From the NCBI GenBank assembly GCA_965222225.1, contig CBDCTK010000002.1, positions 4,448,001 to 4,512,000 on the forward strand: a stretch of 64,000 nucleotides of DNA, in the 5' to 3' direction. Source of the DNA: Candidatus Poribacteria bacterium (lineage in GTDB: Bacteria; Poribacteria; WGA-4E; JAJDTR01). This document shows, one piece after another, positions 1-64,000 of the stretch. The notes under the pieces were generated by a model, which saw only the letters and a list, made by a program, of their open reading frames with translations, had not been told where the DNA came from and ran no database searches. Every line of letters starts with the position of its first letter. Position 1 is the first letter of the stretch. A program made the translations under genes and the position numbers.

Positions 1-1208
1 CTCTCAGTGCGACGACACTTGGAACGGCTGGAGATGAAGACCTGCAACGCCGACTTGATGGTGAAACGAGACATTCGTTTTTCCTTCACTACAACTTTCC
101 GCCGTTCAGCACCGGAGAAGTAAAGCGAATGATGGGGCCCGGTCGACGGGAGATAGGTCACGGATCGCTTGCTGAAAAAGCAATTCAGCCGGTCATTCCA
201 TCCAAAGATGATTTTCGCTATACGATTCGAGTTGTGTCCGAAATTCTTGAAGCAAACGCCTCATCATCAATGGCAACTGTCTGTGGCGCGACTTTGGCGC
301 TTATGGACGCTGGCGTCCCTATCACAAAACCTGTTGCCGGAATTGGTGTTGGATTGATCAAGGAAGGCGATCACGAGGTTATTCTGACTGATATGCTTGG
401 CACAGAAGATTTCCTCGGAGATATGGATTTCAAGGTTGCGGGGACTCGCGACGGTGTCACAGCGATACAGATGGACATCAAAATTAATGGGGTTACCCCG
501 GACTTGATGAAGAGGGCTATCTATCAAGCGAGAGAGGGGCGTTTAGCCGTGCTTGACAGAATGAGAGAAGTTTTCGCCGAACCTAGATCCGACATCTCCG
601 TGTATGCGCCGCGCATCTACAACATCCAGATTTCTCCGAACAAAATCAAGGATCTCATTGGACCGCGCGGGAAAGTTATTCAAATGATTCAGGAAGAAAC
701 AAATACCACTGTGAACGTTGAAGACAGTGGTAGCGTCGAAATTGCCGCAACGAGCGCCGAAGCAGCGAAAAAGGCGGAGGAGATGATCCGTGAAGTCACC
801 GCTATGCCCGAGGTCGGCAAAGAATACAACGGAAAAGTTGTGCGAACGACGACCTTTGGTGCTTTTGTAGCGATTCTTCCCGGGCAGGATGGATTAGTGC
901 ACATTTCGCAAATGGGTGATGGATACGTCAGAAAAGTTGAAGATGTGATGCAGGTCGGGGATGAGGTTACAGTGAGTGTAATCACTATTGATGACCAGGG
1001 GAGGGTAGATCTTGCTCTCGCCGGTGCAAGTGCCGAGTTGTCATCAACAGATTCTCCGACAGGCGAAGGAGATCGTGGTGCACCCCGCGATGCTGATCGA
1101 GGACGTTCCTCCTCCCGCGACCCTCGAAACAGCCGACCGGGACGCGGTGATAATTCGCGTGATTCTCGTAATCGGAGATCGCCACGCATTCCGAAGGGAC
1201 GTTTTTAA
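1..1208 (+). CDS. pnp: Polyribonucleotide nucleotidyltransferase (PNPase), 5'-truncated by the window edge
   Basis: Open frame from nt 3 (HYNFPPFSTGE...GRREIGHG, SSSMATVCG, GDMDFKVAGT), KH domain (IGPRGKVI), S1 domain (FGAFV...GLVHIS), Arg/Asp-rich tail. Confidence 0.97.
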   Translation, partial: LSATTLGTAGDEDLQRRLDGETRHSFFLHYNFPPFSTGEVKRMMGPGRREIGHGSLAEKAIQPVIPSKDDFRYTIRVVSEILEANASSSMATVCGATLALMDAGVPITKPVAGIGVGLIKEGDHEVILTDMLGTEDFLGDMDFKVAGTRDGVTAIQMDIKINGVTPDLMKRAIYQAREGRLAVLDRMREVFAEPRSDISVYAPRIYNIQISPNKIKDLIGPRGKVIQMIQEETNTTVNVEDSGSVEIAATSAEAAKKAEEMIREVTAMPEVGKEYNGKVVRTTTFGAFVAILPGQDGLVHISQMGDGYVRKVEDVMQVGDEVTVSVITIDDQGRVDLALAGASAELSSTDSPTGEGDRGAPRDADRGRSSSRDPRNSRPGRGDNSRDSRNRRSPRIPKGRF

Positions 1209-1347
1209 GTGTTTGGTGCCGACAACCGAGTTAGGGCCTTCGTGTGAAGTTGAATCGGTGCGGGAGAACAAGTGGTTTTACGCCATCTGCCCCCCATCTT
1301 CTATTCTATCTCTTTCAGTCGATGGATTTTAACGAGAGTTTATTCCG

Positions 1348-1713
1348 ATGCAAGCAAGGAACCGCGTACCAAGGAGAACTCGCCTATCAAAAGGCGATTT
1401 ACTAGATCAGAAATGGTTAACCTATCTCTTGGTGTTAATTCTGATAGTGCTAATTGGTGTTCTTGTGGCGTCGTTGAGATACCAGGACGCACTTGTTAGG
1501 TACGCGAAGGACTTTGTACAACGTGCAAAGGATGCACTCTCCGCCAGTCTCGGTCTGAAAGAGATGCTTGGAGGGTTTGAATACCAAAGTTTCGCAAACC
1601 GATTCGCATTCGCACCGGTTGTAGCGTCACCCAAACTGTGTAATTTCTCTCCTATCAATTCTTTCCTCCATTTTCTGACAGCAGTTGAATCCAAATCAAT
1701 GGCCATTGAATAA
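1348..1713 (+). CDS. Possible small membrane protein (uncertain)
   Basis: 121-aa ORF with one hydrophobic segment; no recognisable family. Confidence 0.3.
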   Translation: MQARNRVPRRTRLSKGDLLDQKWLTYLLVLILIVLIGVLVASLRYQDALVRYAKDFVQRAKDALSASLGLKEMLGGFEYQSFANRFAFAPVVASPKLCNFSPINSFLHFLTAVESKSMAIE

Positions 1714-1734
1714 CGCACGCCGGAGGACTGCCAT

Positions 1735-2250
1735 ATGCGCACTATGCTCCTTCATAGGTGTTTCCCGATCTTGACATGCCTCCTACTAGGCTGTGGTTAC
1801 GTTTCAACCTCCTCCTACCTCGAGCACATCAAGACCGTTCAAATTGCTCCAGTCCAAATTGAGGACTCCGATATTACATACGATATCCAGTCCGATAGAC
1901 CTTATGATGAAATCCTTCAAGAAAAACTGACAGAGCGTTTTACCCGCAAGTGGCGCGACGGAAACGACGCAGTGCTTGAAGTTAGAATCATGGACTACGA
2001 TTTGAGAGAGGTTGACTTCGGTGCTACTAATCAAGCTGAAAAATTGCGCATGAGTTTGCAGGTTGATTATAGATTTATAGACCGTGTCAATAACAAGATT
2101 ATCGATCAGGATGATAGTTATTTTCAAGTTTATGATTTCTTTATCGTCTCAGGCAGAGATGAAGAACCGAAAACGGTGCAACGAGCGCGTACCGAAATTT
2201 TCGATGAGCTTGTTGGCGATCTTTTTCAACTGCTCGCGGAACAATGGTGA
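1735..2250 (+). CDS. LptE-like lipoprotein
   Basis: GGAGG RBS, lipobox LLGC followed by GY, 171 aa, LptE-like pattern ending in W. Confidence 0.6.
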   Translation: MRTMLLHRCFPILTCLLLGCGYVSTSSYLEHIKTVQIAPVQIEDSDITYDIQSDRPYDEILQEKLTERFTRKWRDGNDAVLEVRIMDYDLREVDFGATNQAEKLRMSLQVDYRFIDRVNNKIIDQDDSYFQVYDFFIVSGRDEEPKTVQRARTEIFDELVGDLFQLLAEQW

Positions 2251-2271
2251 GATCGAGGAGGCAACTGCTTA

Positions 2272-3264
2272 ATGAGGGCGTCAAGTGCGGCTTTCCTCGT
2301 ATGCTGCATGGTAATTCTACTTTCTTGCAGTGCCGATCAAAAGCACCACACCGCCCTCCTCCGAGAAGGACAATACCTCTTTGGCGTGTGGAATACATAT
2401 TCGGAGGAAGTTGCAACAAAACTAATAGATCAGATGACTCAGACAGGTGCCCAGGAAAGGGAACAAATCCCGTCTTTACCGATTGAAACTTCTCTAAAAC
2501 CCGCTGACCTGCTGCCCGTTGATGGTGATGTCACTGACTGGGTCGGATCACGCGATCCTAGCGGGTATACTGCGAAAGATTTGTATAAAGATACCCTTGG
2601 GGGGCAGCCCGAGTTATATCAGGCTTATGGCGTTATTGAGCAAGCCGAAGTGGAATACCAGACACCTTTACTCGGATCCTACCCCTTGATTCGTGTTGAA
2701 ATTTTTGACATGCGCACCCCAGAAAACGCTTTCGGGATATATAGTTTCAACCAGTATCCGGAAGCGGAATCCGAGTGGGTTGGCAATCGAGCAGTCATTT
2801 CCGGTAAATTCTTACGGTTTTGGAAAGGAAAGTATTTTGTTGAGATTGAAGGGTACGAATTTGCCACCCAGGTTGAGGAGGGGATGGTTGAACTAGCGAA
2901 GTCAGTAGCGACCCGTATCGACGATCCACCAACAAAACCCTACCTTTTGGAGTTACTTCCGCCAAACAAAATTCCGTACAGTGTAAAATACTTCTTTGAT
3001 GATACCACTCTGCGGAAAATCTATAATTTCCTACCAAGCGATGGCATTCAGTTGGGTGCCAACGCAACAGGCGTCTCCGCCTCCTACGTGCATAAAAAGA
3101 ACAGTAATAGGCATTGGACCGATACAACGGTTGCCTTTCTCATTCGTTACCCCAGTGAGTCAGTAGCAACCGAAGCCTACAACAGTTATCGGGATTATCT
3201 TGAAGACGAGGCCGTTTCCGTTAGCTCGATTGAGGGCAGAGGGATTGTAATCCAGCAACAGTGA
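2272..3264 (+). CDS. Lipoprotein, DUF6599-like
   Basis: Lipobox LLSC; motifs ELYQAYG, VEIFDM..PENAFGIYS, FWKGKYFVEI. Confidence 0.6.
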   Translation: MRASSAAFLVCCMVILLSCSADQKHHTALLREGQYLFGVWNTYSEEVATKLIDQMTQTGAQEREQIPSLPIETSLKPADLLPVDGDVTDWVGSRDPSGYTAKDLYKDTLGGQPELYQAYGVIEQAEVEYQTPLLGSYPLIRVEIFDMRTPENAFGIYSFNQYPEAESEWVGNRAVISGKFLRFWKGKYFVEIEGYEFATQVEEGMVELAKSVATRIDDPPTKPYLLELLPPNKIPYSVKYFFDDTTLRKIYNFLPSDGIQLGANATGVSASYVHKKNSNRHWTDTTVAFLIRYPSESVATEAYNSYRDYLEDEAVSVSSIEGRGIVIQQQ

Positions 3265-3355
3265 GAATCAGGTTTCTCGAATTGAATAAGAAATTAGGAA
3301 TGGTGCGAGGTTTCGTTGCTTTGTTTTTTCACGCATCACGTTTCTCTGCACCGCC

Positions 3356-4453
3356 ATGTCAGACAATCTAAAGCGTACCCCACTCTTCGAAATCCACAAA
3401 CAACTCGGCGCGCGGATGATTGAATTTGGCGGCTGGGAAATGCCAGTTCAATACTGTAGCATAGTTGCAGAGCATCTAGCGGTTCGGTCAAATGTTGGTA
3501 TTTTTGACCTGTCGCATATGGGAGACATTGAGATTAAAGGTTCAGGATCGCTACCTCTGATCCAAAAGCTCATCACCAATGATGCCTCGAAGCTCAGTGA
3601 TGGACGAATTCTATATTCCCCGATGTGTACAGAAACCGGCGGAATTGTGGACGACCTTCTCGTTTATCGTTTCAGCGCGTCCAGGTACATGCTGGTCGTT
3701 AATGCCTCAAATATTGATAAGGATTGTGATTGGATTCATGTCCATAATAGTAATGGTGCAGAAGTCTCCAATTTGAGCGATGAAACTGTCCTCGTTGCGT
3801 TGCAAGGCAAAAATGCCCCAAATATCCTAGAGGCGCTGACAGATGTTGACATCTCAGCGGTTGAGTATTACGCCTTCATGGAAGGCGAGGTTGGCGGTAT
3901 TCCATCCGTCATCTCGCGCACCGGATACACGGGGGAAGCCGGATTTGAGTTGTATGTGACAGCGAATCGTGGCGAGGACATGTGGAACGTCCTTCATGAT
4001 GCTACAATAAATGTAGGCGGAAAACCTGTAGGCCTCGCAGCGAGAGATACGCTGCGTTTAGAAATGAGGTTCTGTTTGTATGGGAACGACATTGACGAGA
4101 CGACTACACCGCTAGAAGCAGGTCTGCGCTGGACCGTGGCATTTGACAAAGGGGATTTCACCGGGAAGAACGCATTAATCCAGCAGCGTAACAGCGGGAT
4201 CAAGCGATGTCTCACCGGATTCAAAATGCTAGACCGTGGAATTGCACGGTCGCATCATAAAGTCTATCATGGAGATTTGTCAATCGGTGAAGTTACCAGC
4301 GGGGCGCCGTCACCAAGCCTAGAGTGCAATATCGGGCTTGCCTACCTGCCGATAGAATGGAGTGAGAGAAAGACGAAAATCGACATCGAGATTCGAGGGA
4401 AACGCCATCCTGCGGAGGTGGTGGCAACCCCATTTTATAAATCGTCAAATTAG
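3356..4453 (+). CDS. gcvT: Glycine cleavage system aminomethyltransferase T
   Basis: LKRTPL, FGGWEMPVQY, FDLSHMG, SRTGYTGE.GFE, ARDTLRLE. Confidence 0.97.
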   Translation: MSDNLKRTPLFEIHKQLGARMIEFGGWEMPVQYCSIVAEHLAVRSNVGIFDLSHMGDIEIKGSGSLPLIQKLITNDASKLSDGRILYSPMCTETGGIVDDLLVYRFSASRYMLVVNASNIDKDCDWIHVHNSNGAEVSNLSDETVLVALQGKNAPNILEALTDVDISAVEYYAFMEGEVGGIPSVISRTGYTGEAGFELYVTANRGEDMWNVLHDATINVGGKPVGLAARDTLRLEMRFCLYGNDIDETTTPLEAGLRWTVAFDKGDFTGKNALIQQRNSGIKRCLTGFKMLDRGIARSHHKVYHGDLSIGEVTSGAPSPSLECNIGLAYLPIEWSERKTKIDIEIRGKRHPAEVVATPFYKSSN

Positions 4454-4496
4454 GCGTCACTTATTGTAAAACCTTACGAATGGGTCAGGAGATTGG

Positions 4497-4886
4497 ATGT
4501 TTCCGACAGAGTTAAAGTATATGGAGAGTCACGAATGGGCAAGAAATGAGGGAGATGTGATTACCGTGGGCGTCTCCGACTATGCCCAGCAAGAAATTCA
4601 AGATGTTGTCTACGTTGAACTCCCAGAAATCGGTCAAGAACTTGAGCAAAAAAAGGAGTTCGGCGTTATCGAGTCTGTCAAAGCGGCGTTCGACATTTCC
4701 GCTCCCGCCAGTGGCGAGGTTGTCGAAATCAACGAAGAACTTGAGGACAGTCCGGAATGTATCAATGAAGATCCTTACGGCGCTGGGTGGATAATCAAGA
4801 TTCACTTGAGCGATCCTAGCGAGCTAGACAACCTTCTATCTGTCGATGAATATCAGGCGAAACTTGAGGCTGAACTGGAAGCGTAG
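4497..4886 (+). CDS. gcvH: Glycine cleavage system H protein
   Basis: SHEW, lipoyl-Lys motif [18 protein letters not shown]. Confidence 0.97.
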
Positions 4887-4887
4887 G

Positions 4888-7782
4888 ATGGAATCAGCGA
4901 GAGATAAAGCAGCCCAAGTTCTCGATTTTACTGATGTATTCGTAGATCGGCATATTGGTCCCCGATCGGACGACATTGAACTGATGTTGGAAAAGCTTGG
5001 CTACAGTTCTCTGAGCACATTCATTGAAGATGTCATCCCATCGCACATCCGCCTAAACCAGTCGCTAGCCATCAGCGCTGGGTATACCGAACACGAAGCC
5101 TTGCGGATGTTAAAAGATATTGCCTCGCAGAATGACCTGTATCGCTCATTCATCGGAATGGGCTATTATAATTGTATCCTTCCACCCGTAATCCAACGGA
5201 ACATACTTGAAAACCCTGGCTGGTACACCGCGTATACACCGTATCAAGCGGAGATTTCGCAAGGGCGTCTAGAAGCCCTGTTAAATTTCCAAACGATGAT
5301 TATCGATCTTAGCGGATTACCAATCGCCAATGCCTCACTTCTTGACGAGGCAACCGCAGCGGCTGAAGCCATGGGAATGTGCCTCGCCACAACGAAACAT
5401 CGGAACACGCCGACGTTTTTCATATCGGAAACATGCCATCCTCAGACAATCGCCGTCCTCCGCACGCGCGCAGAATCGCTGGGCATTGAGTTGATTTTTG
5501 GCGATCATCTCAAAGTGCAATTTGATCTGCCTATTCTAGGGGCAATTGTGCAATATCCTGCCAGCGATGGAGTGATTCACGATTATCGTGATTTTGCGGA
5601 TCAGGTTCACGAAGCTGGCGGATTGCTAGTTGTTGCGACCGATCTCCTTGCGCTGACTCTGCTTCTTCCGCCTGGCGAGTTTGGCGCCGACATTGCGGTT
5701 GGCTCGGCGCAGAGATTTGGGGTGCCTATCGGTTACGGCGGTCCGCACGCAGCATTCTTGGCGGCAAAAGAAGAATTTAAACGCAGGGTGCCCGGGCGAA
5801 TTGCCGGACTCTCGCATGACACCGAGGGGCGACCGGCGATCCGGCTTGCACTTCAGACACGAGAACAACATATCCGTAGAGAAAAAGCGACGAGTAATAT
5901 CTGCACAGCACAGGTGCTGTTAGCCGTGATGGCGGGCATGTACGCCGTTTACCACGGTCCGGCAGGGATGCGCCGGATTGCCAAGCGCGTCCATGAACTA
6001 ACCGGGGTTTTGCGACGAGGGCTGGAATCATTGGGGTACACGATTGGTGAGGGGGCGTTCTTTGATACAATTTGTGTCGAGTTTGGTTCGGTCAATCTAG
6101 AACGTCTGTTAGAAGCGGCGTGTGAAGTGAAGATAAACTTTAGAATTTTTGACCGCGCTCGTGGCGGAATTTCGCTCGACGAAGCAACTACAACCAAGGA
6201 TGTTCAAGAACTGCTTGATATTTTCGCGCTTGGAAGAAAACAACCGGCTGAATTTGAGAGTTTGGTCTTGGAAGGCACCGCTTCGACAACGGAAATTCCG
6301 GCAGCATTGCAGCGAAATACCCCGTATCTTTCACACCCTGTCTTTAACACCTACCATTCAGAAACAGAGATGTTGAGGTACATCCACAAACTTCAGGAGA
6401 AGGACCTCTCCCTAACTCGTTCGATGATACCGCTCGGCTCCTGTACGATGAAGTTGAACGCGACTGCCGAAATGATCCCGGTGACTTGGAACGAGTTTTC
6501 ACAGGCGCATCCGTTTGTGCCTCGCGAGCAGACGACCGGCTACCAAACGCTTTTTTCGCAACTTGAATCGTGGCTCTCCGAAATCACCGGATTTGCCGGT
6601 ATCTCCTTACAGCCTAACGCCGGATCCCAAGGCGAATATGCGGGGCTTTTGGTGATTCGCAAATACCATCAGAATCGAGATGAAGGGAATCGAAATATTT
6701 GTTTAATCCCCAAATCCGCGCACGGGACGAATCCCGCCAGTGCGGTGATGGCGGGGATGAAAGTTGTCGTAATTGATTGCGACGATGCGGGCAATATTGA
6801 CCTCGTTGACCTGAGAAGGAAGAGCGAGGAGCATAGTCATAATCTCGCGGCTGCCATGATTACCTATCCTTCCACTCACGGTGTTTTTGAGAAAGGAATT
6901 CAGAAAATCTGCGAGGTTGTGCATCAACACGGCGGGCAGGTTTATATGGATGGCGCCAATATGAACGCCATGGTGGGCTTATGTCGTCCAGGGGATTTTG
7001 GACCGGATGTCTGCCACCTGAACCTTCACAAGACATTCTGTATTCCACATGGCGGCGGCGGTCCCGGAATGGGGCCTATCGGGGTAAAAGAACATCTCAC
7101 TCGCTTCCTCCCGACACATCCACTTGTATCTGTTGGCGGAAAAGATGGAGTGGGTGCGATTTCCGCCGCGCCGTGGGGTAGTCCGAGTATTCTCCCAGTC
7201 TCGTGGGCGTATATCGCTATGATGGGGGCTGAAGGTTTGAAGAGAGCCAGTGAAGTGGCTATTCTAAACGCCAATTATATTTCAAGATGTTTGGAACCAC
7301 ACTATTCAGTGCTTTACAAGGGGAGTCACGGGCTTGTTGCACACGAATGCATTGTCGATCTTCGTGGCATAAAGAATGCGACTGGTGTCGGGGTCGTTGA
7401 CATCGCGAAACGCCTGATGGATTATGGTTTTCATGCTCCAACAGTGTCATGGCCTGTCAATGAGACGATGATGATTGAGCCCACGGAGAGTGAATCAAAA
7501 CAGGAATTAGACCGGTTCTGCGAAGCGTTGATTTCAATCCGCCAAGAGATTGCCGAAATTGAAAACGGGGAAGCGGATCGCACGGACAATGTTCTCAAGA
7601 ACGCACCTCATACGGCAGTCTATGTTACGCAATCAGAGTGGACGCACGGCTACACACGGGAAAAAGCCGCTTTCCCCGCACCTTGGACGCGCGAAAATAA
7701 GTATTGGCCACCGGTTTCACGGATTGATGAAGCACAAGGAGATCGAACGTTGATCTGCGCTTGTCCTTCGATTGACTCATAA
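4888..7782 (+). CDS. gcvP: Glycine dehydrogenase (decarboxylating), single-chain P protein
   Basis: [23 protein letters not shown]-Lys motif [18 protein letters not shown]; likely start is ATG 4888 just after the gcvH stop. Confidence 0.97.
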
Positions 7783-7818
7783 GGCAGTTGAATCGACAGG
7801 TTCGTATTTATAGATTTA

Positions 7819-8020
7819 AAGCTAGTTTGAATAATATATGGCAAAGCCATTTTTGGTCATTTGTATTACTATATGCCTGATGCCTGTGAATCTCTATCGC
7901 ACGGGATTTTCTATCAATGTGTGGGGGATCTGACAATTCATACGCCTTTGAAGATGAGAAAAGCAGGTGGCTACCTTCGATGGTGCCTTACAAGAAATGG
8001 TGAGCGGTGCCCACCCTACA
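7819..8020. repeat. Degenerate MITE/REP composite with nested left halves of the 36-bp unit
   Basis: TIR-like AAGCTAGTTTGAATAAT then TGGCAAAGCCATTTTTGGTCATTTGT (as at 15323 and 57210); CTCTATCGCACGGGATTTTCTAT at 7892-7914; REP GGTGAGCGGTGCCCACCCTACA at 7999-8020. Confidence 0.7.
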
Positions 8021-8093
8021 AATGTATTCATACGGAAGATGAATCCTTCGATTCATCATTAAAGATTTACCACGGTTGTAGGCGCCTAACCAA

Positions 8094-9461
8094 ATGAAAG
8101 CAATTATCATAGGAGCCGGGGAAGTTGGATTCCACACCGCGCGGGTGTTAACTGCCGAAAGGGATAACGATGTTGTGCTTATCGACCGGTCGGAAGCTGT
8201 CTGTCAACGCGCCCAAGAACAGTTGGATCTAATCGCCCTGCAAGGATCGGGTGCCTCGCCAACCCTATTGAAGAAGGCGGGGATTGAAAATGCAGGGCTG
8301 TTAATTGCCGTGACTAACAGCGACGAGATTAATATCCTGGCGTGCGCGATTGCGGCGCAATTTCGCGTCCGAACGAAAGTCGCGCGTGTATCCTCTCCAG
8401 AATACTTTGAAGGGGAAGGCAGCCTGCGTCCGGAAGATTTGAAAATAGATCTTCTCATTAATCCGGAACAGCTCTGCGCACAGGAATTTTACCGTCTCCT
8501 TAATACACCTGAAACGCGTGAAATCGTCGAATTTGAGGATGGCAAAGTCCGATTAGTTGCGTTCCGCGTGAAATCACGGAATCCGTTTCAGGGAAAATCG
8601 ATGATTCAGCTAGGGAGCGAAGGGTTGGTTTCCAATCTGAGATTCACCGGAATTAAGCGCAAGGATGGTACAACGGTTGTTCCCAAAGGTAATGACATTA
8701 TTCACGAAGGCGATGAGATATTCGCAATAGGCAGCCAAGAAGCCGTTGCAATCCTGCTAGAGCGTTCAGGGGTTTCCCTTGATGAAAAACTGAATCGAGT
8801 GGTTATCGCCGGAGCGGGACGCATCGGGATATATCTTGCACAGACCCTTGAGCGAGACGGTGTGAGCGTCAAGCTAATTGAGGTGGATAGAGAAAAGGCG
8901 GAGATTGCGTCAAGGACTCTGAAACGCACAACTGTTCTTCATGGCGATTACCTTAAACCCGGCTTTCTTGAGGAAGCCGGAGTTCAAGAAGTCGACGGGT
9001 TCGTTTCCGTTACCGGCGACGATGAGAATGACATTATGGCTTGTGTGACCGCAAAGCAGAGTGGCGCCGCGCGTGTTCTGGCACTGGTTCAGCAACCGCG
9101 TTATCTACCTATCCTCGCAGCCATTCCCACACTTGATTCGGCGGTGAGCCGCCATCTGACCGCAGTCGGAAGCATTTTGAGCCTTGTCCGTAGAGGGCAC
9201 ATTGTTTCGGTGGCATCACTTCGAGAGATCGACGCGGAAGTCATTGATATCGTAGCAGAAGCCAATTCTAAAATCGTCCGCAAAGATTTGATTTCGCTGG
9301 GACGAAAATTCCCTCATGATGCACTCATCGGTGCCATTGTACGGCGCGACAAAGTGCTAGTACCGACAGGGAAAAGCGTTATTCAGGTCGGAGATCGCGT
9401 CATTATCTTTAGCATGCCGCACGCAATCCCTGAAATCGAAAACCTCTTTACAGCACGGTAG
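8094..9461 (+). CDS. trkA: Trk potassium uptake NAD-binding subunit
   Basis: Two RCK domains with GAGEVG and GAGRIG Rossmann motifs, 455 aa. Confidence 0.95.
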   Translation: MKAIIIGAGEVGFHTARVLTAERDNDVVLIDRSEAVCQRAQEQLDLIALQGSGASPTLLKKAGIENAGLLIAVTNSDEINILACAIAAQFRVRTKVARVSSPEYFEGEGSLRPEDLKIDLLINPEQLCAQEFYRLLNTPETREIVEFEDGKVRLVAFRVKSRNPFQGKSMIQLGSEGLVSNLRFTGIKRKDGTTVVPKGNDIIHEGDEIFAIGSQEAVAILLERSGVSLDEKLNRVVIAGAGRIGIYLAQTLERDGVSVKLIEVDREKAEIASRTLKRTTVLHGDYLKPGFLEEAGVQEVDGFVSVTGDDENDIMACVTAKQSGAARVLALVQQPRYLPILAAIPTLDSAVSRHLTAVGSILSLVRRGHIVSVASLREIDAEVIDIVAEANSKIVRKDLISLGRKFPHDALIGAIVRRDKVLVPTGKSVIQVGDRVIIFSMPHAIPEIENLFTAR

Positions 9462-9639
9462 CTTAAGAGCAGTGGACTTCAAGATGTTAGGGAGCCAAAT
9501 AGGTTCGGTTGCCGCGCGGCGAAATAGAACGCCTGCAGCTATCGGGATTTAACGCAGGCACACAAAACCCACTACCTGTGCATTTTTAACGGTACTCCGC
9601 GATCCAATGGTTCGCCAATTTCCTACCCTATAACCAATC

Positions 9640-11136
9640 TTGAATTTTAGATTAGTTCTCTACACACTTGGCAACCTGTTAATTTTCCTCGCCGGGTCAA
9701 TGCTCCTTCCTCTCGTCGTAGCCCTGTATTATGGGGGGACTGAAGGCGACACAGACCTTTGGGCGTTCCTGTCTTCTTTTGCGATTACATGCCTGATAGG
9801 CGTTGTCCTGCGCTTTACCGCCAAGTTCAAGCAAGAATTGCGCAATAAAGAGGGAGCCGCAGTTGTGGCGTTTGGCTGGACCGGATGCGCTATTTTTGGA
9901 GCCCTTCCCTATTTCTTCCACAACGTTTTTGGCGACGTTGACAGAAATTTTCTTGTCGAGTTTTCATTCTGCTTTTTTGAATCCATGTCCGGGTTTACCA
10001 CCACGGGAGCGACCGTCCTCACACAGATTGAAGGGGTTCCCAAAGGGATACTCTTCTGGCGCAGTTTTACTCACTGGCTTGGAGGAATGGGAATTGTTGT
10101 TCTAGCCGTTGCCATCCTGCCGATGCTGGGTGTCGGAGGGATGCAGTTATTCCGTGCAGAAGCGCCGGGGCCTCAGACGGAGCGCTTGACGCCGCGTATC
10201 GCCCAGACGGCGAAGTTACTTTGGGGCGTCTACGTGCTCATTTCAGCGGTCGAAGTGTTATTGTTGTGGTTAGGGGGTATGACGTTGTTCGACGCACTCT
10301 GTCATACGTTTGGCACAATGGCAACAGGCGGTTTTTCTACCAAGAATCTGAGCATTGGTCAGTATGACAGTGTCTATTTCGATGTGGTGGTTACCTTCTT
10401 TATGTTCCTCGCCGGAACCAATTTTGCTCTGCATTACCGCGCACTTCGCGGAAACTTTGCCAGTTATCTCAAAGACGCCGAATTTCGCTTTTACGGACTA
10501 ATCTTCCTTCTGTGCACAGGGCTAATCGTTTGGAACACGATGAGCATGAAAGTGGGAGACACTGTCGTCTATGATTCTTTTGGAGATGCCCTGCGCTATG
10601 CCTCTTTCCAAGTAGGCGCCATCATCACAACGACCGGCTATGGAACTTTTGATTTCGAAAAATGGCCTGCGCTTTCGCAATTTCTACTGGTGATTCTCAT
10701 GTTTTTCGGCGGGTGTGCCGGATCAACGGGCGGCGGGTTAAAACAGATACGATTCCTGCTCCTAATAAAACAGGGATATGTGGAAATAAAAAGGTTGATA
10801 CTTCCACACGCGGTGCTTCCTGTCAAAGTCGGTAATCGGGTTGTTCCACAGGAGGTCATGACAAATGTGCTCGGGTTTTTCTTTCTTTTTATTGGCATCT
10901 TCGCCATAGTGACTTGCATAATGGCAGCGCTCGGACTGGACCTCGTCAGTGCCGCGGCATCCACCATAGCGACCATGGCGAACATAGGTCCCGGACTTGG
11001 CAGCGTGGGGCCTATTGACAACTATGCCCATATCCCGACAGTCGGGAAGTTCATACTCAGTTTTTGTATGTTGCTAGGACGCTTGGAGTTGTATACTGTG
11101 CTCGTTCTGTTTGCCCCCGAGCTGTGGAGAAAATGA
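9640..11136 (+). CDS. trkH: Trk potassium uptake membrane subunit
   Basis: FESMSGFTTTGAT, TMATGGFS, TTTGY, GGCAGSTGGG, NIGPG, MLLGRLE. Confidence 0.96.
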   Translation: MNFRLVLYTLGNLLIFLAGSMLLPLVVALYYGGTEGDTDLWAFLSSFAITCLIGVVLRFTAKFKQELRNKEGAAVVAFGWTGCAIFGALPYFFHNVFGDVDRNFLVEFSFCFFESMSGFTTTGATVLTQIEGVPKGILFWRSFTHWLGGMGIVVLAVAILPMLGVGGMQLFRAEAPGPQTERLTPRIAQTAKLLWGVYVLISAVEVLLLWLGGMTLFDALCHTFGTMATGGFSTKNLSIGQYDSVYFDVVVTFFMFLAGTNFALHYRALRGNFASYLKDAEFRFYGLIFLLCTGLIVWNTMSMKVGDTVVYDSFGDALRYASFQVGAIITTTGYGTFDFEKWPALSQFLLVILMFFGGCAGSTGGGLKQIRFLLLIKQGYVEIKRLILPHAVLPVKVGNRVVPQEVMTNVLGFFFLFIGIFAIVTCIMAALGLDLVSAAASTIATMANIGPGLGSVGPIDNYAHIPTVGKFILSFCMLLGRLELYTVLVLFAPELWRK

Positions 11137-11172
11137 CCCGTGTGGTCATTACGAGAAAAGACGGGATGGAAG

Positions 11173-11811
11173 ATGGAAACAGATGAACTTCGCCGAGAAT
11201 ACAATTCCGACGGGTTGCGCGAATCAGATGCGGCTGAAAGCCCTTTTGAGCAATTTGCACTGTGGTTTCAACACGCGCTTGACGCTAAAATCGATTTACC
11301 GGACGCCATGACGCTCGCAACCGTGTCAAAGAATGGGATGCCGTCGGCGAGAATAGTCCTGCTCCGAGGATTTGATGAACGCGGTTTCGTTTTTTACACC
11401 GACTACCAGAGTCAAAAAGGACAGGAACTTGCGGAAAATCCAAATGCCGCTTTGGTTTTCTATTGGCGAGAATTAGACCGACAAATCCGAGTTTCGGGAA
11501 CCGTCAGTACGGTTTCCCGTGAAGAATCGGAAAAATATTTTCGAAGCCGTCCCGTCAGCAGTCAGTTGGCAGCTTTGGCGTCAAAGCAAGGCGAGGTCAT
11601 TTCCGATCGGCAGAAATTAGAGTACAAGTTCAAGCAATTGATGGAGACCTATCGACAGAAAGCGATACCACTTCCGCCGTATTGGGGCGGTTTTCGTCTA
11701 TCACCCGACTGGTTCGAGTTCTGGCAGGGGCGTCCCAACCGCCTGCACGACCGACTCCGCTATACGCATCATCCCGGTAGACACTGGAAAATCGAACGGC
11801 TGTCACCATGA
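11173..11811 (+). CDS. pdxH: Pyridoxamine 5'-phosphate oxidase
   Basis: LRREY, AMTLAT, PSARIVLL, EFWQGRPNRLHDR, WKIERLSP. Confidence 0.96.
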   Translation: METDELRREYNSDGLRESDAAESPFEQFALWFQHALDAKIDLPDAMTLATVSKNGMPSARIVLLRGFDERGFVFYTDYQSQKGQELAENPNAALVFYWRELDRQIRVSGTVSTVSREESEKYFRSRPVSSQLAALASKQGEVISDRQKLEYKFKQLMETYRQKAIPLPPYWGGFRLSPDWFEFWQGRPNRLHDRLRYTHHPGRHWKIERLSP

Positions 11812-11914
11812 TACGTTTTACCGCGGGCATCAGATTGGACAGGATTCAAAATTGAAAAAAAGGGCTTGACACCAGTTGTTGAAATATGTGACAATATAAT
11901 CGTTTTTCCACTCA

Positions 11915-11931
11915 TTGGCAGGTAGCATGCA
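11915..11931 (+). promoter_or_regulatory. Putative sigma54 (-24/-12) promoter upstream of nuoA
   Basis: TTGGCAGGTAGCATGCA has exact GG-N10-GC spacing and resembles TGGCAC-N5-TTGCW. Confidence 0.4.
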
Positions 11932-12136
11932 AGATGGATTATTACAATTCGTCTCCTTAGTTGACCCAAATTGTTCCGCCAGTGAACCGCACGATTGGAT
12001 GCCGCGCCTGTCCAATGTCTTTGCCTCTTGGATGGAACTAGGATTTACCCAGTTGAGACGTTTATTCGTCCTTTGTGAATTGGATTTTGAAGCTAGAAAA
12101 TGGGCGGCAACCTGCCCAATTCTTTTTGGCTTGAGC

Positions 12137-12154
12137 ATGTGAAAAATTTCACAA
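12137..12154. promoter_or_regulatory. Putative Rex (NADH/NAD+ sensor) operator
   Basis: ATGTGAAAAATTTCACAA matches TTGTGAA-N4-TTCACAA with one mismatch, ~54 bp before the nuoA ATG. Confidence 0.7.
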
Positions 12155-12207
12155 GCGCATCAATTCTCCAAATATCTTGATTTGAGCAAATCATTCAACA
12201 CACACGA

Positions 12208-12576
12208 ATGCTAATTGATTACCTGCCTATTCTGCTGTTATTGGTTTTTGCCGTCGGTTTTGCGGCTATCAACCTTGCCCTTTCTCATCTCCTAGGTCCA
12301 AAGAAACCAACCCGATCGAAACTTTCCGTCTACGAGTCCGGGGTTCAACCTGTTGGGAACGCGCGCCAGCGGTTCACCATTAGGTTCGATCTAATCGCCA
12401 TGCTTTTCATCATTTTCGATATTGAGGTGGTGTTTCTGTATCCGTGGGCGATTGTTTTCAAGAAATTCTCGGAGAGTAGTGGCTATTTTATTTTGATTGA
12501 GATGCTGGTGTTCATCGGCATTCTCTTTTTAGGTTACATCTACGCGTGGAAGAAAGGTGGTTTGACATGGGATTAG
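12208..12576 (+). CDS. nuoA: NADH-quinone oxidoreductase subunit A
   Basis: [26 protein letters not shown]. Confidence 0.96.
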
Positions 12577-13079
12577 AAAATAGATCCGACGACAATATCA
12601 TCACCACCACTGTCGGCAAGATAATCAATTGGGGACGAAAAAACTCGCTCTGGCCGATGCCCTTCGGGACTGCTTGTTGCGCGATTGAAATGATGGCTAC
12701 GCTCGCGTCTAAGTACGATTTGTCTCGCTTTGGGGCAGAAGCCATTCGGTTTTCGCCGCGCCAATCGGATTTGTTAATTGTTTCCGGTCGGATTTCCCTC
12801 AAAATGATGCCGGTGCTAAAGAAGATTTATGATCAGATGCCGGAGCCCAAATGGGTCATCTCAATGGGTGCGTGCGCATCTTGCGGCGGCGTGTTCGATA
12901 CCTATACGATGATTCAGGGCGTAGATCAGTTTCTGCCTGTTGATTTGTATATCCCAGGCTGCCCTCCACGACCCGAAGATTTGATTGATGCCGTGATGCA
13001 GATTCAACGCCAAATTGATTCCGGTGAACTGCCCAAGGGTACGCTTTCTGACGCAGACCGCCCTGCCGCTGTAGGATAA
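12567..13079 (+). CDS. nuoB: NADH-quinone oxidoreductase subunit B
   Basis: [33 protein letters not shown]. Confidence 0.97.
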
Positions 13080-13085
13080 ATCATC

Positions 13086-13640
13086 ATGAGCGAAGAAGAA
13101 AAAGACACGACGAATTCAGATGAATCGCCGTCCGTATTTGGGAAGGTACGGGAGCAGTTTCAAGATGGCATCCTTGACTTCTCGAAGGAGTTTGGCGAGT
13201 TAACATTGGTCGTGCGCAAGGATTCTGTCTACGAAATCTTGGAATTTCTGAAGACTGATGCGGAGCTCTCTTACGATTTTCTCGTTGATGTCACTGCGGT
13301 TGATTACTCTCAGATGGAGGATGTGCTGACAAAATACGATTACGCTCGATTCATGGTAGTCTATCACCTTTACTCCTATAAAACGGGTGATCGCTTACGC
13401 CTTAAGGCGCCGGTGCATGAAAAGGAATTGTCGGTTCAATCAGTGACATCACTCTGGAAGGGCGCGGCTTGGCTTGAGCGAGAGGCGTATGACATGTTTG
13501 GAATTACCTTTGAGAACCACCCGGATCTTCGACGAATTTTGATGCCGGATGATTTTGAAGGGTATCCGCTTTGCAAGGACTATCCGCTGCGTGGTCGCGG
13601 CGAGCGTGAAACCTTTGATTTTGAACGTCAAAATGCCTAG
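13086..13640 (+). CDS. nuoC: NADH-quinone oxidoreductase subunit C
   Basis: DVTAVDY, EREAYDMFGI.F..HPDLRRILM. Confidence 0.96.
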   Translation: MSEEEKDTTNSDESPSVFGKVREQFQDGILDFSKEFGELTLVVRKDSVYEILEFLKTDAELSYDFLVDVTAVDYSQMEDVLTKYDYARFMVVYHLYSYKTGDRLRLKAPVHEKELSVQSVTSLWKGAAWLEREAYDMFGITFENHPDLRRILMPDDFEGYPLCKDYPLRGRGERETFDFERQNA

Positions 13641-13685
13641 CCTCAATAGTTACATCCGACTTTGACAAGGGGAGATAAACGGGAT

Positions 13686-14882
13686 ATGCACGCAGATATG
13701 GAACGTGTCGCAGGCGAAAAAATGATGTTGAACTTCGGCCCTCAGCATCCGGCGACACACGGTACACTGCGGCTCGTGTTAGAACTTGATGGCGAGACCG
13801 TTGTCAAAGCCACACCTCATCTCGGCTACCTCCATACCGGTTTTGAAAAACTCGGCGAGCACCTAGACTACAATCAGTATATTGTTGTTACGGATCGGAT
13901 GAATTATCTCTCTCCTCTATCCAACAACTTTGGTTACGTCCTTGCCGTTGAAAAACTCCTAGGCTTAGAAATACCTAAACGTGGTCAGTACGTGCGGGTT
14001 CTCATGGCGGAGTTGTCTCGTCTTGCCGATCATCTGCTCTGGCTGGGAATGGGCGCTCTCGACCTTGGCGCATTCACCGCGTTTCTCTATGGATTCAAAG
14101 AGCGTGAAAAACTGTACAGTATCTTCGAGAAGACAACAGGGGCCCGTTTAACCACGAGCTATACTCGTGTCGGCGGCGTTTTGAGAGACTTGTATGACGG
14201 GTTTGAAGAAGATGTCAACGCGTTTCTTTCAGCTTTTCCGAAAACGCTCAAGGAGGTACACACCCTACTCACGCGGAATCGGATCTGGATGGATCGGACG
14301 AAAGAGGTTGGTGTTATTTCGGGCGAAGATGCCATCAGCTACGGTTTGACGGGACCTTGTCTACGCGCCTCTGGAGTCGAGCATGATCTAAGAAAGGCTG
14401 AACCTTATTCCTCTTACGAGGATTTCGATTTTGACGTGCCAGTAGGCGACAATGGCGACGTGTATGACCGTTATCTGGTTCGGATGGAGGAGATGGTGCA
14501 GAGTTGTCATATCATTAGGCAAGCGATGGCCAATCTACCTGAAGGCCCCGTGAATGTTCCGGATAACAAGATTATTCTTCCTGAAAAAAAGGACGCTTAC
14601 GGACACATTGAAGGGCTGATTCACCACTTCAAGATTATTATGGATGGGCACGGTGTTCAGCCGCCGTGTGGTGAGATCTATTCCGCAACCGAGTCCCCCA
14701 ACGGTGAACTCGGGTTCTACATCGTCAGCGATGGAAGCGGCACCGCCTATCGGATTCGCATTCGTCCGCCGAGCCTATTGCAATATCAGGTTGTACCTCA
14801 TATGGTTGAGGGGGGTATGGTGTCCGATATTGTCGCTGTGCTGGGAAGTATGAATATCATTGCAGGGGAGTTGGATCGGTAG
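13686..14882 (+). CDS. nuoD: NADH-quinone oxidoreductase subunit D
   Basis: LNFGPQHPATHGTLRL, GYLHTGFEK, DRMNYL, C-terminal GELDR. Confidence 0.97.
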   Translation: MHADMERVAGEKMMLNFGPQHPATHGTLRLVLELDGETVVKATPHLGYLHTGFEKLGEHLDYNQYIVVTDRMNYLSPLSNNFGYVLAVEKLLGLEIPKRGQYVRVLMAELSRLADHLLWLGMGALDLGAFTAFLYGFKEREKLYSIFEKTTGARLTTSYTRVGGVLRDLYDGFEEDVNAFLSAFPKTLKEVHTLLTRNRIWMDRTKEVGVISGEDAISYGLTGPCLRASGVEHDLRKAEPYSSYEDFDFDVPVGDNGDVYDRYLVRMEEMVQSCHIIRQAMANLPEGPVNVPDNKIILPEKKDAYGHIEGLIHHFKIIMDGHGVQPPCGEIYSATESPNGELGFYIVSDGSGTAYRIRIRPPSLLQYQVVPHMVEGGMVSDIVAVLGSMNIIAGELDR

Positions 14883-14942
14883 GATTGATAGAGTTTCCGC
14901 CGTTGTTCAGCTTAAGAATGCAGGACATTCCAGGGGAACCAC

Positions 14943-15284
14943 GTGAATCTTGGGGGCATCATACTCTTCATCAAAGACATGCAGGCTGCTATCGCGTATT
15001 ATCGGGATAGCCTCGGATTGCACCCTGATGTAGAACAGCCGTTTCCGGCTAACAGTTTTTTCCGCTTTAACACCGGGTAGTGTAAACTCTGCCTTCACAA
15101 AGCGGGAAAGCCTAACGGCGGAAGACAAAAGATTGTCTTTCACGTCGAAAGTGTAAACGATGTTCATCGGAACTTGGAAGCTAAGGGGTTGCAATTAAGA
15201 CCATTAAAGAACGAGGATGGTCAAGCAATTTTCGACATTAGGGGCCCCGAAGGAAACCGGATTCGGTTTTGGGGGAACTGCTAA
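14943..15284 (+). pseudogene. VOC/glyoxalase family gene with internal amber stop
   Basis: Manual translation MNLGGIILFIKDMQAAIAYYRDSLGL...FNTG*CKLCLH...IVFHVESVNDVH..L...FDIRGPEGNRI; TAG at 15078-15080. Confidence 0.75.
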
Positions 15285-15413
15285 CCAAGTCTCTCTGACA
15301 CGTTTTTTAACGCTCGCGTTAAGATCCTGTTTGAATAATCGGTGGCAATGCCATTTTTAGTCATTTGTCGGAAGTTTTTTCATGTTTTCATTGTTGGCTG
15401 CTACAAACCTGTA

Positions 15414-15449
15414 GGATCTCTATCGCAGTCGCTATTCGCTCCCTTGATC
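15414..15449 (+). repeat. 36-bp insertion unit U1
   Basis: GGATCTCTATCGCAGTCGCTATTCGCTCCCTTGATC. Confidence 0.85.
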
Positions 15450-15476
15450 CCACGCTGGGGCTTTTAGAGGCTGGTA

Positions 15477-15512
15477 GGATTTCTATCGCGCTCATTATTC
15501 ATTCGCTTGATC
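15477..15512 (+). repeat. 36-bp insertion unit U2, splitting a REP stem
   Basis: GGATTTCTATCGCGCTCATTATTCATTCGCTTGATC between GGCTGGT and GCAGTGCGCACCCTAC. Confidence 0.85.
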
Positions 15513-15574
15513 GCAGTGCGCACCCTACAAACTGTACTTTTCAACCAGGCTCTAAGAGTTTAATTGAATAATAA

Positions 15575-16618
15575 TAGGAGTTACGCAGTTGAGTGAAAAT
15601 AGGTTATAATTTGAGTATGAATCCCCCTAAATATACTGACACTGACTATATTGATTTCTTGGTAGCCGCTCAGAAAAGTTACAGTTGTCTTGAATCGGAA
15701 AAAGTTCAACCCCAAGCTGATAATCCTCCGGCTCACGATTCGATAACACGGCTCTTGCATCGAGAGGAACCCGATACTGGCAAACTGTGGCAAGAATCGA
15801 GAAATCAGGTGAAATTAGAATCCGGAATTTTAGTTATAGATGACTCGACTCTGGATAAACCTTATTCACAAAAGATTGAACTCGTGACAAAACACTGGTC
15901 AGGGAAACACCACCGAGTTGTGAATGGGATTAACTTGGTCACTTTGCTCTGGACGGATGGCGATAGACATATTCCGTGTGATTATCGAATCTATGATAAA
16001 GCCAAAGACGGCTTGACGAAGAATGAGCATTTCCGCGCCATGCTTGAAGAAGCGAAAACACGCGGTTTTGCTCCTGAATGTGTGTGTTTTGATAGTTGGT
16101 ATGCCAGTCTAAAGAATCTAAAAGCGGTGCGAGGTCATGGTTGGAAGTGGCTTACTCGTCTAGCTGCCAACCGACTTGTCAGTAAAGATTATTCCGGTAA
16201 CCGTCCGGTGAGTACGCTTCCGAGTGAATCAACAGGTACAATTGTCCATCTCAAAGGCTATGGATTGATTCGAGTATTTAAGGTTGACACTCCAGAAGGT
16301 GACATTGAATATTGGGCAACGAATGATTTACAGATGGACGAATTGACGCGTCTCAAATATGCCGAATGGTCTTGGACAATAGAAGAATATCATCGCGGGA
16401 TTAAGCAATTTGTTGGCATTGAACGCGCACAAGTGCGCTCTGCTCGCACTCAAAGAAATCATATCGGTTTAGCGCTGAGAGCCTTTCTGAGAATTGAGCA
16501 CTATTGCTATCATACCGGTATCAGTTGGTTTGATGCAAAACTCTCTATTGTCAGAGATGCGGTACGGGCTTATTTGGCACAACCTCTTTATACGCTTCAG
16601 CCAACTGCGTAACTCCTA
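15575..16618 (+). mobile_element. IS701-like insertion sequence, copy 1 (1044 bp)
   Basis: TIRs TAGGAGTTACGCAGTTG / CAACTGCGTAACTCCTA; 5-bp target duplication AATAA (15570-15574 / 16619-16623). Confidence 0.92.
15593..16612 (+). CDS. IS701-family DDE transposase
   Basis: VIDDSTLDKPYS, CFDSWY, W.IEEYHRGIKQ; stop codon lies inside the right TIR. Confidence 0.9.
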   Translation: MKIGYNLSMNPPKYTDTDYIDFLVAAQKSYSCLESEKVQPQADNPPAHDSITRLLHREEPDTGKLWQESRNQVKLESGILVIDDSTLDKPYSQKIELVTKHWSGKHHRVVNGINLVTLLWTDGDRHIPCDYRIYDKAKDGLTKNEHFRAMLEEAKTRGFAPECVCFDSWYASLKNLKAVRGHGWKWLTRLAANRLVSKDYSGNRPVSTLPSESTGTIVHLKGYGLIRVFKVDTPEGDIEYWATNDLQMDELTRLKYAEWSWTIEEYHRGIKQFVGIERAQVRSARTQRNHIGLALRAFLRIEHYCYHTGISWFDAKLSIVRDAVRAYLAQPLYTLQPTA

Positions 16619-16666
16619 AATAAGTGGGAAACCCATCTTTAGTCATTTGAGTTGCTATATACTTGA

Positions 16667-16702
16667 GGAGTTCAATCGCGTTCCCTATTCGGTCACTTGA
16701 TT
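16667..16702 (+). repeat. 36-bp insertion unit U3
   Basis: GGAGTTCAATCGCGTTCCCTATTCGGTCACTTGATT. Confidence 0.75.
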
Positions 16703-16724
16703 GCCTCTGACGTTTTCAAAGGCT

Positions 16725-16746
16725 GGTGCGCATTGCGCACCCTACA
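16725..16746. repeat. Intact GTAG-type REP palindrome
   Basis: GGTGCGCATTGCGCACC-CTACA (GTAG foot on the minus strand). Confidence 0.85.
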
Positions 16747-16997
16747 AGATGTGGACTTGTCTCGCGCTCGCGTAAAGACGCGTAAAGAGTTGTGGGTTCG
16801 ATTCTTTTGCGAATTGTCAAGCCTAGGTGATTTTAAGTGGGAAAGGGCGGGTAAAACATGACGCGGTTAAGCCTTGTTTCATTATCGTGTCTAAGATACC
16901 CCCGGGGATTGTAGGATCGGGTGTGAATTGAAATGCCCGCAGTAAGCAAGGGTGCTTTTAGGCACCTCAGACACTTTGGCTCAGAAGGAATTAGCGG

Positions 16998-17519
16998 ATG
17001 TCTGATGAGTTGATTCATATCGAAACACCATTTCAGTTTTCTGAATCAAATAGACAGGAAATTGATGAACTCATCCAGCGGTATCCGGTGAAGGAAGCCG
17101 CTATGCTTCCGGTTCTCCATATCGCGCAGAAGCAGGCGGGCTACATCACTCCGGGCGTCATGAAACACGTCGCAGAGCTCCTAGAGGTGTCCGTGATGAA
17201 GGTCAAGGATGTGGTGACGTTCTATCCGATGTTCTTCGAGGAGCCTGTGGGCAAATATGTTATTCGTGTCTGTTATACGCTGCCTTGTGCTCTACGCGAT
17301 TGCAAATTGGTGCTGGATCATCTGAAAGAAAAACTCGGAACAGATGTGGCGTCCGAGACGAACTTGGCGAAGGGGACAACCGATGACGGGAAATTTACCA
17401 TTCTCAAATCGGAGTGCCTAGCATCTTGTGATGTTGCCCCGGTGATGATGGTCAACGACGACCTACACAAAAACCTCACACCAGAAAAAGTCGATGATCT
17501 CTTGGACGGCTTAACGTAA
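16998..17519 (+). CDS. nuoE: NADH-quinone oxidoreductase subunit E
   Basis: VVTFYPMF, C-x4-C (CYTLPC), ECLASC..APVMMVN. Confidence 0.95.
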   Translation: MSDELIHIETPFQFSESNRQEIDELIQRYPVKEAAMLPVLHIAQKQAGYITPGVMKHVAELLEVSVMKVKDVVTFYPMFFEEPVGKYVIRVCYTLPCALRDCKLVLDHLKEKLGTDVASETNLAKGTTDDGKFTILKSECLASCDVAPVMMVNDDLHKNLTPEKVDDLLDGLT

Positions 17520-17534
17520 GGTGCGGGCTAAACC

Positions 17535-19007
17535 ATGATTCAAGAACGACGAATACTCTACGAACACCTTGATGTCCCGGACATAAACACCTTTGATGTG
17601 TTTCGTCAGTACGATGGCTACAAACGCTTCGAGAAGGCGCTAGAGGAGTATCAGCCGGACGAGATTGCGGACATGGTGATGAAGTCGGGATTGAAAGGCA
17701 GAGGCGGCGCGGGATTCTTGACCGGTCTAAAATGGAGTTTCGTGCCACGCGATATTGAGCCGCGGTACTTGTGCTGCAATGCCGATGAAAGTGAACCCGG
17801 CACCTTTAGCAACCGGTATGTTTTGGAGAAAAACCCGCATCTGCTCATTGAGGGGATTCTGATTTGCTGCTACGCGATGGGGATTCATACAACATACATC
17901 TATATTCGCGGTGAATTTACTCTCGGCAAGCAGATGCTCGATCAGGCAATCGCAGAAGCCTATGAGCACGGATATCTGGGAAAGAATATCCTCGGCAAGG
18001 GTTTTTATCTGGATGTGTATTCTCACCCGGGAGCCGGAGCCTATATCTGCGGTGAAGAAACGGGGCTGATTGAATCGCTTGAAGGGAAACGGGGCCAACC
18101 CCGCAACAAACCGCCATTCCCGGCGGTGTCCGGCGTATTCAACAAACCGACCGTCGTCCAAAATGTGGAGACCTTGTGCAATTTGCCGTTCATCGTCGAT
18201 AAGGGCGTCGAATGGTATACGAGCATGGGGCCAACCTATGGCGATACAAGATTCCATCCGCCCAAGGCTGACCAAAACACGGGCACAAAGCTTTATTGCA
18301 TCAGTGGAGATGTAAACAAGCCTGGCGTCTACGAGCTAGACCTCGGGCTCACCTGCGAAGAATTGATTGAGGTTGCGGGCGGACTCAGGGGAATTCAGGT
18401 GAAAGCCGTCATCCCGGGCGGTAGCTCAGCGCCAATTCTGACGCACTATGAGCTGGATACGCGCTTGGATTTCACCGCTCTGACCTTGGCGAAGTCGATG
18501 CTCGGCTCCGGGGGCATCATTGTAATGAATGAGTCGCGGAATATCGTCGATTGCCTCCTAAACATCATGAAGTTCTATGCGCACGAATCGTGTGGACAGT
18601 GTACACCGTGCCGTTGGGGAACGCCTTGGGTGCGAGACATCGTTCAACGCATCGCAGATGGCGAAGGGCGTAAATCCACGATTACCCGACCGAAGTTTGG
18701 TGTCACGGAGAGTGGCAGATGGGGCGACACAAGGGAGACGGAGGAAATCTATGAGGATCTTGACCTGCTGGAAAGCGTCGCGAACAATATCGCAAATGTG
18801 GACACGATGACATGGGATACAATCTGTGTGTTTGGCATAGCCGTCTCATGGCCTGCCGTGAGTTACATGCGCAAGTTCCGTCCTGAGTTCGAAGCTTGCA
18901 TTCGCGAGGGGGAGCTTGTTACTCTTTCGGTTGATGAAGCAACTGTTCCGCCCGAAGAAAATTATGCGTTCCAACAGCGGATTATCCCAAAGGTGCTTGA
19001 AACGTGA
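17535..19007 (+). CDS. nuoF: NADH-quinone oxidoreductase subunit F
   Basis: GRGGAGF..G.KW, NADESEPGTF, GAGAYICGEETGLIESLEG, ESCGQCTPC...TIC. Confidence 0.97.
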   Translation: MIQERRILYEHLDVPDINTFDVFRQYDGYKRFEKALEEYQPDEIADMVMKSGLKGRGGAGFLTGLKWSFVPRDIEPRYLCCNADESEPGTFSNRYVLEKNPHLLIEGILICCYAMGIHTTYIYIRGEFTLGKQMLDQAIAEAYEHGYLGKNILGKGFYLDVYSHPGAGAYICGEETGLIESLEGKRGQPRNKPPFPAVSGVFNKPTVVQNVETLCNLPFIVDKGVEWYTSMGPTYGDTRFHPPKADQNTGTKLYCISGDVNKPGVYELDLGLTCEELIEVAGGLRGIQVKAVIPGGSSAPILTHYELDTRLDFTALTLAKSMLGSGGIIVMNESRNIVDCLLNIMKFYAHESCGQCTPCRWGTPWVRDIVQRIADGEGRKSTITRPKFGVTESGRWGDTRETEEIYEDLDLLESVANNIANVDTMTWDTICVFGIAVSWPAVSYMRKFRPEFEACIREGELVTLSVDEATVPPEENYAFQQRIIPKVLET

Positions 19008-19126
19008 AATGTGACGCAATCTATTGCACGTTTCAGATTATCTGTCACATGTAGAAATGGCATAAGATGCTTGCTGCAGGGAACCCGATGCGCTAGGCCC
19101 GAGTTTAGCCGGCGAAATGCTTCAAA

Positions 19127-19906
19127 ATGATTCGCGTCTCTCATCTCACAAAAAAATATGGGACGAGCATCGCCGTTGATGATATCAGCTTTGAGGTTCC
19201 AGCGGGGCAGATTGTTGGTTACTTGGGACCCAACGGCGCTGGAAAAAGCACAACACTGAAAATGCTTGTCGGTTTGGTTGAACCGACCGCAGGCGACATC
19301 TCAGTCGCCGGTTGTGATGCGGCGACCGAAATGCTTGAACTCAAAAAGCGCATCGGATACGTTCCCGAAGATGCACAGCTATTTGAGAGCCTAACCTTGG
19401 CTGAACATCTTCAGTTAACGGGGAGGCTCTACCACGTTGAAGAGGCACTTATCGGCAAGAAAATCCTTGAGTTCGCTCGTCTTTTTGACATGGCGTCGTA
19501 TACCAAACAGAAAATAAGCAGCTTTTCACAAGGAATGCGCCAGAAACTGCTGATTATTTCCGCCTTGCTGCACAATCCGGATGTTCTGTTATTTGACGAA
19601 CCCTTTACCAATCTGGATGTGATGACAGTCACGTTCATGAAAACGATGTTACAGCGGCTCGCCGAGGCAGGTAAAACGATTCTATACTGTACACATATCC
19701 TTGAAGTGGCGGAAACACTCTGTCCCCGGGTTATGATTATCAACGAAGGAAAACTAATCGCCGATGCCAATGTTGATGAACTGCGGCGGATGACAAGTCA
19801 AACGGAGTTGGCTCAAATCTTCGCGCAACTCACCGACACTGTCAGAGGAATCAATCAAAGAACCGAGGATGCGGTTCGGATTGTGATGGGAGACACCGAT
19901 GCTTGA
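19127..19906 (+). CDS. ABC transporter ATP-binding protein
   Basis: Walker A GPNGAGKST, signature FSQGMRQ, Walker B LLFDEP, H-loop. Confidence 0.93.
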   Translation: MIRVSHLTKKYGTSIAVDDISFEVPAGQIVGYLGPNGAGKSTTLKMLVGLVEPTAGDISVAGCDAATEMLELKKRIGYVPEDAQLFESLTLAEHLQLTGRLYHVEEALIGKKILEFARLFDMASYTKQKISSFSQGMRQKLLIISALLHNPDVLLFDEPFTNLDVMTVTFMKTMLQRLAEAGKTILYCTHILEVAETLCPRVMIINEGKLIADANVDELRRMTSQTELAQIFAQLTDTVRGINQRTEDAVRIVMGDTDA

Positions 19907-21542
19907 CAAAATCGCGCAAATTTACGGTGTAGACCCAGCGCACTTCCGGCAACTCCTCAAATTGGATAAGACTGTGACCAAGCGCGCCAAAGGCGATAAA
20001 CAAGGGTTTGCCAATCTCTCGTATGGTTTGGCGTGCTGCTTCCATGTCCTTATGGGAACTCCGGTTGCTTTCATACTGCTTTCTCGATTGTTGGATGCAC
20101 CCGTGGAGGCGTTCGACTACGCGCTTATTGCCCTGTCGTACACAATGGTGATGATAGCATTTTTGAGCTATTCGCGCCTTGAGTTTATCTTCAACCCGAC
20201 TGACTATCTCGTCTTGGCGCACACGCCGGTTTCATCGCGCACTTTTTTCCTTGCGAAGTTGACGCGGCTGCTATCGTCTACTGTAGTCATGTTGGGCTGC
20301 TTGAATCTGCTACCGGCTATCGCCGGATGCTGGACGGGGGAACGAAATCCGTTATTTCCAATTGTATACCTGCCCATCTCCCTCATCGCCGGGTTTTTCA
20401 GCGTTGGTGTATTAACGGTGATTACAGGCTGTGTGGCAAAACTACACACGTATGAGAAGCTGCGAAATATTTCCAGGTATGCGGAATTGGCTTTTCCCAT
20501 TCTTTTTCCGTTTGTCTATCTGATTGGTCCGCGTTTGTTACCGGAACTAAAGTTAGTGTCGGATAAGTTGCTTCCTTTCCTTACCGCTTTCTATCTACTT
20601 CCCAATAGTTGGTTTGCGGGGATGGTGGCTCTTGGGCTAGGACAGGTGAGCCGCCACATTCTGATATTAACTGCGCTTGCAATTACGGTGACGGTGCTGT
20701 TAGCGGCGGGACCGCTTCGCAGCGTGGCAAAGGGCTACACGAAATACTTGACTTCCCTGTTGGAATCAAGGAGAGCGCAGAAGCCCCAACTCAAACTGAG
20801 AGCGTCGCTCGTTTCACGCTTGTTTAAAAGACGGGAAACCCGCGCTGGGGCTGACTTTGTTTTCGCATACCTGCGGCGAGATAGGCGAACGCAACTCCGG
20901 GTCTTCTCCGCACTTGGCACTCCCGTTGTTTTTCTCGTCATTTTGCTTCAAGACAACCCTGTTTGGGACTGGATTGGGAAACCTTTTACCATCTGGCTTG
21001 CACTCGGCATCTCCGCTTTTTTCTTCTTTGGCTGTTCAACTATGGTCAGTTCTTTTCTGGGACAGATTCAGTATTCGGATCATTGGAAAGCCAAGTGGAT
21101 GTTTCGTTGCGCCCCATTAGCAGTTCCACACGCTTTATGGCGAGGCACGCTGGCGACAACCCTCATTTATATAGTTATCCCGTATACGCTGCTGTTGTTG
21201 ACATTGGCGACAATTTTTTGGCGAGAGCTTTGGGGAATTTTTTATCTATTACCGGGTTTAAGTGCCTTGCTCGTTTACGTTGGTTGCTACCCAAAACCGA
21301 GTTCCGGGCTACCGCTTTCCGAGAAATATATCCAAAGTGGATGGAATATGGAGCAAATTTGGATCTTGATTCGATTCATATGCACTCAACTCCTTTTCGG
21401 CGCCGTCCTGGCGATCCAATTTGTGATGTATAAGCTTCATTTAGGGTTTTATATCGGGAGTTACATCGTCATAGTCACCGCTGGATTTCTAATCTTCATC
21501 CACGCTTTTAACAAGAAACAGGAGAGGGAGGCTCATGCTTGA
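19899..21542 (+). CDS. ABC-2-type exporter permease (putative)
   Basis: Multi-TM protein overlapping the ATPase stop; PVSSRTFFLAKL motif. Confidence 0.75.
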   Translation: MLDKIAQIYGVDPAHFRQLLKLDKTVTKRAKGDKQGFANLSYGLACCFHVLMGTPVAFILLSRLLDAPVEAFDYALIALSYTMVMIAFLSYSRLEFIFNPTDYLVLAHTPVSSRTFFLAKLTRLLSSTVVMLGCLNLLPAIAGCWTGERNPLFPIVYLPISLIAGFFSVGVLTVITGCVAKLHTYEKLRNISRYAELAFPILFPFVYLIGPRLLPELKLVSDKLLPFLTAFYLLPNSWFAGMVALGLGQVSRHILILTALAITVTVLLAAGPLRSVAKGYTKYLTSLLESRRAQKPQLKLRASLVSRLFKRRETRAGADFVFAYLRRDRRTQLRVFSALGTPVVFLVILLQDNPVWDWIGKPFTIWLALGISAFFFFGCSTMVSSFLGQIQYSDHWKAKWMFRCAPLAVPHALWRGTLATTLIYIVIPYTLLLLTLATIFWRELWGIFYLLPGLSALLVYVGCYPKPSSGLPLSEKYIQSGWNMEQIWILIRFICTQLLFGAVLAIQFVMYKLHLGFYIGSYIVIVTAGFLIFIHAFNKKQEREAHA

Positions 21543-21620
21543 GCTACTTTCTTTCAGTTTTCGGTTTCGTCTTAGCACGCACCACGTATCATTCTCTTCG
21601 TCCCAGATTTTGAGGAAATC

Positions 21621-23291
21621 ATGGCACTTATCAAATTGAATGACCTTGAAGTTGAAGTTCCTGATGGAATCAATGTTGTCGAGGCAGCACGGCTGCACGG
21701 CATTGAGGTGCCGCACTACTGCTATCATCAGGGATTGAGCCGTCCGGCGAACTGCCGCATGTGCCTTGTAGAGCCTCACGTGTTTTTCCCGCCCGCCGGC
21801 AAGGTTGTTCCGGACCGTCAGTTGGCGACGGGATGCACCGCCGTAATTAGATCCGCGCCACCCGATCGGAAGCTTGATGGCAAGTTTGACTACATCGTGC
21901 AGACAGATTCTCCGCGCGTAAAGAAGGCGCGCGAGGATATCCTTGAATTCTTGCTCGTTCATCATCCATTGGATTGCTCGGTATGCGATCAGGCTGGCGA
22001 GTGCGACCTCCAGGATTTCAGCTACCGGCACGGGCATGACAAGAGCAGGTACGTTGAGGTTAAGAATGTTCCGCCCAAGAAAGATTTAGGGCCTGATGTT
22101 CTTCTTTATTCCACCCGATGTATTGTCTGCACCCGTTGCATCCGGTTTTGCGACGAAGTAGCGGGTAGCGGAGAGCTTGGTCTAATTCAACGCGGTTCGC
22201 ACGATGAGATCGATATTCCACGCGCGCATGATGGAACGCCTCTGCAACGGTTGGACAATAAACTGGCTGGAAACGTCGTGGATATCTGCCCAGTGGGGGC
22301 ACTGATTAGTAAAGATTTCCTGTTCAAGTCCCGTCCATGGTTCATGAAGAAGGTGAACAGCGTATGTCCCGGTTGCAGCGTGGGATGTAACATTACGGTT
22401 GAATTCAAGGAGGATGGCGTTTACCGCTTGAAACCGCGTTTTCACGCGGATATCAACGAGCACTGGATGTGCGACGACGGTCGGCTCGGATACGAATACG
22501 TCAATAGCGAAGACCGGCTCCAGATTCCGATGAAACGAGAGAACGACGGGCTTAGTCCAACGTCTTGGGAAGATGTACTGCAACTGATTGCGGAAAAGCT
22601 GACAGCTGCGGAAGCGGAGTCTATCGTCGTTATAGGGTCGGCGCAGGGCACGAATGAGGAAAACTATCTGTTGAAGAAGCTGGCGCATGACGTGCTCAAG
22701 ACAGATCGGATTGGCTTATTTGGGCGTATAGCGGGCGAGGAACATAAGTTCCCGCAATTCACGATTGAGGCAGACAAAAATCCTAATACACGCGGCGCAC
22801 GAGATATGCTAGGCGCATCCGCAAATGGGAACGGGACGGCCGGAAGCGTTATAGAGGGAGATAAGCTCTGGGAGAGTTTGTCCGATGCAAAAGTGGTGTA
22901 CCTCGTTAACGGCGCCCCGGAACGTCCTCTGACCGAGACGGAAAAAGCCGCTTTAGACCACGCGGATTTCCTCATTGTGCAAGATATTTTCCTTTCCGAT
23001 GTTGCACAACTCGCGGATGTCGTTCTCCCGAGCACAACTTTCACGGAGAAGGATGGCAGCTTCACCAATTCAGCGGGCTGGGTGCAGCGCATTCACAAAG
23101 CCACGGATCCCCCCGGTGAAGCGCGCATTGACTGGGAAATTATCCAGCAGGTGGCAAAACGGTTAGCTGGCGAATTTGAGTATCATTTCGCAGGAGAGAT
23201 CGCGGTGGAGATTGCATCCACCGTACCCGGTTACTCTGAAACAACGCATCAACAGATTGGGGATGGCGGGATAAAACTTCAAGAGGTATGA
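21621..23291 (+). CDS. nuoG: NADH-quinone oxidoreductase subunit G (short, 556 aa)
   Basis: CYH..L....CRMCLV, HPLDCSVCDQAGEC, CIVCTRCIRFC...CPVGAL, CPGCSVGC...C; C-terminal ADVVLP....EKDGSFTN. Confidence 0.93.
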   Translation: MALIKLNDLEVEVPDGINVVEAARLHGIEVPHYCYHQGLSRPANCRMCLVEPHVFFPPAGKVVPDRQLATGCTAVIRSAPPDRKLDGKFDYIVQTDSPRVKKAREDILEFLLVHHPLDCSVCDQAGECDLQDFSYRHGHDKSRYVEVKNVPPKKDLGPDVLLYSTRCIVCTRCIRFCDEVAGSGELGLIQRGSHDEIDIPRAHDGTPLQRLDNKLAGNVVDICPVGALISKDFLFKSRPWFMKKVNSVCPGCSVGCNITVEFKEDGVYRLKPRFHADINEHWMCDDGRLGYEYVNSEDRLQIPMKRENDGLSPTSWEDVLQLIAEKLTAAEAESIVVIGSAQGTNEENYLLKKLAHDVLKTDRIGLFGRIAGEEHKFPQFTIEADKNPNTRGARDMLGASANGNGTAGSVIEGDKLWESLSDAKVVYLVNGAPERPLTETEKAALDHADFLIVQDIFLSDVAQLADVVLPSTTFTEKDGSFTNSAGWVQRIHKATDPPGEARIDWEIIQQVAKRLAGEFEYHFAGEIAVEIASTVPGYSETTHQQIGDGGIKLQEV

Positions 23292-23325
23292 GCTGGAGAT
23301 AGAAGACCATAGGGGAAATCTCTTA

Positions 23326-23454
23326 GAGCCTGTTTGAAAAGTAGGTAGCAAAGTCATTGTTTGGTCTTTTGAGGCTCAAAATCGTTGGATTTTCAAGGCA
23401 TTTACCCCAAAATAGCCTTCCTCTAAGACGGATTCGGACTTTTCAAACAGGTTC
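23326..23454. mobile_element. 129-bp MITE with IS5-like TIRs
   Basis: GAGCCTGTTTGAAAAGT / ACTTTTCAAACAGGTTC, flanked by TTA on both sides. Confidence 0.88.
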
Positions 23455-23501
23455 TTAGTCGTGGGACTTATGTACTTCTGTTTGGCGCGAAGGATATTAC
23501 G

Positions 23502-23705
23502 ATGCAACTGGATATTGGGGAACAGAAGCTTTATGAAATTGTGAAGCAGGTTGTTTCCGAGGTTATTGATGATAGGCTGGATAAGCTGAGGAATGAAATA
23601 CGTCTAGCTGCGCTTTACGATGAATTTGCTAAAGAGGACCAACAACTCGCCGAGGAAGGGTTGTCGGATTACAGGGAAGGATTGAAGAAAGAAGACGGTT
23701 TTTGA
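23502..23705 (+). CDS. Small acidic protein, possible orphan antitoxin
   Basis: 67 aa, RBS AAGGA; C-terminus (LYDEFAKEDQQLAEEGLSDY) resembles type II antitoxins; no toxin follows. Confidence 0.45.
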   Translation: MQLDIGEQKLYEIVKQVVSEVIDDRLDKLRNEIRLAALYDEFAKEDQQLAEEGLSDYREGLKKEDGF

Positions 23706-23787
23706 TGGCAATCCAAGCCGAGCGGGAAACAGTTGTGAGTGTCTCGCAGCTGCCTGAGCACTACACAAAACCTGAAAAGGGCGAAAT

Positions 23788-24972
23788 ATGGATTTACCAC
23801 TACATGTCCTGATCATTAGTTCGCTAATCAAGATTGTCGTCGTCGTTCATGTATTGCTAATTGGCGTCATGGCGATGATTCTGGCGGAGCGAAAGGTCAG
23901 TGGTTGGATGCAAGATCGGCATGGGCCGAACCGAGTGGGACCTTGGGGGATTTTGCAGCCTATTGCCGATGGCATAAAATTCTTGATGAAAGAGGATTTG
24001 ATTCCCGACCATGTGGACAAAGCAATATACGTGCTTGCACCAGCGATGCTCCTCGTTCCTGCACTCATAATTTGTGCTGTCGTTCCGTTCGGAAGTTCGA
24101 TGACAATCGCTGGCTATCAGATTCCACTCCAGATTGCCGACATAAACATCGGTATTCTCTATATTTTGGCGATTACTTCGCTAGGCGTATACGGCGTCGT
24201 GCTGGGTGCATGGGCATCGAATAATAAATATGCTCTACTGGGTGGTTTGCGGTCTTCGGCACAGATGATTAGCTATGAGCTAACATTGGGACTCGCTATC
24301 ATCGGAATCCTTATGTTATCAGGTTCACTTAGCCTCCGAGACATCGCTATAGCTCAAGGGGCTAATCTCTGGAATTGGAACTTCCTGATCCATTTCCCCG
24401 CATTCCTCGTCTTCACGACTGCTGCATTTGCGGAAACCAATCGCTTGCCCTTTGACCTTGCCGAAGCCGAGCAGGAGCTTGTTGCTGGCTACCACACCGA
24501 ATATAGTAGTATGAAGTTTGCCATGTACTTCATGGCGGAATACATGAACATGATTGTCGGTTCGGGCGTCGCCGTGACGTTATTTCTCGGCGGTTGGCAC
24601 TTCTTCGGGTTAGAGAATCTCGGCGGCCCCATCTGGAGCGGTGTGATTTCAGTCGGAATCTTCTCTGTCAAGACCGCGCTCTTCCTCTTTGTATTCATCT
24701 GGGTTCGCTGGACGTTGCCCCGATTCCGATATGACCAGTTGATGAATTTGGGGTGGAAATTCCTGATGCCCGTTGCCCTGACTTCAATCGTTGTTACGGC
24801 GATAGTATGGATTGGGACGCAGTCGAAAGTGTTGGTGGGGGTGTCCAACGTCGTAGCTGCCTTTATTGTTGTCGCCATCGTGGCAAGTGCGTTGGCGATG
24901 CGCCGCGAACCGGAGCAGGTTGAACGTCAGGCACCTAGTTTCATGGAAGGTTCCTCATCTAAAAGGACATAG
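23788..24972 (+). CDS. nuoH: NADH-quinone oxidoreductase subunit H
   Basis: ERKV..WMQDRHGPNRVGPWG..QP.ADG.K...KE, AETNRLPFDLAEAEQELVAGYHTEYS, PRFRYDQL. Confidence 0.97.
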   Translation: MDLPLHVLIISSLIKIVVVVHVLLIGVMAMILAERKVSGWMQDRHGPNRVGPWGILQPIADGIKFLMKEDLIPDHVDKAIYVLAPAMLLVPALIICAVVPFGSSMTIAGYQIPLQIADINIGILYILAITSLGVYGVVLGAWASNNKYALLGGLRSSAQMISYELTLGLAIIGILMLSGSLSLRDIAIAQGANLWNWNFLIHFPAFLVFTTAAFAETNRLPFDLAEAEQELVAGYHTEYSSMKFAMYFMAEYMNMIVGSGVAVTLFLGGWHFFGLENLGGPIWSGVISVGIFSVKTALFLFVFIWVRWTLPRFRYDQLMNLGWKFLMPVALTSIVVTAIVWIGTQSKVLVGVSNVVAAFIVVAIVASALAMRREPEQVERQAPSFMEGSSSKRT

Positions 24973-25008
24973 CGAAGGGTTGCGGCATTCTGCACAGGTA
25001 GGAGAGAG

Positions 25009-25716
25009 ATGAACGCTGAACCGATTCTATTCATCGCTTTCGGAGCACTCACCCTCATTGGCGCGGTTGCGGTCATTGGGTTCAAGAATCCAGTCTATAG
25101 CGCTATTGCCTTAATCGTCACATTTTTCGCCCAAGCAGGGCTTTTTATTCTGCTCGGTGCACACTTTGTCGCCGCCGTACAAGTCATCGTCTATGCGGGC
25201 GCGATTATGGTGTTGTTTCTGTTCGTAATCATGCTGCTGAACCTTGGCAGCGTGCGCGCGGATCGCCCTAAAGCAGGAATAGCGAAAGGTGCGGCGATTG
25301 TCTTGGGAATTATTTTTGCGCTTGAAGGCGTGTATATCGCCGTAAATGCGTACAAAGGCACGGCTGTCGCGCGAGTAAAACAGGAAAGCGATGTTGGCGA
25401 AGGGGCAATCACCACGGCACAGCTTGAAGAGATAAGCAAGATACAGACAACCTATCAGCTCACGCGTGATGAGATTAACACCGAATACGTTCCTAAGGTT
25501 GCCACGGCAGACAAAGCCCTAGAAAGTCTAACCGCGGTTGAGGCGCAGAAACTGATTCAAACACTTCGGGGGGAGATGGGCAAAACCGAACGAATCGGTT
25601 CTGTGTTGTTTAGCAAGTTCCTTCTGCCTTTTGAGGTGACTTCCCTAATCTTGCTTGCTGCTCTAATTGGGGTTATTGCACTGGTGAAACGGGAGCAACC
25701 GAAAGGGGCCTCCTAA
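25009..25716 (+). CDS. nuoJ: NADH-quinone oxidoreductase subunit J (long soluble insertion)
   Basis: NPVYSA, QVIVYAGAIMVLFLFVIML, LPFEVTS.ILL.A.IG. Confidence 0.94.
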   Translation: MNAEPILFIAFGALTLIGAVAVIGFKNPVYSAIALIVTFFAQAGLFILLGAHFVAAVQVIVYAGAIMVLFLFVIMLLNLGSVRADRPKAGIAKGAAIVLGIIFALEGVYIAVNAYKGTAVARVKQESDVGEGAITTAQLEEISKIQTTYQLTRDEINTEYVPKVATADKALESLTAVEAQKLIQTLRGEMGKTERIGSVLFSKFLLPFEVTSLILLAALIGVIALVKREQPKGAS

Positions 25717-25746
25717 CCCTGGTTTGGGATTGCTGAGGATTGAGAT

Positions 25747-26046
25747 ATGAGTTTGGAATGGTATCTAGGTTTAAGCGCGTTACTCTTCACCGTTGGGGTG
25801 GTCGGTGTGCTGATTAGACGGAACGCCATCATTATCTTCATGTGCATTGAGTTGATGCTCAACGCTGCAAACCTTGCCTTTGTTGCCATATCACGTGAAT
25901 TGGGGGATCCATCCGGACAGGTTTTCGTCTTCTTCGTGATGGCCGTTGCGGCTGCCGAGGTCGCCATTGGACTGGCAATCATCGTAAGTGTATTCAAGCA
26001 CAGTGCAACGGTGAATGTTGATGAGGTTGATTCGCTCAAGGGATGA
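25747..26046 (+). CDS. nuoK: NADH-quinone oxidoreductase subunit K
   Basis: [29 protein letters not shown]. Confidence 0.96.
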
Positions 26047-26070
26047 GCAGTCTCGACATTAGGGTTTGAT

Positions 26071-27966
26071 ATGTCCGTAAACCTCATAATTCTACTTCTA
26101 ATTTCTCCGCTAATCGGATTTCTCATCAACGGTCTGTTTGGTAAATGGTTGAGGAATGCCGAGAAGTTGAGCGGTTGGATTGCGTGCCTTGCCGTCCTAG
26201 TCTCACTTATCTGTTCGGCGATCGTATTTACCCACGTCAAAGGCGGTGCGGAGCTAAACCAAACGCTCTACGAATGGATTGCCGGGGAATCTTTCGCATT
26301 CACAATCGGATTTCATGTGGATTCGCTTACGGTCGTCATGCTGCTGATTATTACGGGTATCGGCTTTCTCATCCACGTCTACTCGATTGGTTACATGCAT
26401 GGGGATACCGGGTACACGCGATATTTTGCCTATCTCAACCTTTTTGTGTTTGCGATGTTGATTCTCGTCTTGGCGGACAACTACCTGATGATGTTCGTCG
26501 GTTGGGAGGGCGTTGGACTGTGTTCCTATCTGCTGATCGGCTTTTGGTATGAGAAAAAGTCCGCAACAGACGCCGGCAAGAAAGCCTTCATTGTCAACCG
26601 GATTGGTGATTTCGGCTTCCTACTTGGAATGTTTACTTTATTCGCCGCCTTTGGTAGCTTGGATTTCGTTCCCATCTTTGAACATGCCGAATCGGGCGGT
26701 TTCAACCAAGTGTTCGGGGCAAGTACGCTCGCCGTTGCAACTTTGCTGCTCTTTGTCGGCGCCGTGGGGAAATCGGCGCAAATCCCTCTGTATGTCTGGC
26801 TTCCTGATGCGATGGAGGGGCCAACACCCGTGAGTGCACTCATTCACGCCGCGACGATGGTCACAGCGGGCGTCTATATGGTGGCGCGCTCCTCGGTGCT
26901 GTTTGAGCTTGCCGGTACAGGTGATGTGGTTGCATGGGTTGGCGTCCTCACGGCTATCTTTGCCGCCATCATGGCGTTAGCTGCGAACGACATCAAACGG
27001 GTGCTGGCGTATTCCACTGTGAGCCAACTCGGTTATATGTTCGTGGGTGTGGGCATTGGCGCCTATGCATCCGGTATTTTTCATCTCATGACACATGCTT
27101 TTTTCAAGGGCTTGATGTTCCTAACGGCTGGCAGCGTCATGCACGCCATGTCAAACGAACTTGACATGCGAAAAATGGGAGGCCTGAGATCGAAACTTCC
27201 CATCACGCACGTGACATTTCTTGTCGGGGCACTCGCCATTTCAGGATTCCCACTTCTGAGTGGTTTCTGGAGCAAAGATGAAATCCTACACAGCGCTTGG
27301 GAGAAGGGGCATCCTATCATTTATGTGATAGGATTGGTGACGGTTTTCCTCACGGCGTTCTATATGTTTCGCCTAATCTTTGGGACGTTTTACGGCAAAT
27401 CGCGTGTCGATTCACAAGTTCATCCGCACGAGTCGCCGCCCGTCATGTGGGTACCTCTGGCAATCCTTGCCATTCCGTCGGCGTTCATCGGTCTTGCCAT
27501 ATTGAGTTGGAAGGGACATGGCAGTGCGTTCCATCATTTCATCGGCGGCGTCTTTTCTCACCACGGTGAAAAAGCAGCCCGTCACGCCGACAATGTGCCG
27601 CTCTTCATGGTAATTTCATCAATTGTGGGTATTGCCGGAATTGCTTTGGCATGGGTGAAGTATCGGGATTGGACGCCACTGACGCAACCACGATCAGCAA
27701 TTCACAAGCTGGCTGCGGACAAGTTCTACGTTGATGAAATCTACAACGCCGTCTTCGTTCAAACCATCAAGAACATCTCTCAATTCGTCCTGTGGCGAGG
27801 TATGGATGTCTCAATTATTGACGGATTTGTGAACGGCGCCGCTTTTGTCGTGCGTACAGTTGGAGGATCGCTGCGACGGTTTCAGACAGGGGTTGTTCAA
27901 TCGTACATTTTGTCAATGGTTATCGGAATCATCATTTTTTTGGCGTACTACCTTTTTATTCAATAG
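26071..27966 (+). CDS. nuoL: NADH-quinone oxidoreductase subunit L
   Basis: GWEGVGLCSYLLIGF, KSAQIPL..WLPDAMEGPTPVSALIHAATMVTAG, THAFFK. Confidence 0.97.
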   Translation: MSVNLIILLLISPLIGFLINGLFGKWLRNAEKLSGWIACLAVLVSLICSAIVFTHVKGGAELNQTLYEWIAGESFAFTIGFHVDSLTVVMLLIITGIGFLIHVYSIGYMHGDTGYTRYFAYLNLFVFAMLILVLADNYLMMFVGWEGVGLCSYLLIGFWYEKKSATDAGKKAFIVNRIGDFGFLLGMFTLFAAFGSLDFVPIFEHAESGGFNQVFGASTLAVATLLLFVGAVGKSAQIPLYVWLPDAMEGPTPVSALIHAATMVTAGVYMVARSSVLFELAGTGDVVAWVGVLTAIFAAIMALAANDIKRVLAYSTVSQLGYMFVGVGIGAYASGIFHLMTHAFFKGLMFLTAGSVMHAMSNELDMRKMGGLRSKLPITHVTFLVGALAISGFPLLSGFWSKDEILHSAWEKGHPIIYVIGLVTVFLTAFYMFRLIFGTFYGKSRVDSQVHPHESPPVMWVPLAILAIPSAFIGLAILSWKGHGSAFHHFIGGVFSHHGEKAARHADNVPLFMVISSIVGIAGIALAWVKYRDWTPLTQPRSAIHKLAADKFYVDEIYNAVFVQTIKNISQFVLWRGMDVSIIDGFVNGAAFVVRTVGGSLRRFQTGVVQSYILSMVIGIIIFLAYYLFIQ

Positions 27967-27996
27967 GTTAAATAGGTAGCTAATCGGGGGTTAACT

Positions 27997-29535
27997 TTGC
28001 TACTTTCCGCAGTTATTTTTCTACCACTCATCGGAGCGATAGTCATCGCGCTAGCGAGGACGGTTGTGAGCGCGTCGACGATTAAAGGCATCGCGCTCGT
28101 AATTGCATTGCTGACTTTTGTCTTCTCCCTATCGCTTTACACCGGATTCGACGAGACGACGCATGCCATGCAGTTCATGGCACAGAAGTCGTGGATTCCG
28201 GAGCTGGGCATTAGCTACCAATTGGGTATTGACGGCATCTCGTTATGGTTGGTGCTGTTGACAACTTTCTTGACCCCGATCTGCGTCCTGGCAGCTTGGG
28301 GATCGATTGAAAAAGGCACCAGCGGGTTTATGATTTCACTGTTGATGCTGGAAACAGGGATGCTCGGCGTCTTTTGTGCGCTGGATCTCTTCCTGTTCTT
28401 CGTATTCTGGGAGTCTATGCTCATTCCGATGTACCTGCTGATTGGAGTTTGGGGCGGCAAGCGTCGGATATACGCGACGGTCAAGTTTGTTCTGTACACG
28501 ATGGCGGGCAGCGCGTTGATGCTTGTTGGAATTTTGTATCTGTATTTTCAGAATGATAACAGTTTCGATCTCATGACGTTGTACGACAAAGCCGGTACTT
28601 TGGCACATCAACGGCTGCTGTTCTTAGCATTCTTCATCGCATTCGCTATCAAGGTGCCGCTATTTCCGTTCCACACTTGGCTCCCAGACGCACACGTTGA
28701 AGCGCCGACGGTTGGCAGCGTGATTCTTGCGGGCGTGTTGCTCAAAATGGGAACCTACGGCATACTGCGGTTCTGCATTCCTCTTTTTCCTGAAGGGACA
28801 GTAGCGTTTACCCCGCTCATCTCCAAGCTTGCGGTTATCAGCATCATCTACGGCGCGCTGGTTGCCATGGTGCAACCCGACCTCAAAAAGTTGGTGGCGT
28901 ATTCGAGTGTCAGTCATCTTGGATTTGTCGTACTCGGACTGTTTGCGCTTAACAGTCAGGGGGTGCAGGGCGGAATCATTCAGATGGTCAACCACGGGTT
29001 GAGCACGGGGGCGCTATTCCTTCTTGTCGGCATGATTTATGAGCGTCGGCATACGCGAATGATTGCGGATTTCGGCGGATTGGCGAAGTGCATGCCCATC
29101 TTTGCGACGATATTCCTGATTGTTACATTGTCATCAATAGGCTTACCCGGATTGAACGGGTTCGTTGGCGAGTTCATGATCTTGCTCGGTAGCTTTATTT
29201 CAGGGGCTTTTTCAAAAGTGCACGCTGTACTTGCCGCAACCGGTGTCATTTTAGCCGCTGTCTATATGCTCTGGATGTTTCAACGAGTGATGTTTGGGAA
29301 GCTGGATAAACCGGAAAATCAAGCGTTGAAAGACTTGAACTTGCGGGAAGTTATTGTGCTACTTCCCATTCTCCTGTTTATTGTCTGGATTGGTGTATAT
29401 CCCAAGCCGTTCCTGAGTCGAATAGAAAAATCCGTCAATCACGTCTTGAAACAGCACACCAAGGCAATGGCAGCGATTGGCGATTCGAAAAACGCTGTAG
29501 TGGTAGATGCAGGGCTCAAAGGGGAGCGTGAGTAG
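27997..29535 (+). CDS. nuoM: NADH-quinone oxidoreductase subunit M
   Basis: FWE..LIPMY, K.PLFPFHTWLPDAHVEAPT, LLKMGTYG, AYSSVSHLG. Confidence 0.97.
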   Translation: MLLSAVIFLPLIGAIVIALARTVVSASTIKGIALVIALLTFVFSLSLYTGFDETTHAMQFMAQKSWIPELGISYQLGIDGISLWLVLLTTFLTPICVLAAWGSIEKGTSGFMISLLMLETGMLGVFCALDLFLFFVFWESMLIPMYLLIGVWGGKRRIYATVKFVLYTMAGSALMLVGILYLYFQNDNSFDLMTLYDKAGTLAHQRLLFLAFFIAFAIKVPLFPFHTWLPDAHVEAPTVGSVILAGVLLKMGTYGILRFCIPLFPEGTVAFTPLISKLAVISIIYGALVAMVQPDLKKLVAYSSVSHLGFVVLGLFALNSQGVQGGIIQMVNHGLSTGALFLLVGMIYERRHTRMIADFGGLAKCMPIFATIFLIVTLSSIGLPGLNGFVGEFMILLGSFISGAFSKVHAVLAATGVILAAVYMLWMFQRVMFGKLDKPENQALKDLNLREVIVLLPILLFIVWIGVYPKPFLSRIEKSVNHVLKQHTKAMAAIGDSKNAVVVDAGLKGERE

Positions 29536-31041
29536 GTGAAGAGAACCATCAACAACCTCGCCCCTCTTCTCCTTGTTTTTAGTGCGCTCTTTTTCTTGCT
29601 TCCCTTGGTTGGTCTTTCAGCCGAAAAGGGACATGATGCAGCGCATGAAGGCGGTTCGCACGTTTCACATTCCGAACATCACGGGGTTGATGGCGCGGAC
29701 CTTCCCCTGTGGAGCATCATCCCGTTCGCTGGGATTTTGCTGTCCATCGCATTTTGGCAACTCATCGCACCGCACTTCTGGCATCATAATTACGGCAAAA
29801 TATCGTTCGCATGGGCGCTGATTTTCGCCATACCATACCTCATATTTTTTCATGGGCATGCGCTTTACGATATTCTGCACATCTATTTGATTGACTATAT
29901 CCCATTTATTATTCTGCTTTGGGGATTGTTCACGGTTGCGGGTGGCATTGTCGTGCGCGGCACACTACGTGGTACCCCAGTTGTGAACCTCGTTCTGCTG
30001 CTGATTGGTACCGCAGTCGCCTCGTGGATCGGGACGACCGGCGCGTCGATGTTGCTAATTCGCCCGCTGATTCGAGCCAACGCTTATCGCAAAAACAAGA
30101 CGCACCTGATTATCTTTTTCATCTTCTTGGTAAGCAACATCGGAGGCTCCTTGACGCCGTTGGGCGATCCGCCCTTGTTTTTGGGTTTTCTGCACGGTGT
30201 ACCATTTTTCTGGACTACGACAGCGCTTCTGCCACATATGCTATTCATGTGCGTCTTGCTGCTAGTGCTGTTCTTCATTGTTGATACCGTTTTGTTCAAG
30301 CGCGAGGGGGGCGTGGTTCCGGATGATGGCGAGAAAGAGCCGATTCGTGTTGCAGGTTTGTTTAATCTGATATGCCTTGCCGGAATCGTCGCTGGCGTGT
30401 TGATGAGCGGCACCTTCAAGTGGGGAGAGATTAACGTGCTCGCCGTGCACGTCGCATGGCAAAATATTCTGCGCGATCTGGTTATTGTCGCGATGGGATT
30501 GCTCTCATTGAAGTTTGCGCCCTTCGCAGGTGCGCTGAGGCGTGAGAATCAATTTGAATGGGAACCGATTGCCGAAGTCGCCAAGCTATTCGCCGCCATT
30601 TTCATGACTATTATTCCGGCACTTGCGATTCTCAAAGCCGGTGAGCAGGGGGCATTAAGTGGGTTGATTCGTGCAGTGAAAGAACCGTGGCACTATTTCT
30701 GGATCACGGGCGTGCTATCCAGTTTTCTTGACAATGCGCCGACCTACCTGACGTTCTTCAATACCGCACTCGGGAAATTCCATATGACGGAGGCGATGGC
30801 ACACGACGTACTCGTCGGGGCGGCGGCGAACCCTGAATTTATCAAACTGTTAACCGCCATCTCTGTCGGAGCAGTGTTCATGGGTGCCAACACCTACATT
30901 GGGAACGCCCCCAATTTTCTCGTCAGAGGTATAGCGGAATCAAGCGGCATTCGAATGCCGAGTTTCTTCGGATATATGCTCTGGTCAGTCGGCATCTTAC
31001 TGCCGCTCTTTGTCATCATAACACTGGTGTTTTTTGGTTAA
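29536..31041 (+). CDS. Putative sodium:proton antiporter (IT superfamily) between nuoM and nuoN
   Basis: Multi-TM; SNIGG.LTPLGDPPLFLGF, EVAKLF..IF.T, SSFLDNAPTYL, GANTYIGNAPNF; His-rich N-terminus. Confidence 0.8.
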   Translation: MKRTINNLAPLLLVFSALFFLLPLVGLSAEKGHDAAHEGGSHVSHSEHHGVDGADLPLWSIIPFAGILLSIAFWQLIAPHFWHHNYGKISFAWALIFAIPYLIFFHGHALYDILHIYLIDYIPFIILLWGLFTVAGGIVVRGTLRGTPVVNLVLLLIGTAVASWIGTTGASMLLIRPLIRANAYRKNKTHLIIFFIFLVSNIGGSLTPLGDPPLFLGFLHGVPFFWTTTALLPHMLFMCVLLLVLFFIVDTVLFKREGGVVPDDGEKEPIRVAGLFNLICLAGIVAGVLMSGTFKWGEINVLAVHVAWQNILRDLVIVAMGLLSLKFAPFAGALRRENQFEWEPIAEVAKLFAAIFMTIIPALAILKAGEQGALSGLIRAVKEPWHYFWITGVLSSFLDNAPTYLTFFNTALGKFHMTEAMAHDVLVGAAANPEFIKLLTAISVGAVFMGANTYIGNAPNFLVRGIAESSGIRMPSFFGYMLWSVGILLPLFVIITLVFFG

Positions 31042-31056
31042 AGCCGGAGGAATTAC

Positions 31057-32499
31057 ATGACAGTCCCCTCCATTAACTGGCACATGCTGATGCCCGAATT
31101 AATCATTGTCATGACGTTTGTCATCGTGATGATTTTTGATCTAATCAGGTCAATTCAAAAGTCGGTTCTAGCCTGGGTGACCATTATCGGGAGCGCTATC
31201 GCGCTGTGGGCATCCGCAGAAATGCTCAATGCAGGGGTTATCGGAAACGAATTCAACGGCATGATTCGCGTCGATCGTTTTTCGATGTTTTTCAATATCA
31301 TCTTCCTCGTCTCGACTATCCTAGTAACGCTTATCTCCATCAATTACTTGGATCGAGAGGATAAGCGGCAAGGGGAATACTATGTGTTAATCCTGTTGGC
31401 AACGTTGGGCATGATGTTGATGGCATCGGGCAACGAGTTGATTGTCGTTTTCCTTGGCTTAGAGTTGATGTCGTTATCCCTGTACGTGTTGGCAGGTTAT
31501 TTTCGCTCCGTACAGGTGTCGAGCGAAGCCGGGATGAAGTATCTATTGCTGGGCGCGTTCGCTAGCGGTTTCTTCCTATACGGCATCGCGCTGATTTACG
31601 GCGCCGCCGGGACAACGAGTATCCCCGATATTGCGTCCGAGTTGAAAGCTGGCGGAAAGTCTCCGCTGATGCTCGCAGGGATGTTCCTGCTGATTGTCGG
31701 GTTCGGTTTCAAAGTTGCTCTTGTGCCGTTCCACCAATGGGCACCTGATGTATACGAGGGGGCGCCTACGACAATCGCCGCTTTTATTTCGGCGGGACCA
31801 AAAGCAGCCGGTTTCGCCGCGTTTCTCAGAATCTTCATGGGTGCACTTGAAAGCCTCCAACCGGAATGGAATGTCGTGGTTGTGATTCTCGCCGCGTTGA
31901 CGATGACTGTAGGCAACGTGATCGCGACGGCTCAAAGCAACATCAAGCGGATGTTGGCTTATTCGAGCGTTGCGCACGCAGGTTATGTGTTGGTCGGGTT
32001 AGCAGCGGCTAACAAAGATGGCATTTCTAGCGCCATGCTTTATCTGCTCATCTACTGCGTGATGAATATCGGCGCTTTCGCCGCTGTTATCCTTGCAAGA
32101 ACCGAAGATGGCGAAAATCTCAAGATCGCCGATTATGCCGGTCTCGGGTACCGGAAACCGCTACTCGCGTTGTTTATGACCATCATGTTACTGTCTCTTG
32201 CAGGATTTCCACCTACGGCCGGTTTCGTCGGGAAGTTCTACGTCTTCCGATCTGCCGTGGATGCGGGCCAAATTTGGTTAGTCGTCATCGCGGCGATTAA
32301 CACCGCAATTTCAGCGTTTTATTACCTTCGCGTTGTTGTGACGATGTATATGAAGGAGCCTGAAGAAGAGCTTGACTTTCACGCCTACCCAAAATTATTA
32401 GTATTTGCGCTGTTGATTATTACAATCGGCGTTGTTCTGATTGGGGTTTTGCCGTCGTATTTCTTGGGGCCAGCTCAAATCAGCACGCAATTCTTCTAG
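31057..32499 (+). CDS. nuoN: NADH-quinone oxidoreductase subunit N
   Basis: GLELMSL..Y, EAGMKY, FK...VPFHQWAPDVYEGAPT, KRMLAYSSVAHAG. Confidence 0.97.
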   Translation: MTVPSINWHMLMPELIIVMTFVIVMIFDLIRSIQKSVLAWVTIIGSAIALWASAEMLNAGVIGNEFNGMIRVDRFSMFFNIIFLVSTILVTLISINYLDREDKRQGEYYVLILLATLGMMLMASGNELIVVFLGLELMSLSLYVLAGYFRSVQVSSEAGMKYLLLGAFASGFFLYGIALIYGAAGTTSIPDIASELKAGGKSPLMLAGMFLLIVGFGFKVALVPFHQWAPDVYEGAPTTIAAFISAGPKAAGFAAFLRIFMGALESLQPEWNVVVVILAALTMTVGNVIATAQSNIKRMLAYSSVAHAGYVLVGLAAANKDGISSAMLYLLIYCVMNIGAFAAVILARTEDGENLKIADYAGLGYRKPLLALFMTIMLLSLAGFPPTAGFVGKFYVFRSAVDAGQIWLVVIAAINTAISAFYYLRVVVTMYMKEPEEELDFHAYPKLLVFALLIITIGVVLIGVLPSYFLGPAQISTQFF

Positions 32500-32545
32500 A
32501 CTTGTACTTACGTAGAGATGCAGACTCTAGGGCGCGGATTCATAT

Positions 32546-32842
32546 GTGGCAGAAGAACCAATGATGGCTAGACTTAAGCGGAGTCCGGAGGCGTGGAACA
32601 GTTTTGACCTAGCGTCAATCGGCATCACCCTTGTGCTTGCAATTGGCATGGGATCGGGGTTGGGTTGGTGGATCGGCGGAAAAGTGGGCAACCAAAAGGT
32701 CGGTCTAATCATCGGCTTTGTCATAGGAACCGCAGCGGGATTCATAGAGATGTTTCGTGCCGTGTCTCGCTGGAATCGGCGGATGGAAGAACAGGATCGA
32801 GCGAATCGAACCCGCCAAGATGACAAAGGGAAGGATTCATAG
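32546..32842 (+). CDS. AtpZ/AtpI-family small membrane protein
   Basis: Two TM helices with Gly-rich pattern (G..LG.W.G...G...G...GF), first gene of the atp cluster. Confidence 0.75.
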   Translation: MAEEPMMARLKRSPEAWNSFDLASIGITLVLAIGMGSGLGWWIGGKVGNQKVGLIIGFVIGTAAGFIEMFRAVSRWNRRMEEQDRANRTRQDDKGKDS

Positions 32843-32843
32843 G

Positions 32844-33263
32844 GTGAGTTCTCAATCGCCTTTCGAAGTAGATGGCAACTTCCTGCGCCAAGTCTACCGC
32901 TTGACGGTTGTGTTGGCAGTCATTGGTACGGTTATTCTCGGGGCAGTTTGCGGTACGCCGGAGGGGTTGAGTTTCGCTATTGGCGGTTTTCTCAGTTTAA
33001 GCGCGATTTTGTCATTAGAGTTTGTCGTCCGTCGGTTGGTTAAGCCCGGCGGTCCGTCGCGAGCCAAACGTTGGATCGGGTTCATTTTATTGGGAAAATA
33101 CACGGTGATTTTTGGCGGTTTTTATCTGTTGATGAAGGCAGATTGGCTAAACGTCTATGCCCTTGCAGCCGGGATCGGCGTAGTGCAAATCGTGATAATC
33201 CTTAAAGCCATCAAACTTATGACAGGAATTCTATTCAGCAACAAAACAACCAAAGATACTTGA
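32844..33263 (+). CDS. atpI: ATP synthase protein I-like
   Basis: Four-TM protein immediately upstream of atpB; probable GTG start at 32844. Confidence 0.7.
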   Translation: MSSQSPFEVDGNFLRQVYRLTVVLAVIGTVILGAVCGTPEGLSFAIGGFLSLSAILSLEFVVRRLVKPGGPSRAKRWIGFILLGKYTVIFGGFYLLMKADWLNVYALAAGIGVVQIVIILKAIKLMTGILFSNKTTKDT

Positions 33264-33273
33264 TAACATTGAA

Positions 33274-34179
33274 ATGAAAAAAAACTGTTTTCTTTTAACC
33301 GTTTTGGTTCTCATTCTGGTTGGAGTTGGTTTCGACTTTGGATTCGCGGCTGAAGATGCTCATGACTCCTCGCACGACACCCACGGCGAGAGTGAACATG
33401 GCGGCGGCGGTGCACATCCCCACTATTCCTGGCTGCATCCGTTGTCTAGAATTTTGCCGGACGAAATTATCCCGGAACCCCTCCGTTGGCAACAGCCTGA
33501 TTTGATCCCAAACGCTTATTTCGTGGTGGTGGTTATCGCCATCCTTTTCATCTTTGGGACACGAAAGATGAAACGACTCCCCGAAGGCAAGGGACAAGCA
33601 CTGCTAGAGCTATTTGTTGGCGGGTTGATAGACTTCTTCGGCGGGATTCTGGGCGAACACGGGAAAAAATATGTTCCATTTGTGGGATCCTACTTTATCT
33701 TCATCCTTTTTCTAAACTATCTTGGCCTGATTCCTGGCTTTCAGTCTCCGACAGCGGATTTGAACACAACGCTCGCGCTCGGCATTACCGCGTTAATCGG
33801 TGTTCATATCATTGCTGTCAAGGAGAATGGCGTCGTTGGCTATCTGAAACACTTTGTTGGCGATCCGTGGTGGCTCGGGCCTTTAATGCTTCCACTACAC
33901 ATCATCGGAGAGATTGCACGCGCCGGGTCGCTGGCTATCCGCCTCTTTGGAAACATCTTCGGCGAGGAATCAGTCATCATCAATCTGACCCTTTTAGGGC
34001 TTGCAATTCCAGCCATTGGCGGCATGATACCTTGGGTGCCGATTCAGGTGCCCATGCTGTTTTTTGGGCTATTTGGCGGGTTCTTGCAAGCGCTTGTGTT
34101 CTCGATGTTGACATCAATCTACATCGTTACGTTCCTTGAGCATCATGACGAAGAGCATGGTGCGGAGGCACATCACTAA
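33274..34179 (+). CDS. atpB: F0 subunit a
   Basis: PTADLNTT.AL, SLAIRLFGNI, LQALVF..L...YI; signal-like and His-rich N-terminus, His-rich C-terminus. Confidence 0.95.
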   Translation: MKKNCFLLTVLVLILVGVGFDFGFAAEDAHDSSHDTHGESEHGGGGAHPHYSWLHPLSRILPDEIIPEPLRWQQPDLIPNAYFVVVVIAILFIFGTRKMKRLPEGKGQALLELFVGGLIDFFGGILGEHGKKYVPFVGSYFIFILFLNYLGLIPGFQSPTADLNTTLALGITALIGVHIIAVKENGVVGYLKHFVGDPWWLGPLMLPLHIIGEIARAGSLAIRLFGNIFGEESVIINLTLLGLAIPAIGGMIPWVPIQVPMLFFGLFGGFLQALVFSMLTSIYIVTFLEHHDEEHGAEAHH

Positions 34180-34264
34180 CTAGTGAACGACTATTTTCGT
34201 TCGTTCACACTGTTTTTCAGTGTTTTAATTTCGGTAGTATTTAATAATCAAAGGAGGAAATTCA

Positions 34265-34582
34265 ATGATTTATCTTGCAGTTTTAGCTTTCGGGGTGGCG
34301 CTCGGTTTGCCGATTGCGGTTATTGCGGCATCGACCGCACAGGGAAAGGCAACGAGTACCGCTCTTGAAGGTATTGCACGTCAGCCCGAGGCTGCACCCA
34401 GGATTCAGACGGCGATGATTATCGGTTTGGCTCTTATTGAGTCACTCGTCATCTATTCGCTGCTGATCTTTTTCCTGCTGATGGGAAAACTCCCGGACGT
34501 TACGCCGGCTGAAGGTGAAAAGATCAGCCCGCTTGAAAAGATAATGCAAGCCGCGTCGGCTGAAGAAGATCGCAATCATTAG
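34265..34582 (+). CDS. atpE: F0 subunit c with ~30-aa C-terminal extension
   Basis: AGGAGG RBS; QG...ARQPEA...LIESLVIY. Confidence 0.95.
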   Translation: MIYLAVLAFGVALGLPIAVIAASTAQGKATSTALEGIARQPEAAPRIQTAMIIGLALIESLVIYSLLIFFLLMGKLPDVTPAEGEKISPLEKIMQAASAEEDRNH

Positions 34583-34664
34583 AAGAATAATAAAGCATGA
34601 AACGTACGGCGCGATCGTAGTGGTCGCGCGCTATGTTTCAGCGTTGACAACATTACGAGTCATC

Positions 34665-35264
34665 ATGAAAAGATATAGATATTTAGTCTTATTAATCTGT
34701 ATTAACACATTGATATCAGTCCCGTGTGCGCTTGCTGCTGGCGACGGTTCCGGAGGTGGCGGGCTAATGGGCGCTATCGGACTCGACCCCAAGACAATCA
34801 TCCTTCAAGCACTGGGCTTTCTTATTGTTCTGCTTGTGCTCTGGAAATTCGTCTTTGGTCGCGTTGGCGGATTGTTGGAAGAACGACAGAACGAGATAAC
34901 TTCACGCATGGAAAAGCTGGAGACGGACCAACAGGAGTTGGATCGGTTGAACGCCGAAACTCGCCAACGGCTGAATGAGATTGAGGCAGAGGGACAAGCC
35001 AAGATTCAAGCTGCAATCAATGAAGGTAATGTCGAGAGGCAGCGTATTCTTGACCGGGCGCGTCAAGAAGTGTCCGCCGAACTTGAAAAGGCACGCGCGG
35101 AAATCCAGCGCGAAAAAGATGAAGCGATCCTTGAGTTGCGAGGAACCGTCGCGGAAGTAGCGATTGATGCGGCGAGCAAGATTATCGATCAAGCACTTGA
35201 TGCGGAAAAACATCAGCACATCATTGATGAGTCAATTCGCCGCCTGCCTGCCCAAGGCGCTTGA
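34665..35264 (+). CDS. atpF: F0 subunit b
   Basis: N-terminal TM (Q.L.F.I...L.KF) followed by a long charged coiled coil. Confidence 0.9.
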   Translation: MKRYRYLVLLICINTLISVPCALAAGDGSGGGGLMGAIGLDPKTIILQALGFLIVLLVLWKFVFGRVGGLLEERQNEITSRMEKLETDQQELDRLNAETRQRLNEIEAEGQAKIQAAINEGNVERQRILDRARQEVSAELEKARAEIQREKDEAILELRGTVAEVAIDAASKIIDQALDAEKHQHIIDESIRRLPAQGA

Positions 35265-35407
35265 TGCCTTGGAACTTCCGCACAGGAGTTGAAACACGAA
35301 ATTACAGGAAAGCCGTAGGGAAGATACTGCGCGCTATCAAACTGTAGGCACAACAACCCTTACGTAAGGTCTTTTCGCAATCCATTAGTGATCGGAGAGT
35401 ATACCCG

Positions 35408-35947
35408 ATGAGAGATATTCGCATTGCCAAACCATACGCGCAAGCGTTGTACGATGCGGCGGCAGAGCAGGCTGCTTTGAGTCGCATCGTAGGGGATGCC
35501 AACCAAATCATAAGCCTAGCACAAGAATCAGAAGATTTCGAAGGGTTCCTGAGCAATCCGATTCTGTCGCCACAATTCAAGAGTGAGATGTTCCAACAAC
35601 TCCTGTCCGAAGCCGTCCAACCGCTCACACTGAACTTTCTGCTACTTCTGGCATCGAAACAACGCGAGAGATTCCTAGTAGCAATCTTACAGACATTTCT
35701 CAAGCTTGTGGATTTGAAAGCAGGACGTCTCGTCGCGCAGGTGACATCCGCCGTGACGCTCAGCGATGCACAACAAGCCAGTCTTGTTCAACAGCTAAGC
35801 GATTATTCTGGCGCCGAAGTGAGACTCGAGTTAAGTGAAGATACTGCAATCAAGGGCGGCATCATTGTGCGGTTGGGAGACACGGTATTTGATGGAAGCG
35901 TCACGACGCAGTTGCAACGGCTGAGATTGCTGCTTGCAAGGGGTTAG
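35408..35947 (+). CDS. atpH: F1 subunit delta
   Basis: IAKPYAQAL, NFL.LL....R, VTSA..L, GGII..GD.V.DGS. Confidence 0.94.
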   Translation: MRDIRIAKPYAQALYDAAAEQAALSRIVGDANQIISLAQESEDFEGFLSNPILSPQFKSEMFQQLLSEAVQPLTLNFLLLLASKQRERFLVAILQTFLKLVDLKAGRLVAQVTSAVTLSDAQQASLVQQLSDYSGAEVRLELSEDTAIKGGIIVRLGDTVFDGSVTTQLQRLRLLLARG

Positions 35948-35998
35948 ACCGGAAAGCAGCAATTAAGGCTTGCTGTCGAATGAGGGAGAAAATAGCAT

Positions 35999-37522
35999 AT
36001 GGCAAGAGAAGTTAGACCCGATGAAGTTTCAAATATTCTAAAACAACAACTGCTGCAATTCAATCAACAAGTAGACGTTTACGATTCTGGAACAGTCCTG
36101 GATGTTGGTGACGGAATTGCTCGCGTGCATGGGCTTGCCAATGTCATGGCGAGTGAGATGATTGAATTCCCGAACGACGTATTCGGCATGGCTTTCAACT
36201 TGGAGGAAGACAACGTCGGCTGCGTGCTTTTCGGCGAAGATAGGTTGATTCACGAAGGCGACATCGCCAAACGGACCAATCGACTGCTTGAGGTTCCCGT
36301 CGGTGAGGAGTTGCTCGGGCGGGTCGTTAATGCGCTTGGTCAACCCATCGACGGCAAGGGAGAAATCGGTACCAGCGAGACACTTCCTGCCGAGCGAAAA
36401 GGTTTGGGCATTGTCCAACGTCAGCCCGTGCGCGAGCCGCTGTACACCGGTTTGAAAGCAATCGACAGCATAACCGCAATTGGGCGTGGACAGCGTGAGT
36501 TGATCATTGGTGACCGTCAAACGGGCAAAACCGCCATTCCCATTGACACGATAATTAACCAGAAAAACACGGACGTGTTCTGCATCTACGTGGCTGTGGG
36601 ACAGAAGGGATCGACGGTTGCACAGGTTGTGAACACGCTTGAGCAGCACGGCGCAATGGAGTACACCATTGTTATTTCGGCGCCGGCTAGTGAGCCGTCT
36701 CCGCTCCAATATCTTGCGCCCTATACAGGTACGTCAATGGGAGAATACTTCCGTGACAAGGGACAACATGCCTTGATTATCTATGATGACCTCACCAAAC
36801 ACGCGTGGGCGTATCGGCAGATGTCCTTGCTCTCGCGTCGACCGCCGGGTCGCGAAGCCTACCCTGGTGATGTCTTCTACCTCCACTCAAGATTACTGGA
36901 ACGTTCGGCTAAACTCAGTGACGAGTTAGGCGCCGGTTCGCTGACTTCATTGCCAATCATTGAGATTTTTGAGGGAGACCTGACGACATACATTCCAACC
37001 AATGTAATCTCAATCACTGATGGACAGATTTATCTGACATCTGAACTGTTTAATCAGGGTGTGCGACCGGCTATTGATGTCGGTACATCGGTGTCCCGGG
37101 TCGGCGGCGATGCGCAGACCAAAGCCATGAAGGCTGATGAGGTGGCAGGTTCGCTCAAGCTGGATTTAGCCAGTTTCCGTGAAGTTGCCGCATTTGCGCA
37201 GTTTGGTTCCGATCTTGACGCATCCACACAAGCGCAACTCCGCCGTGGAGAACGGTTGGTGGAGTTACTTAAGCAGCCGCAATACGCGCCCATGCCAGTC
37301 GAGAAGGAGATAGTCTCAATCTTCTGCGGATCGACGGGGTATCTGGACGACGTTGAAGTGGCGGATGTTTCGAGATTTGAATCTGAATTTCTTGCCTACA
37401 TGGACAGGAATCATGAAGCATTCCTAAAGGAGATTGCAGAGACAGGTGTTCTGAGCGATGAGCTTATTGGTAGTCTTCACGAAGCGGTTAAAAGTTTCAA
37501 GGCACAGTTCAAGAGTGAATGA
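35999..37522 (+). CDS. atpA: F1 subunit alpha
   Basis: [40 protein letters not shown]. Confidence 0.98.
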
Positions 37523-37539
37523 AACGTGGAGGTGACGAG

Positions 37540-37743
37540 GTGAAGCAAAAGATTATTCTCCACGAAGCGGAAGAGGACGGATATTGGGCAGAGGTGCCTT
37601 CAATTGAGGGGTGCGTGAGTCAAGGAGAAACACTTGGCGCCTTGATTGAGAACATCTCTGAAGCGGTGGAGGGCTGTTTATCTGTGGAAATCAGTGACCT
37701 TGATATCGGCGAAAGAGATACAGTCATGGAAATAGCCGTTTGA
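37540..37743 (+). CDS. hicB: HicB-family antitoxin
   Basis: EEDGYWAEVPSIEGCVSQGET...NI.EA.EGCL. Confidence 0.85.
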   Translation: MKQKIILHEAEEDGYWAEVPSIEGCVSQGETLGALIENISEAVEGCLSVEISDLDIGERDTVMEIAV

Positions 37744-37945
37744 AATCCCTAACGGTTAAAGAGTTTTGCCGCTTGCTGGATAAGTGGGGTTGGGAGTTAA
37801 AACGGATTAAGGGTAGTCATTACATTTTCGCCAAGAGGGAGTTACTATCCGAATCTCGGTTCCAGTTCACGTGAATAAAACTCTCAAGCAAGGCTTGCAG
37901 CGGCATCTTATGAAAATAGCCGGTATTGAAGAAAATGAGCTCTAA
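37740..37945 (+). pseudogene. hicA: HicA-family toxin, frameshifted
   Basis: MKSLTVKEFCRLL...GW...RIKGSHYIFAK then a frame change near 37835 to GVTIRISVPVH.NKTLK.GLQRHLMK.AGI. Confidence 0.8.
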
Positions 37946-37966
37946 AGGGATGTCCAGAGGATTGCC

Positions 37967-38833
37967 ATGGCAACATTACGAGAAATCAGACGGCGTATCG
38001 CAAGTGTTGAGAATATCAAGCAAGTAACAGAAGCGATGCGGGTGGTTGCAGCGGCGAGGCTACGCCGCGCCCAAGAAAACATCTTGGCGACGCGACCGTT
38101 CGCGGAGAAGTTTAACGCGATTTTAAGCCACTTGATTGCGCAGATTGAAAATCCAACCCATCCGTTGCTGGAAAATCGAGAATTAAAAAACGTCTGTCTC
38201 GTTTCTATCAGCGCCGATCGGGGGTTGTGTGGAAGTTTCAACAGCAATGTGATACGGGCGACGGCGGAAAGAGCAAAACATTATCAAGATGGTGGCGCTG
38301 CTGTAAAAATCATCTGCGTGGGCAGGCGCACTCGAGACTACTTTGTGCGGCGGGACTATGAGGTCATTGCCGAATATGCCAACATATTTAGAGACCTTAA
38401 ATTTGAATCAGCAGTTGACATTGTTCATGAATTTGAGCATCTTTATTCTGAACTGCAGATTGACAAAGTAGAGGTGATCTACAATAACTTCAAATCCGCA
38501 ATACTACAGACAGTTCTCGTTGAGCAGTTATTGCCCCTTACCCCCGAAGCCCCAACGGGTGACGAACTCTTTCTTGACTATCTGTATGAGCCAGGACAGG
38601 AGGAAATCTTCGAGTCTGTATTGGCGAAACACCTGAATATGCAGATGTGGAAGGTTCTGCTGGATTCCAACGCCGCGGAGCAGGCGGCACGGATGGCAGC
38701 AATGGAAAACGCAACACGAAATGCCAAAGATTTAATTGACGAATTGATTCTACAGCGCAACCGCGCTCGACAAACCCAGATTACGACGGAAATCTCCGAG
38801 ATTGTGAGTGGAGCAGCGGCTTTGGAGGGTTAG
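37967..38833 (+). CDS. atpG: F1 subunit gamma
   Basis: MATLREIRRRI.SV....Q.T.AM..VAA, DRGLCG.FN, EQAARM.AM.NAT.NA, RQ..IT.EI.EI. Confidence 0.97.
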   Translation: MATLREIRRRIASVENIKQVTEAMRVVAAARLRRAQENILATRPFAEKFNAILSHLIAQIENPTHPLLENRELKNVCLVSISADRGLCGSFNSNVIRATAERAKHYQDGGAAVKIICVGRRTRDYFVRRDYEVIAEYANIFRDLKFESAVDIVHEFEHLYSELQIDKVEVIYNNFKSAILQTVLVEQLLPLTPEAPTGDELFLDYLYEPGQEEIFESVLAKHLNMQMWKVLLDSNAAEQAARMAAMENATRNAKDLIDELILQRNRARQTQITTEISEIVSGAAALEG

Positions 38834-38843
38834 AGTCATAGTT

Positions 38844-40459
38844 GTGTTGAAATTGTTTTTCTATTCTTCCATTGTTCTGTCGTTCTTGGGTGTCGGGTGC
38901 TTGTCCGCGTTTGGTCACGGTGATGAATCGACTCTGTTGGAGGATGTCAACAACGACGGTGTGGTGAACATTCTAGACTTGGTCATCGTGGCTAACGCCT
39001 TTGGACAGCCTGTGGATCGGAATTCCGAGCAGAATCCGGGTGTGAATCGTGACGGCAGCGTTAATATTCCCGACCTTGTTCGAGTTGCCAACCGCTTGGG
39101 CGAAACCGCAGGGATTGATAACTCTACCTATCACGATATTCAGGATTATGTATTCAATAGGAGTTGCGCAACGAGTTACTGTCACGCAGCGCCTACTAAC
39201 GCCGGCAATCTAAACCTCACAAGCAGTGTTTCCTATCAAGATTTGGTTGGGCGCGTTCCGCAAAACCTCGCTGCAGCGTCGGCAGGGATGAAGCGAATTA
39301 ATCCGGGCAATCCGGAAACAGTTTTCTGTTGACTAAGCTGGTAGGTCCCACAACTCCGGCACAAGGAGGGCGTATGCCGTTGGCTGCGGGACCGCTCCAT
39401 AGTGGAAAGATAGATGCAATTCGGAAGTGGATTGCTGCGGGGGCATCTCGGAATGATAAACTTACCGGTATCGGCGATCTCAGCTTGCTGCGCGATCCGC
39501 TTCAAACTTTCGAGCCGCCGCCGGCACCGCTGCCGGGCGAAGGATATCAGCTCCATTTACCGCCCTTCATTATTGAACCCGGTACAGAGCGGGAAGTCTT
39601 CTACGCCAGGCAAATCACCGACGCAATGGGACAGCCTTTGCAGGAGGATATATTCGTCAATAAATATGAAATTGTCTATCCGGCTGGCAGCCATCATTTC
39701 ATACTGTATCGGATTACAGATAAGGGATTAGAAGATGAGATACTCAACGTCGGTGTGACGCCGGGGGTTGGCGTAAATCCCGAAGACTCATTCCGAGTGT
39801 TAGATCCTGTGAATCCACAGGCACTCGGTAACTTTGGGGTGCATCGCGTTTACATTACGGGCACACAGATCGGCGAAAAAACCGTTTATCAATTTCCTGA
39901 AGGTGTGGCTCTTCAGCTCGCAGGCGACACGATATACGACCTGAACGCCCATTTCGTGAATTTGTTGGGTACCGAAGCGATAGAGGGAGAGGTTTACGTC
40001 AATCTCTACACCATTCCACCGGAGCAAGTTGAGCATGAAGCGGTCAAGCTTTTCTCCGCCAACACCGACATTTTCGTTCCATCGGGAACAACGCGCGTGG
40101 CGAAGAGGGAGGAAACCGTAAGGGAGGAGATTGAGCGGCGTGGTTACGATCCGAGCACAGGGTTGAACCTCGTCATGGTTACGTCACACATGCACCGGCA
40201 TGGCGAGTTGTTTGAGATTTTTCAGATGTCGACGGGGAGTTTGCTCCACCGAAGTGTCGCTTACGACGATGCGCCAATCACGGTGTTTGATCCGCCGTTG
40301 GTTCTTGACGCAAACGATGGCCTCACCTACGAGTGCACTCATAACAACTATGACAGAAATGTTCCGCTCACTTTCGGATTCACGTCCGAAGACGAGATGG
40401 CGATAATCATGGGCTACTACTATCCTACAACCGAAAGTGTTGATACCTCAAGCGAGTGA
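38844..40459 (+). pseudogene. Secreted dockerin + cytochrome c-like + copper type II monooxygenase-like protein, split by a 1-nt deletion near 39317
   Basis: Signal peptide; EDVNNDGVVNILDLV.VA..FG / VNRDGSVNI.DLV; CATSYCH; PGNPE(N)SFLLTKL restored by one extra A; GRMP, I..WI..GA; HHF, H, SHMH.HG, EDEM. Confidence 0.75.
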
Positions 40460-40576
40460 GAGGACGATTCCGAATATCGTAATGCCAAAGCATATTACGC
40501 AGGTTTCAATACAAAAATTCATCTTCCGTATGGACTGGGAAGAATGGAGACTATGCCCGTATTTTTTGCACATGGA

Positions 40577-40745
40577 GAATCTCTATCGCACTCGTTATTC
40601 ACTTGATTGATCGCCGCCGGGGCTTTTGGAGAGGTTGGTAAGAGCTCTATGGGATTTCTATCGCGGTCACTATCCGTTCCCTTGATCGTTATCCACTCGT
40701 TTGATCGCAGTGCGCACCCTACAAATGTACTTTTCAAATAGGCTC
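40577..40745. repeat. MITE-end/REP composite with units U4 (40577-40612), U5 (40652-40687) and an outer unit split by U5
   Basis: U4 GAATCTCTATCGCACTCGTTATTCACTTGATTGATC; AGAGCTCTAT[U5]GTTATCCACTCGTTTGATC inside REP GGT...GCAGTGCGCACCCTAC; TIR ACTTTTCAAATAGGCTC-TTA. Confidence 0.82.
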
Positions 40746-40790
40746 TTAACGTTTGATGTACCAGTTCATTTAGTCAAAGGAGGATAACCA

Positions 40791-41594
40791 ATGGTACTTG
40801 GATTAAGAGGTACACTTCTCGCTACTTTGATAGCATTGATTGCTTTGTGTGGTTGTGAGGAGGCCACAAATTTAGTAGTAGACGCGCTGTCGCCCGAGGA
40901 CCCGGTGATGGAGCCGATGCCCGTTGAAGAAACTACCATGGAGGACGACACTCCGGAACCCGATACGGAGACCGTACCTGTCAAATTGGTGTGGCTAGTC
41001 GACTATCCGGTGGGCGGGAAGGAAGATTATATCGCATGGGTCGCGTCCGTTGCACATATACTGCTAGCGCCAGAAGAACTCAAACGGGTAGCGTCTTACG
41101 ACAATCTTGATGGTTCCAATCCACACCGACTCGTTGAATTTGAATTTGATAGTTTTGCGGATGTCATGACGTACCTGAACCGTCCCGATGTCGCTGAGAT
41201 CTTTGCTGCGTTGCCAAACCATAGCACTAAGGCAAGTACGCATGTGTTCGTTCAGCGTGGTGATTACGCAAAAAACGAGACTACCACGCGAAACGTTAAA
41301 ACCGTCTACTTCGTAGACTATCCGCTTGGAGGCAAAGCGGAGTATTTGGAATGGATTGCGTCGATTGCGCCGATGCTACAGGCTCCTGAAGAGGTAAAGC
41401 GGATAGCATCTTACGACAACTACTATGGAGTGTCTCCACACCGGTTTGTTGAGTTCGAGTTTGATAGCTACGAAGATGCCAATTCGTACCAAGAGCTTGC
41501 AGACGTACAGGACGTTAATGCAGAGTTACCCAATCGAAGCAGTCGCACGTCTGTCCTAACCTTTGAGTTGCGATCCGATTACGTCAACGAATAG
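40791..41594 (+). CDS. Lipoprotein with two tandem alpha/beta (EthD/DUF1330-like) repeats
   Basis: Lipobox LCGC, acidic linker, duplicated VDYP.GGK..Y..W.AS.A..L.APEE.KR.ASYDN..G..PHR.VEFEFDS. Confidence 0.7.
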   Translation: MVLGLRGTLLATLIALIALCGCEEATNLVVDALSPEDPVMEPMPVEETTMEDDTPEPDTETVPVKLVWLVDYPVGGKEDYIAWVASVAHILLAPEELKRVASYDNLDGSNPHRLVEFEFDSFADVMTYLNRPDVAEIFAALPNHSTKASTHVFVQRGDYAKNETTTRNVKTVYFVDYPLGGKAEYLEWIASIAPMLQAPEEVKRIASYDNYYGVSPHRFVEFEFDSYEDANSYQELADVQDVNAELPNRSSRTSVLTFELRSDYVNE

Positions 41595-41693
41595 TCGAGG
41601 GCGTTGTCATTACGACGCAGCCATGAATTAAGGAGAGGTGTTGGAAGCTGATGGTCGGGTTAGTGTCTACAGCGCACGAGCAGGAGGCGACTT

Positions 41694-42092
41694 ATGAGCA
41701 CATTGAAACCGATTGTCATCAATCAAACGGAACAGTCGTGGGAGGGATGGGATGACGCAGAAATCGCAGCCAAGAGTGCGATTCGCTGGAAAATCCTTAT
41801 ATCCGGCGAGCGAGGTCCTAGCGCCGGGCTAGTTAACGGCATAGCGGAGTTCCCGGTCGGTACTCGGCTGCCCCTTCACCACCACGAACCCGCGGAGACC
41901 TATTATGTCGTCAGCGGGCAGGGCCACATGGAAATCGACGGTCACGACGCAGACATCGGGCCAGGATCAACCGTCTACATTCCGTCCAACGCCAAACACG
42001 CGGTCCGATGCACTGGAGCTGAACCGTTAGTTTTCATTTTCACGTTCGCATGTGACCGATTCGACAAAATTGTTTACCACTTTGACGAATAG
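41694..42092 (+). CDS. Cupin domain protein
   Basis: PLHHHEPAETYYVVSG.G, YIPSNAKH. Confidence 0.88.
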   Translation: MSTLKPIVINQTEQSWEGWDDAEIAAKSAIRWKILISGERGPSAGLVNGIAEFPVGTRLPLHHHEPAETYYVVSGQGHMEIDGHDADIGPGSTVYIPSNAKHAVRCTGAEPLVFIFTFACDRFDKIVYHFDE

Positions 42093-42126
42093 CCGGATTG
42101 TGAAGAGGGCTGTTTGAATAGACATT

Positions 42127-42531
42127 ATGCCCTACAATGTTGAAAAACAGATTCAGGAGGCAATGGAACGGGGCGACTTCGAGAATTTAGCCGGCATGGG
42201 GAAGCAACAAGCGTTGGAAGAAAACCCATTTGTTCCTCGTGACACCCGCATAGTCAATCAGATGCTCAAAGACAACGGATTTGCACCGCGTTGGATTGAG
42301 GTAGACAAGGAGATTCGTGCCGAGAGCGAAGATGCTGAACAGTTGCTTGTAACTATCAGGAAGCGACGTGGGCGCTTGGAATCCGTGGTTCGTGCGCAGC
42401 CACTCAAGCGTTATGTCGTCTATCGCACATTTGAACTTGAACGTAGGCGGGCGCTAGACAGAAGCCAATGTACAACCTTGATACAATGGTTGCCCATTTC
42501 CACAAGGAGTGCCCCAGTCTTTAAGACGTAA
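42127..42531 (+). CDS. DUF1992-family protein, possibly 3'-degenerate
   Basis: EKQIQEAMERGDFENL.G.GK, MLKDNGFAP.WIE..KEI. Confidence 0.75.
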   Translation: MPYNVEKQIQEAMERGDFENLAGMGKQQALEENPFVPRDTRIVNQMLKDNGFAPRWIEVDKEIRAESEDAEQLLVTIRKRRGRLESVVRAQPLKRYVVYRTFELERRRALDRSQCTTLIQWLPISTRSAPVFKT

Positions 42532-42581
42532 AAGAATTCGGAACAAATAACGATATGTACGATTTTAAGAAAGGAAGATAA

Positions 42582-43994
<1,413 letters not shown>

Positions 43995-44071
43995 ACCACA
44001 CGCGAGCTTCGGGAGGCCGCGCTTGATATCGACTACCGAGCACTCAATACCTCTTTGTCTAGTGAATAGCC

Positions 44072-44479
44072 ATGCTTGAAAGAAGATTTCACCTCGAAAT
44101 CAGAACACCGCAGCAACTCATCTATGAAGGCGACGTGAGCAGTATCCGAGCGCCTGGCGAACTTGGCTCATTTGAAATCCTTACCGGTCATGTTCCCTTC
44201 TTGACGGTACTGGAAACAGGCGAGATTCGTATCCGAGAAACCGATACTCCGCAGTCACTCGCAATCAGTGATGGGGTGTTTGAAGTGTTGCGAACAGGGG
44301 TCACCGTGTTGTCGGATACGGCAGAATGGGCGCATGAGATAGATATTGAACGCGCAGAGACGGCCCGTCAACGCGCTCAGGAGCATCTCGCTTCCAGAGA
44401 TTCAATGATTAACCGAGAGCGTGCCGAAGCCGCATTGGCGCGCGCCGATAATCGGATAAAAATCGCAAATTCGCTGTAG
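44072..44479 (+). CDS. atpC: F1 subunit epsilon
   Basis: EIRTP, PG..G...IL.GH.P, AE...EIDIERA..A..RA. Confidence 0.94.
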   Translation: MLERRFHLEIRTPQQLIYEGDVSSIRAPGELGSFEILTGHVPFLTVLETGEIRIRETDTPQSLAISDGVFEVLRTGVTVLSDTAEWAHEIDIERAETARQRAQEHLASRDSMINRERAEAALARADNRIKIANSL

Positions 44480-44566
44480 TGCCGACAGGGTATCATCTAT
44501 CGCCGTCAGCGTTGACGTGTCTGTAATATCTTTTTAGATATCCCTTTATCTTTTCCAGCCCGTCGT

Positions 44567-45322
44567 TCAAACCATACGCCTGTAGTGCTTCGTGAGTTCC
44601 GCTAAATCATCTTCACTCTCATCTTCGCTCTCAGTCTGTTTTATCTGACTCTCAAAGAATTCTTCCGTTGTGCGATAGATGTTGTCCAAATCTGATTGGC
44701 TTGGGCGATGACGGGATAGATGAATCATGTCACATGTGCGCAAAATCTCGCCAACGTGATCGAGTGCCGGGTCGGTCAGATCATGGGGCAACGATCCGAG
44801 AATTTCTCCTGTTGTGGCATCAAGCGTCTTGATATGGTATTTTTGCTCAACATAGCGTTTCACAATCGCGGAAATTTCATCGTAATATTCGTAAATCTCA
44901 TCGGAAGAACGAAGAGAGGCAGCCTGTTTCAATTCTCTAAGTGATAGAGCCTCTGGCGTATCCCGCTGAATGTCGAGGAAAGTAGTCTGTTCCTGTTGCG
45001 GTTCTTCTAGCCGTGCTGCTACGCGCCGGGGCGTGGTGACTGATCTCTGCGGGATGGATGGCACCCCGCTGGGTATGCTGTCGCGAAATGCGTGGCGGAG
45101 ACTGCCAGTGAACTTGCTTCGCCTTTTGCCAAACCAAGCGTAGATACCCGCCCCAATTGCAGCGAAAACCACCATCCAAACAACGACCCAAACAATTGCT
45201 GAGAGCAACCCGGATGAATGCGTGGCGGGATCTGTTTCTTGGGCAAATAGCTCTGCGCTTCCGGATGCCAGAACTATGAGCAGTGATAAGGCGCAAGGAG
45301 AAAGCTTAGCTATTCGTTGCAC
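44567..45322 (-). CDS. Membrane-anchored hypothetical protein (BatD/DUF4381-like C-terminus)
   Basis: Signal peptide plus one TM; YY.EIS.I.K.Y......TT.EIL motif; overlaps the stop of the upstream regulator. Confidence 0.5.
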   Translation of the reverse strand: MQRIAKLSPCALSLLIVLASGSAELFAQETDPATHSSGLLSAIVWVVVWMVVFAAIGAGIYAWFGKRRSKFTGSLRHAFRDSIPSGVPSIPQRSVTTPRRVAARLEEPQQEQTTFLDIQRDTPEALSLRELKQAASLRSSDEIYEYYDEISAIVKRYVEQKYHIKTLDATTGEILGSLPHDLTDPALDHVGEILRTCDMIHLSRHRPSQSDLDNIYRTTEEFFESQIKQTESEDESEDDLAELTKHYRRMV

Positions 45323-46746
45323 AAGTCGTATTCCTTAATTTTCCTAAAGATTGTTCTCTTGTTGACACCCAAGATTTTGGCTGCCTTGGCTCTATTATTT
45401 CCGACATAGTCGAGGGTTGCTCGAATGGCTTCCTCTTTAATTTCCTCCATCGACATACCGACTTCCACGTTCAGACGGCGATCGGAGCCTACAGCCGGCA
45501 CTGCATTCACTGCTGTAGGCGCCGAGACGATAATGGGCGCGCCAATCCCGGTGAACTTAAGAACGCGCTCCGGGAGATCCGCCAAATCCAACTCGCGACT
45601 GTTCGACATCACGACCATGCCTTCGATACAGTTCCTGAGATCGCGCACATTCCCGGGCCAATCGAATTTCATGAGCGCCCTCAGCGCTTGCGAGGAGATG
45701 TCTTTTGGCGCTTTGCGGTTCTCTTGGCAGAATTCCTCAATGAAGGTCTTGACCAAGAGTGGGATGTCCCCTTTTCGCTCGCGAAGAGGCGGTAAATATA
45801 CCGAAATAACGTCAAGGCGATCGTATAGATCCGCCATGAATTTTCCTTCCTTAACCACTTTTTCCAGGTTCCGATTTGTTGCACAGATGACGCGGACATC
45901 CACTCTAACGACTTCGTTGCCGCCGACCCGATGAAACTCCCTTTCCGCCAGCACCCGCAGCAGCCTAGCCTGATTCGATAAACTTAACTCACCAATTTCG
46001 TCAAGAAACAGGGTGCCGCCGTTAGCAGACTCAAATTTCCCTTTTCGTTGCTGATCGGCGCCCGTAAATGCTCCGCGTTCGTATCCGAAAAGCTCCGATT
46101 CTGCAAGATTCTCGTTGAGTGCGGCGCAGTTGAAGACGACAAGCGGGCCTCGCCGCAAACTTCGGTGATGGATAGCGCGAGCGACAAGCTCTTTTCCAGT
46201 GCCGCGTTCACCGCGGATCATCACCGTCGATTTCGTCGGAGCGACCTGAGCAATGGTGTCCCGAACCTCTTGGAGCTGCTGGGAGTGGCCCGTGAGACGG
46301 AGCAAGCCCTCTCGTTCATCAATCTGGGACTGCAATTGGCGGTTTTCGGCGGTAAGGCGTTGGTTTTCAAGAATCTTGTGCAGGAGCGCCTTCAAGTGGA
46401 CGGGATTCGGGGGCTTCGGCAAACAGTAGCTTGCTTCATGATGGAGCATAGCTCTTATACCTACTTCTGTTTCCAGGACATCGTGAGTCGTCATGAAAAT
46501 CACGCCCACGTCGGGGTGCTTCTGTCGAGCGGCTTCCATCAGTTGCAAGCCGTCAAGTCGGTCTCCCTTTAGCGGCGCAACCAGTATGTCAATCTTGAGC
46601 CGGTCTATGCGATCCAATGCTTCGTACATGTTCCGGGTGATGACGAAATGAAGTCCCTCGCCCTCAAGCGCGCGGCATACGGTTTCACGCTCTCTTTGGT
46701 CTGGATTGACAACGAGAACGGTTTTCTGTTGGCTCATTGGCTTCAC
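45310..46746 (-). CDS. Sigma54-dependent Fis-family activator with atypical receiver domain
   Basis: GERGTGKELVARAIH, ESELFG.E.GAFTGA, LFLDEIG, WPGNVRDL, C-terminal HTH. Confidence 0.93.
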   Translation of the reverse strand: MKPMSQQKTVLVVNPDQRERETVCRALEGEGLHFVITRNMYEALDRIDRLKIDILVAPLKGDRLDGLQLMEAARQKHPDVGVIFMTTHDVLETEVGIRAMLHHEASYCLPKPPNPVHLKALLHKILENQRLTAENRQLQSQIDEREGLLRLTGHSQQLQEVRDTIAQVAPTKSTVMIRGERGTGKELVARAIHHRSLRRGPLVVFNCAALNENLAESELFGYERGAFTGADQQRKGKFESANGGTLFLDEIGELSLSNQARLLRVLAEREFHRVGGNEVVRVDVRVICATNRNLEKVVKEGKFMADLYDRLDVISVYLPPLRERKGDIPLLVKTFIEEFCQENRKAPKDISSQALRALMKFDWPGNVRDLRNCIEGMVVMSNSRELDLADLPERVLKFTGIGAPIIVSAPTAVNAVPAVGSDRRLNVEVGMSMEEIKEEAIRATLDYVGNNRAKAAKILGVNKRTIFRKIKEYDLCNE

Positions 46747-46774
46747 TCAAATTTGTTGGGAAATTCGAATATAC

Positions 46775-47818
46775 TAGGAGTTACGCAGTTGGCTGAAGCG
46801 TATAAAGAGGTTGTGCCAAATAAGCCCGTACCGCATCTCTGACAATAGAGAGTTTTGCATCAAACCAACTGATACCGGTATGATAGCAATAGTGCTCAAT
46901 TCTCAGAAAGGCTCTCAGCGCTAAACCGATATGATTTCTTTGAGTGCGAGCAGAGCGCACTTGTGCGCGTTCAATGCCAACAAATTGCTTAATCCCGCGA
47001 TGATATTCTTCTATTGTCCAAGACCATTCGGCATATTTGAGACGCGTCAATTCGTCCATCTGTAAATCATTCGTTGCCCAATATTCAATGTCACCTTCTG
47101 GAGTGTCAACCTTAAATACTCGAATCAATCCATAGCCTTTGAGATGGACAATTGTACCTGTTGATTCACTCGGAAGCGTACTCACCGGACGGTTACCGGA
47201 ATAATCTTTACTGACAAGTCGGTTGGCAGCTAGACGAGTAAGCCACTTCCAACCATGACCTCGCACCGCTTTTAGATTCTTTAGACTGGCATACCAACTA
47301 TCAAAACACACACATTCAGGAGCAAAACCGCGTGTTTTCGCTTCTTCAAGCATGGCGCGGAAATGCTCATTCTTCGTCAAGCCGTCTTTGGCTTTATCAT
47401 AGATTCGATAATCACACGGAATATGTCTATCGCCATCCGTCCAGAGCAAAGTGACCAAGTTAATCCCATTCACAACTCGGTGGTGTTTCCCTGACCAGTG
47501 TTTTGTCACGAGTTCAATCTTTTGTGAATAAGGTTTATCCAGAGTCGAGTCATCTATAACTAAAATTCCGGATTCTAATTTCACCTGATTTCTCGATTCT
47601 TGCCACAGTTTGCCAGTATCGGGTTCCTCTCGATGCAAGAGCCGTGTTATCGAATCGTGAGCCGGAGGATTATCAGCTTGGGGTTGAACTTTTTCCGATT
47701 CAAGACAACTGTAACTTTTCTGAGCGGCTACCAAGAAATCAATATAGTCAGTGTCAGTATATTTAGGGGGATTCATACTCAAATTATAACCTATTTTCAC
47801 TCAACTGCGTAACTCCTA
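46775..47818 (-). mobile_element. IS701-like insertion sequence, copy 2 (inverted relative to copy 1)
   Basis: Same TIRs and length; 5-bp target duplication TATAC (46770-46774 / 47819-47823). Confidence 0.92.
46781..47800 (-). CDS. IS701-family DDE transposase
   Basis: Protein identical to 15593-16612 in the ORF track. Confidence 0.9.
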   Translation of the reverse strand: MKIGYNLSMNPPKYTDTDYIDFLVAAQKSYSCLESEKVQPQADNPPAHDSITRLLHREEPDTGKLWQESRNQVKLESGILVIDDSTLDKPYSQKIELVTKHWSGKHHRVVNGINLVTLLWTDGDRHIPCDYRIYDKAKDGLTKNEHFRAMLEEAKTRGFAPECVCFDSWYASLKNLKAVRGHGWKWLTRLAANRLVSKDYSGNRPVSTLPSESTGTIVHLKGYGLIRVFKVDTPEGDIEYWATNDLQMDELTRLKYAEWSWTIEEYHRGIKQFVGIERAQVRSARTQRNHIGLALRAFLRIEHYCYHTGISWFDAKLSIVRDAVRAYLAQPLYTLQPTA

Positions 47819-48030
47819 TATACAACAGAATTTATCCAAGAATAATACCTTATTCACGTAATTTCGTCAAGGGCAATGCAAAGCGTCCTCTACCTCGATT
47901 TTGGTCGAACGTGCAATGATTAGGGCGTGGAGGAAAGAGAGGGGATTGGACGGATGGAAGGATGGAAGAGACGTGGAGACAGAGTTTTCGAGAAGAAACA
48001 CGGATTCCATTGTCTGAACCGCGGATTAAG

Positions 48031-48066
48031 GGATCTCTATCGCACTCACTATCCGTTCGCTTGATT
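48031..48066 (+). repeat. 36-bp insertion unit U6
   Basis: GGATCTCTATCGCACTCACTATCCGTTCGCTTGATT within a run of short GGATT repeats. Confidence 0.85.
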
Positions 48067-48206
48067 AGATTAAAGGATTTCACGGATTAAACGTGCCTAA
48101 TCGGTGTTGTATTGCGCCTTGAAGATTCGTATTGCGGACCGGTTTACTGCGGAGTCGCAATGGAGGCCTGGGTTGGCTGTACGTTGTGGGCAACGCGTTT
48201 GGATAT

Positions 48207-48390
48207 GGTGGGCAATGCCCACCCTACAAAAGCTCTATCGCACGGGATTTTCTATGGGAATGCTATCGCATTCGCTATTCGCTCATTTGATCCTTCCTTA
48301 ATCAGTCGGTTGATCGGTCGATATTCACTCCCTTGATCTATTCGCTCAGTCGATCCCTCAATCTATATTGTTCGTTTGATTCCAATCTAC
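48207..48390 (+). repeat. REP followed by a nested stack of 36-bp units (full U7 at 48257-48292)
   Basis: GGTGGGCAATGCCCACCCTACA; left halves AGCTCTATCGCAC and GGGATTTTCTAT; U7; right halves ending TTGATC/TCGATC/TTGATT at 48315, 48338, 48355 and 48381. Confidence 0.82.
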
Positions 48391-48555
48391 GCTACTGAAT
48401 TATTCCGTATGCGTTCAGTGTTTGTATCTGTTATAATCTGGAAAAAGCATTCTCCGTTCTAGTCCAGTGGCAGATTAGCAATCACTGAAAAATGTAGTGT
48501 CCCTGAAATCCCTATCGTCGTGCGAAACCGAAACGTACGGCATTTGTCATGAGGA

Positions 48556-49734
48556 ATGAAAATGGATATCTATAAATCACCTTCAGCGGTGGATTCTGAA
48601 GGAACAACCAAGTTCTACCGTGCCACGGCATTTGCCGACGCGAAGCCGGAGCTTGCGGCGCCAGGGGCTACGCCAGAGCGTTTGGAACACTTGAAAGAGC
48701 ACGGTTTCGTCATTATCACCGACTTCGTTGGCAGCCCTTGGATTCCGATTCTGCGTGAAGCCGGTAGGCGTGTCACCGAGGCATGTACTCCCGAAAACGG
48801 CTATAGTAAGATTGACTGCTCCAAAGGCTATGTGCATCGGGCAGCAGAGGATGAGCCCTGGGCAATTCGGGGATTGATTCATCCGGCTTTCGGCGAGCCG
48901 AGTTTTGCCGAATTTTATGGTTCGCCGGAGTACCTTCGCTTTGTCCATGATTGGTGCCACGGTTTGCAACCGGAGGATCTTGTCATGCTTCCGATGCTCC
49001 TCTGGTGCAATCCTAGGAGGAACGAGAATGGACCAAGTTGGCATCGAGACACGACATGGTGGGGCACTGGAAAGGGTTACTTTGCGCAGCGCCCGGAACA
49101 GGAGGGACCGGAAGCCTATTCGGAGGAGGTTGAGAGGCGCCGCTGGAAAGAAATCCAAGCAGAAAACTTGAATTCAATTGTCGAGCGGAATGGCGTGAGC
49201 ATGTTTCTTGCGCTTGCCGATGATGAGTGCCATGAACTGATTCCCGGTAGCAACCATCGGTGGCGGACGCCGTTTGAGCACGATGTGCTACTACCGAAAT
49301 CCATGAAGGAGCAGGGAGTGCCGTACACGCCGAGTTGGAACGGCGTCGACCCGTTGCCGAATCAGGTCGCCATTCGGTTAAAGCCCGGGGAAGCACTCAT
49401 CCGGAACGGCGTTACCATCCACACAGGGCACACTGTGCCTGATCGCGAGCGCAACACACTGGCACTCGGTTGGAGTAAGTGGTCGGGGCCTTTCACGGGG
49501 GAGTCAGCCATGTCGGATGTGCGTAACGCATGGCAACTCGATCTTGTCGTGCGTGAGGCGTTGCCGTACGAATGGATGAAGACTACTTGGGATCGTTGGG
49601 CAGAGACCGTGAAACTAGGGGATACGCTTGAGGACCGCTACACCCCGTTTGACATCAATAACATCAAGGCGGGGCAAATACTGGGTTGGCGAGGCGAGTT
49701 GGAGCGTCAGGCTGCGGCGGCTGGGGATGCGTGA
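48556..49734 (+). CDS. Phytanoyl-CoA dioxygenase (PhyH)-like Fe(II)/2OG oxygenase
   Basis: L.EHGFVII, WHRD (HxD), IPGS.H, L.PGE......IH.G. Confidence 0.75.
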   Translation: MKMDIYKSPSAVDSEGTTKFYRATAFADAKPELAAPGATPERLEHLKEHGFVIITDFVGSPWIPILREAGRRVTEACTPENGYSKIDCSKGYVHRAAEDEPWAIRGLIHPAFGEPSFAEFYGSPEYLRFVHDWCHGLQPEDLVMLPMLLWCNPRRNENGPSWHRDTTWWGTGKGYFAQRPEQEGPEAYSEEVERRRWKEIQAENLNSIVERNGVSMFLALADDECHELIPGSNHRWRTPFEHDVLLPKSMKEQGVPYTPSWNGVDPLPNQVAIRLKPGEALIRNGVTIHTGHTVPDRERNTLALGWSKWSGPFTGESAMSDVRNAWQLDLVVREALPYEWMKTTWDRWAETVKLGDTLEDRYTPFDINNIKAGQILGWRGELERQAAAAGDA

Positions 49735-49959
49735 GAACCGTTCCACACGTTGGATTAATCTCACAGCGTTAGCCTGCTCTAGGTTGGAGATGTGTATTGG
49801 AAGGGAGGTAGAAGCCGAGTTTTCGAGAAAAAAGGGATACGTCGCGAGCTCGCTCCTACAAATCGAACGTGCAATGAATTGCACTACTACAAACCGAGAA
49901 GACGCACAACGGAGAGGGGCCATCAAAGATAGGAAATTGAGAATCTGATGTTTGGAGAT

Positions 49960-50015
49960 GGTGGGCAGGGAATCTCTATCGCACTCACTGTCCGTTCCTT
50001 TGATCCCACCCTACA
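49960..50015 (+). repeat. REP with 36-bp unit U8 (49970-50005) in its loop
   Basis: GGTGGGCA-GG[GAATCTCTATCGCACTCACTGTCCGTTCCTTTGAT]CCCACCCTACA. Confidence 0.85.
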
Positions 50016-50160
50016 AAACTGCTTCTTCCAATTGGATTTCGATAACCTCTAGTAGATTCTTTCTTGCCTCTTCAATGTCCTTTCCACAACTCACAACGTC
50101 TATCTCTGGGCAGTAGGCGACGTACATGTTGCCCTCTTTCCATATTTCTTCCGTTATACG
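50011..50160 (-). pseudogene. HicB-family antitoxin remnant
   Basis: *RITEEIWKEGNMYVAYCPEIDVVSCGKDIEEARKNLLEVIEIQLEE; 5' end lost; stop supplied by the REP GTAG. Confidence 0.65.
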
Positions 50161-50215
50161 TTATAACAAGATTCTTCACTGTAGCCTCCTCAATCTATAT
50201 GAGCTCGGGTCAAAA

Positions 50216-51442
50216 CTATGGCATGCCGCCAATAATGTTCTGAACTTCGGTTTCCAAGTCAAGGGTGATTTGCTGGGTCGTCTGCCTCTTTTCTTTTTTG
50301 TAAGTCTCATAGGAATCCAAGAGGTTCTTGGGTGTTCCGATACGCAGGAAGGCATCCAAGGGGCCTTTGACTTTTGACTGACCGTAAACTTCGACTTCGA
50401 GGCGCGTGATGACCTCCAGGAAGCGTTCTTGAGAGGGATCTTCGCCGATATAGCCTTCGTAGATCGCAATGGAGTTTACGATGCGGCGGAGGTCGGTGTA
50501 AAACTGCCGAAACTTGTCAACGCGCTGCGCGTGAACTCCCCGTTCATACTCCGTCATCTCATCCACATCCCGGTAAATCCCCTCATCGATCCGATTCTGG
50601 ATTGCCCGGACCCGCCTGAGCGGGTTCCGGTCTGATAGAGGTGCGAGTTCCAAGAAGTTCTCCATCTGCGACAGAATGTGCTCTCGCATCTGCTGAATGC
50701 GTTCATTCAGTGTGCCCCCTTCATCTAGGCGCAGGTGATACTCTCTCGCCAGAATAGCCAGTAGGCTGCCGCCCACGTTCTTCACACGGTCGTACAGGTC
50801 TGCAGGTCGGTTGGCAGGGTCGGGGAGGACGCTCTGTTCCAAATTTGTAAGCGCCTCCTCGATTTGATCCCACATGTCGTTCCTGTAGATGTACTTTATC
50901 CCGACAGGCACCAGATAGAGGGGTTTCAGGTCCCCCGCCTTCTCCATGTCGTTGAGTGCCCACAAGCCGAACTGCACAATGCCACTCTCGAACGGCATGA
51001 TGGTCTCGTTCTGATGCGAGATTTCGCCTTCGCCGAAGATGACCAGCTTCCGCGCCCCTTTGGCGAGCGTTTCTCGTGTCATCCGAAACGAGTCGCGGTC
51101 GACAGCACCACGCACGACGGAGTAGACGCCGAGCCGCGTCATGACAAAGCCCCTCAATTTCAACCCGGCTATTTTGCGGTCAAAGGTTTCGCGTGCGCAC
51201 ATGTACCGAAATCGCTCACCATAGCGAGTTGACAGGGCGAACATTACATGGGGGTCGGCGCGGGAGGGGTGATTCGGCACCAGAATAGTTGGGTAGCCTT
51301 CAGTCGATTTCAGCCTGTCCAGGGATTCGGAGTCGATATCGACATGGGAGACCTTGGTTGTAAGCCGCATCAGGATTGGTAGCAGCAACTTTACGCTTCC
51401 GATTACGAGCCCATTTTCTTTTGGCGGTTTGAAATCTAGCAT
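50216..51442 (-). CDS. PlsC-like phospholipid/glycerol acyltransferase
   Basis: NHPSRAD (HX4D), IFGEG, VPVGIKY. Confidence 0.88.
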   Translation of the reverse strand: MLDFKPPKENGLVIGSVKLLLPILMRLTTKVSHVDIDSESLDRLKSTEGYPTILVPNHPSRADPHVMFALSTRYGERFRYMCARETFDRKIAGLKLRGFVMTRLGVYSVVRGAVDRDSFRMTRETLAKGARKLVIFGEGEISHQNETIMPFESGIVQFGLWALNDMEKAGDLKPLYLVPVGIKYIYRNDMWDQIEEALTNLEQSVLPDPANRPADLYDRVKNVGGSLLAILAREYHLRLDEGGTLNERIQQMREHILSQMENFLELAPLSDRNPLRRVRAIQNRIDEGIYRDVDEMTEYERGVHAQRVDKFRQFYTDLRRIVNSIAIYEGYIGEDPSQERFLEVITRLEVEVYGQSKVKGPLDAFLRIGTPKNLLDSYETYKKEKRQTTQQITLDLETEVQNIIGGMP

Positions 51443-51522
51443 TGGTTCACTCCAAGGTTATTTGCCTTTGAAACCAGAACTGTCCTATAAGACCTATCTT
51501 CTTTGTGTTCTTGCGAATTCCT

Positions 51523-51543
51523 GTAGGGTGCGCACTGCGCACC
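51523..51543. repeat. Intact GTAG-type REP palindrome
   Basis: GTAG-GGTGCGCACTGCGCACC. Confidence 0.85.
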
Positions 51544-51559
51544 ATCGCCACCAAAAGGG

Positions 51560-53572
51560 TCACGCATGATGACATTTTGAAAGAAGGTGTTTGAGACATT
51601 TGCCAACATGACAACGAAATTCTTCATACTCATTTTTTTTCACTGGCGAAGCACTCGGATCGGCGTGCGAAACAGTGTCTTTGTGACGTCGAACAAATAA
51701 CTGAAGGACTTGATCGTGCGTTTCGCTGGGCACCTTCCGTTCCCTAAGGAATTCACCTACGTTTTTTTTCTTATAGTCTCTTAATGAGCACGGGGCATTC
51801 TTATCCAATAATTGGCAACTGGCGTGAAACTCGTTAAATAAATGGCTAAGCGCAACTGAATATTCCTCTTTTTGCTCACACAAGACTCGCAATCGAATCT
51901 GTTCGATAACATGTGGTTTAGCTATTTTCAAAGTCTGTGCTTTTGTCAATTCGTAATAACCAAGTGGTCTTGATGGCAAGCCTTTCCGTTTGAAAATATC
52001 CATGATTCGTTTCATCGCTGGGTCTTGTTTGAGAAGTTGGGGCAATTTGCTCGGGGCAAACTCAGTCTGACAGAGATACTGTAGCGCGAGACATATATCC
52101 CTTGACGTTAACGGTTTTTTCTGGCGAAGAAATTTCTGAAATTGCTCAGACACATCACTGCATTTCGAGATTAAAACGATAATCGGCTTTGAATAAGCAT
52201 TAACTAACTCGAAATCAAAGCCGTTAGAACTCAGAAAATATTCTCTAAGTCTATCCATGTAGTTGTATTTGGGACGTACTAACATCCTTTGGACGTTTTC
52301 ATCAAATACCCCCTTGAGCCCTTCCATAAAATTTTCTTCATTGAACTGTTCTTGTACGCTCCTTGGCTCGAAATGTTCCCGAAAGTAAGGTGCTATGGGA
52401 AAGCGCTTCAGTTTCTCCAACTGTTCAAAGATGTGCTCAATTTTAACGGCAGGCTTAACGGTAGTTTTGTCCTCTACGTCGTCATCTCGAGATATCATTT
52501 TCAAATTTCTTGTGAGTGCATCTCTATCGCTTTTCTCTTTTAGTCGGAAAATCTTTGTTTTTGGATTGAGTCGAAGTCCTAATTTTTCGTGAAGACAATC
52601 TGAAATACGGGCTGCTAACGGATTAAACAGAGGTCTCAAATCACTATCCTGTTCTTTAAAAGTGATTGATATATATATGTCGTCCACGTAGCGGATTATG
52701 GCATGATCTTGTATTGATTCGTTGCTGCGACAAAGTTCATCATCAAGATATGAATCCCCAAAGGCAAGAAAAAGATATCCGATGAAATCGGAGATAATGT
52801 TGTTGTCTGATTGCGGTATGCCTGAAGTTCCGCACGCCACAAAATCAAAAAAAGAAACAAGCTGACCATATGTTTTCTCGCCAAAGTAAAGTTTTTTCTT
52901 TACACTGTAATTGACGCGAGTTTCAAGTAAATCAAGAAGTCTCGGAATGCTAAGTTCATCGAAAAAGTTTTGTATGTCCAAGCGAATAACAACCTTGCGC
53001 TCTGTGTTTTCGTCTTTTTCCTTTTCCACCTCTTTGCAGAAGTTTTCATAGTGTGGTACGTGATAGATTGGTTCCTTGATGGGCTTCGGCTTTTTAATGA
53101 TGTGTCCTTGTTCGTTGAACTGTAGATTCCCTCCGTAGCCGGCGCGGATTCGATCGTGAGTGCTATAATTTTCTTGCAGATAATCTTTGGAAAGTTCAAT
53201 CAAATAAATTCCCACGGCGTTGTAAAGGACGCGCATAGGGCATGTCATAAACTTGTAACGACGCAGACCAAGATTAGATTTTGGGATAGTGTATGGAACA
53301 ATCGCAAACTCCCTGCTCAAGCCGTAAAACAGGTTATTGTCAACTGTCGTGCTGAAATACCTTTTCGACTTCAACCTGTTGAACGACTTACTCAGATTTT
53401 CGTAGTGAGACATCTCAGGCGTCCGGAAAAATCTATTTGTTTTTTTTCTTTCTAGTTGATACTCCAACAATTCTAAAGCTTGCAGCCAATGACGGTACTT
53501 CAAAAAATGGCTAAATTGGGGCACGTCATATTCGTTGGGGTTCTTTTTCCGTACGACGGTTTTTTTGTTCAT
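51560..53572 (-). CDS. AbiA-like reverse transcriptase with probable C-terminal HEPN domain
   Basis: YTIPKSNLGLR, RLDIQNFFD, GIPQS.NNIISDFIG, IRYVDD, LGLRLNPKT; C-terminal RRHKDTVSH (R-x6-H). Confidence 0.8.
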   Translation of the reverse strand: MNKKTVVRKKNPNEYDVPQFSHFLKYRHWLQALELLEYQLERKKTNRFFRTPEMSHYENLSKSFNRLKSKRYFSTTVDNNLFYGLSREFAIVPYTIPKSNLGLRRYKFMTCPMRVLYNAVGIYLIELSKDYLQENYSTHDRIRAGYGGNLQFNEQGHIIKKPKPIKEPIYHVPHYENFCKEVEKEKDENTERKVVIRLDIQNFFDELSIPRLLDLLETRVNYSVKKKLYFGEKTYGQLVSFFDFVACGTSGIPQSDNNIISDFIGYLFLAFGDSYLDDELCRSNESIQDHAIIRYVDDIYISITFKEQDSDLRPLFNPLAARISDCLHEKLGLRLNPKTKIFRLKEKSDRDALTRNLKMISRDDDVEDKTTVKPAVKIEHIFEQLEKLKRFPIAPYFREHFEPRSVQEQFNEENFMEGLKGVFDENVQRMLVRPKYNYMDRLREYFLSSNGFDFELVNAYSKPIIVLISKCSDVSEQFQKFLRQKKPLTSRDICLALQYLCQTEFAPSKLPQLLKQDPAMKRIMDIFKRKGLPSRPLGYYELTKAQTLKIAKPHVIEQIRLRVLCEQKEEYSVALSHLFNEFHASCQLLDKNAPCSLRDYKKKNVGEFLRERKVPSETHDQVLQLFVRRHKDTVSHADPSASPVKKNEYEEFRCHVGKCLKHLLSKCHHA

Positions 53573-53696
53573 TGATTTGGTAATTCCCTGCTTAAACTTT
53601 CATTCCGGTCATGAGATTTGTGAACTGCTAGTGGAACCATGCAAAATCCGCGCAATTCCAAGTCTTTGCTGTCTACGACCTAGGCATTTCGACTGT

Positions 53697-54023
53697 CTAC
53701 GAAACATCACCTAGCTCTTCCAAATCTTGCTGTCGCTCCTCCCAATCTGGGAGATAGGCGTGCATGAAGCTTTTGAATAGCCTCCCGTGATTCGGGGCGA
53801 GGAGATGAACCAACTCATGCACAATCACGAATTCGCCCAACGCCGCCGGCAGACGCAGCAACTCGGTGTTCAAGGTCAATCGCCCAGTTGTGGATATAGA
53901 TGCCCACTTTTTCCGCATGTCCCGCAGATGTACCTCGCGCACCGTCACGCCCATGCGCTCAGCCCAACCCCAGACCGCGCCTTTCAAATCGCTCGAATCA
54001 CTCCATATACTTTCGGCGTTCAT
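53697..54023 (-). CDS. YgjP/M48-like zinc metallopeptidase, short
   Basis: MRKKWAS, LN..L, VHELVHL...NH...F; ATGA overlap with the hsdR stop. Confidence 0.85.
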   Translation of the reverse strand: MNAESIWSDSSDLKGAVWGWAERMGVTVREVHLRDMRKKWASISTTGRLTLNTELLRLPAALGEFVIVHELVHLLAPNHGRLFKSFMHAYLPDWEERQQDLEELGDVS

Positions 54024-56890
54024 ACGCGTTGCAAATCCAACAATGTGTTTGTTGTTTCTACTAGCTTGCTTGTCTCAACGATAGATCTTAGCGCGATGTA
54101 GAATCTCCGCCGCAACTGGCTTGCTTGTTGTTCATTCCATTGATAATCAGGATATTGGTCAAATATGCTGTTGAAATTTCGCGCATGCCCCGTTGAAATG
54201 TCGTCCGCATACCCCTGAAGAACCTTGTAAATCGCATAAGCGTTATCGTCAAGGTTCAGTCGCACGGTTTCAATTGTCGCTTGATTGCACTCTTCCGCAA
54301 ACCTCTCAAATTCAGCCAAAGCCTCTTGCGTCGTCATTTGCCGATTCTCATAAGCCTCCGCGACCACGTCTGCCCGTTCTCCGATAGATATGAGAAACGG
54401 CTTTGAACGGCTTTCCTCCGTGACGGTCTTACTCAAAACCTTCCTCAAATTCAACACCTTCACGGTGTCTGATAACTCGCTATCGGCGACTTCCCGCAAT
54501 GTGTCCGCGTTCAATTCATGGATGGCGCCCGGAAGTTCAAAGTTGTCGCTCTCCGTATGCTCCTGTAATAATTCGCGCGTTTTCTTGACCAACTCTTTAT
54601 CGACGTAGGGGTTGTCCGCGTAGGCATTACGAATTAAGGCATAGAGCGACGCGAGCGCTTTATAGTCGTTCAAGAACGGACGCAGAAATGCGTCGGGAGA
54701 AAGGATGTTGTAGATGTCTTGGATCTGCCTAAAAAACTTGAAAAAAGCCTCTCGCCCCTCCTTGTCCTCAAAGTAGGCGATTGCCCGCTCTTTTCCCCTA
54801 TCGTCCCAACTATGCGCATAGGGCAGATAACTCGGCGCAGTTTCCTCGAACCGCGCGGCAAAGAGGGTTTTGAGCACGTCTAGATTCTGAATTACGCTTC
54901 CCACCACGTCAGAATCAAAGGCAAGGGCTTTCTCCAGATTCTCGAAGATGCCGACGAAATCCAAAACAAACCCATACGGCTTCACCAGTCCCTCGTTGTC
55001 CTCGTAGGGTCGGTTGACGCGGGCGATTGCCTGTAGCAACACGTGATCGCGCATGGGTTTGTCAAGGTACATGCAGTAAAGAATCGGCGCATCAAAACCG
55101 GTCAACAGCTTTTCAGTTACCATCAGTATCTTTAGGGGGTCGCTCTTGTCGGCAAATCGCTTCCGAATCTCCTTTTCTTCGTCCTCGTTACGGTGATGCG
55201 CTTTCAAGTTCTCGGCGTCTTGATGGTGCGGGGAATATACCACCTCCGAATACTCTGGCGGTAGATGCCTATCAAGCGCCTCCTTGTACAACGCGCACGC
55301 CTCACGGTCTACGCCGACCAGAAACGCCTTGAAGCCCATCGGCTCAACATTGTCGCGGAAGTGTCCTGCGACATACCGGGCAATGTCTTCAACCCGATTG
55401 GGAGCTTTCATCATCTGCTTCAACCCGACTGCGCGGTCTAGGATGGCGTTCAGCTCCTCCACGTCGCTCACGCCTTCCGCCGCCGCAAGCCCCAGGAACT
55501 CCCGCTCCAGTGTCTCGCTGTCTACCTGTAAACCGGACGGGGAAAGCGCATAGTTCAACCGCACGGTAGTGCCGTCCTCAATGGACTCGGCAATTGCGTA
55601 TTTGTCAAGGTATCCCTGCTCATCGTCCGCGCCAAATACTCTGAAGGTCCCCTTGCCGTGGGCAAGCCGATCAATCGGCGTGCCGGTGAAACCGATGTAG
55701 GTGGCATTGGGAAGCGCCCCCATGAGGAAGTTCCCCAGATCGCCTCCGGTGGTGCGGTGGGCTTCATCAACCAGTATCGTCACGCTCTCGCGAGTGTTGA
55801 TTCTTGCCGGTATGTCGTCAAACTTATGAATGGTTGAAACCACCAAGCCGCGATAGTCGGAAGCCAAAATCGACCGTAGGTCGCGTTTGCTCTCCGCAAC
55901 TTTGGGTGTCCTAATACCGTAAGCCGTGATATTTTTGAACAACTGGCTCTCCAACTCATTGCGGTCCACCAGCATCAACACGGTGGGTTTTTCCGTTTCC
56001 CCGCCGCGGCGCAACAATCGGGAAGCGATGGTTATCATCGTCAGCGTCTTACCGCTGCCCTGCGTGTGCCAGACCAGTCCTCGCCGCTTGATGGGGTCGT
56101 GAACCCGTTCAACCACACCCTCCACGGCACGGGTTTGGTGCTGGCGCAACACAACTTTGGTCAGCTCGTCATCCCTGCTGAGGAAGATAATCGACTCGCG
56201 CAGGGCTTTCAGGAATCGGCCGGGATCGAAGAACGTCTTGACCTTATCCTCGTAGCTAGCGGGGTCGTCGGCTTTCCAGTTGAACAGATTCTTGCGGCTG
56301 GTGTTCCACGTGACGCCGTAGAAAAAATCCAAAAGTTGTGTGACGCCGAACAGTTGCGCGAAGGTAAACATCTCGGGTGTTTCCCGGTGGTAGCGGCGAA
56401 TCTGATCGACACCTTCCGCCAATCCGTCCCGCTTGTGCGCGGATTTTGTCTCCACCACCGCCACCGGAATCCCATTAATCAGAAACACCACATCCGCACG
56501 GTTTCGGTACACAGCGTTTCTTTGCCACCACTCATCAGTGACATGGAATAGATTGCTGTCAGGGGTATCGAAATCAATCAGCGTGACGTTCCGCTCACGC
56601 TCTTGGCTCGGGACAAAGATTGACCGCTCGCCGCGCAACCAAGCCAGTGCCTCCCGGTTTCCCTCACGAGTCGAATTAAGCAATTTTAACTGACGCAGAA
56701 TTTCCTTGCAGAGTCCCTCATCCAGTACCTCCCTGTTGAGTTTCAGGAGTTGCGAGTCCAGCACGTCCGCAAAATACAGCTTGGTATTGCCGCCGCGCAT
56801 CTGCAGCGCCTGCGATGCCGAAATGGACTCCCAGCCAATTTCATTGGCGTACCTGAGCATGGGATTTTGGACTGCATCACGTTCTGACAT
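54020..56890 (-). CDS. hsdR: Type I restriction endonuclease subunit R
   Basis: RADVV..INGIP..VVETK, WHTQGSGKT, DEAHR, FTGTP, LLTGFDAP, QAIARVNR; likely start MSERDAVQ at 56890 (the longer ORF call runs into the MITE). Confidence 0.95.
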   Translation of the reverse strand: MSERDAVQNPMLRYANEIGWESISASQALQMRGGNTKLYFADVLDSQLLKLNREVLDEGLCKEILRQLKLLNSTREGNREALAWLRGERSIFVPSQERERNVTLIDFDTPDSNLFHVTDEWWQRNAVYRNRADVVFLINGIPVAVVETKSAHKRDGLAEGVDQIRRYHRETPEMFTFAQLFGVTQLLDFFYGVTWNTSRKNLFNWKADDPASYEDKVKTFFDPGRFLKALRESIIFLSRDDELTKVVLRQHQTRAVEGVVERVHDPIKRRGLVWHTQGSGKTLTMITIASRLLRRGGETEKPTVLMLVDRNELESQLFKNITAYGIRTPKVAESKRDLRSILASDYRGLVVSTIHKFDDIPARINTRESVTILVDEAHRTTGGDLGNFLMGALPNATYIGFTGTPIDRLAHGKGTFRVFGADDEQGYLDKYAIAESIEDGTTVRLNYALSPSGLQVDSETLEREFLGLAAAEGVSDVEELNAILDRAVGLKQMMKAPNRVEDIARYVAGHFRDNVEPMGFKAFLVGVDREACALYKEALDRHLPPEYSEVVYSPHHQDAENLKAHHRNEDEEKEIRKRFADKSDPLKILMVTEKLLTGFDAPILYCMYLDKPMRDHVLLQAIARVNRPYEDNEGLVKPYGFVLDFVGIFENLEKALAFDSDVVGSVIQNLDVLKTLFAARFEETAPSYLPYAHSWDDRGKERAIAYFEDKEGREAFFKFFRQIQDIYNILSPDAFLRPFLNDYKALASLYALIRNAYADNPYVDKELVKKTRELLQEHTESDNFELPGAIHELNADTLREVADSELSDTVKVLNLRKVLSKTVTEESRSKPFLISIGERADVVAEAYENRQMTTQEALAEFERFAEECNQATIETVRLNLDDNAYAIYKVLQGYADDISTGHARNFNSIFDQYPDYQWNEQQASQLRRRFYIALRSIVETSKLVETTNTLLDLQRV

Positions 56891-56964
56891 TACGCTCTCC
56901 GAGGGGAGGCAAACGGAAATCAGCAGCGAGCGGGAAAAGTAATTTATCAGATTTTCTTGATTTA

Positions 56965-57210
56965 GAGCCTGTTTGAAAAGTGCAGTTTGTAGGGTGCGCA
57001 CTGCGCACCAGCCTCTAAAAGCCCCAGAGGGGCGGAAGGTGTATAGAAACACCAAAACCCCGTGCACCTAAGCCCCAGCGTGGGATCAAGGAAGCGAATA
57101 GCGACTGCGATAGAGATTCTACAGGTATGTAGCAGCCAACAATGAAAACATGAAAAAACTTTTTACAAATGACCAGAAATGGCTTTGCCACCGATTATTC
57201 AACCTGGCTC
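56965..57210. mobile_element. MITE homologous to 15323-15552 (inverted), with intact REP (56989-57009) and unit U9 (57084-57119, minus strand)
   Basis: TIRs GAGCCTGTTTGAAAAGT / ATTATTCAACCTGGCTC, TTA on both sides; two GCCCCAG hairpins. Confidence 0.85.
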
Positions 57211-57340
57211 TTAGTGCAAGAGCAATGTTACAATCCGTTCAGCCTTTTTCCTCAAAGCAACCGGAATCTAGCTTCAAAGGTGTTATTCTACTGTACAACA
57301 GGGAGAAAACCAAGATAAACTGGGCTAAAAGGAGTTTGTC

Positions 57341-57496
57341 ATGAATCAGACATATACCGCTCTTGCCCAACAACGTGAGGGCTGGTGGATCGGATGGATT
57401 GAGGAAATCCCCGGGGTAAACTGCCAAGAAAGAACGTATGAGGAGCTTCTTGATACTTTGAAAGTCACGCTTTCAGAGGCTTTGAAATTCAATTAG
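57341..57496 (+). CDS. Short HicB-family antitoxin, probably truncated
   Basis: AAGGAG RBS; MNQTYTA.....GWWIGWIEEIPGVNCQERT.EELL..L...L.EAL. Confidence 0.7.
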   Translation: MNQTYTALAQQREGWWIGWIEEIPGVNCQERTYEELLDTLKVTLSEALKFN

Positions 57497-57610
57497 GAAC
57501 AGCCAATCCGATCGGCATAGCGAAGCATCGGTTCTCGAACAACACTATGTTCAGACATCATTATCTCCCTAACCTGCTGCGACTTGCCAAATCCGCAGCA
57601 CTTTTGTTAA

Positions 57611-58276
57611 TCAATCGTGTAGCGCTTTGGTTGAAGTACACGCAGAACCCGAATCGCGTTGAGTCACACCTACGCCCTCTACCCGCTCGAATGTATACAT
57701 ATGCACCCGATCATCTCTTTCTTCCTTCATGTGAACTAGATAAAAGCCATTCCCATTCAGCAGTTTTATCTGGTGGCAATTGAGCAACTTCCTAATCCGC
57801 TCCATCCATTCGGGTATCATCTTTTCATAGTAGTCATAGTCCACTTCTTTTCCGAACGGATTCTGTGCGTGTAGACGCTTGCCACATCTTCCGTGAACCT
57901 CAATAAGTTCATCACGCGTCATGAATCCAGTCTCCATATCAACGAGTTTATTCTTGGCGCGAGAATTCTTCAATGGCACCTCAACAATAGGCCGCGGATA
58001 AAAGTTCGGGTTTAAACGTTCTACATCTTTGAGTATTGCTTTCGGATGCCACTGTTTCTCAAATTTATTCCTATTTTTCTCGAAGATTGATTTGTATGCG
58101 GACAGTGAGGCAAGTGCCACTAGCTCTGTAATCATTCGCACCTGATGCACCATTGATTCGACATGGGTAGCGTGATAAATTACACTTATCATTTTCTCTA
58201 ATAATGAGCGTACGACATTCATCCTGAGTTTAATTTCCTCCATGACTGCGATGTATGCTTTGGTATCCAGTTCCAT
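57611..58276 (-). CDS. Hypothetical protein embedded between hsdS and hsdR
   Basis: 221-aa ORF with strong AGGAGG RBS; no family recognised. Confidence 0.7.
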   Translation of the reverse strand: MELDTKAYIAVMEEIKLRMNVVRSLLEKMISVIYHATHVESMVHQVRMITELVALASLSAYKSIFEKNRNKFEKQWHPKAILKDVERLNPNFYPRPIVEVPLKNSRAKNKLVDMETGFMTRDELIEVHGRCGKRLHAQNPFGKEVDYDYYEKMIPEWMERIRKLLNCHQIKLLNGNGFYLVHMKEERDDRVHMYTFERVEGVGVTQRDSGSACTSTKALHD

Positions 58277-58335
58277 TTTTTAATTCCTCCTTCTTGATAA
58301 AGCAGAATCTTTCTTAGTGTGTGTTTAGGAACTTG

Positions 58336-59616
58336 CTAGCCGGAAATTTCCGAATCAATTAGTGGAGCGGCGGACCTTTCCCCGGTCATCAGTTCCTCAA
58401 GCATGGCGTGAAACAGTTCGTCCAATCGGGCAGTTTCTTTTTCGAGGGCGGCAATCTTTGCGTTAAAGGCTATTAGAACCTCTGAGATTTCTTGCTGTTC
58501 ATCGAACGACGGAATTGGTATTTCTAGGCGCTTAACATCACCTACATTCAAATGTTTTGCGGTGACACCTCGCCCTTGTGACAACAGTCTAGAACGCAAT
58601 TCAGTCACATAGAAACTTTGAACCAAGAAATTGGCATCTAATATCAAAGGAATGACTCTCAATAGCATTAATCTTTGTCCCAAACTGAGTCTTGTATCCC
58701 GAGGAATGACACATGCTTCGCCAATAGGGGCTTCACGACTAAATAGGATATCACCTTATTGTGGCGTAAGTCGCTTAATGCGTTCTTGATATTCGTCTTC
58801 CGATGTATACGACGCAGGTTCTTTAACATAAATCCCTGAACGTATATTGACGTTTCGGGCGCATAGAACTCCAGACTCAACGAACTTTGGAGTTGAATGT
58901 GGACAATCAACAATCTTCAGACATACTTTATTCAACCCGACTATCTCCCAACTCTCAGGTATCTCACCAATCTCCGTCTGTTTTCGGGGTTCGCCCTTCG
59001 TGCCGTGAGAGAAGAGGTAATCCATCAATGCAGATTTGCGCTCTCGCTCTAACGCAATCTCCTTTTGCCGGGCAAACTTGGCTTCTTGAATTGCACCCAA
59101 AACCGAGGCAATGGCGCGTTGTTCGGGAAGTGGAGGGAGTGGCAACTGGTAATCAAGGATATGATTCTTCGATAAATTATTGATATTTGTGCCACGTGCT
59201 TCCCGAAGCAAATGCTTCCGATAATTCTTGGTCTGAAAAACATTACCAACAAAAATTGATTCTGCCATTGCATTATGGCGGAAAACTGCACAGAATGCAC
59301 CAAACGATCCCTTCCAATCCATATTTAACTGGGCAGCTTTTCCAACCACAGATTTACTTCCACTAGACATTGCAATTATCACATCGCCTCTCCGTAGAAG
59401 TTGGGAATCAGAAACTTTTTCAGCTTTTACGTATACTAATTCTTCATCCAAGATTAGCTGTCTATCTTGAATATTAGTCGCCCTAAGAACTGGTAAATAT
59501 CCAAGAATCGCGTCGTTGGTCACATCTTGTTTTTTGTAAGAAACACCGCGAACCAACCGCCCTAGTTTTCCCAACCTAACCAATTCCCAATGTTCCGGCA
59601 ATTCAATCTCGTCTAT
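58336..59616 (-). pseudogene. hsdS: Type I R-M specificity subunit with in-frame TAA (58756-58758) and apparent ATG->ATA start
   Basis: LPEHW, PLPPLPEQRAI, TEIGEIPESW, PIPSFDEQQEI, ELMTG; the two ORFs are in one frame: ...RLTPQ*GDILFSREAPIG... Confidence 0.88.
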
Positions 59617-59702
59617 TTTATAGTCCCTCCCCGTTCAATTGAAGCCAAGACGACGCATTTTCCAACCTCTTGCTCGCGTTTTCAGGATCCTAGGCGCCTA
59701 CC

Positions 59703-60383
59703 CTATCTTCCACGGTTGGCTCCTCCTCTCGTGTTTCTCGTAAATCCCCGAAGTGTTTGTCCTTGTCCGCCTGATGTTGTCTTGGTGTTTGTCGGCGTTA
59801 TACGAGTTGAAGGTGGTTGCGCCATACGATTCATTCGATTTGGAGAAACGACTTCCTTGACAGGTGCCGAGGATTGCACTTCTGTGCTTGTTTCTAATTC
59901 AAAGGCTCTATGTACAGTCGTGTGCGAATAAACAACCTTGCTATTGGAAGAAAGTTTCTGAAGTTGAGTTTGGATCATCTCTCGATCTTTCAAGCCAGAA
60001 CTTAATATGGAGCGATCGAAACTAGGACAGACGATATGAAGAGCGACTCCCTCATCTTGAGCAACCGCCTTTGCTCCTTTAGTAAAACCAGTATTAGTAA
60101 TCATCATTGACTTGTTGGCAAATACTTTCTCTTTGACTTTCTGAAGGAGCAAAACCTCGCCCTGCTCTACCTTACCCGAACTTCGCCACTTCGCATTAGC
60201 AATATTCAGGTACTGCGTGAGTTGATTTCCATCTTCCCAGTAAAGGTCAATCTGATGATTATACTCTGGCAAATCAGGTCGTTTTGGATTTGGAATCTTG
60301 ACAGACAGTACTTCCTTAATAGGAATTTCAAGTTTATCAGCTAAGAAAAATCGACATAACTCCTCATATTGTGTACCAGTCAT
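59703..60383 (-). CDS. Mrr-like PD-(D/E)xK restriction endonuclease
   Basis: G..YE, HQID, NAKW, V....V, MITNTGFTKGA...A...GV.L. Confidence 0.7.
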   Translation of the reverse strand: MTGTQYEELCRFFLADKLEIPIKEVLSVKIPNPKRPDLPEYNHQIDLYWEDGNQLTQYLNIANAKWRSSGKVEQGEVLLLQKVKEKVFANKSMMITNTGFTKGAKAVAQDEGVALHIVCPSFDRSILSSGLKDREMIQTQLQKLSSNSKVVYSHTTVHRAFELETSTEVQSSAPVKEVVSPNRMNRMAQPPSTRITPTNTKTTSGGQGQTLRGFTRNTRGGANRGR

Positions 60384-60499
60384 TCTAACTCCTTTTTGAA
60401 TTCAATCCCCCTTTGTTCTCTATGATAGAACACACTATTGCAATAATTCTCGACAGGATCGACTTGTATAACTGCCAATTGCCTTCTAGAGCATGGTTG

Positions 60500-62158
60500 T
60501 TAATCTCGTACTTTCTTGCATTGTAACTCTACCTCGCTAAATCCAAGCCCTGTCAACACATCTTCTAAGGTCTTATCCGCCTTTTCGCGTGTGATGCGTG
60601 CTTCCGTTAAGTCCGCGAGAATCTCATACACTAATCGATATTCAATCTTATCTCCCACGTCCACAAACTGGGAGGGACTCAGGTTATAATCGGTTTTTCG
60701 GGCATCTTCTAGGGTGATAACGCGGCTCAACTTCTCGCGAGATTTCCACGCTTGATAAACCTCTGACGCTGCATCGATTCCTTCGTCGGTCAAGGCATTT
60801 TTCGGCGCCTGTTTCACAAAATACTTTGAGAGGTTGATGAGTAGGATTTGGTCTTTGCGTTCGATTGGTTTGCTTCGGTTGAGCAGTAAAACGATGCCCG
60901 GCGCGCTAGTGTTATAGAACAGGTTTTCAGGCAAAAGTATCACGCCTTCAATCAGGTCGTTTTCCACAAACCCCTTGCGAATGTCACGCTCGCGGTTGGT
61001 GTGTTTACTGCCAGAGCCGCGAGAGACGGCGCCGGTATCCAGCACAATGGCGGCGCGTCCGTTGGCGTTCAGGGACGCCAGCATGTGCTGAACCCATGCC
61101 CAGTCTGCAGATGAGCTCGGGGGCACGCCATAGCCAAACCGTCCCCACCGGTCATTGTCGTAGAAGGTCTCGTTGTACTCCTTCTGATTCCACATCGGAT
61201 TGGCGAGCACATAATCAAAGCGTTTGAGCGTCGAATCATTAGCCACAAAGCCCGGCTTGCGGAAGGTGTCGCCGATACGCAGATCCGCTCCGATAAAGTC
61301 GTGAAGAAAGGCGTTCATCTTCGCCATGGCGAAGGTGGTGGGAGTTAGTTCCTGTCCGTAGATTTTCGGGGCTTGGCTCTCTTTATCGGGATGGGCTTGC
61401 TCAAATAGCAGGCGCGGTTTAATGAGCAGACCGCCCGAACCGCACGCCGGATCGTAGATGGTGGTGTACGGTTCAGGGTTAATGAGCCGCGCCATTAACC
61501 AGCCGACCTCTTTCGGCGTGTAGAACTCGCCGGCGCTCTGTCCCTGGTCCTCGGCAAATTTTCGCAGCAGGTATTCGTAGGCGCGTCCCAAAATATCCGG
61601 TTCCGTGTCCTTCAACCCAAGCCGATACCGGCTTAATACCTCAATCAGGGCTTCCAGCCGGTCGTCGTCTAGGGTGCGTTGTCCGCTCTGTTGTTCGTTA
61701 AAGTCGCGTACATCAAGGACACCGCGCAACAGCGGATTCAGACGGGCAACCTCGCGCATGGCTTCGGTGACGAACTCGCCCAAGCCGCCATCCGCCGGAT
61801 GGTTGCGAAGTTGCTTCCAACTGTACTTTTGGGGGATATAGAAACGTACAATCGGGGGACGTTCGTTTTTGAGCGCATCCTCATGGTCAGCTTCGATGAT
61901 GTCTCGTGCCGTTTCCTCATCGCCAAATTCGGTAACCTGTTCGGCAAATTCATCATCGAACACATTCGAGAGCCGCTTGTAGAAAATCAGAGGTAGAATA
62001 AAATCCTTGAATTTTGGCGCGTCGGTTGCCCCGCGAATCACGCAGGCGGCATCCCACAGCCATGTCTCTAGCGTGGAGATGTCTAACTCCTCTTGCTCTG
62101 GGGTGGGGAATTCAAGCGTCGTTTGGGGCGGGTCGGAGGCGGTTTGGTTCTTTGGCAA
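60500..62158 (-). CDS. hsdM: Type I R-M N6-adenine methyltransferase
   Basis: LWDAA..IRG, GRAYEYL..KFA, GEFYTP, YDPACGSGG, ANPMW, LP.NLFYNT. Confidence 0.95.
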   Translation of the reverse strand: MPKNQTASDPPQTTLEFPTPEQEELDISTLETWLWDAACVIRGATDAPKFKDFILPLIFYKRLSNVFDDEFAEQVTEFGDEETARDIIEADHEDALKNERPPIVRFYIPQKYSWKQLRNHPADGGLGEFVTEAMREVARLNPLLRGVLDVRDFNEQQSGQRTLDDDRLEALIEVLSRYRLGLKDTEPDILGRAYEYLLRKFAEDQGQSAGEFYTPKEVGWLMARLINPEPYTTIYDPACGSGGLLIKPRLLFEQAHPDKESQAPKIYGQELTPTTFAMAKMNAFLHDFIGADLRIGDTFRKPGFVANDSTLKRFDYVLANPMWNQKEYNETFYDNDRWGRFGYGVPPSSSADWAWVQHMLASLNANGRAAIVLDTGAVSRGSGSKHTNRERDIRKGFVENDLIEGVILLPENLFYNTSAPGIVLLLNRSKPIERKDQILLINLSKYFVKQAPKNALTDEGIDAASEVYQAWKSREKLSRVITLEDARKTDYNLSPSQFVDVGDKIEYRLVYEILADLTEARITREKADKTLEDVLTGLGFSEVELQCKKVRD

Positions 62159-62206
62159 TGGTTGTTCTCCCGTTGATTTCAGGGTACTGATGTAAAACCT
62201 AACATA

Positions 62207-63064
62207 TCAAATGAGGGTTAATTGGTCAGGACTTGGCGGAAGTGTCAAATGAAATATTACAAAAACTCTATCCCTGTCTTTATCCCGTAATGCCTCGCAG
62301 TGACAGGGCATCTTCTTGCCGCTAGGAAAAGGGACATAGCTCTTCTCTTCAATAGCCTCAGAATCCGAAAACGCTTGATGTATCAAGTGGTCATCAGGAA
62401 TTCTTGCGTTTTTTGCCAACGGATATTTACTACTAGGTGACGAGGCTGAATAAGCTACGTGCAGCGTCGGTAGGGGCGAACGATACTGGTCATCAAGAAG
62501 ATGACCTTGAGAAGGTGCCGTTTTGTTCGGCACCAGGCCATATTCACAAATGGCAGAAATACATGAATTCGGCGCAACTTGGGCAAGTTGAATCGTCGTC
62601 GCAATTGCCGAACTTCCGAAATGGCGGGAGGCAAAGGGAATCAGTCCGACATTAAATCCCTTTTCTTCAGTAAGCTTTATGAATTCTTCGCTGGGCATCA
62701 AGAATTCAGCCGCGCCAATATTGCAGAGTCGTTCTAATTGTCTCTTGTATTCACCCTCTTGGTCCAAAGTCGCATCGTGAATCTCTGAAATTAATTCTCC
62801 ATCCTCATTAATTAGATGATGCGTGACTTCATGAAATCGAGTGAATTGCTTTCGCTCTTCATTCTGAATGCGAGAATTGACGAGAATTGTACGCTCAGCT
62901 AGTAATCCGTCTACTTCCAGACGCAACTCTACTTCTTTCGTGTTCAATCCTAGGCCCGCCTGAATTTCGTCAAATCTTGGGATTGGGGTTGAAGCGTATT
63001 TCTTTACAGTGTCTCGAACCAATTCCAGAGCATGTGTTCTCATGTCCTTCACGGAAAGTTGCAT
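62207..63064 (-). CDS. ImmA/IrrE-family metallopeptidase (CapP-like)
   Basis: R..FT..HEVTH (HExxH), E.LCN.GAAEFLMP, HTH-like F.SS..A, extra C-terminal domain. Confidence 0.88.
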   Translation of the reverse strand: MQLSVKDMRTHALELVRDTVKKYASTPIPRFDEIQAGLGLNTKEVELRLEVDGLLAERTILVNSRIQNEERKQFTRFHEVTHHLINEDGELISEIHDATLDQEGEYKRQLERLCNIGAAEFLMPSEEFIKLTEEKGFNVGLIPFASRHFGSSAIATTIQLAQVAPNSCISAICEYGLVPNKTAPSQGHLLDDQYRSPLPTLHVAYSASSPSSKYPLAKNARIPDDHLIHQAFSDSEAIEEKSYVPFPSGKKMPCHCEALRDKDRDRVFVIFHLTLPPSPDQLTLI

Positions 63065-63065
63065 T

Positions 63066-63467
63066 TTAGTCCTCTCGCGAAGAAAAAATCCGTCTGAGAT
63101 TTAGATGCAGTTCCACCCATTCCTTCTTAGAGGCTGGCTTTCTACCCCGAAAGTCAAGTCTCATCAGAAATTCCTTCCAGTCGTCATCAATCTCATCTTC
63201 GTAATCAGTGTCTGACAGGAATTCTGAGAATCCTTCGGGATAGGTTTCGCGTGCCGATTCGCCCATCTCTTCAACCCCGGTAAACAGCTCTTGTACCGTC
63301 ATGGCATAAGCTTTAGCAACCTTTTGGAGGGTCTCTATGGATGGATTCACAACGTCACGCTCAATGTCAGAAAGATATGGCACAGACAGATCGGACCGTT
63401 CCTTCAAATCCTTCAACGTGAACTTGTGTTGCTTGCGGATAAGTCGGAGCCGTTCACCTAGTTTCAT
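63066..63467 (-). CDS. XRE-family HTH regulator (CapH-like)
   Basis: LGERLR..RK....TL..L.....LS..YLS.IER...NPS..TL..A, short C-terminal domain. Confidence 0.9.
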   Translation of the reverse strand: MKLGERLRLIRKQHKFTLKDLKERSDLSVPYLSDIERDVVNPSIETLQKVAKAYAMTVQELFTGVEEMGESARETYPEGFSEFLSDTDYEDEIDDDWKEFLMRLDFRGRKPASKKEWVELHLNLRRIFSSRED

Positions 63468-63529
63468 CGCTATTTTTCTCCCTGTTTTGAGATTTAATCA
63501 AATCCTTCCCTCATTTAACGTGTAGGATT

Positions 63530-63558
63530 ATTATATCACAAATTACTATTTTGGTGAA
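63530..63558 (-). promoter_or_regulatory. Sigma70-type promoter for the HTH/peptidase/R-M operon
   Basis: Minus strand TTCACC-N17-TATAAT with extended -10 (TGnTATAAT). Confidence 0.6.
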
Positions 63559-63602
63559 GGCATAAAAAAACTAGAAATATTATCAAATCATTGAAAATAC
63601 CC

Positions 63603-63632
63603 TTGACAGCGCCATAGATTCGATGATACCAT
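63603..63632 (+). promoter_or_regulatory. Sigma70-type promoter for the patatin operon
   Basis: TTGACA-N18-TACCAT with TGn extension. Confidence 0.55.
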
Positions 63633-63692
63633 ACAAAATCACGTTGCGTTAGCCTATCAATGAAACTAAATCTAAGATGAGGAAAATGAAAG

Positions 63693-64000
63693 ATGAATGC
63701 TCAGAGACGAATTCTAGCACTTGACGGGGGCGGAATCAAGGGAATATTCGCCGCTTCATTTCTCGCTACTGTTGAAGATTCGATTGAAGATAGTATCGCC
63801 AACTATTTTGACCTAATCGTGGGGACTTCGACCGGTGGAATCATCGCACTGGGCCTTGGTCTAGGGTTATCCGCCAAGGAAATATTGAGGTTCTACGAAG
63901 AATCTGGCCCACGCATCTTTGGAGGCAATCGTATGTTGCGCTGTGTTAGGTGGTTGGGCAGATCGAAGTACAGTAAAACACCTTTGAAAGAAGCTCTTGA
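63693..64000 (+). CDS. Patatin-like phospholipase, CBASS CapV-like (3'-truncated by the window edge)
   Basis: MNAQRRILALDGGGIKGIF...FDLIVGTSTGGIIALGL...FYEE.GP.IF. Confidence 0.85.
   Translation, partial: MNAQRRILALDGGGIKGIFAASFLATVEDSIEDSIANYFDLIVGTSTGGIIALGLGLGLSAKEILRFYEESGPRIFGGNRMLRCVRWLGRSKYSKTPLKEAL

Follow-up and report, generated by a model that had tools for sequence, protein, structure and literature searches.

How did a 36-nt unit come to lie inside a GTAG-type REP carried by a MITE at positions 15319-15556 (+ strand, 238 nt) of a 64-kb window from Candidatus Poribacteria, when a sister copy of this MITE has the REP uninterrupted, and what kind of element is the unit? The window, by which we mean the whole stretch of DNA that was analysed, contains the nuo and atp operons as identified with Pfam, and its NuoD matches a protein assigned to Ca. 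Poribacteria at 96%. The preliminary description had read the unit as an insertion, and we assessed this reading by comparing filled and empty sites in the window and in related genomes.

The host MITE is a short form with imperfect terminal inverted repeats, and its sister at 56961-57214 (- strand, 254 nt) is a long form. The two inverted copies are homologous, as had been proposed, with both arms in common and 90% agreement in each (151 nt in the left arms, 51 nt in the right arms). Both carry a first 36-nt unit, called U1 in the 15-kb copy (15413-15448, +) and U9 in the 57-kb copy (57085-57120, -); these orthologues differ at 2 of 36 nt, and U1 replaced the CG of a CTGT-CG-CCCC hairpin for which loci L014 and L017 provide the empty alleles. 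The second unit, U2 (15476-15511, +; its folded strand is the minus strand), separates the left part of the REP (GGCTGGT, 15469-15475, +) from the right part (15512-15528, +), whose first base is the retained target C. At this position the 57-kb copy holds a single G (57006), and the flanks of U2, GGCTGGT on one side and CGCAGTGCGCACC on the other, have no direct repeat in common; one base was thus exchanged for 36 nt without target duplication, in agreement with the earlier claim. The missing segment noted earlier in the 15-kb copy corresponds to the 51 nt between two CTGGGGCTT repeats, of which a single one remains (15455-15463, +), and the lengths add up accordingly (254 - 51 + 35 = 238). 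The short form produced by this loss is seen again in other MITE copies.

Relatives of the host MITE and other features were found in the surroundings. An older, diverged copy of the family adjoins the 15-kb copy (15556-15573 and 16619-16750) and is split by an insertion sequence, a short MITE with the same terminal repeats and neither REP nor unit lies at 23323-23457, and locus L001 (1-600) has one copy only of the family, carrying different units. A 1045-bp DDE insertion sequence, presumably IS701-like, is present as two 100% identical inverted copies (15574-16618 and 46775-47819); it is absent from the orthologous nuo locus L001, and in L010 and L115 its relatives have been disrupted by units. 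The 57-kb MITE is located at the start of hsdR (56920-57067), and since the longest predicted hsdR frame begins inside the MITE, the true start is probably downstream. A small frame after nuoD (14946-15283), whose glyoxalase-like nature is a guess, has a stop at about 15078-15080, whereas the frame stays open in L001.

The locus at 40.6 kb had been described as holding a different unit at the same REP position. The position is indeed the same (GGT|C) and was filled independently, but by two nested units instead of one: the outer unit (40640-40705, +) persists as remnants at 40640-40650 and 40687-40705, split by the inner one at 40651-40686. A further, decayed unit is found there in a diverged MITE relative (40576-40611, +).

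For the direction of change, the copy alignment suggested in the preliminary description was carried out on the 15 MITE copies recovered with both arms, tabulating empty and filled alleles, and a tree was built from their left arms. The G after GGT is kept in 14 of the 15 copies, the sole exception being the 15-kb copy. It is kept in both other copies that bear U1, namely the 57-kb copy and that of L095, from another genome, which has the same U1, a second site filled and the U2 site empty; L014 and L017 are empty at every unit site. The presence of U1 in L095 and in the 57-kb copy implies that it was already in place when this MITE sub-lineage began to spread, in line with the earlier claim that it predates the duplication of the two copies in the window; U2 and the 51-nt loss are derived. 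Given that the tree of the left arms is poorly resolved, this argument relies on allele counts and the shared U1 and not on branch support.

It is extremely improbable that the empty copies arose by precise deletion of an ancestral unit, or that the unit reflects an artefact of assembly or adapters. A palindrome-completing G is present in the empty allele and absent from the filled one, and no deletion could have restored it; 14 of 15 MITE copies are empty, and the unit, with covarying stems, is present in at least 13 separate assemblies, chromosome-level as well as fragmented; we found no evidence in favour of either idea. At orthologous loci, L060 has a nested unit where L046 has none and L061 an inverted unit where L012 has none (several other orthologous pairs aligned too poorly to be scored), and a transposase gene that is intact twice in the window is unit-interrupted in L010 and L115. 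The missing G, the allele counts, the orthologous loci and the interrupted gene all agree, and these sequence comparisons support the original reading of the 36-nt unit at 15476-15511 as an insertion. Its one-base loss is one case of a general loss of 1-3 nt before a retained C, and the unit is not confined to the host MITE.

The window contains nine matches to the unit pattern with up to three substitutions, compared with none in 30 first-order Markov controls. Beyond those described above, they include a slightly decayed unit at 16666-16701 (+), one in a different repeat family at 48030-48065 (+), one that replaced TG in a GGTGGGCA-G-TGCCCACC REP (49969-50004, +) and a stack of nested units with four right ends and an intact innermost copy at 48256-48291 (48228-48358, +); two nested left ends that lost their right halves lie at 7889-7914 (+). 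A pattern scan of a genome collection returned at least 126 loci in at least 13 genomes, 80 of them with 10-kb flanks, and all the loci listed belong to Ca. Poribacteria. At least 231 distinct exact-pattern copies were collected from at least 13 genomes plus the window. The counts of 170 units in 956 kb of outer flank, a figure biased upward by the choice of loci, and of 9 in the 64-kb window correspond to approximately 140-180 per Mb, or between several hundred and about a thousand in each genome. Most matches (423 of 450, with overlapping loci counted twice) lie outside ORFs of at least 150 aa. Among 230 copies, 160 measure 36 nt, 42 measure 37 nt and 28 have other lengths, some being a 33-nt form. 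Rfam gave no match at the gathering score in the 64-kb window, and searches of plasmids and phages gave only partial matches of 20-21 nt at E values of 5-6. Particular arrangements of units include opposite-strand pairs of short-tailed units of about 33 nt in genomes of 4.7-4.9 Mb (L066, 10001-10077 and 13795-13871, with the units 11 bp apart; L024, 10001-10126) and near-identical units placed head-to-tail in L089, each joined at a regenerated TTG(AT)|C junction.

The folded strand of the unit reads ATCAA-(2 bp)-GA-(2 bp)-GRATA-(2 bp)-GA-(2 bp)-GCGATAG-tail, that is, ATC, an AA-GC loop, a 2-bp stem, a GA-GA step, a second 2-bp stem and a GRATA loop, with a short tail that ends in a pyrimidine. 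The four variable dinucleotides form two complementary pairs: in 231 copies with 924 stem pairs, 768 pairs are Watson-Crick and 124 are G-T on the folded strand, so that 892 are kept, the remainder being 15 G-T pairs on the other strand and 17 mismatches. Shuffling gave a mean of 380 Watson-Crick pairs and a maximum of 421, and slid controls were 15-48% paired as compared with 97.7% for the unit. RNAalifold recovered the same structure unprompted from 64 copies. The invariant letters are partly set by the search pattern, and in the 379 copies obtained by permitting two substitutions their conservation is still 88-99%. The 231 copies comprise 103 different cores; most copies within a genome differ, some types are common to several genomes, and linkage between the outer and the inner stem is loose. 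The minimum-energy fold of the folded strand matches the covarying structure in three of four units as RNA and in none of four as DNA, for which the folding parameters may give tandem GA pairs no credit; hairpins of this kind are stabilised by tandem GA and loop-closing GA pairs. Folding z scores range from -3.0 to +1.5, so the unit is singled out by covariation and not by thermodynamic folding alone.

Junctions were defined from filled and empty sites. An empty homologue was available for 155 of the 231 copies; 127 of these were aligned, 13 could not be, and 15 with odd ends or nesting were set aside. In the 127 pairs the target lost 0 nt in 2 cases, 1 nt in 50, 2 nt in 54, 3 nt in 13 and 4 nt or more in 8, which means that 125 lost at least one base and 117 lost 1-3 nt, and no target duplication was found in such pairs. 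The +1 base of the empty site is C in 111 pairs, G in 11 and T in 5, and the non-C exceptions that were inspected fall within runs of C that allow the anchor to slip. The 5' A of the folded strand abuts a target G exactly (read as C on the opposite strand); the 3' end is also fixed, and it is the 1-3 adjoining target bases that are lost, in numbers that differ at one target, where the same site can lose 1 or 3 bases. The base that follows TTGAT in the 231 copies is C in 195, T in 30 and G in 6. The frequency of T depends on the host (0/46, 1/78, 7/18 and 9/30 in four genomes) and GATC is depleted across the loci (rho 0.63), which indicates that most of these T look like later mutations, as would fit mutation of a methylated GATC. 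Inheritance of the terminal T by lineage was considered and rejected (8 T-T pairs in identical cores against 4.8 expected, p 0.14). GGCC (0.30) is, like GATC, strongly under-represented in all loci, suggesting cytosine methylation or restriction at both motifs.

The targets comprise many REP families, transposase genes and the unit itself, with insertions at several positions within one REP and in both orientations. They fold better than the intergenic background (89 against 497 sites, p 5e-8). Contact between units is common (112 of 201 copies touch another unit), and the TTGAT|C junction, regenerated by insertion, is in turn a target, which accounts for tandem runs and for stacks such as that at 48228-48358. 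One interrupted gene, in L010 (1029-2213), codes for a transposase that we take to be IS630-like and is split by a unit at about 1452-1487. Donors persist: clean excision scars were not found at 8 of 10 hotspots, against 419 intact alleles; the other two hotspots gave scar-like matches, one outside any REP and five not separable from T-to-C changes. Among 398 right ends, 307 are full, 81 are split by another unit and 10 are of other kinds, with no truncation series seen. Two further ideas were discarded: a snap-back origin of the left end (the first three bases do not covary with target positions +1 to +3, p 0.5-1.0) and an autonomous long form (13 orphans among 306 left ends, none opening onto a gene). 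A replichore rule, such as the bias of IS200/IS605 to the lagging-strand template, does not emerge cleanly, the replication strand judged by residual local skew being divided 126 against 70, from non-independent loci and mixed within loci.

A variant subfamily, CTACCGC...TTGCT, is represented by nine full copies in four genomes. Right ends in TTGCT are followed by GG in 13 of 14 cases, compared with a following G in 14 of 368 right ends in TTGAT. The tandem repeats of L050 supply an empty allele for the variant within the same locus, showing the loss of one T. The two changed bases of the element thus go with a GG target, which implies that target choice tracks the element sequence. The new bases could pair with the two target bases on either side of a junction base that bulges out; no equally clean pairing was found for the common form, and no simple rule covers both C and GG targets. 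There are counter-cases, one copy with CTACC and TTGCT followed by C (L072) and two half-variants followed by C (L003); among the 13 GG cases, that of L012 may have matched by chance, and some variant copies may share descent, so that they are not all independent. A second enzyme would also explain the co-variation of two bases between element and target.

Taken as a whole, these results lead us to conclude, with a probability of about 0.93, that the unit is a mobile element, non-autonomous and made of a single hairpin, which measures 36-37 nt (33 nt in some genomes) and inserts independently. It works like the REP and REPIN type of hairpin replicator but cannot be placed among REPs, REPINs, IS200/IS605 derivatives, MITEs or CRISPR/TIGR arrays. 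According to PMC8266576 and PMC3333891, REPs of the E. coli type (group 2, with RAYT/TnpAREP) are likewise 20-40 nt long, have hundreds of intergenic copies and form an imperfect, strand-specific hairpin with an AA-GC mismatch in the lower stem. In contrast, the unit has no 5' GTAG or CGTC tag: its folded strand starts with ATCAA after the target G, GTAG is absent from its 5' foot, and this motif occurs only 3' of the hairpin in a minor variant. Its junction is G|A (195 of 231 copies) and not the C|T or C|A of REPs (C|A is limited to the variant subfamily), its 2-bp stems stand between GA/GA pairs, it inserts into REPs and itself with a loss of 1-3 target nt, and no RAYT gene flanked by it was found in some 1.6 Mb of partly overlapping loci, where the three Y1 genes seen have other REPs around them. 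REPINs are also non-autonomous hairpin replicators inside bacterial genomes, and in PMC3116915 the inverted doublet is the mobile unit, with excisions observed for it and not for singlets; here single units replace 1-3 nt and scars are missing. With IS200/IS605 the unit has in common the absence of target duplication and would share single-strand, hairpin-dependent movement and a target set by the element sequence (PMC8266576); it differs in having one hairpin instead of two ends, a one-base target instead of 4-5 bases, target loss and no donor joints; no orphan end pairs enclosing a gene were found among the 306 left ends, of which 13 are orphans. MITEs, which have terminal inverted repeats and target duplications that the unit lacks, are here a host and not the unit, whose ends do not co-vary with its flanks. 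TTGAT, the target of ISDra2, is here part of the insert. CRISPR or TIGR arrays do not fit copies that are dispersed and whose variable bases pair with each other, and no cas families were found among 56 window proteins or 146 neighbours. We found no description of this repeat in the literature searched, comprising few subscription papers and no supplementary repeat tables (e.g., PMC3733652, PMC6006769), and it is apparently an undescribed micro-element.

How the unit moves is a separate matter, and for the reading that we favour, in which a single-strand element of the copy type is mobilised by an HUH-type nuclease acting in trans and the host does the trimming, we consider the chances evenly balanced. 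A trans-acting Y1- or Rep-like nuclease would bind the folded strand, nick it at G|A and stay on the 5' end, and host synthesis from the free 3' end would displace the strand and regenerate the donor. The bound 5' end would then be joined to the 3'-OH of a target G exposed in extruded single-stranded DNA, a site that basal bases of the element itself would help to select. Host repair would seal the opposite end once 1-3 nt had been trimmed, and replication would fix the insert. Selection for being copied would keep the fold while the stem letters drift. In rolling-circle HUH transfer (IS91/ISCR, Helitrons, relaxase-led integration), copy-out leaves the enzyme-bound 5' end exact, and the other end may be ragged if finished by host repair; such elements measure hundreds to thousands of bases, unlike the 36-nt unit. 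PMC8266576 describes, for TnpAREP and IS200/IS605, strand-specific recognition of an imperfect hairpin, an AA-GC bulge, and cleavage sites that depend on DNA-DNA pairing and that a change in the element can reset, and PMC3333891 proposes rolling-circle-like amplification of BIMEs with 3'-end degradation by host nucleases. HUH chemistry fits the unit on account of the strand-specific hairpin recognition, the AA-GC bulge as in E. coli REPs and the resettable cleavage sites, whereas known HUH/Y1 transposases cause no target loss and cut REPs at CT or CA, as against the loss and GA junction seen here. Three Y1 genes occur in about 1.6 Mb of partly overlapping loci from unit-bearing genomes (RAYT-like; L009, 9190-9702; L050, 17798-18277; L016, 4772-5182, whose frame stops early). 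All three are flanked by host REPs of the CTCC-GGAG and GTAGTAG families, and they are likely partners of those REPs. No convincing cognate enzyme was found among the 146 proteins scanned out of 306 adjacent and about 630 more distant ones, or among recurring clusters of 1305 ORFs, and a motif screen of 5208 ORFs gave only the three Y1 genes and the reverse transcriptase (RT) of the window.

This RT bears on a different and rather unlikely mechanism, in which the unit is a reverse-transcribed micro-element, a bacterial SINE-like patch: an RNA of 36-37 nt cut from read-through transcripts would be copied by a host or mobile RT at a nick or break in a hairpin, with one junction set by one-base target pairing and the other losing 1-3 nt. 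Target-primed retroelements (R2, SINEs) show one exact junction, a small target loss at the other (2 bp for R2-type insertion), no scars and nesting, and the exact and lossy junctions of the unit and its want of scars are alike and would be explained by reverse transcription too; however, the unit has no A-tail, no truncation series and no RT partner that we could find. The RNA fold of the folded strand, which with G-U pairs gives the covarying structure in three of four units, and the more frequent position of this strand as the sense strand of its neighbours (128 against 84) favour an RNA, while the near absence of truncated copies and first three bases that do not mirror the target speak against this mechanism, and the 103 cores among 231 copies argue against one master RNA. 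The only RT in the window and the 80 flanked loci is AbiA-like (51560-53572, -; PADLOC E 4e-76) and lies in a type I restriction-modification island with Mrr-like and IrrE-like genes. It was rejected as the driver on its patchy distribution: of its best 120 relatives, one could be assigned to a closed unit-bearing chromosome, a weak count that covers the longest contigs only. Adenine mutagenesis of the DGR type was also rejected, as invariant A are found on both strands.

Less probable again is some other one-ended integration, either a DDE- or Cas1-like reaction in which the 3'-OH of the TTGAT end attacks N|C, or the action of a small nuclease assisted by host end-joining, with the fold serving as a protein-binding site. 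An attack led by the 3' end of the unfolded strand would fit the junctions equally well, and genes of IS630, IS3 (family labels that we assume) and PD-(D/E)XK types lie near units; against it, the unit has neither terminal inverted repeats nor duplications, and these genes are incidental neighbours, two transposase genes being themselves unit-interrupted. Passive spread, in which a few old insertions travel along as MITEs and REPs duplicate and gene conversion makes them uniform or diverse, did contribute individual copies: U1 travelled with its MITE, one insert is common to two IS copies and the tandem repeats of L055 carry copies. As a general account it is largely refuted and we regard it as improbable, given the many unrelated target families, the several positions per REP, the two orientations, the different losses at one target, the filled and empty MITE copies that are sisters (L029/L017 and L068/L032) and the nested inserts that differ between orthologues.

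The spread of REP-like repeats is still described as poorly understood in PMC8266576, largely because exact filled and empty junctions are hard to obtain. Here hundreds of inserts in repeats of known empty state allow the target base, the loss, the active strand and the tolerated sequence to be read directly, a natural variant links the element sequence to its target, and a defined 36-nt substrate with a predicted cut site becomes available for testing candidate enzymes. We tentatively suggest, as a possibility that falls short of even odds, a new class of bacterial micro-transposon: a 36-nt GA-zipper hairpin, copied by an HUH or RT enzyme, with a self-chosen and retargetable target from which 1-3 bases are deleted, that parasitises every other repeat family and itself. 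Confirmation would probably place it with the smallest DNAs known to insert independently in bacteria and make it a possible lead for sequence-programmable small insertions. For these Poribacteria, the 36-nt units account for much of the tangled intergenic DNA.

Follow-up and report, generated by a model that had tools for sequence, protein, structure and literature searches.

What is the 36-base unit that recurs nine times in a single stretch of a bacterial chromosome, and by what route did it get there? The stretch analysed here (the window) comprises 64,000 nt of the 5.7-Mb genome of a sponge symbiont, Candidatus Poribacteria, in which the unit, referred to as element E, is a DNA repeat of about 1000 copies. 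The original prediction, made from the window alone, had taken E for a cassette of fixed length with hypervariable slots, newly made by a process such as error-prone or partly templated reverse transcription and patched into nicked hairpins, where it would silence selfish repeats and leave a chronological record.

The repeat and its hairpin

All nine copies in the window are real: they match a degenerate 36-mer with 0-2 mismatches at the coordinates and on the strands of Table 1, and 100 dinucleotide-preserving shuffles of the window contain no match (0 expected by chance). A genome-wide scan with the same 36-mer returned 177 exact matches and 1001 matches with up to 4 mismatches, 849 of the latter being distinct sequences. 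The predicted length of 36 bp holds approximately, the unit measuring 35-37 bp because some heads are one base longer. The consensus has the ends GRATY… and …TTGATY, which share only the four bases GATC, and these in part of the copies only. While no two window copies are identical, as had been observed, the same is not true of the genome, where one 36-mer recurs 24 times; most of the 12 of these that were listed lie in or beside the same REP context. The expected intergenic location applies to 888 of the 1001 copies, which fall outside crude ORFs of at least 100 aa (covering 82% of the chromosome). Copies are irregularly spaced and clustered in other repeats, and occur as singlets and nests, not as inverted doublets. 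No Rfam covariance model matched the window at its gathering score, and the sole match near two copies, to a miRNA, was at chance level (E value 7.6); E also lacks a poly-A tail, a master locus resembling a template and any matching ncRNA family.

Table 1. Copies of element E in the window, with the repeats around them ([E] marks the inserted copy)
Feature	Position	Strand	Setting
U1	15414..15449	+	In 5' arm of GCCCC-N3-GGGGC hairpin; host is a larger composite repeat, TGTTGGCTGCTACAAACCTGT-A-[E]-CCACGCTGGGGCTTTTAGAGGCTGGT
U2	15477..15512	+	Inside GTAG REP (GGCTGGT-A-[E]-GCAGTGCGCACCCTACAA); folded strand is the GTAG strand
U3	16667..16702	+	Two mismatches; directly past 3' inverted repeat of a DDE insertion sequence
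U4	40577..40612	+	5' of GCCGCCGGGGC hairpin remnant
Two-level nest	40641..40706	+	Outer head 40641-40651, outer tail 40688-40706, inner U5 40652-40687; host is a GTAG REP (…GGTTGGTA[..]GCAGTGCGCACCCT)
U6	48031..48066	+	Within CGGATTAA-type short repeat
Three-level nest	48231..48355	+	Three heads followed by complete hairpin-tails at 48270-48292, 48293-48315 and 48316-48338 and by a partial tail; innermost full copy U7, 48257-48292
U8	49970..50005	+	Within REP-like stem (GGTGGGCAGG-[E]-CCACCCTACAA)
U9	57084..57119	-	3' arm of GCCCC-AGC-GTGG hairpin (57072-57083); + strand reads as folded strand
Intact hairpin like that of U9	57021-57033		Just upstream of U9
Intact GTAG REP	56989-57009		Just upstream of U9

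Variation among copies is concentrated in four dinucleotide slots, as predicted (1.1-1.6 bits of entropy, compared with 0.1-0.3 bits in the fixed core, about 20 positions of which are strongly conserved over the roughly 1000 copies), with further variation at positions 1-6 and 21-23 that had been understated. The slots do not vary freely: they form a small hairpin of four covarying base pairs. On the complement of the original consensus E reads 5'-GATCAA-[NN-GA-NN-GRATA-NN-GA-NN]-GCGATAGARATYC-3'. The hairpin has two 2-bp helices, free in sequence but complementary, a tandem mismatch of the G·A type and a loop of 5 nt. On its 5' side stands one fixed box; on its 3' side a second fixed box leads into a tail of variable sequence. 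Mutual information across the four stem pairs is 0.42-1.15 bits, and 95.0% of cells are paired on the folded strand as against 58.8% in shuffles (maximum 60.5%). Three or four bases occur at the variable positions, where changes come in complementary pairs, which contradicts adenine-specific variation of the DGR type.

The strand that folds can be read from the exceptions to pairing. On the folded strand 829 of the 1001 copies keep all four pairs, on the other strand 541; mismatches on the latter are A·C or C·A (250 and 132 at its two end pairs) and very rarely G·T. Among 976 cells in 244 copies from other genomes, 796 are Watson-Crick, 117 A·C or C·A, 20 G·T or T·G and 43 other. G·U-type wobbles are thus tolerated on one strand only, that opposite the original consensus, and a single strand of E therefore folds; this strand is also the more stable of the two in 892/1001 copies. 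With RNA parameters the hairpin is barely more stable than shuffles (-4.9 versus -4.1 kcal/mol) and 602/1001 copies adopt one identical structure, whereas with DNA parameters (-1.4 versus -1.8 in shuffles) most copies are unstructured.

Stem haplotypes number 246, fewer than the 312 expected under independence, and the commonest is found in 65 copies where 28 would be expected. In genus g4, too, a few stem haplotypes recur by eye among the copies listed. Such subfamily structure is what would be expected of replicating lineages under a pairing constraint.

Target sites and polarity

E is a discrete unit, its identical copies occurring in unrelated sites without target-site duplication. Its edges are sharp, with flank information below 0.2 bits beyond -1/+3; in 139 pairs of identical 36-mers the two copies are unrelated in both flanks, and for k = 2-8 direct repeats at the flanks are as frequent as in controls. 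Downstream of an IS200-like gene, an orthologous site is filled in G000, G001 and G005 and empty in G002, G004 and G009. At the place apparently corresponding to U8, copies with different stems were seen by eye in two other species of the genus. E is present in 10/10 genomes of genus g1 and 4/4 of genus g4, which belongs to another family, in 2/20 of g6 (1 and 14 stray matches) and in 0/40 of g3; it was not found in the rest of the phylum sample, apart from 1-14 stray matches in six genomes. The element is patchy across genera of one order, and the carriers among the matches listed are all Candidatus Poribacteria records.

Other repeats that form hairpins, namely IS200-like end hairpins and two GTAG REP families, carry E in one orientation at their 3' arm or foot, as does E's own hairpin. 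A flanking 12-mer occurring at least five times in the genome accompanies 745 of 998 copies (75%) but only 478 of 3000 random non-ORF sites (16%). Orientation is constant in 135/141 copies at REP1, 102/111 at REP2 and 49/50 at the ACCTGT flank of the IS200-like hairpin. Excision of 242/1001 copies restores a copy spanning the site, and these self-nested copies sit at preferred positions, with the preferred self-target around GCG^ATAG on the folded strand. At the junctions 0-3 target bases are replaced; junctions are heterogeneous (net +34 to +36, some with extra bases), and the flank consensus is weak (R at -1, S-C-W at +1..+3). In all these respects, that is lodging in repeats and in its own copies (down to the three-level nest), fixed orientation, small losses of target and absence of a duplication, the original prediction was borne out.

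It was equally correct in setting E apart from CRISPR repeats. The genome has a genuine array with a different, 37-nt repeat, and this is itself invaded by about 20 copies of E, which lie in the repeat's hairpin where the repeat is still readable and, at this target, in both orientations. The array adjoins a cas1 gene (PF01867, 235 bits) flanked by inverted copies of E, the density of which near cas1 is explained by the array's wealth of target hairpins.

Arrival at a given kind of site has happened with many different stems, since 38 stem types are found in 71 copies after TCTATG. Other contexts are dominated by one haplotype (21/28 after CGCAGG, 13/18 after CCTGTA), from which it follows that composites of E with a REP or other host also multiply as a whole. 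At least one REP composite, in 24 identical copies, has done so, which speaks against the supposed inactivation of selfish repeats.

The orientation of E tracks local GC skew, used here as a proxy for replication direction, and is unrelated to the transcription of neighbouring genes. Where skew is positive, 307 copies lie on the plus and 165 on the minus strand, and where it is negative, 147 and 379. The odds ratio is 4.8, and 4.5 with one copy per 3 kb, and the pattern is seen under every arrangement of flanking gene strands; relative to flanking genes, 276 copies are co-directional and 317 opposite. Intact GTAG REPs show the same polarity (9/16 versus 33/10). The polarity of E could have been inherited from these host repeats, or could be due to survival instead of insertion. 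The folded strand lies on the C-rich strand, presumably the leading-strand template.

How the element may move

These properties make it very probable that E is a tiny mobile hairpin element of the SDR (small dispersed repeat) or REP kind, and it behaves like one of the smallest mobile elements known. A fuller explanation, to which we assign a probability of about one half, is that Candidatus Poribacteria harbour in E a family of ultra-small mobile DNA elements, non-coding and non-autonomous, that is moved as single-stranded DNA by HUH enzymes. E would move as folded single-stranded DNA exposed during replication, and a resident HUH (Y1) enzyme of the RAYT or IS200 kind would cut and join it in trans, reading the fixed boxes. 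The stems would need only to pair, so that old lineages may have drifted into hundreds of variants.

The HUH step, taken by itself, is tentative and somewhat short of an even chance. In its favour, the natural substrates of RAYT and IS200 enzymes, a hairpin with an adjacent cleavage site, are E's preferred targets. G000 has five matches to the HUH family PF01797, and the IS200-like gene and the RAYT-like genes are each flanked by hairpins of the very kind that E invades. IS200/IS605 TnpA and RAYTs are described as acting on folded single-stranded DNA without target-site duplication, and IS608 and ISDra2 as targeting the lagging-strand template (PMC6006769, PMC3733652). Against it, E has one hairpin where IS200/IS605 ends have two, lacks a GTAG tag, forms less precise junctions than known HUH transposition and folds on the strand that is not the active one in IS608. 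Its hairpin is hardly more stable than shuffled sequence, the skew-linked polarity has the other readings given above, and tolerance of G·U pairs, like the tandem mismatches of G·A, suits RNA as much as DNA. Nor did a partner enzyme emerge, the IS200-like TnpA (P0001) and the RAYT-like family being present also in genera without E. In all loci read there was no cognate RAYT with E flanks; other hairpins stand beside the RAYT-like and IS200-like genes, and the neighbouring copies of E are inserted into these. CRISPR repeats are, to our knowledge, no HUH substrate, yet they are invaded.

A bolder version, which we consider rather unlikely, would make E a hyperparasite of hairpin DNA: a gene-less, 36-base single-strand element that hijacks the HUH nucleases of REPs and IS200, or a structure-specific enzyme, and integrates at the foot of any suitable hairpin, CRISPR repeats included, with its variable 3' tail serving as a guide that chooses the target class as in IS200/IS605. 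If so, E could erode CRISPR arrays and other mobile repeats, and would rank both among the smallest known replicators and as the first element of the SDR type from outside cyanobacteria.

RNA-mediated mobility, in which the folded strand is an RNA whose reverse-transcribed copies are patched into DNA at hairpins, is likewise unlikely. Such a route was reportedly proposed by Elhai et al. for cyanobacterial SDRs, and it would suit the wobble pairs and tandem G·A mismatches, typical of RNA helices, the uniform fold obtained with RNA and not with DNA parameters, and the AbiA-type reverse transcriptase inside the window (PADLOC 254.8 bits). On the other hand, orientation is indifferent to flanking genes (though only master copies would need transcription), poly-A tail, master locus and ncRNA match are all lacking, and reverse transcriptases (PF00078) are not co-distributed with E, being found in 7/10 genomes of g1 (G000 included), 2/4 of g4 and also genomes without E, by a weak model match with which misses are possible.

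That E does not transpose at all, but is copied into hairpins that are stalled or broken, through replication template switching or gene conversion between repeats, or spreads mainly as a passenger of larger multiplying repeats, is quite improbable. Hairpins are natural stall sites, the junctions lack precision, showing small losses as well as extra bases, and composites do multiply whole; sharp, constant edges, identical copies between unrelated flanks and the many stem types at one host position all argue the other way, as do the 20 or so conserved core positions, which imply a sequence-reading partner. It is less probable still that E serves the host as a polar architectural or protein-binding site selected locus by locus, such as a REP bound by nucleoid proteins. 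The strong conservation and the replication-linked polarity, which known polar motifs share, would fit this, but E is patchy among related genera, nests in itself, disrupts CRISPR repeats and is clustered in other repeats instead of evenly spaced.

The originally proposed reverse-transcription product has very little left to recommend it. Insertion into hairpin repeats, deep nests that record the order of events at single loci and a defence-type reverse transcriptase in the window are consistent with it; its central premise is largely refuted by covariation, since the variable positions are complementary pairs without base specificity. An error-prone or partly templated polymerase acting at each event is not supported, on the same grounds and in view of the shared haplotypes and subfamilies and the distribution of reverse transcriptases. 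Neither of its two functions, the chronological record and silencing, found evidence in the data, and silencing is countered by the composite that went on multiplying. Just as improbable is the insertion of ruler-measured DNA by a Cas1-type integrase acting off-target on palindromic repeats, for although the near-fixed length and the cas1 gene between inverted copies beside the invaded array point that way, E forms one conserved family rather than captured foreign DNA, makes no target duplication, in contrast to spacer integration, and is dense there because of the target hairpins.

Relation to known repeats and mobile elements

Several classes of element were considered and rejected. E is not a CRISPR repeat, given its irregular spacing and the different array repeat that it interrupts; not a DGR variable or template repeat, given complementary variation that is not adenine-specific and no co-distributed reverse transcriptase; and not a MITE (TIRs, TSD, 70-300 bp), given its 36 bp, its ends that share only GATC in some copies and the lack of a TSD. 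This last feature would fit a miniature element derived from IS200/IS605, which the single hairpin and weak flank consensus speak against.

Class C group II introns enter DNA immediately downstream (3') of stem-loops such as terminators and attC, in fixed orientation, and nest as twintrons. E resembles them in both habits, but these introns are ribozymes of hundreds of bases with a reverse transcriptase gene, and E has neither. The attC sites of integrons are read as a folded single strand with a free but paired stem and short conserved end boxes, features that E would share, and in chromosomal integrons the folding strand tends to be on the leading-strand template, as that of E presumably is. 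However, attC sites (about 55-140 nt) bound gene cassettes beside an integrase, whereas E is dispersed, cassette-less and nested in other repeats, with boxes that, on inspection of the consensus, are unlike GTTRRRY.

With IS200/IS605 elements and their non-autonomous derivatives, which TnpA moves by single-strand transposition of the peel-and-paste type, E has in common strand-specific folded DNA, no TSD or terminal inverted repeats, an orientation tied to replication and insertion beside a short specific sequence. It differs in its one hairpin instead of two subterminal ones, its overall 36 bp, its imprecise junctions and its weak flank consensus in place of a fixed tetra- or pentanucleotide 5' of the insertion. 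Its polarity is also opposite to that reported for IS608 (PMC6006769).

REPs and REPINs, which are mobilised by RAYTs (REP-associated tyrosine transposases), are nearer. E is extragenic, present in hundreds of copies and a hairpin-forming imperfect palindrome in the 20-40 bp range, with the polarity of the genome's own GTAG REPs, and REPs inside other palindromes are known (PMC3733652). But E carries neither a GTAG nor a CGTC tag (the GTAG around it is that of the REPs it interrupts), its stem is variable where that of REPs is conserved, it does not form the inverted doublets of REPINs, no RAYT in the loci read is flanked by it as cognate repeat, and it inserts into REPs without being one.

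Ahead of REPs, the closest known kind to E is the SDRs of Nostocaceae, here compared by description. As reportedly described by Elhai et al. 2008 (Genome Res 18:1484), SDRs are 21-27 nt long, SDR4-6 form hairpins with compensatory changes, and some SDRs nest in their own copies and in other repeats. We know of no report for SDRs of replication-linked polarity or of invasion of CRISPR repeats or RAYT/IS200 hairpins. E, at 35-37 bp, would be long for the SDR range, and it belongs to another phylum. SDR1-8 come from Nostoc punctiforme and its relatives (PMC4390886, PMC5861425, PMC3116915), and SDRs were reported only in Nostocaceae (PMC5861425). Like them, E is a non-coding, dispersed and highly repeated sequence of tens of bases (1001 copies) with a hairpin backed by compensatory changes, and it nests in itself and in other repeats with a clear site preference, though with junctions that are not fully precise. 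The self-target of E around GCG^ATAG on the folded strand is comparable to the site of SDR5, which inserts precisely between the third and fourth base of GCGATCGC (PMC4390886).

The 36-bp repeat as a discrete unit with a covarying hairpin

The degenerate pattern of the 36-bp repeat (hereafter E) recovers exactly the nine copies originally predicted in the window (U1-U9), at their predicted places and with 0-2 mismatches, and it has no match in 100 dinucleotide-preserving shuffles of the same sequence. Across the genome that contains the window (G000; 5.70 Mb in two contigs, 50% G+C) there are 177 exact matches and 1001 at ≤4 mismatches, representing 849 distinct sequences. The accompanying remark that no two copies are identical holds for the nine copies but not genome-wide, where one exact 36-mer is present 24 times. 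Information content in the flanks is at background from 1 base before and 3 bases after the unit, which identifies E as a discrete entity. Direct repeats flanking E (k = 2-8) do not exceed the control, and hence E inserts without target duplication. Most copies (888/1001) lie outside ORFs (crude ORFs of at least 100 aa, covering 82% of the chromosome). Identical 36-mers with unrelated sequence on both sides occur as 139 pairs, indicating that E has recently moved on its own. Some composites also amplify whole, with one haplotype found in 21 of the 28 copies that follow CGCAGG. A filled/empty pair was found at one orthologous site, 3' of an IS200-like gene, where three species belonging to the genus of G000 have an uninterrupted hairpin and three others an interrupted one. 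Two intergenic regions of the window, aligned across species in search of empty sites, proved too diverged. Contigs from four public runs break at repeats when compared with window 47900-58500; their sole joint skipping a copy of E (48255→48295, 39 bases, runs X3 and X7) has sides of only 22 bases and restores no sensible site.

The four variable dinucleotide slots, which had been described as patterned hypervariability, are instead covarying base pairs of a hairpin. They form two 2-bp helices, pairing positions 14-15 with 29-30 and 18-19 with 25-26 of the consensus strand (the orientation of the original consensus). Mutual information at the four stem pairs is 0.77, 1.00, 1.15 and 0.42 bits, the top four values among 630 position pairs, and 694, 909, 922 and 829 of the 1001 copies are Watson-Crick at the respective pairs. 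The exceptions on the consensus strand are nearly all A·C or C·A (250 at 14-30 and 132 at 19-25), with just 12-20 G·T per stem pair. An A·C mismatch corresponds to G·T (G·U) in the complement, so the opposite strand, termed here the folded strand, is the one that is kept foldable. On this strand 95.0% of the 4004 stem cells can pair, as against 85.5% on the consensus strand, 58.8% when partners are shuffled among copies (maximum 60.5% in 200 shuffles) and 29-55% when partners are offset by one or two columns; copies with no broken stem pair number 829/1001 on the folded strand and 541/1001 on the consensus strand. Other genomes show this pattern too: in 244 of their copies the 976 stem cells comprise 796 that are Watson-Crick, 117 with A·C/C·A, 20 with G·T/T·G and 43 of other kinds. 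Each stem pair lacks one of the two A:T orientations, and the invariant TC/TC of the consensus strand becomes tandem G·A mismatches on the folded strand. With RNA parameters, 602/1001 copies adopt an identical structure that includes an extra 3-bp outer helix (ATC/GAT), and the folded strand is the more stable one in 892/1001. However, the folding energy (-4.9 kcal/mol) is hardly better than that of shuffled sequence (-4.1 kcal/mol), and DNA parameters give no advantage at all, so the case for the structure rests on covariation.

The stems are shared among copies more than independent pairs would allow: 246 stem haplotypes are seen versus 312 ± 5 expected, and the commonest is carried by 65 copies versus 28 ± 3 expected. 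A few haplotypes also recur, by eye, among the copies listed for g4, a second Poribacteria genus. Stems are therefore not drawn anew for each copy, and the pattern is the mark of replicating lineages under pairing constraint rather than of a diversity-generating polymerase. The mechanism originally proposed, with an error-prone or partly templated polymerase, is mostly rejected, and what survives of the idea is its core, a tiny unit that patches into hairpins and into its own copies.

Insertion into hairpins, other repeats and E itself

As predicted, E is enriched within other repeats. A flanking 12-mer with at least five genomic occurrences accompanies 745/998 copies, compared with 478/3000 random non-ORF sites, and both flanks are repeated for 321/998 and 77/3000, respectively. 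A crude motif classification with overlapping classes, which can place about half of the copies, assigns 174 copies to the inside of a like-oriented E, 38 to that of an oppositely oriented one, about 110 to the IS200-like hairpin GCCCC-N3-GGGGC, about 100 and about 50 to two families of GTAG REPs, and about 17 to CRISPR repeats. Insertion of E into itself is borne out by the sequences: removing the unit would restore a spanning copy for 242/1001 copies, at a few preferred positions. The expected constancy of orientation relative to the host is nearly complete in the REPs GTAGGGTGCGCA (135/141) and GTAGGAGC (102/111) and at the ACCTGT flank of the hairpin (49/50), and the folded strand of E coincides with the GTAG strand of the host REP. 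Read in this direction, every type of host hairpin is entered within its 3' arm or at its 3' foot: GGGG^CGACAGG in the IS200-like hairpin, TGCGC^ACC in REPs, GAAAAG(C)^ in CRISPR repeats and hairpin-G^CG^ATAG in E itself.

The junctions are heterogeneous. In the commonest, CGC is replaced by G plus the 36-mer (net +34 bases); others add 36 bases ahead of TC, and at the hairpin A, G, C, CA, CG or GA separates CCTGT from E. The variable tail of E (positions 1-6, the head on the consensus strand) depends on the type of site in which E lies: GGAACT, GGAGTT and GGATTG mostly follow CTATG, and heads one base longer, GGGATTTN, follow CGCACGG or TATCAG. This dependence could reflect a guide-like choice of target, or it could reflect only the survival of those nests whose heads are not direct repeats.

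A CRISPR array of G000 beyond the window has a 37-nt repeat (GTAGCAACCATTGCCSCGAYGAAAAGSGGACTGAAAG) with no relation to E, and holds about 20 copies, single and nested. Many of its repeats are split, and the array may thus be partly disabled; where the position can still be read, E lies within the repeat hairpin. Other repeats occur around individual window copies. The ~250-bp repeat that holds U9 is a composite MITE-like unit carrying the 36-mer along, and the motif surrounding U6, which represents a further small repeat family, also occurs in the matching intergenic region of a second species in the genus.

Features of the window and of chromosome C2 of G000
Feature	Location	Strand	Details
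Two-level E nest	window 40641-40706		
Three-level E nest	window about 48231-48355		three heads, then three tails
~250-bp repeat	window about 56960-57215		GTAG REP and two GCCCC hairpins, one carrying U9; many copies in G000 and related genomes, 75-96% identity
Repeats around U6	window 48000-48110		short CGGATTAA / GGATT-type repeats (cgcggattaag…agattaaaggatttcacggattaaacg)
DDE insertion sequence	window 15581-16616	+	339-aa transposase, DDE_5 / DDE_Tnp_1; ends inverted GGAGTTACGCAGTTG
DDE insertion sequence	window about 46770-47830	-	as above
AbiA-type defence RT	window 51560-53572	-	670 aa; PADLOC AbiA/DRT 254.8 bits, Pfam RVT_1 only 26.8 bits
YgjP-like metallopeptidase fragment	window 53697-54023	-	
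Type I restriction R subunit	window 54020-57067	-	1015 aa
cas operon, then CRISPR array	G000:C2:2694226-2708000		Cas1 (PF01867, 235 bits)
RAYT-like Y1 gene	G000:C2:3088877-3089350		in-frame TAG after codon 51; own REP GTAGGAGCGATCTCCAGGTCGCGATTC on both sides, inverted
Second RAYT-like fragment	C2:3560250-3560528		without N-terminal half; adjoins nested 36-mers

Strand polarity and the search for a partner enzyme

The strand of E is independent of flanking co-directional genes (276 same, 317 opposite) and tracks local GC skew. Regions with a G-rich top strand hold 307 plus-strand and 165 minus-strand copies, compared with 147 and 379 in regions where it is C-rich (odds ratio 4.8, or 4.5 with one copy retained per 3 kb), and the direction holds in every arrangement of flanking-gene strands. 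The consensus strand thus tends to be the G-rich one, presumed from GC skew as a proxy to be leading, and the folded strand tends to be the presumed template of leading-strand synthesis. The polarity of intact GTAG REPs is that of E (9/16 versus 33/10), and it may therefore be common to hairpin repeats in this genome or inherited by E from its hosts. In one complete g4 genome the copies listed form, by eye, long runs that all lie on one strand. Along chromosome C2 of G000 the sign of the GC skew switches over ten times rather than twice, suggesting numerous rearrangements, perhaps between the plentiful repeats, or an atypical mode of replication.

No dedicated gene for E was identified among the HUH, RAYT-like, reverse transcriptase (RT) and cas1 candidates. 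G000 has five matches to PF01797 (Y1 HUH). The intact IS200-like TnpA gene P0001 (NCBIfam IS200 equivalog, 65.8 bits) is among just 8 of 4352 ORFs with close inverted E flanks. It was set aside as the cognate partner because its own flanks are other hairpins, of the GCCCC-N3-GGGGC type at all 16 loci examined (15 genomes), where E is a secondary insertion, and because homologues at 70-77% identity occur in genera free of E. RAYT-like genes were rejected since they have GTAG REPs of their own on either side and occur whether or not E is present; the one interrupted by a TAG may be either a pseudogene or a gene expressed by read-through. Cas1 is among the few genes flanked by inverted copies because the adjoining array has been invaded, and on this explanation it was dropped as a candidate. 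Reverse transcriptases are not co-distributed with E. The AbiA-type RT, the YgjP-like fragment and the restriction R subunit of the window are a small defence island, and weak RT matches in four other genomes of the window's genus (G001, G003, G004 and G005) lie in or beside a stretch syntenic to it. The DDE insertion sequence is present in more than 20 copies at 100% identity in G000, and so has been recently active, and has many copies in related genomes.

Distribution, mechanism and relation to known repeats

All 10 genomes of the window's genus carry the E core (330-824 exact cores each), as do all four genomes of g4, which belongs to another family (114-139 exact cores; relaxing the pattern raises this to 215-227). 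The other genera among the 176 genomes sampled from the phylum, including g6 (20 genomes, same family as g4), yielded none except 1-14 stray matches in six genomes. In the five of these that were re-examined the matches lie on few, mostly small, contigs (the sixth, G125, has one match), for which mis-binning is preferred over transfer. That E occurs in two genera of different families, and was not detected in most of their relatives, is a puzzle. In a scan of one genome per species, all 80 of the 99 matching stretches that were listed are from Candidatus Poribacteria, and viral contigs gave no match. Rfam has no family for E, and nothing relevant was found among the matches listed in a literature search for Poribacteria with REP, REPIN, RAYT, MITE or dispersed repeats.

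The description that fits E best is an ultra-small, non-autonomous mobile repeat whose core would be read by a protein and whose hairpin is free in sequence. It would be moved in trans by an enzyme of the HUH kind acting on single-stranded DNA. The lack of target duplication, the strand asymmetry of E, its fixed relative orientation, its tendency to lodge at the foot of hairpins on which HUH enzymes themselves act, and the replication polarity common to E and REPs all point to such a mechanism. However, several observations count against an HUH step: E has a single hairpin, its junctions are imprecise, its targets include CRISPR repeats, its polarity is the reverse of that of IS608, and no enzyme co-distributed with it was found among the HUH, RAYT-like and RT genes compared. 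Alternatively, E may be moved by an RNA route, of the sort reportedly put forward by Elhai for the small dispersed repeats (SDRs) of Nostoc.

Mobile DNA of a few tens of bases is barely documented. E should be unusually useful for studying its mechanism: copies number about 1000 per genome across some 14 searched genomes, the active strand is clear, the target hairpins are defined, the replication polarity is shared with REPs, and there are natural 'experiments' such as the invaded CRISPR array. It also bears on the annotation and assembly of sponge-symbiont genomes and on the reading of their CRISPR arrays.

By their defining tests, E falls outside the REP-RAYT, IS200/IS605-derived, MITE, CRISPR and DGR classes, and it is rated as a variety of a known but very poorly understood kind of repeat. 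Its nearest precedent, compared by description, is the SDR families, which Elhai is said to have described in 2008 as elements of 21-27 nt that have compensatory hairpins, nest within themselves and enter other repeats. To our knowledge, these have stayed a curiosity of the Nostocaceae, without a mechanism since 2008. E is not a cyanobacterial SDR proper, given that its listed matches are all from Candidatus Poribacteria. One source places the insertion point of SDR5 between bases three and four of GCGATCGC (PMC4390886), and a 2018 article found no SDR-like repeats beyond the Nostocaceae (PMC5861425). E and the SDRs share the compensatory hairpin, the self-nesting and the insertion into other repeats, but differ in length, in host phylum and, as far as can be told, in sequence. 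E is a second lineage, apparently unrelated to the SDRs and with like habits, which suggests a general, overlooked way of moving very short DNA.

Follow-up and report, generated by a model that had tools for sequence, protein, structure and literature searches.

What kind of event leaves, between two genes, a row of broken copies of one short repeat in which left-hand pieces stand on one side of an intact copy and right-hand pieces on the other? The question is raised by the genome of a Candidatus Poribacteria bacterium, a symbiont of sponges. In a 64,000-nucleotide stretch of it, called the window below (assembly GCA_965222225.1, contig CBDCTK010000002.1, positions 4,448,001 to 4,512,000 of the forward strand), a 36-nt repeat is represented at positions 48233–48381 by one full unit, with two left pieces and three to four right pieces. 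The original prediction was that repeated insertion of the repeat into its previous insert had made this locus grow from the inside, to a depth of up to about five units. Taken as a whole, the best explanation of our observations, and one that we consider highly probable, is that copies of a non-coding mobile repeat of 36 nt are nested in this stack.

A family of 36-nt units that carry a small hairpin

The unit is a non-coding sequence of 36 nt with the consensus GGATCTCTATCGC nn TC nn TATTC nn TC nn TTGATC, in which nn stands for each of four dinucleotide slots. Full-length matches of at least 18 bits number 1271 in the 5.70-Mb genome (G000) and 0 in the reversed genome, and segments of at least 20 bits number 2054 against 55. 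On the large contig, 839 of the 954 strong full units lie outside stop-to-stop frames of at least 120 amino acids. A degenerate-pattern search detected the family in 15 of 41 related genomes, G000 included, with 530–1220 copies in each of the nine congeners, 3 copies in the single genome of a sister genus and about 190–200 copies in each of four genomes of a genus in another family; the same search did not find it in the remaining 26 genomes of the order.

Several known kinds of repeat were considered. Terminal inverted repeats of 15–30 bp and target-site duplication, which are traits of MITEs, were not seen, the ends having only GGATC/GATCC. A tandem repeat or minisatellite was rejected, since full units follow each other directly in 19 cases against 486 adjacencies of a full unit with a left or right piece, and neighbouring slots differ; at the stack, TRF reports only a 7-nt sub-repeat of 3.4 copies. 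Rfam 15 gave 0 matches at E up to 1 in 47800–48600, and promoter and terminator scans returned nothing. An independent 23-nt module made of the right half was not supported either: solitary 14–36 pieces number 29, about 16 of which (counted by eye) lie behind the 5′ end of an inverted unit. Such solitary right parts often stand directly behind that end, in a head-to-head composite that shares one 5′ domain. Among neighbouring full units within 200 nt, 190 are direct and 38 inverted.

The slots had been described as variable. They do differ between neighbours, but this is not free variation, as they are covarying stem pairs. In 957 units, which carry 242 slot haplotypes, the pairs 14–30, 15–29, 18–26 and 19–25 have a mutual information of 0.77, 1.00, 1.14 and 0.42 bits, and are Watson–Crick in 663, 867, 881 and 792 units, against 288, 370, 337 and 465 expected from column composition. 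These four are among the five pairs of highest mutual information (the adjacent columns 2–3, with 0.43 bits, rank fourth), and all others are at 0.21 or below. This covariation shows that the four dinucleotide slots are the two 2-bp stems of a small hairpin, with an invariant TC opposite TC between the stems, a TATTC loop and, 5′ of the stem, a conserved CTATCGC that forms an unpaired, tag-like stretch.

Non-canonical combinations on the written strand are A.C or C.A in 418 cases and G.T or T.G in 74. Because the former correspond to G.T wobbles on the complementary strand, we infer that the purine strand is the one that folds, presumably as 5′-nn GA nn GAATA nn GA nn, with a tandem G.A mismatch between two 2-bp stems, the inner of which is closed by a pentaloop. 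Tandem G.A pairs are known for their stability. The minimum-energy fold of the purine strand, computed with RNA parameters, contains 2.7 of the 4 pairs against 0.8 for the other strand, the energies being weak, and in nearest-neighbour folding with DNA parameters neither strand did better than shuffles.

Layout of the stack

The stack occupies part of the intergenic region 47801–48555, between a DDE transposase gene and a 392-aa gene. The unit was modelled as a position-weight matrix of 38 columns built from the genome copies, with positions numbered as in the original prediction, and pieces were called by local segment scoring on every diagonal of this model; all of them are on the + strand (Table 1). 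This scoring bears out the coordinates of the original prediction and its readings of right pieces as 14–36 and 20–36, which are correct. Three pieces, the two lefts and the degenerate right at the end, do not reach significance by themselves (14–17 bits), and segments of at least 14 bits number 8240 in the real genome against 4549 in a reversed-genome control. These three pieces are counted only because they abut a full unit; at 16 bits, the reversed-genome control contains one adjacency of any kind among 1073 chains.

Table 1. Features of the stack and of its surroundings (window coordinates unless a contig is named), with the candidate enzyme gene
Feature	Position	Strand	Evidence
DDE transposase gene (PF01609/PF13546; IS4/IS5-like)	46781-47800	-	Pfam
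Solitary full unit, 165 nt upstream of the stack	48030..48065	+	52.4 bits
GTAG-type REP hairpin GGTGGGCAaTGCCCACC and CTAC tail; left border of the stack	48207..48227	+	Inverted arms; exact match
Left piece a, unit 5-15 (CTCTATCGC and slot 1 AC)	48233..48243	+	Segment 48230-48243 = unit 2-15, 16.9 bits
Left piece b, unit 0-10 (G GGATTTTCTAT)	48244..48255	+	Segment 48245-48255, 14.2 bits
Innermost full unit, positions 0-36	48256..48292	+	Segment 48256-48293 = unit 0-37, 48.9 bits
Right piece b, unit 14-36, or 13-36 with a shared C before it	48293..48315	+	Segment 48292-48316 = unit 13-37, 29.9 bits
Right piece c, unit 14-36	48316..48338	+	Segment 48315-48338 = unit 13-36, 28.4 bits
Right piece d, unit 20-36, rare C at 32 (TCGATC)	48339..48355	+	Segment 48338-48356 = unit 19-37, 22.9 bits
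Filler CCTCAATCTATAT	48356..48368	+	No segment of at least 12 bits; absent from G005
Ancestral flank including CCAATCTAC	48369..48397	+	Present in G005 with a 7-nt indel
Degenerate right piece, unit 25-36, slot 4 GT	48370..48381	+	Segment 48370-48380 = unit 25-35, 15.0 bits
392-aa gene	48556-49734		No Pfam match
Intact Y1 gene, 157 aa	G000 contig 2, 3080258-3080728		

By their break points, the pieces can be paired into at least three nested layers. Left piece b, which stops at the common 10|11 break, has right piece b as its partner (break class 10,13) around the full unit, whose slots AT/GC/GC/AT give four Watson–Crick pairs out of four. Left piece a stops at the common 15|16 break, and right piece d is a possible break-point partner for it (class 15,19). 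Its slot 1 AC fails to pair with slot 4 AG of right piece d; read by hand under the genome-wide covariation rule, it pairs with slot 4 GT of the degenerate right piece and with no other right piece. The C at position 32 of right piece d is found in 46 of the 1271 units of the genome.

The stack is unbalanced, with two lefts and three to four rights, and this counts against nested insertion. Right piece c has its own complete hairpin, in which slot 1 GG pairs with slot 4 CC, and its left partner is absent; unbalanced stacks resembling this situation occur elsewhere in the genome. The two unmatched right pieces would be either copies truncated at the 5′ end or right halves that lost their left counterparts when these, devoid of slots and nearly identical, collapsed by slippage, and the filler that follows right piece d is possibly the remnant of a left piece (TCTAT). 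Three levels are supported at this locus, and not the predicted depth of up to about five, right piece c lacking a partner and the last degenerate piece being ancestral flank. The reading of CCAATCTAC as a REP-like tail is also weak, as the sister species has CCAATCTGC there.

Two other observations concern the surroundings of the stack. Short GGATTAA(A)/CACGGATTAA motifs (48020–48105) flank the solitary unit and recur beside units in this genome and in congeners; they could represent another family of small repeats. Upstream of the 392-aa gene, 9 of 10 species share a conserved promoter-like block, ATTATTCCGTATrCG...CTGTTATAAT (48398–48441), and the stack sits just upstream of this block.

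Order of the pieces and matching of nest partners

Genome-wide, segments were classed as left (L), full (F) or right (R) at a threshold of 16 bits and chained when within 3 nt of each other. The frequent transitions are FR (274), LF (212), RR (120) and LL (62), while RF (25), FF (19), LR (12), RL (11) and FL (5) are scarce. The order lefts, full, rights, which had been noticed at one locus, thus dominates the genome-wide parse of stacks, and head-to-tail arrays of full units are rare. The excess of RR over LL and the many FR chains without a clear left piece are to be counted against nesting.

If one unit has been split by another, its two pieces should add up. In 76 of the 89 L-F-R chains, the right piece begins 1–4 positions past the end of the left piece, and the main break classes are (15,16) in 20 chains, (10,13) in 17, (16,19) in 13, (11,13) in 8 and (15,19) in 7, so that 27 of the 89 nests have their break ending at 15. 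The class of the left piece and that of the right piece go together (31, 6 / 1, 44; p 1.8e-15). In the (10,13) class, the missing positions 11–12 are often absorbed by the last bases of the inner unit, so that the outer unit, examined by eye, continues as ...TTGAT|CGC nn, intact.

The requirement that slots 1 and 4 pair provides a second test of left and right partners, independent of their break points. The slots of partners matched by nest order are Watson–Crick in 80 of 132 cases, with 23 further A.C combinations, against 45–67 of 132 in five shuffles; in the (15,16) class they are Watson–Crick in 29 of 40 cases, with 6 A.C. When the left slot is compared with slot 4 of the inner unit, 29 of 88 pair. 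Pairing between partners is below the approximately 80% of intact units, which indicates that certain chains have been wrongly paired or are something other than simple nests. Nested self-insertion is supported by these observations. A rise of divergence from the consensus toward the outside, also anticipated, was not found: framework mismatches are 4.1% in outer and 3.7% in inner units (62/1519 and 56/1519) over 76 nests, with 27 against 27 nests (p 0.82), in a comparison that is biased to well-kept outer halves.

The locus in sister species

Orthologs of the 392-aa gene (88–92% aa) are present in all nine congeners. In the closest of them, G005, the REP hairpin at 48207–48227 is conserved and is followed by one 5′-truncated unit, TCACTATACGTTTGCTCGAT (unit 16–35), and by the tail TGTT..GTTTGATTCCAATCTGCGCTACTG; in G000, the stack that separates REP from tail measures 149 nt. 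In seven of the remaining congeners the site has a different REP variant and no unit, and G009 has a left piece and a full unit farther upstream. Since the rare C at 32 is common to the G005 piece and to right piece d, these two are taken as orthologous, which from this shared base is probable. It would follow that the inner pieces (48244–48338) are specific to the G000 lineage, and that at least two insertions took place at the locus in this lineage after its split from the closest relative.

Other nests were compared with G005 in the same way. At one pair of loci (L036/L039) the flank-side pieces are common and the interior is wholly different, at another (L053/L058) the outermost left piece is common and the interior different, and at a third (L055/L061) the whole nest is conserved with about 97% identity. 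Old pieces outside and new pieces inside are thus seen at three of the four informative loci, the present stack included, and the reverse at none; the count of four leaves aside L037, L052, L056 and L057, for which there was no synteny or no match, and L054, which is not alignable. The order of the pieces, their break points, the pairing of their slots and the sister species support the proposal that growth occurred from the inside, by insertion into earlier units.

In the conserved nest L055/L061 (G000 contig 2, about 1513457), one right piece differs at 5 of 11 positions, comprising slot 2, loop and slot 3 (TC TAATC AA against CT TATTC AG), a difference that may result from local conversion or from hairpin replacement. 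Near the stack itself, a 300-nt probe of the DDE gene (47501–47800) was not matched in any of the nine congeners within the 1.5 kb that precede the orthologous gene; this gene is probably a lineage-specific IS insertion.

Insertion sites

For 43 filled chains, a paralogous (rather than orthologous) empty site is present in the genome. At most 4 nt of the target are missing in 23 of these 43 sites, none shows a target duplication of 3 nt or more, and microhomology of 1–2 nt is found at two filled/empty paralogous pairs. The common right junction is ...TTGAT followed by C(GC) of the target. Units are inserted at sites of the ...T|CGC type that belong to other small hairpins, two REP families among them, either in an arm or at the foot, with 0–3 target bases gone. 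Their targets are the arms or loop of GTAG REPs (GGTG|CGCAGTGCGCACC...), a second hairpin family (CACCTGT|CGCCCCnCTGGGGC), other small hairpins and inverted units at ..G|CGATAGA; inside units, the preferred sites are after position 10 (CTAT|CGC) and after position 15 (CAC|TC). The contexts of 962 chain ends include 321 REP-A tails, 82 REP-B motifs and 39 inverted units, for background rates of 1.6%, 0.6% and 0.3%, respectively.

An orthologous case is provided by a hairpin just 3′ of an IS200-like gene, which contains a unit with identical slots in G000, G001 and G005 and is empty in G002, G004 and G009. A search of congener loci for further sites empty relative to G000 yielded only three pairs, one of them empty. 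The rule that units sit in hairpin loops, judged from perfect complementarity of the flanks, was not retained: a stem of at least 5 bp is present in 94 of 935 chains against about 44 in shuffles, a weak signal because insertions remove part of an arm.

Within the window, a TGTC-tagged hairpin family, CACCTGTCGCCCCnCTGGGGCTTT, forms a larger composite repeat (15300–15560, +; 56990–57200, −). In the 15.4-kb copy, a unit at 15477–15513 (+) interrupts the REP arm (GGTa[unit]GCAGTGCGCACC), and the paralogous 57-kb copy lacks it, so that the two form a filled/empty pair. The 57-kb copy has 51 extra nt relative to the 15.4-kb copy (57020–57070, −), bounded by the direct repeat CTGGGGCT, which look like a duplicated or inserted REP-B module. 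The CACCTGTCGCCCCnCTGGGGCTTT hairpin, inverted, directly flanks the IS200-like Y1 gene in G000 and at the 13 loci of other genomes examined. According to excerpts of Di Nocera 2013 (PMC3733652), REPs tagged with CGTC or TGTC lack an associated transposase.

Alternative explanations

The right pieces could have arisen locally, by partial tandem duplication or slippage, or by deletion between microhomologies (ATC/ATCGC) in arrays of full units, with no nesting involved. Such an origin would account for the excess of rights over lefts (RR 120, LL 62) and for right piece c, which is a self-contained 14–36 piece; one chain of three right pieces with identical slots resembles a true tandem duplication, and the unit end GATC(GC) has 3–5 nt in common with positions 9–13 (ATCGC). 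We nevertheless find it improbable, because adjoining pieces of the stack differ in nearly all slots, lefts before and rights after full units are far commoner than the reverse, the break points and slots of left and right pieces match, and FF arrays, the presumed precursor, are rare (19). Less probable again is copy-choice template switching, in which a polymerase that stalls at the hairpin of a unit copies a distant unit and returns, producing nest-like mosaics with no dedicated transposase. The clustering of break points at the foot of the hairpin (10|11, 15|16), the small number of target bases lost at junctions, the absence of an enzyme co-occurring with the unit family and the link between orientation and replication asymmetry are all in keeping with it, but whole units with foreign slot haplotypes are found at non-homologous sites (REP loops, the hairpin by the IS200-like gene), and a distant switch with a return at exact unit ends would have been needed hundreds of times.

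It is very improbable that the array is not selfish DNA but a functional element maintained by selection, as a structured RNA or as an array of protein-binding sites. The framework mismatch of about 4% in all classes and the position of the stack upstream of a conserved promoter-like block are what one would expect of such an element; against it stand the absence of an Rfam match and of a terminator-like site, the independence of unit orientation from flanking genes, and a stack that is absent or different at the same gene in the nine congeners. That faulty assembly of a repeat-rich region produced the stack is hardly credible. Short-read contigs (Logan) from four runs of four studies were compared with it, leaving out contig joints, which reflect repeat cross-mapping in metagenomes. 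They cover 48201/48213–48280 (X10 and X7, 1 difference each), 48267–48337 (X9, 3 differences), 48287–48700 (X6, 0 differences) and 48317–48410 (X7, 1 difference), so that overlapping contigs reproduce 48201–48280 and 48267–48700 with 0–3 differences. The support expected from reads is thus obtained piecewise, but no single contig of the four runs covers the entire stack. In addition, like stacks exist at many loci, one of which is 97% identical in G005.

Mechanism and candidate enzyme

Nested self-insertion, the reading that we prefer, may be extended to a mechanism. Each unit would bring its own target, a tag-like TAT|CGC followed by a hairpin. The resemblance between the unit's CTAT|CGC with its hairpin and the other targets (CCTGT|CGC with a hairpin) would explain self-nesting, and new copies would tend to land in the newest intact unit, making the locus grow from the inside. 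The weakest step, which we propose tentatively and with appreciable doubt, is that movement passes through a single-stranded DNA stage and depends on an enzyme acting in trans, a Y1 HUH (IS200/RAYT-like) transposase being one possibility. A more specific version is unlikely, and is given here as a speculation: the 36-nt unit could be a minimal single-stranded DNA transposon, with a purine-strand hairpin zipped by tandem G.A and a TATC tag, mobilized by a host Y1/HUH-type enzyme that cuts T|CGC next to hairpins.

The orientation of the chains bears on this proposal. It tracks the sign of the local GC skew in 649 of 974 chains (odds ratio 4.0, p 1.5e-25). Chains in REP-A, REP-B and 'other' contexts all show this direction, and the 39 inverted-unit chains show the opposite one (odds ratio 0.25, p 0.06). 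Units are oriented independently of the direction in which the flanking genes run. An orientation linked to skew and not to genes favours a DNA-level, replication-linked process over an RNA function. The strand found on the G-rich strand is the pyrimidine strand, not the folding purine strand, which does not fit with a precise HUH reaction; selection against hairpins on the lagging-strand template could explain this placement. The loss of 0–3 nt at junctions is also unexpected for a precise HUH cut-and-paste. Along the 5.6-Mb contig 2 of G000, the GC skew flips sign many times (24 bins), which suggests many inversions or an unusual replication layout.

The genome has five PF01797 (Y1) genes, and inverted units are found near three of them. 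The product of the intact gene (157 aa; Table 1) passes the IS200/IS605 model (65.8 bits, cut-off 55) and fails the RAYT model (30.6, cut-off 80). Its closest solved relatives by sequence are PDB 2fyx and the 2xm3 group, deposited as 'transposase', which we take to be ISDra2 TnpA, followed by the ISHp608 transposase. The possibility that the unit is the REP of a RAYT was rejected, since the conserved flanks at 14 loci are another hairpin, CACCTGTCGCCCCnCTGGGGC, with a unit inside it only in some species. Units stand beside Y1 genes because they have inserted into the genes' own inverted, TGTC-tagged flanking hairpins. For the three Y1 lineages tested, no co-occurrence with the unit family (15 of 41 genomes) was detected, homologs being present in 25, 3 and 5 of the 41 genomes; those of the intact gene, in 25 genomes, include all seven genomes of a genus without units. 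According to excerpts of Messing et al. (2012, PMC3479197), TnpA-REP of E. coli depends on the tag and on the stem mismatch, and cleaves at C|T sites that flank the hairpin on either side. In the unit, the break at 15|16 is C|T, as in these cuts, and that at 10|11 is T|C.

Comparison with known systems

The nearest published kind of element is that of SDR4-6 of Nostoc punctiforme and its relatives, which, like the Poribacteria unit, are very small, non-coding, dispersed and apparently mobile. Small dispersed repeats (SDR) were reportedly described in 2008 by Elhai and co-workers in heterocystous cyanobacteria; they are dispersed repeats of less than 100 nt, with original families of 21–27 nt. 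SDRs are reported to nest in some cyanobacteria. We know of no enzyme for the cyanobacterial SDRs, and their mechanism is, to our knowledge, still open. As for SDRs, the mobility of the Poribacteria unit appears from filled versus empty sites and from a species-specific stack. The unit differs from SDRs in its length (36 nt against 21–27 nt), in belonging to another phylum, in its four covarying pairs and conserved tandem mismatch, and in having no known HIP1-like target; SDR families are defined by sequence in cyanobacteria. The function of SDR5, of 21 nt, is given as unknown in excerpts of PMC13756078, and excerpts of PMC4390886 place its insertion precisely between nt 3 and 4 of GCGATCGC, that is GCG|ATCGC. 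Read on the other strand, this site is ..AT|CGC, like the CTAT|CGC site of the Poribacteria unit.

The unit also resembles the elements of the REP/BIME/REPIN-RAYT systems, which, in the parts consulted of Bertels and Rainey 2011 (PMC3116915) and of PMC3479197, are intergenic imperfect hairpins of 20–40 nt, in hundreds of copies and without target duplication. Self-nesting of the kind seen here is not described for REPs in those parts of the two papers. In excerpts of Di Nocera et al. 2013 (PMC3733652), REPs tagged with GTAG or CGTC lie inside small palindromes that serve as targets, in clusters interleaved with other repeat families. In the present genome, by contrast, the target includes the element itself, which results in ordered stacks of left, full and right pieces; self-nesting is not reported in those excerpts, and the text of that paper does not contain the word 'nested'. 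The tag by the stem is TATC in the Poribacteria unit and GTAG or CGTC/TGTC in REPs. In contrast with REPINs and BIMEs, units are mostly direct neighbours and not inverted dimers, and, in contrast with REPIN-RAYT systems, no Y1 gene has units as its own flanks and no RAYT co-occurs with them.

Elements of the IS200/IS605 family (IS608, ISDra2) move by a single-strand 'peel and paste' mechanism, and the strand bias of IS608 and ISDra2 is opposite to that of a unit that folds on its purine strand. The unit differs from this family in having no transposase gene, one hairpin instead of two, and junctions that lose a few bases. Features common to both, as judged from excerpts of PMC3479197 and PMC6006769, are hairpin-dependent recognition, the absence of duplication, a replication-strand bias and a short specific sequence beside the insertion. 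A partial literature search for Poribacteria with REP, REPIN or RAYT, or with repeat or transposase, found no paper.

Very small mobile repeats are poorly understood. The family described here offers a structural signature, preferred sites for cutting and for landing, a replication-linked strand bias and many datable events in ten sister species. If the unit were indeed a minimal single-stranded DNA transposon, copies could land at any hairpin with a T|CGC foot, whether a REP that belongs to another system or the unit itself, and self-nesting would be a built-in consequence; these Poribacteria would then provide a tractable system for mobility of the SDR type, with hundreds of dated events, ten sister species, defined cut sites and candidate enzymes. 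For annotation, nesting explains the odd half-repeats found by REPs and the breaks of short-read assemblies at such places. More generally, small hairpin repeats can target one another, and the intergenic 'repeat jungles' of these symbionts are layered insertion histories, readable as strata.
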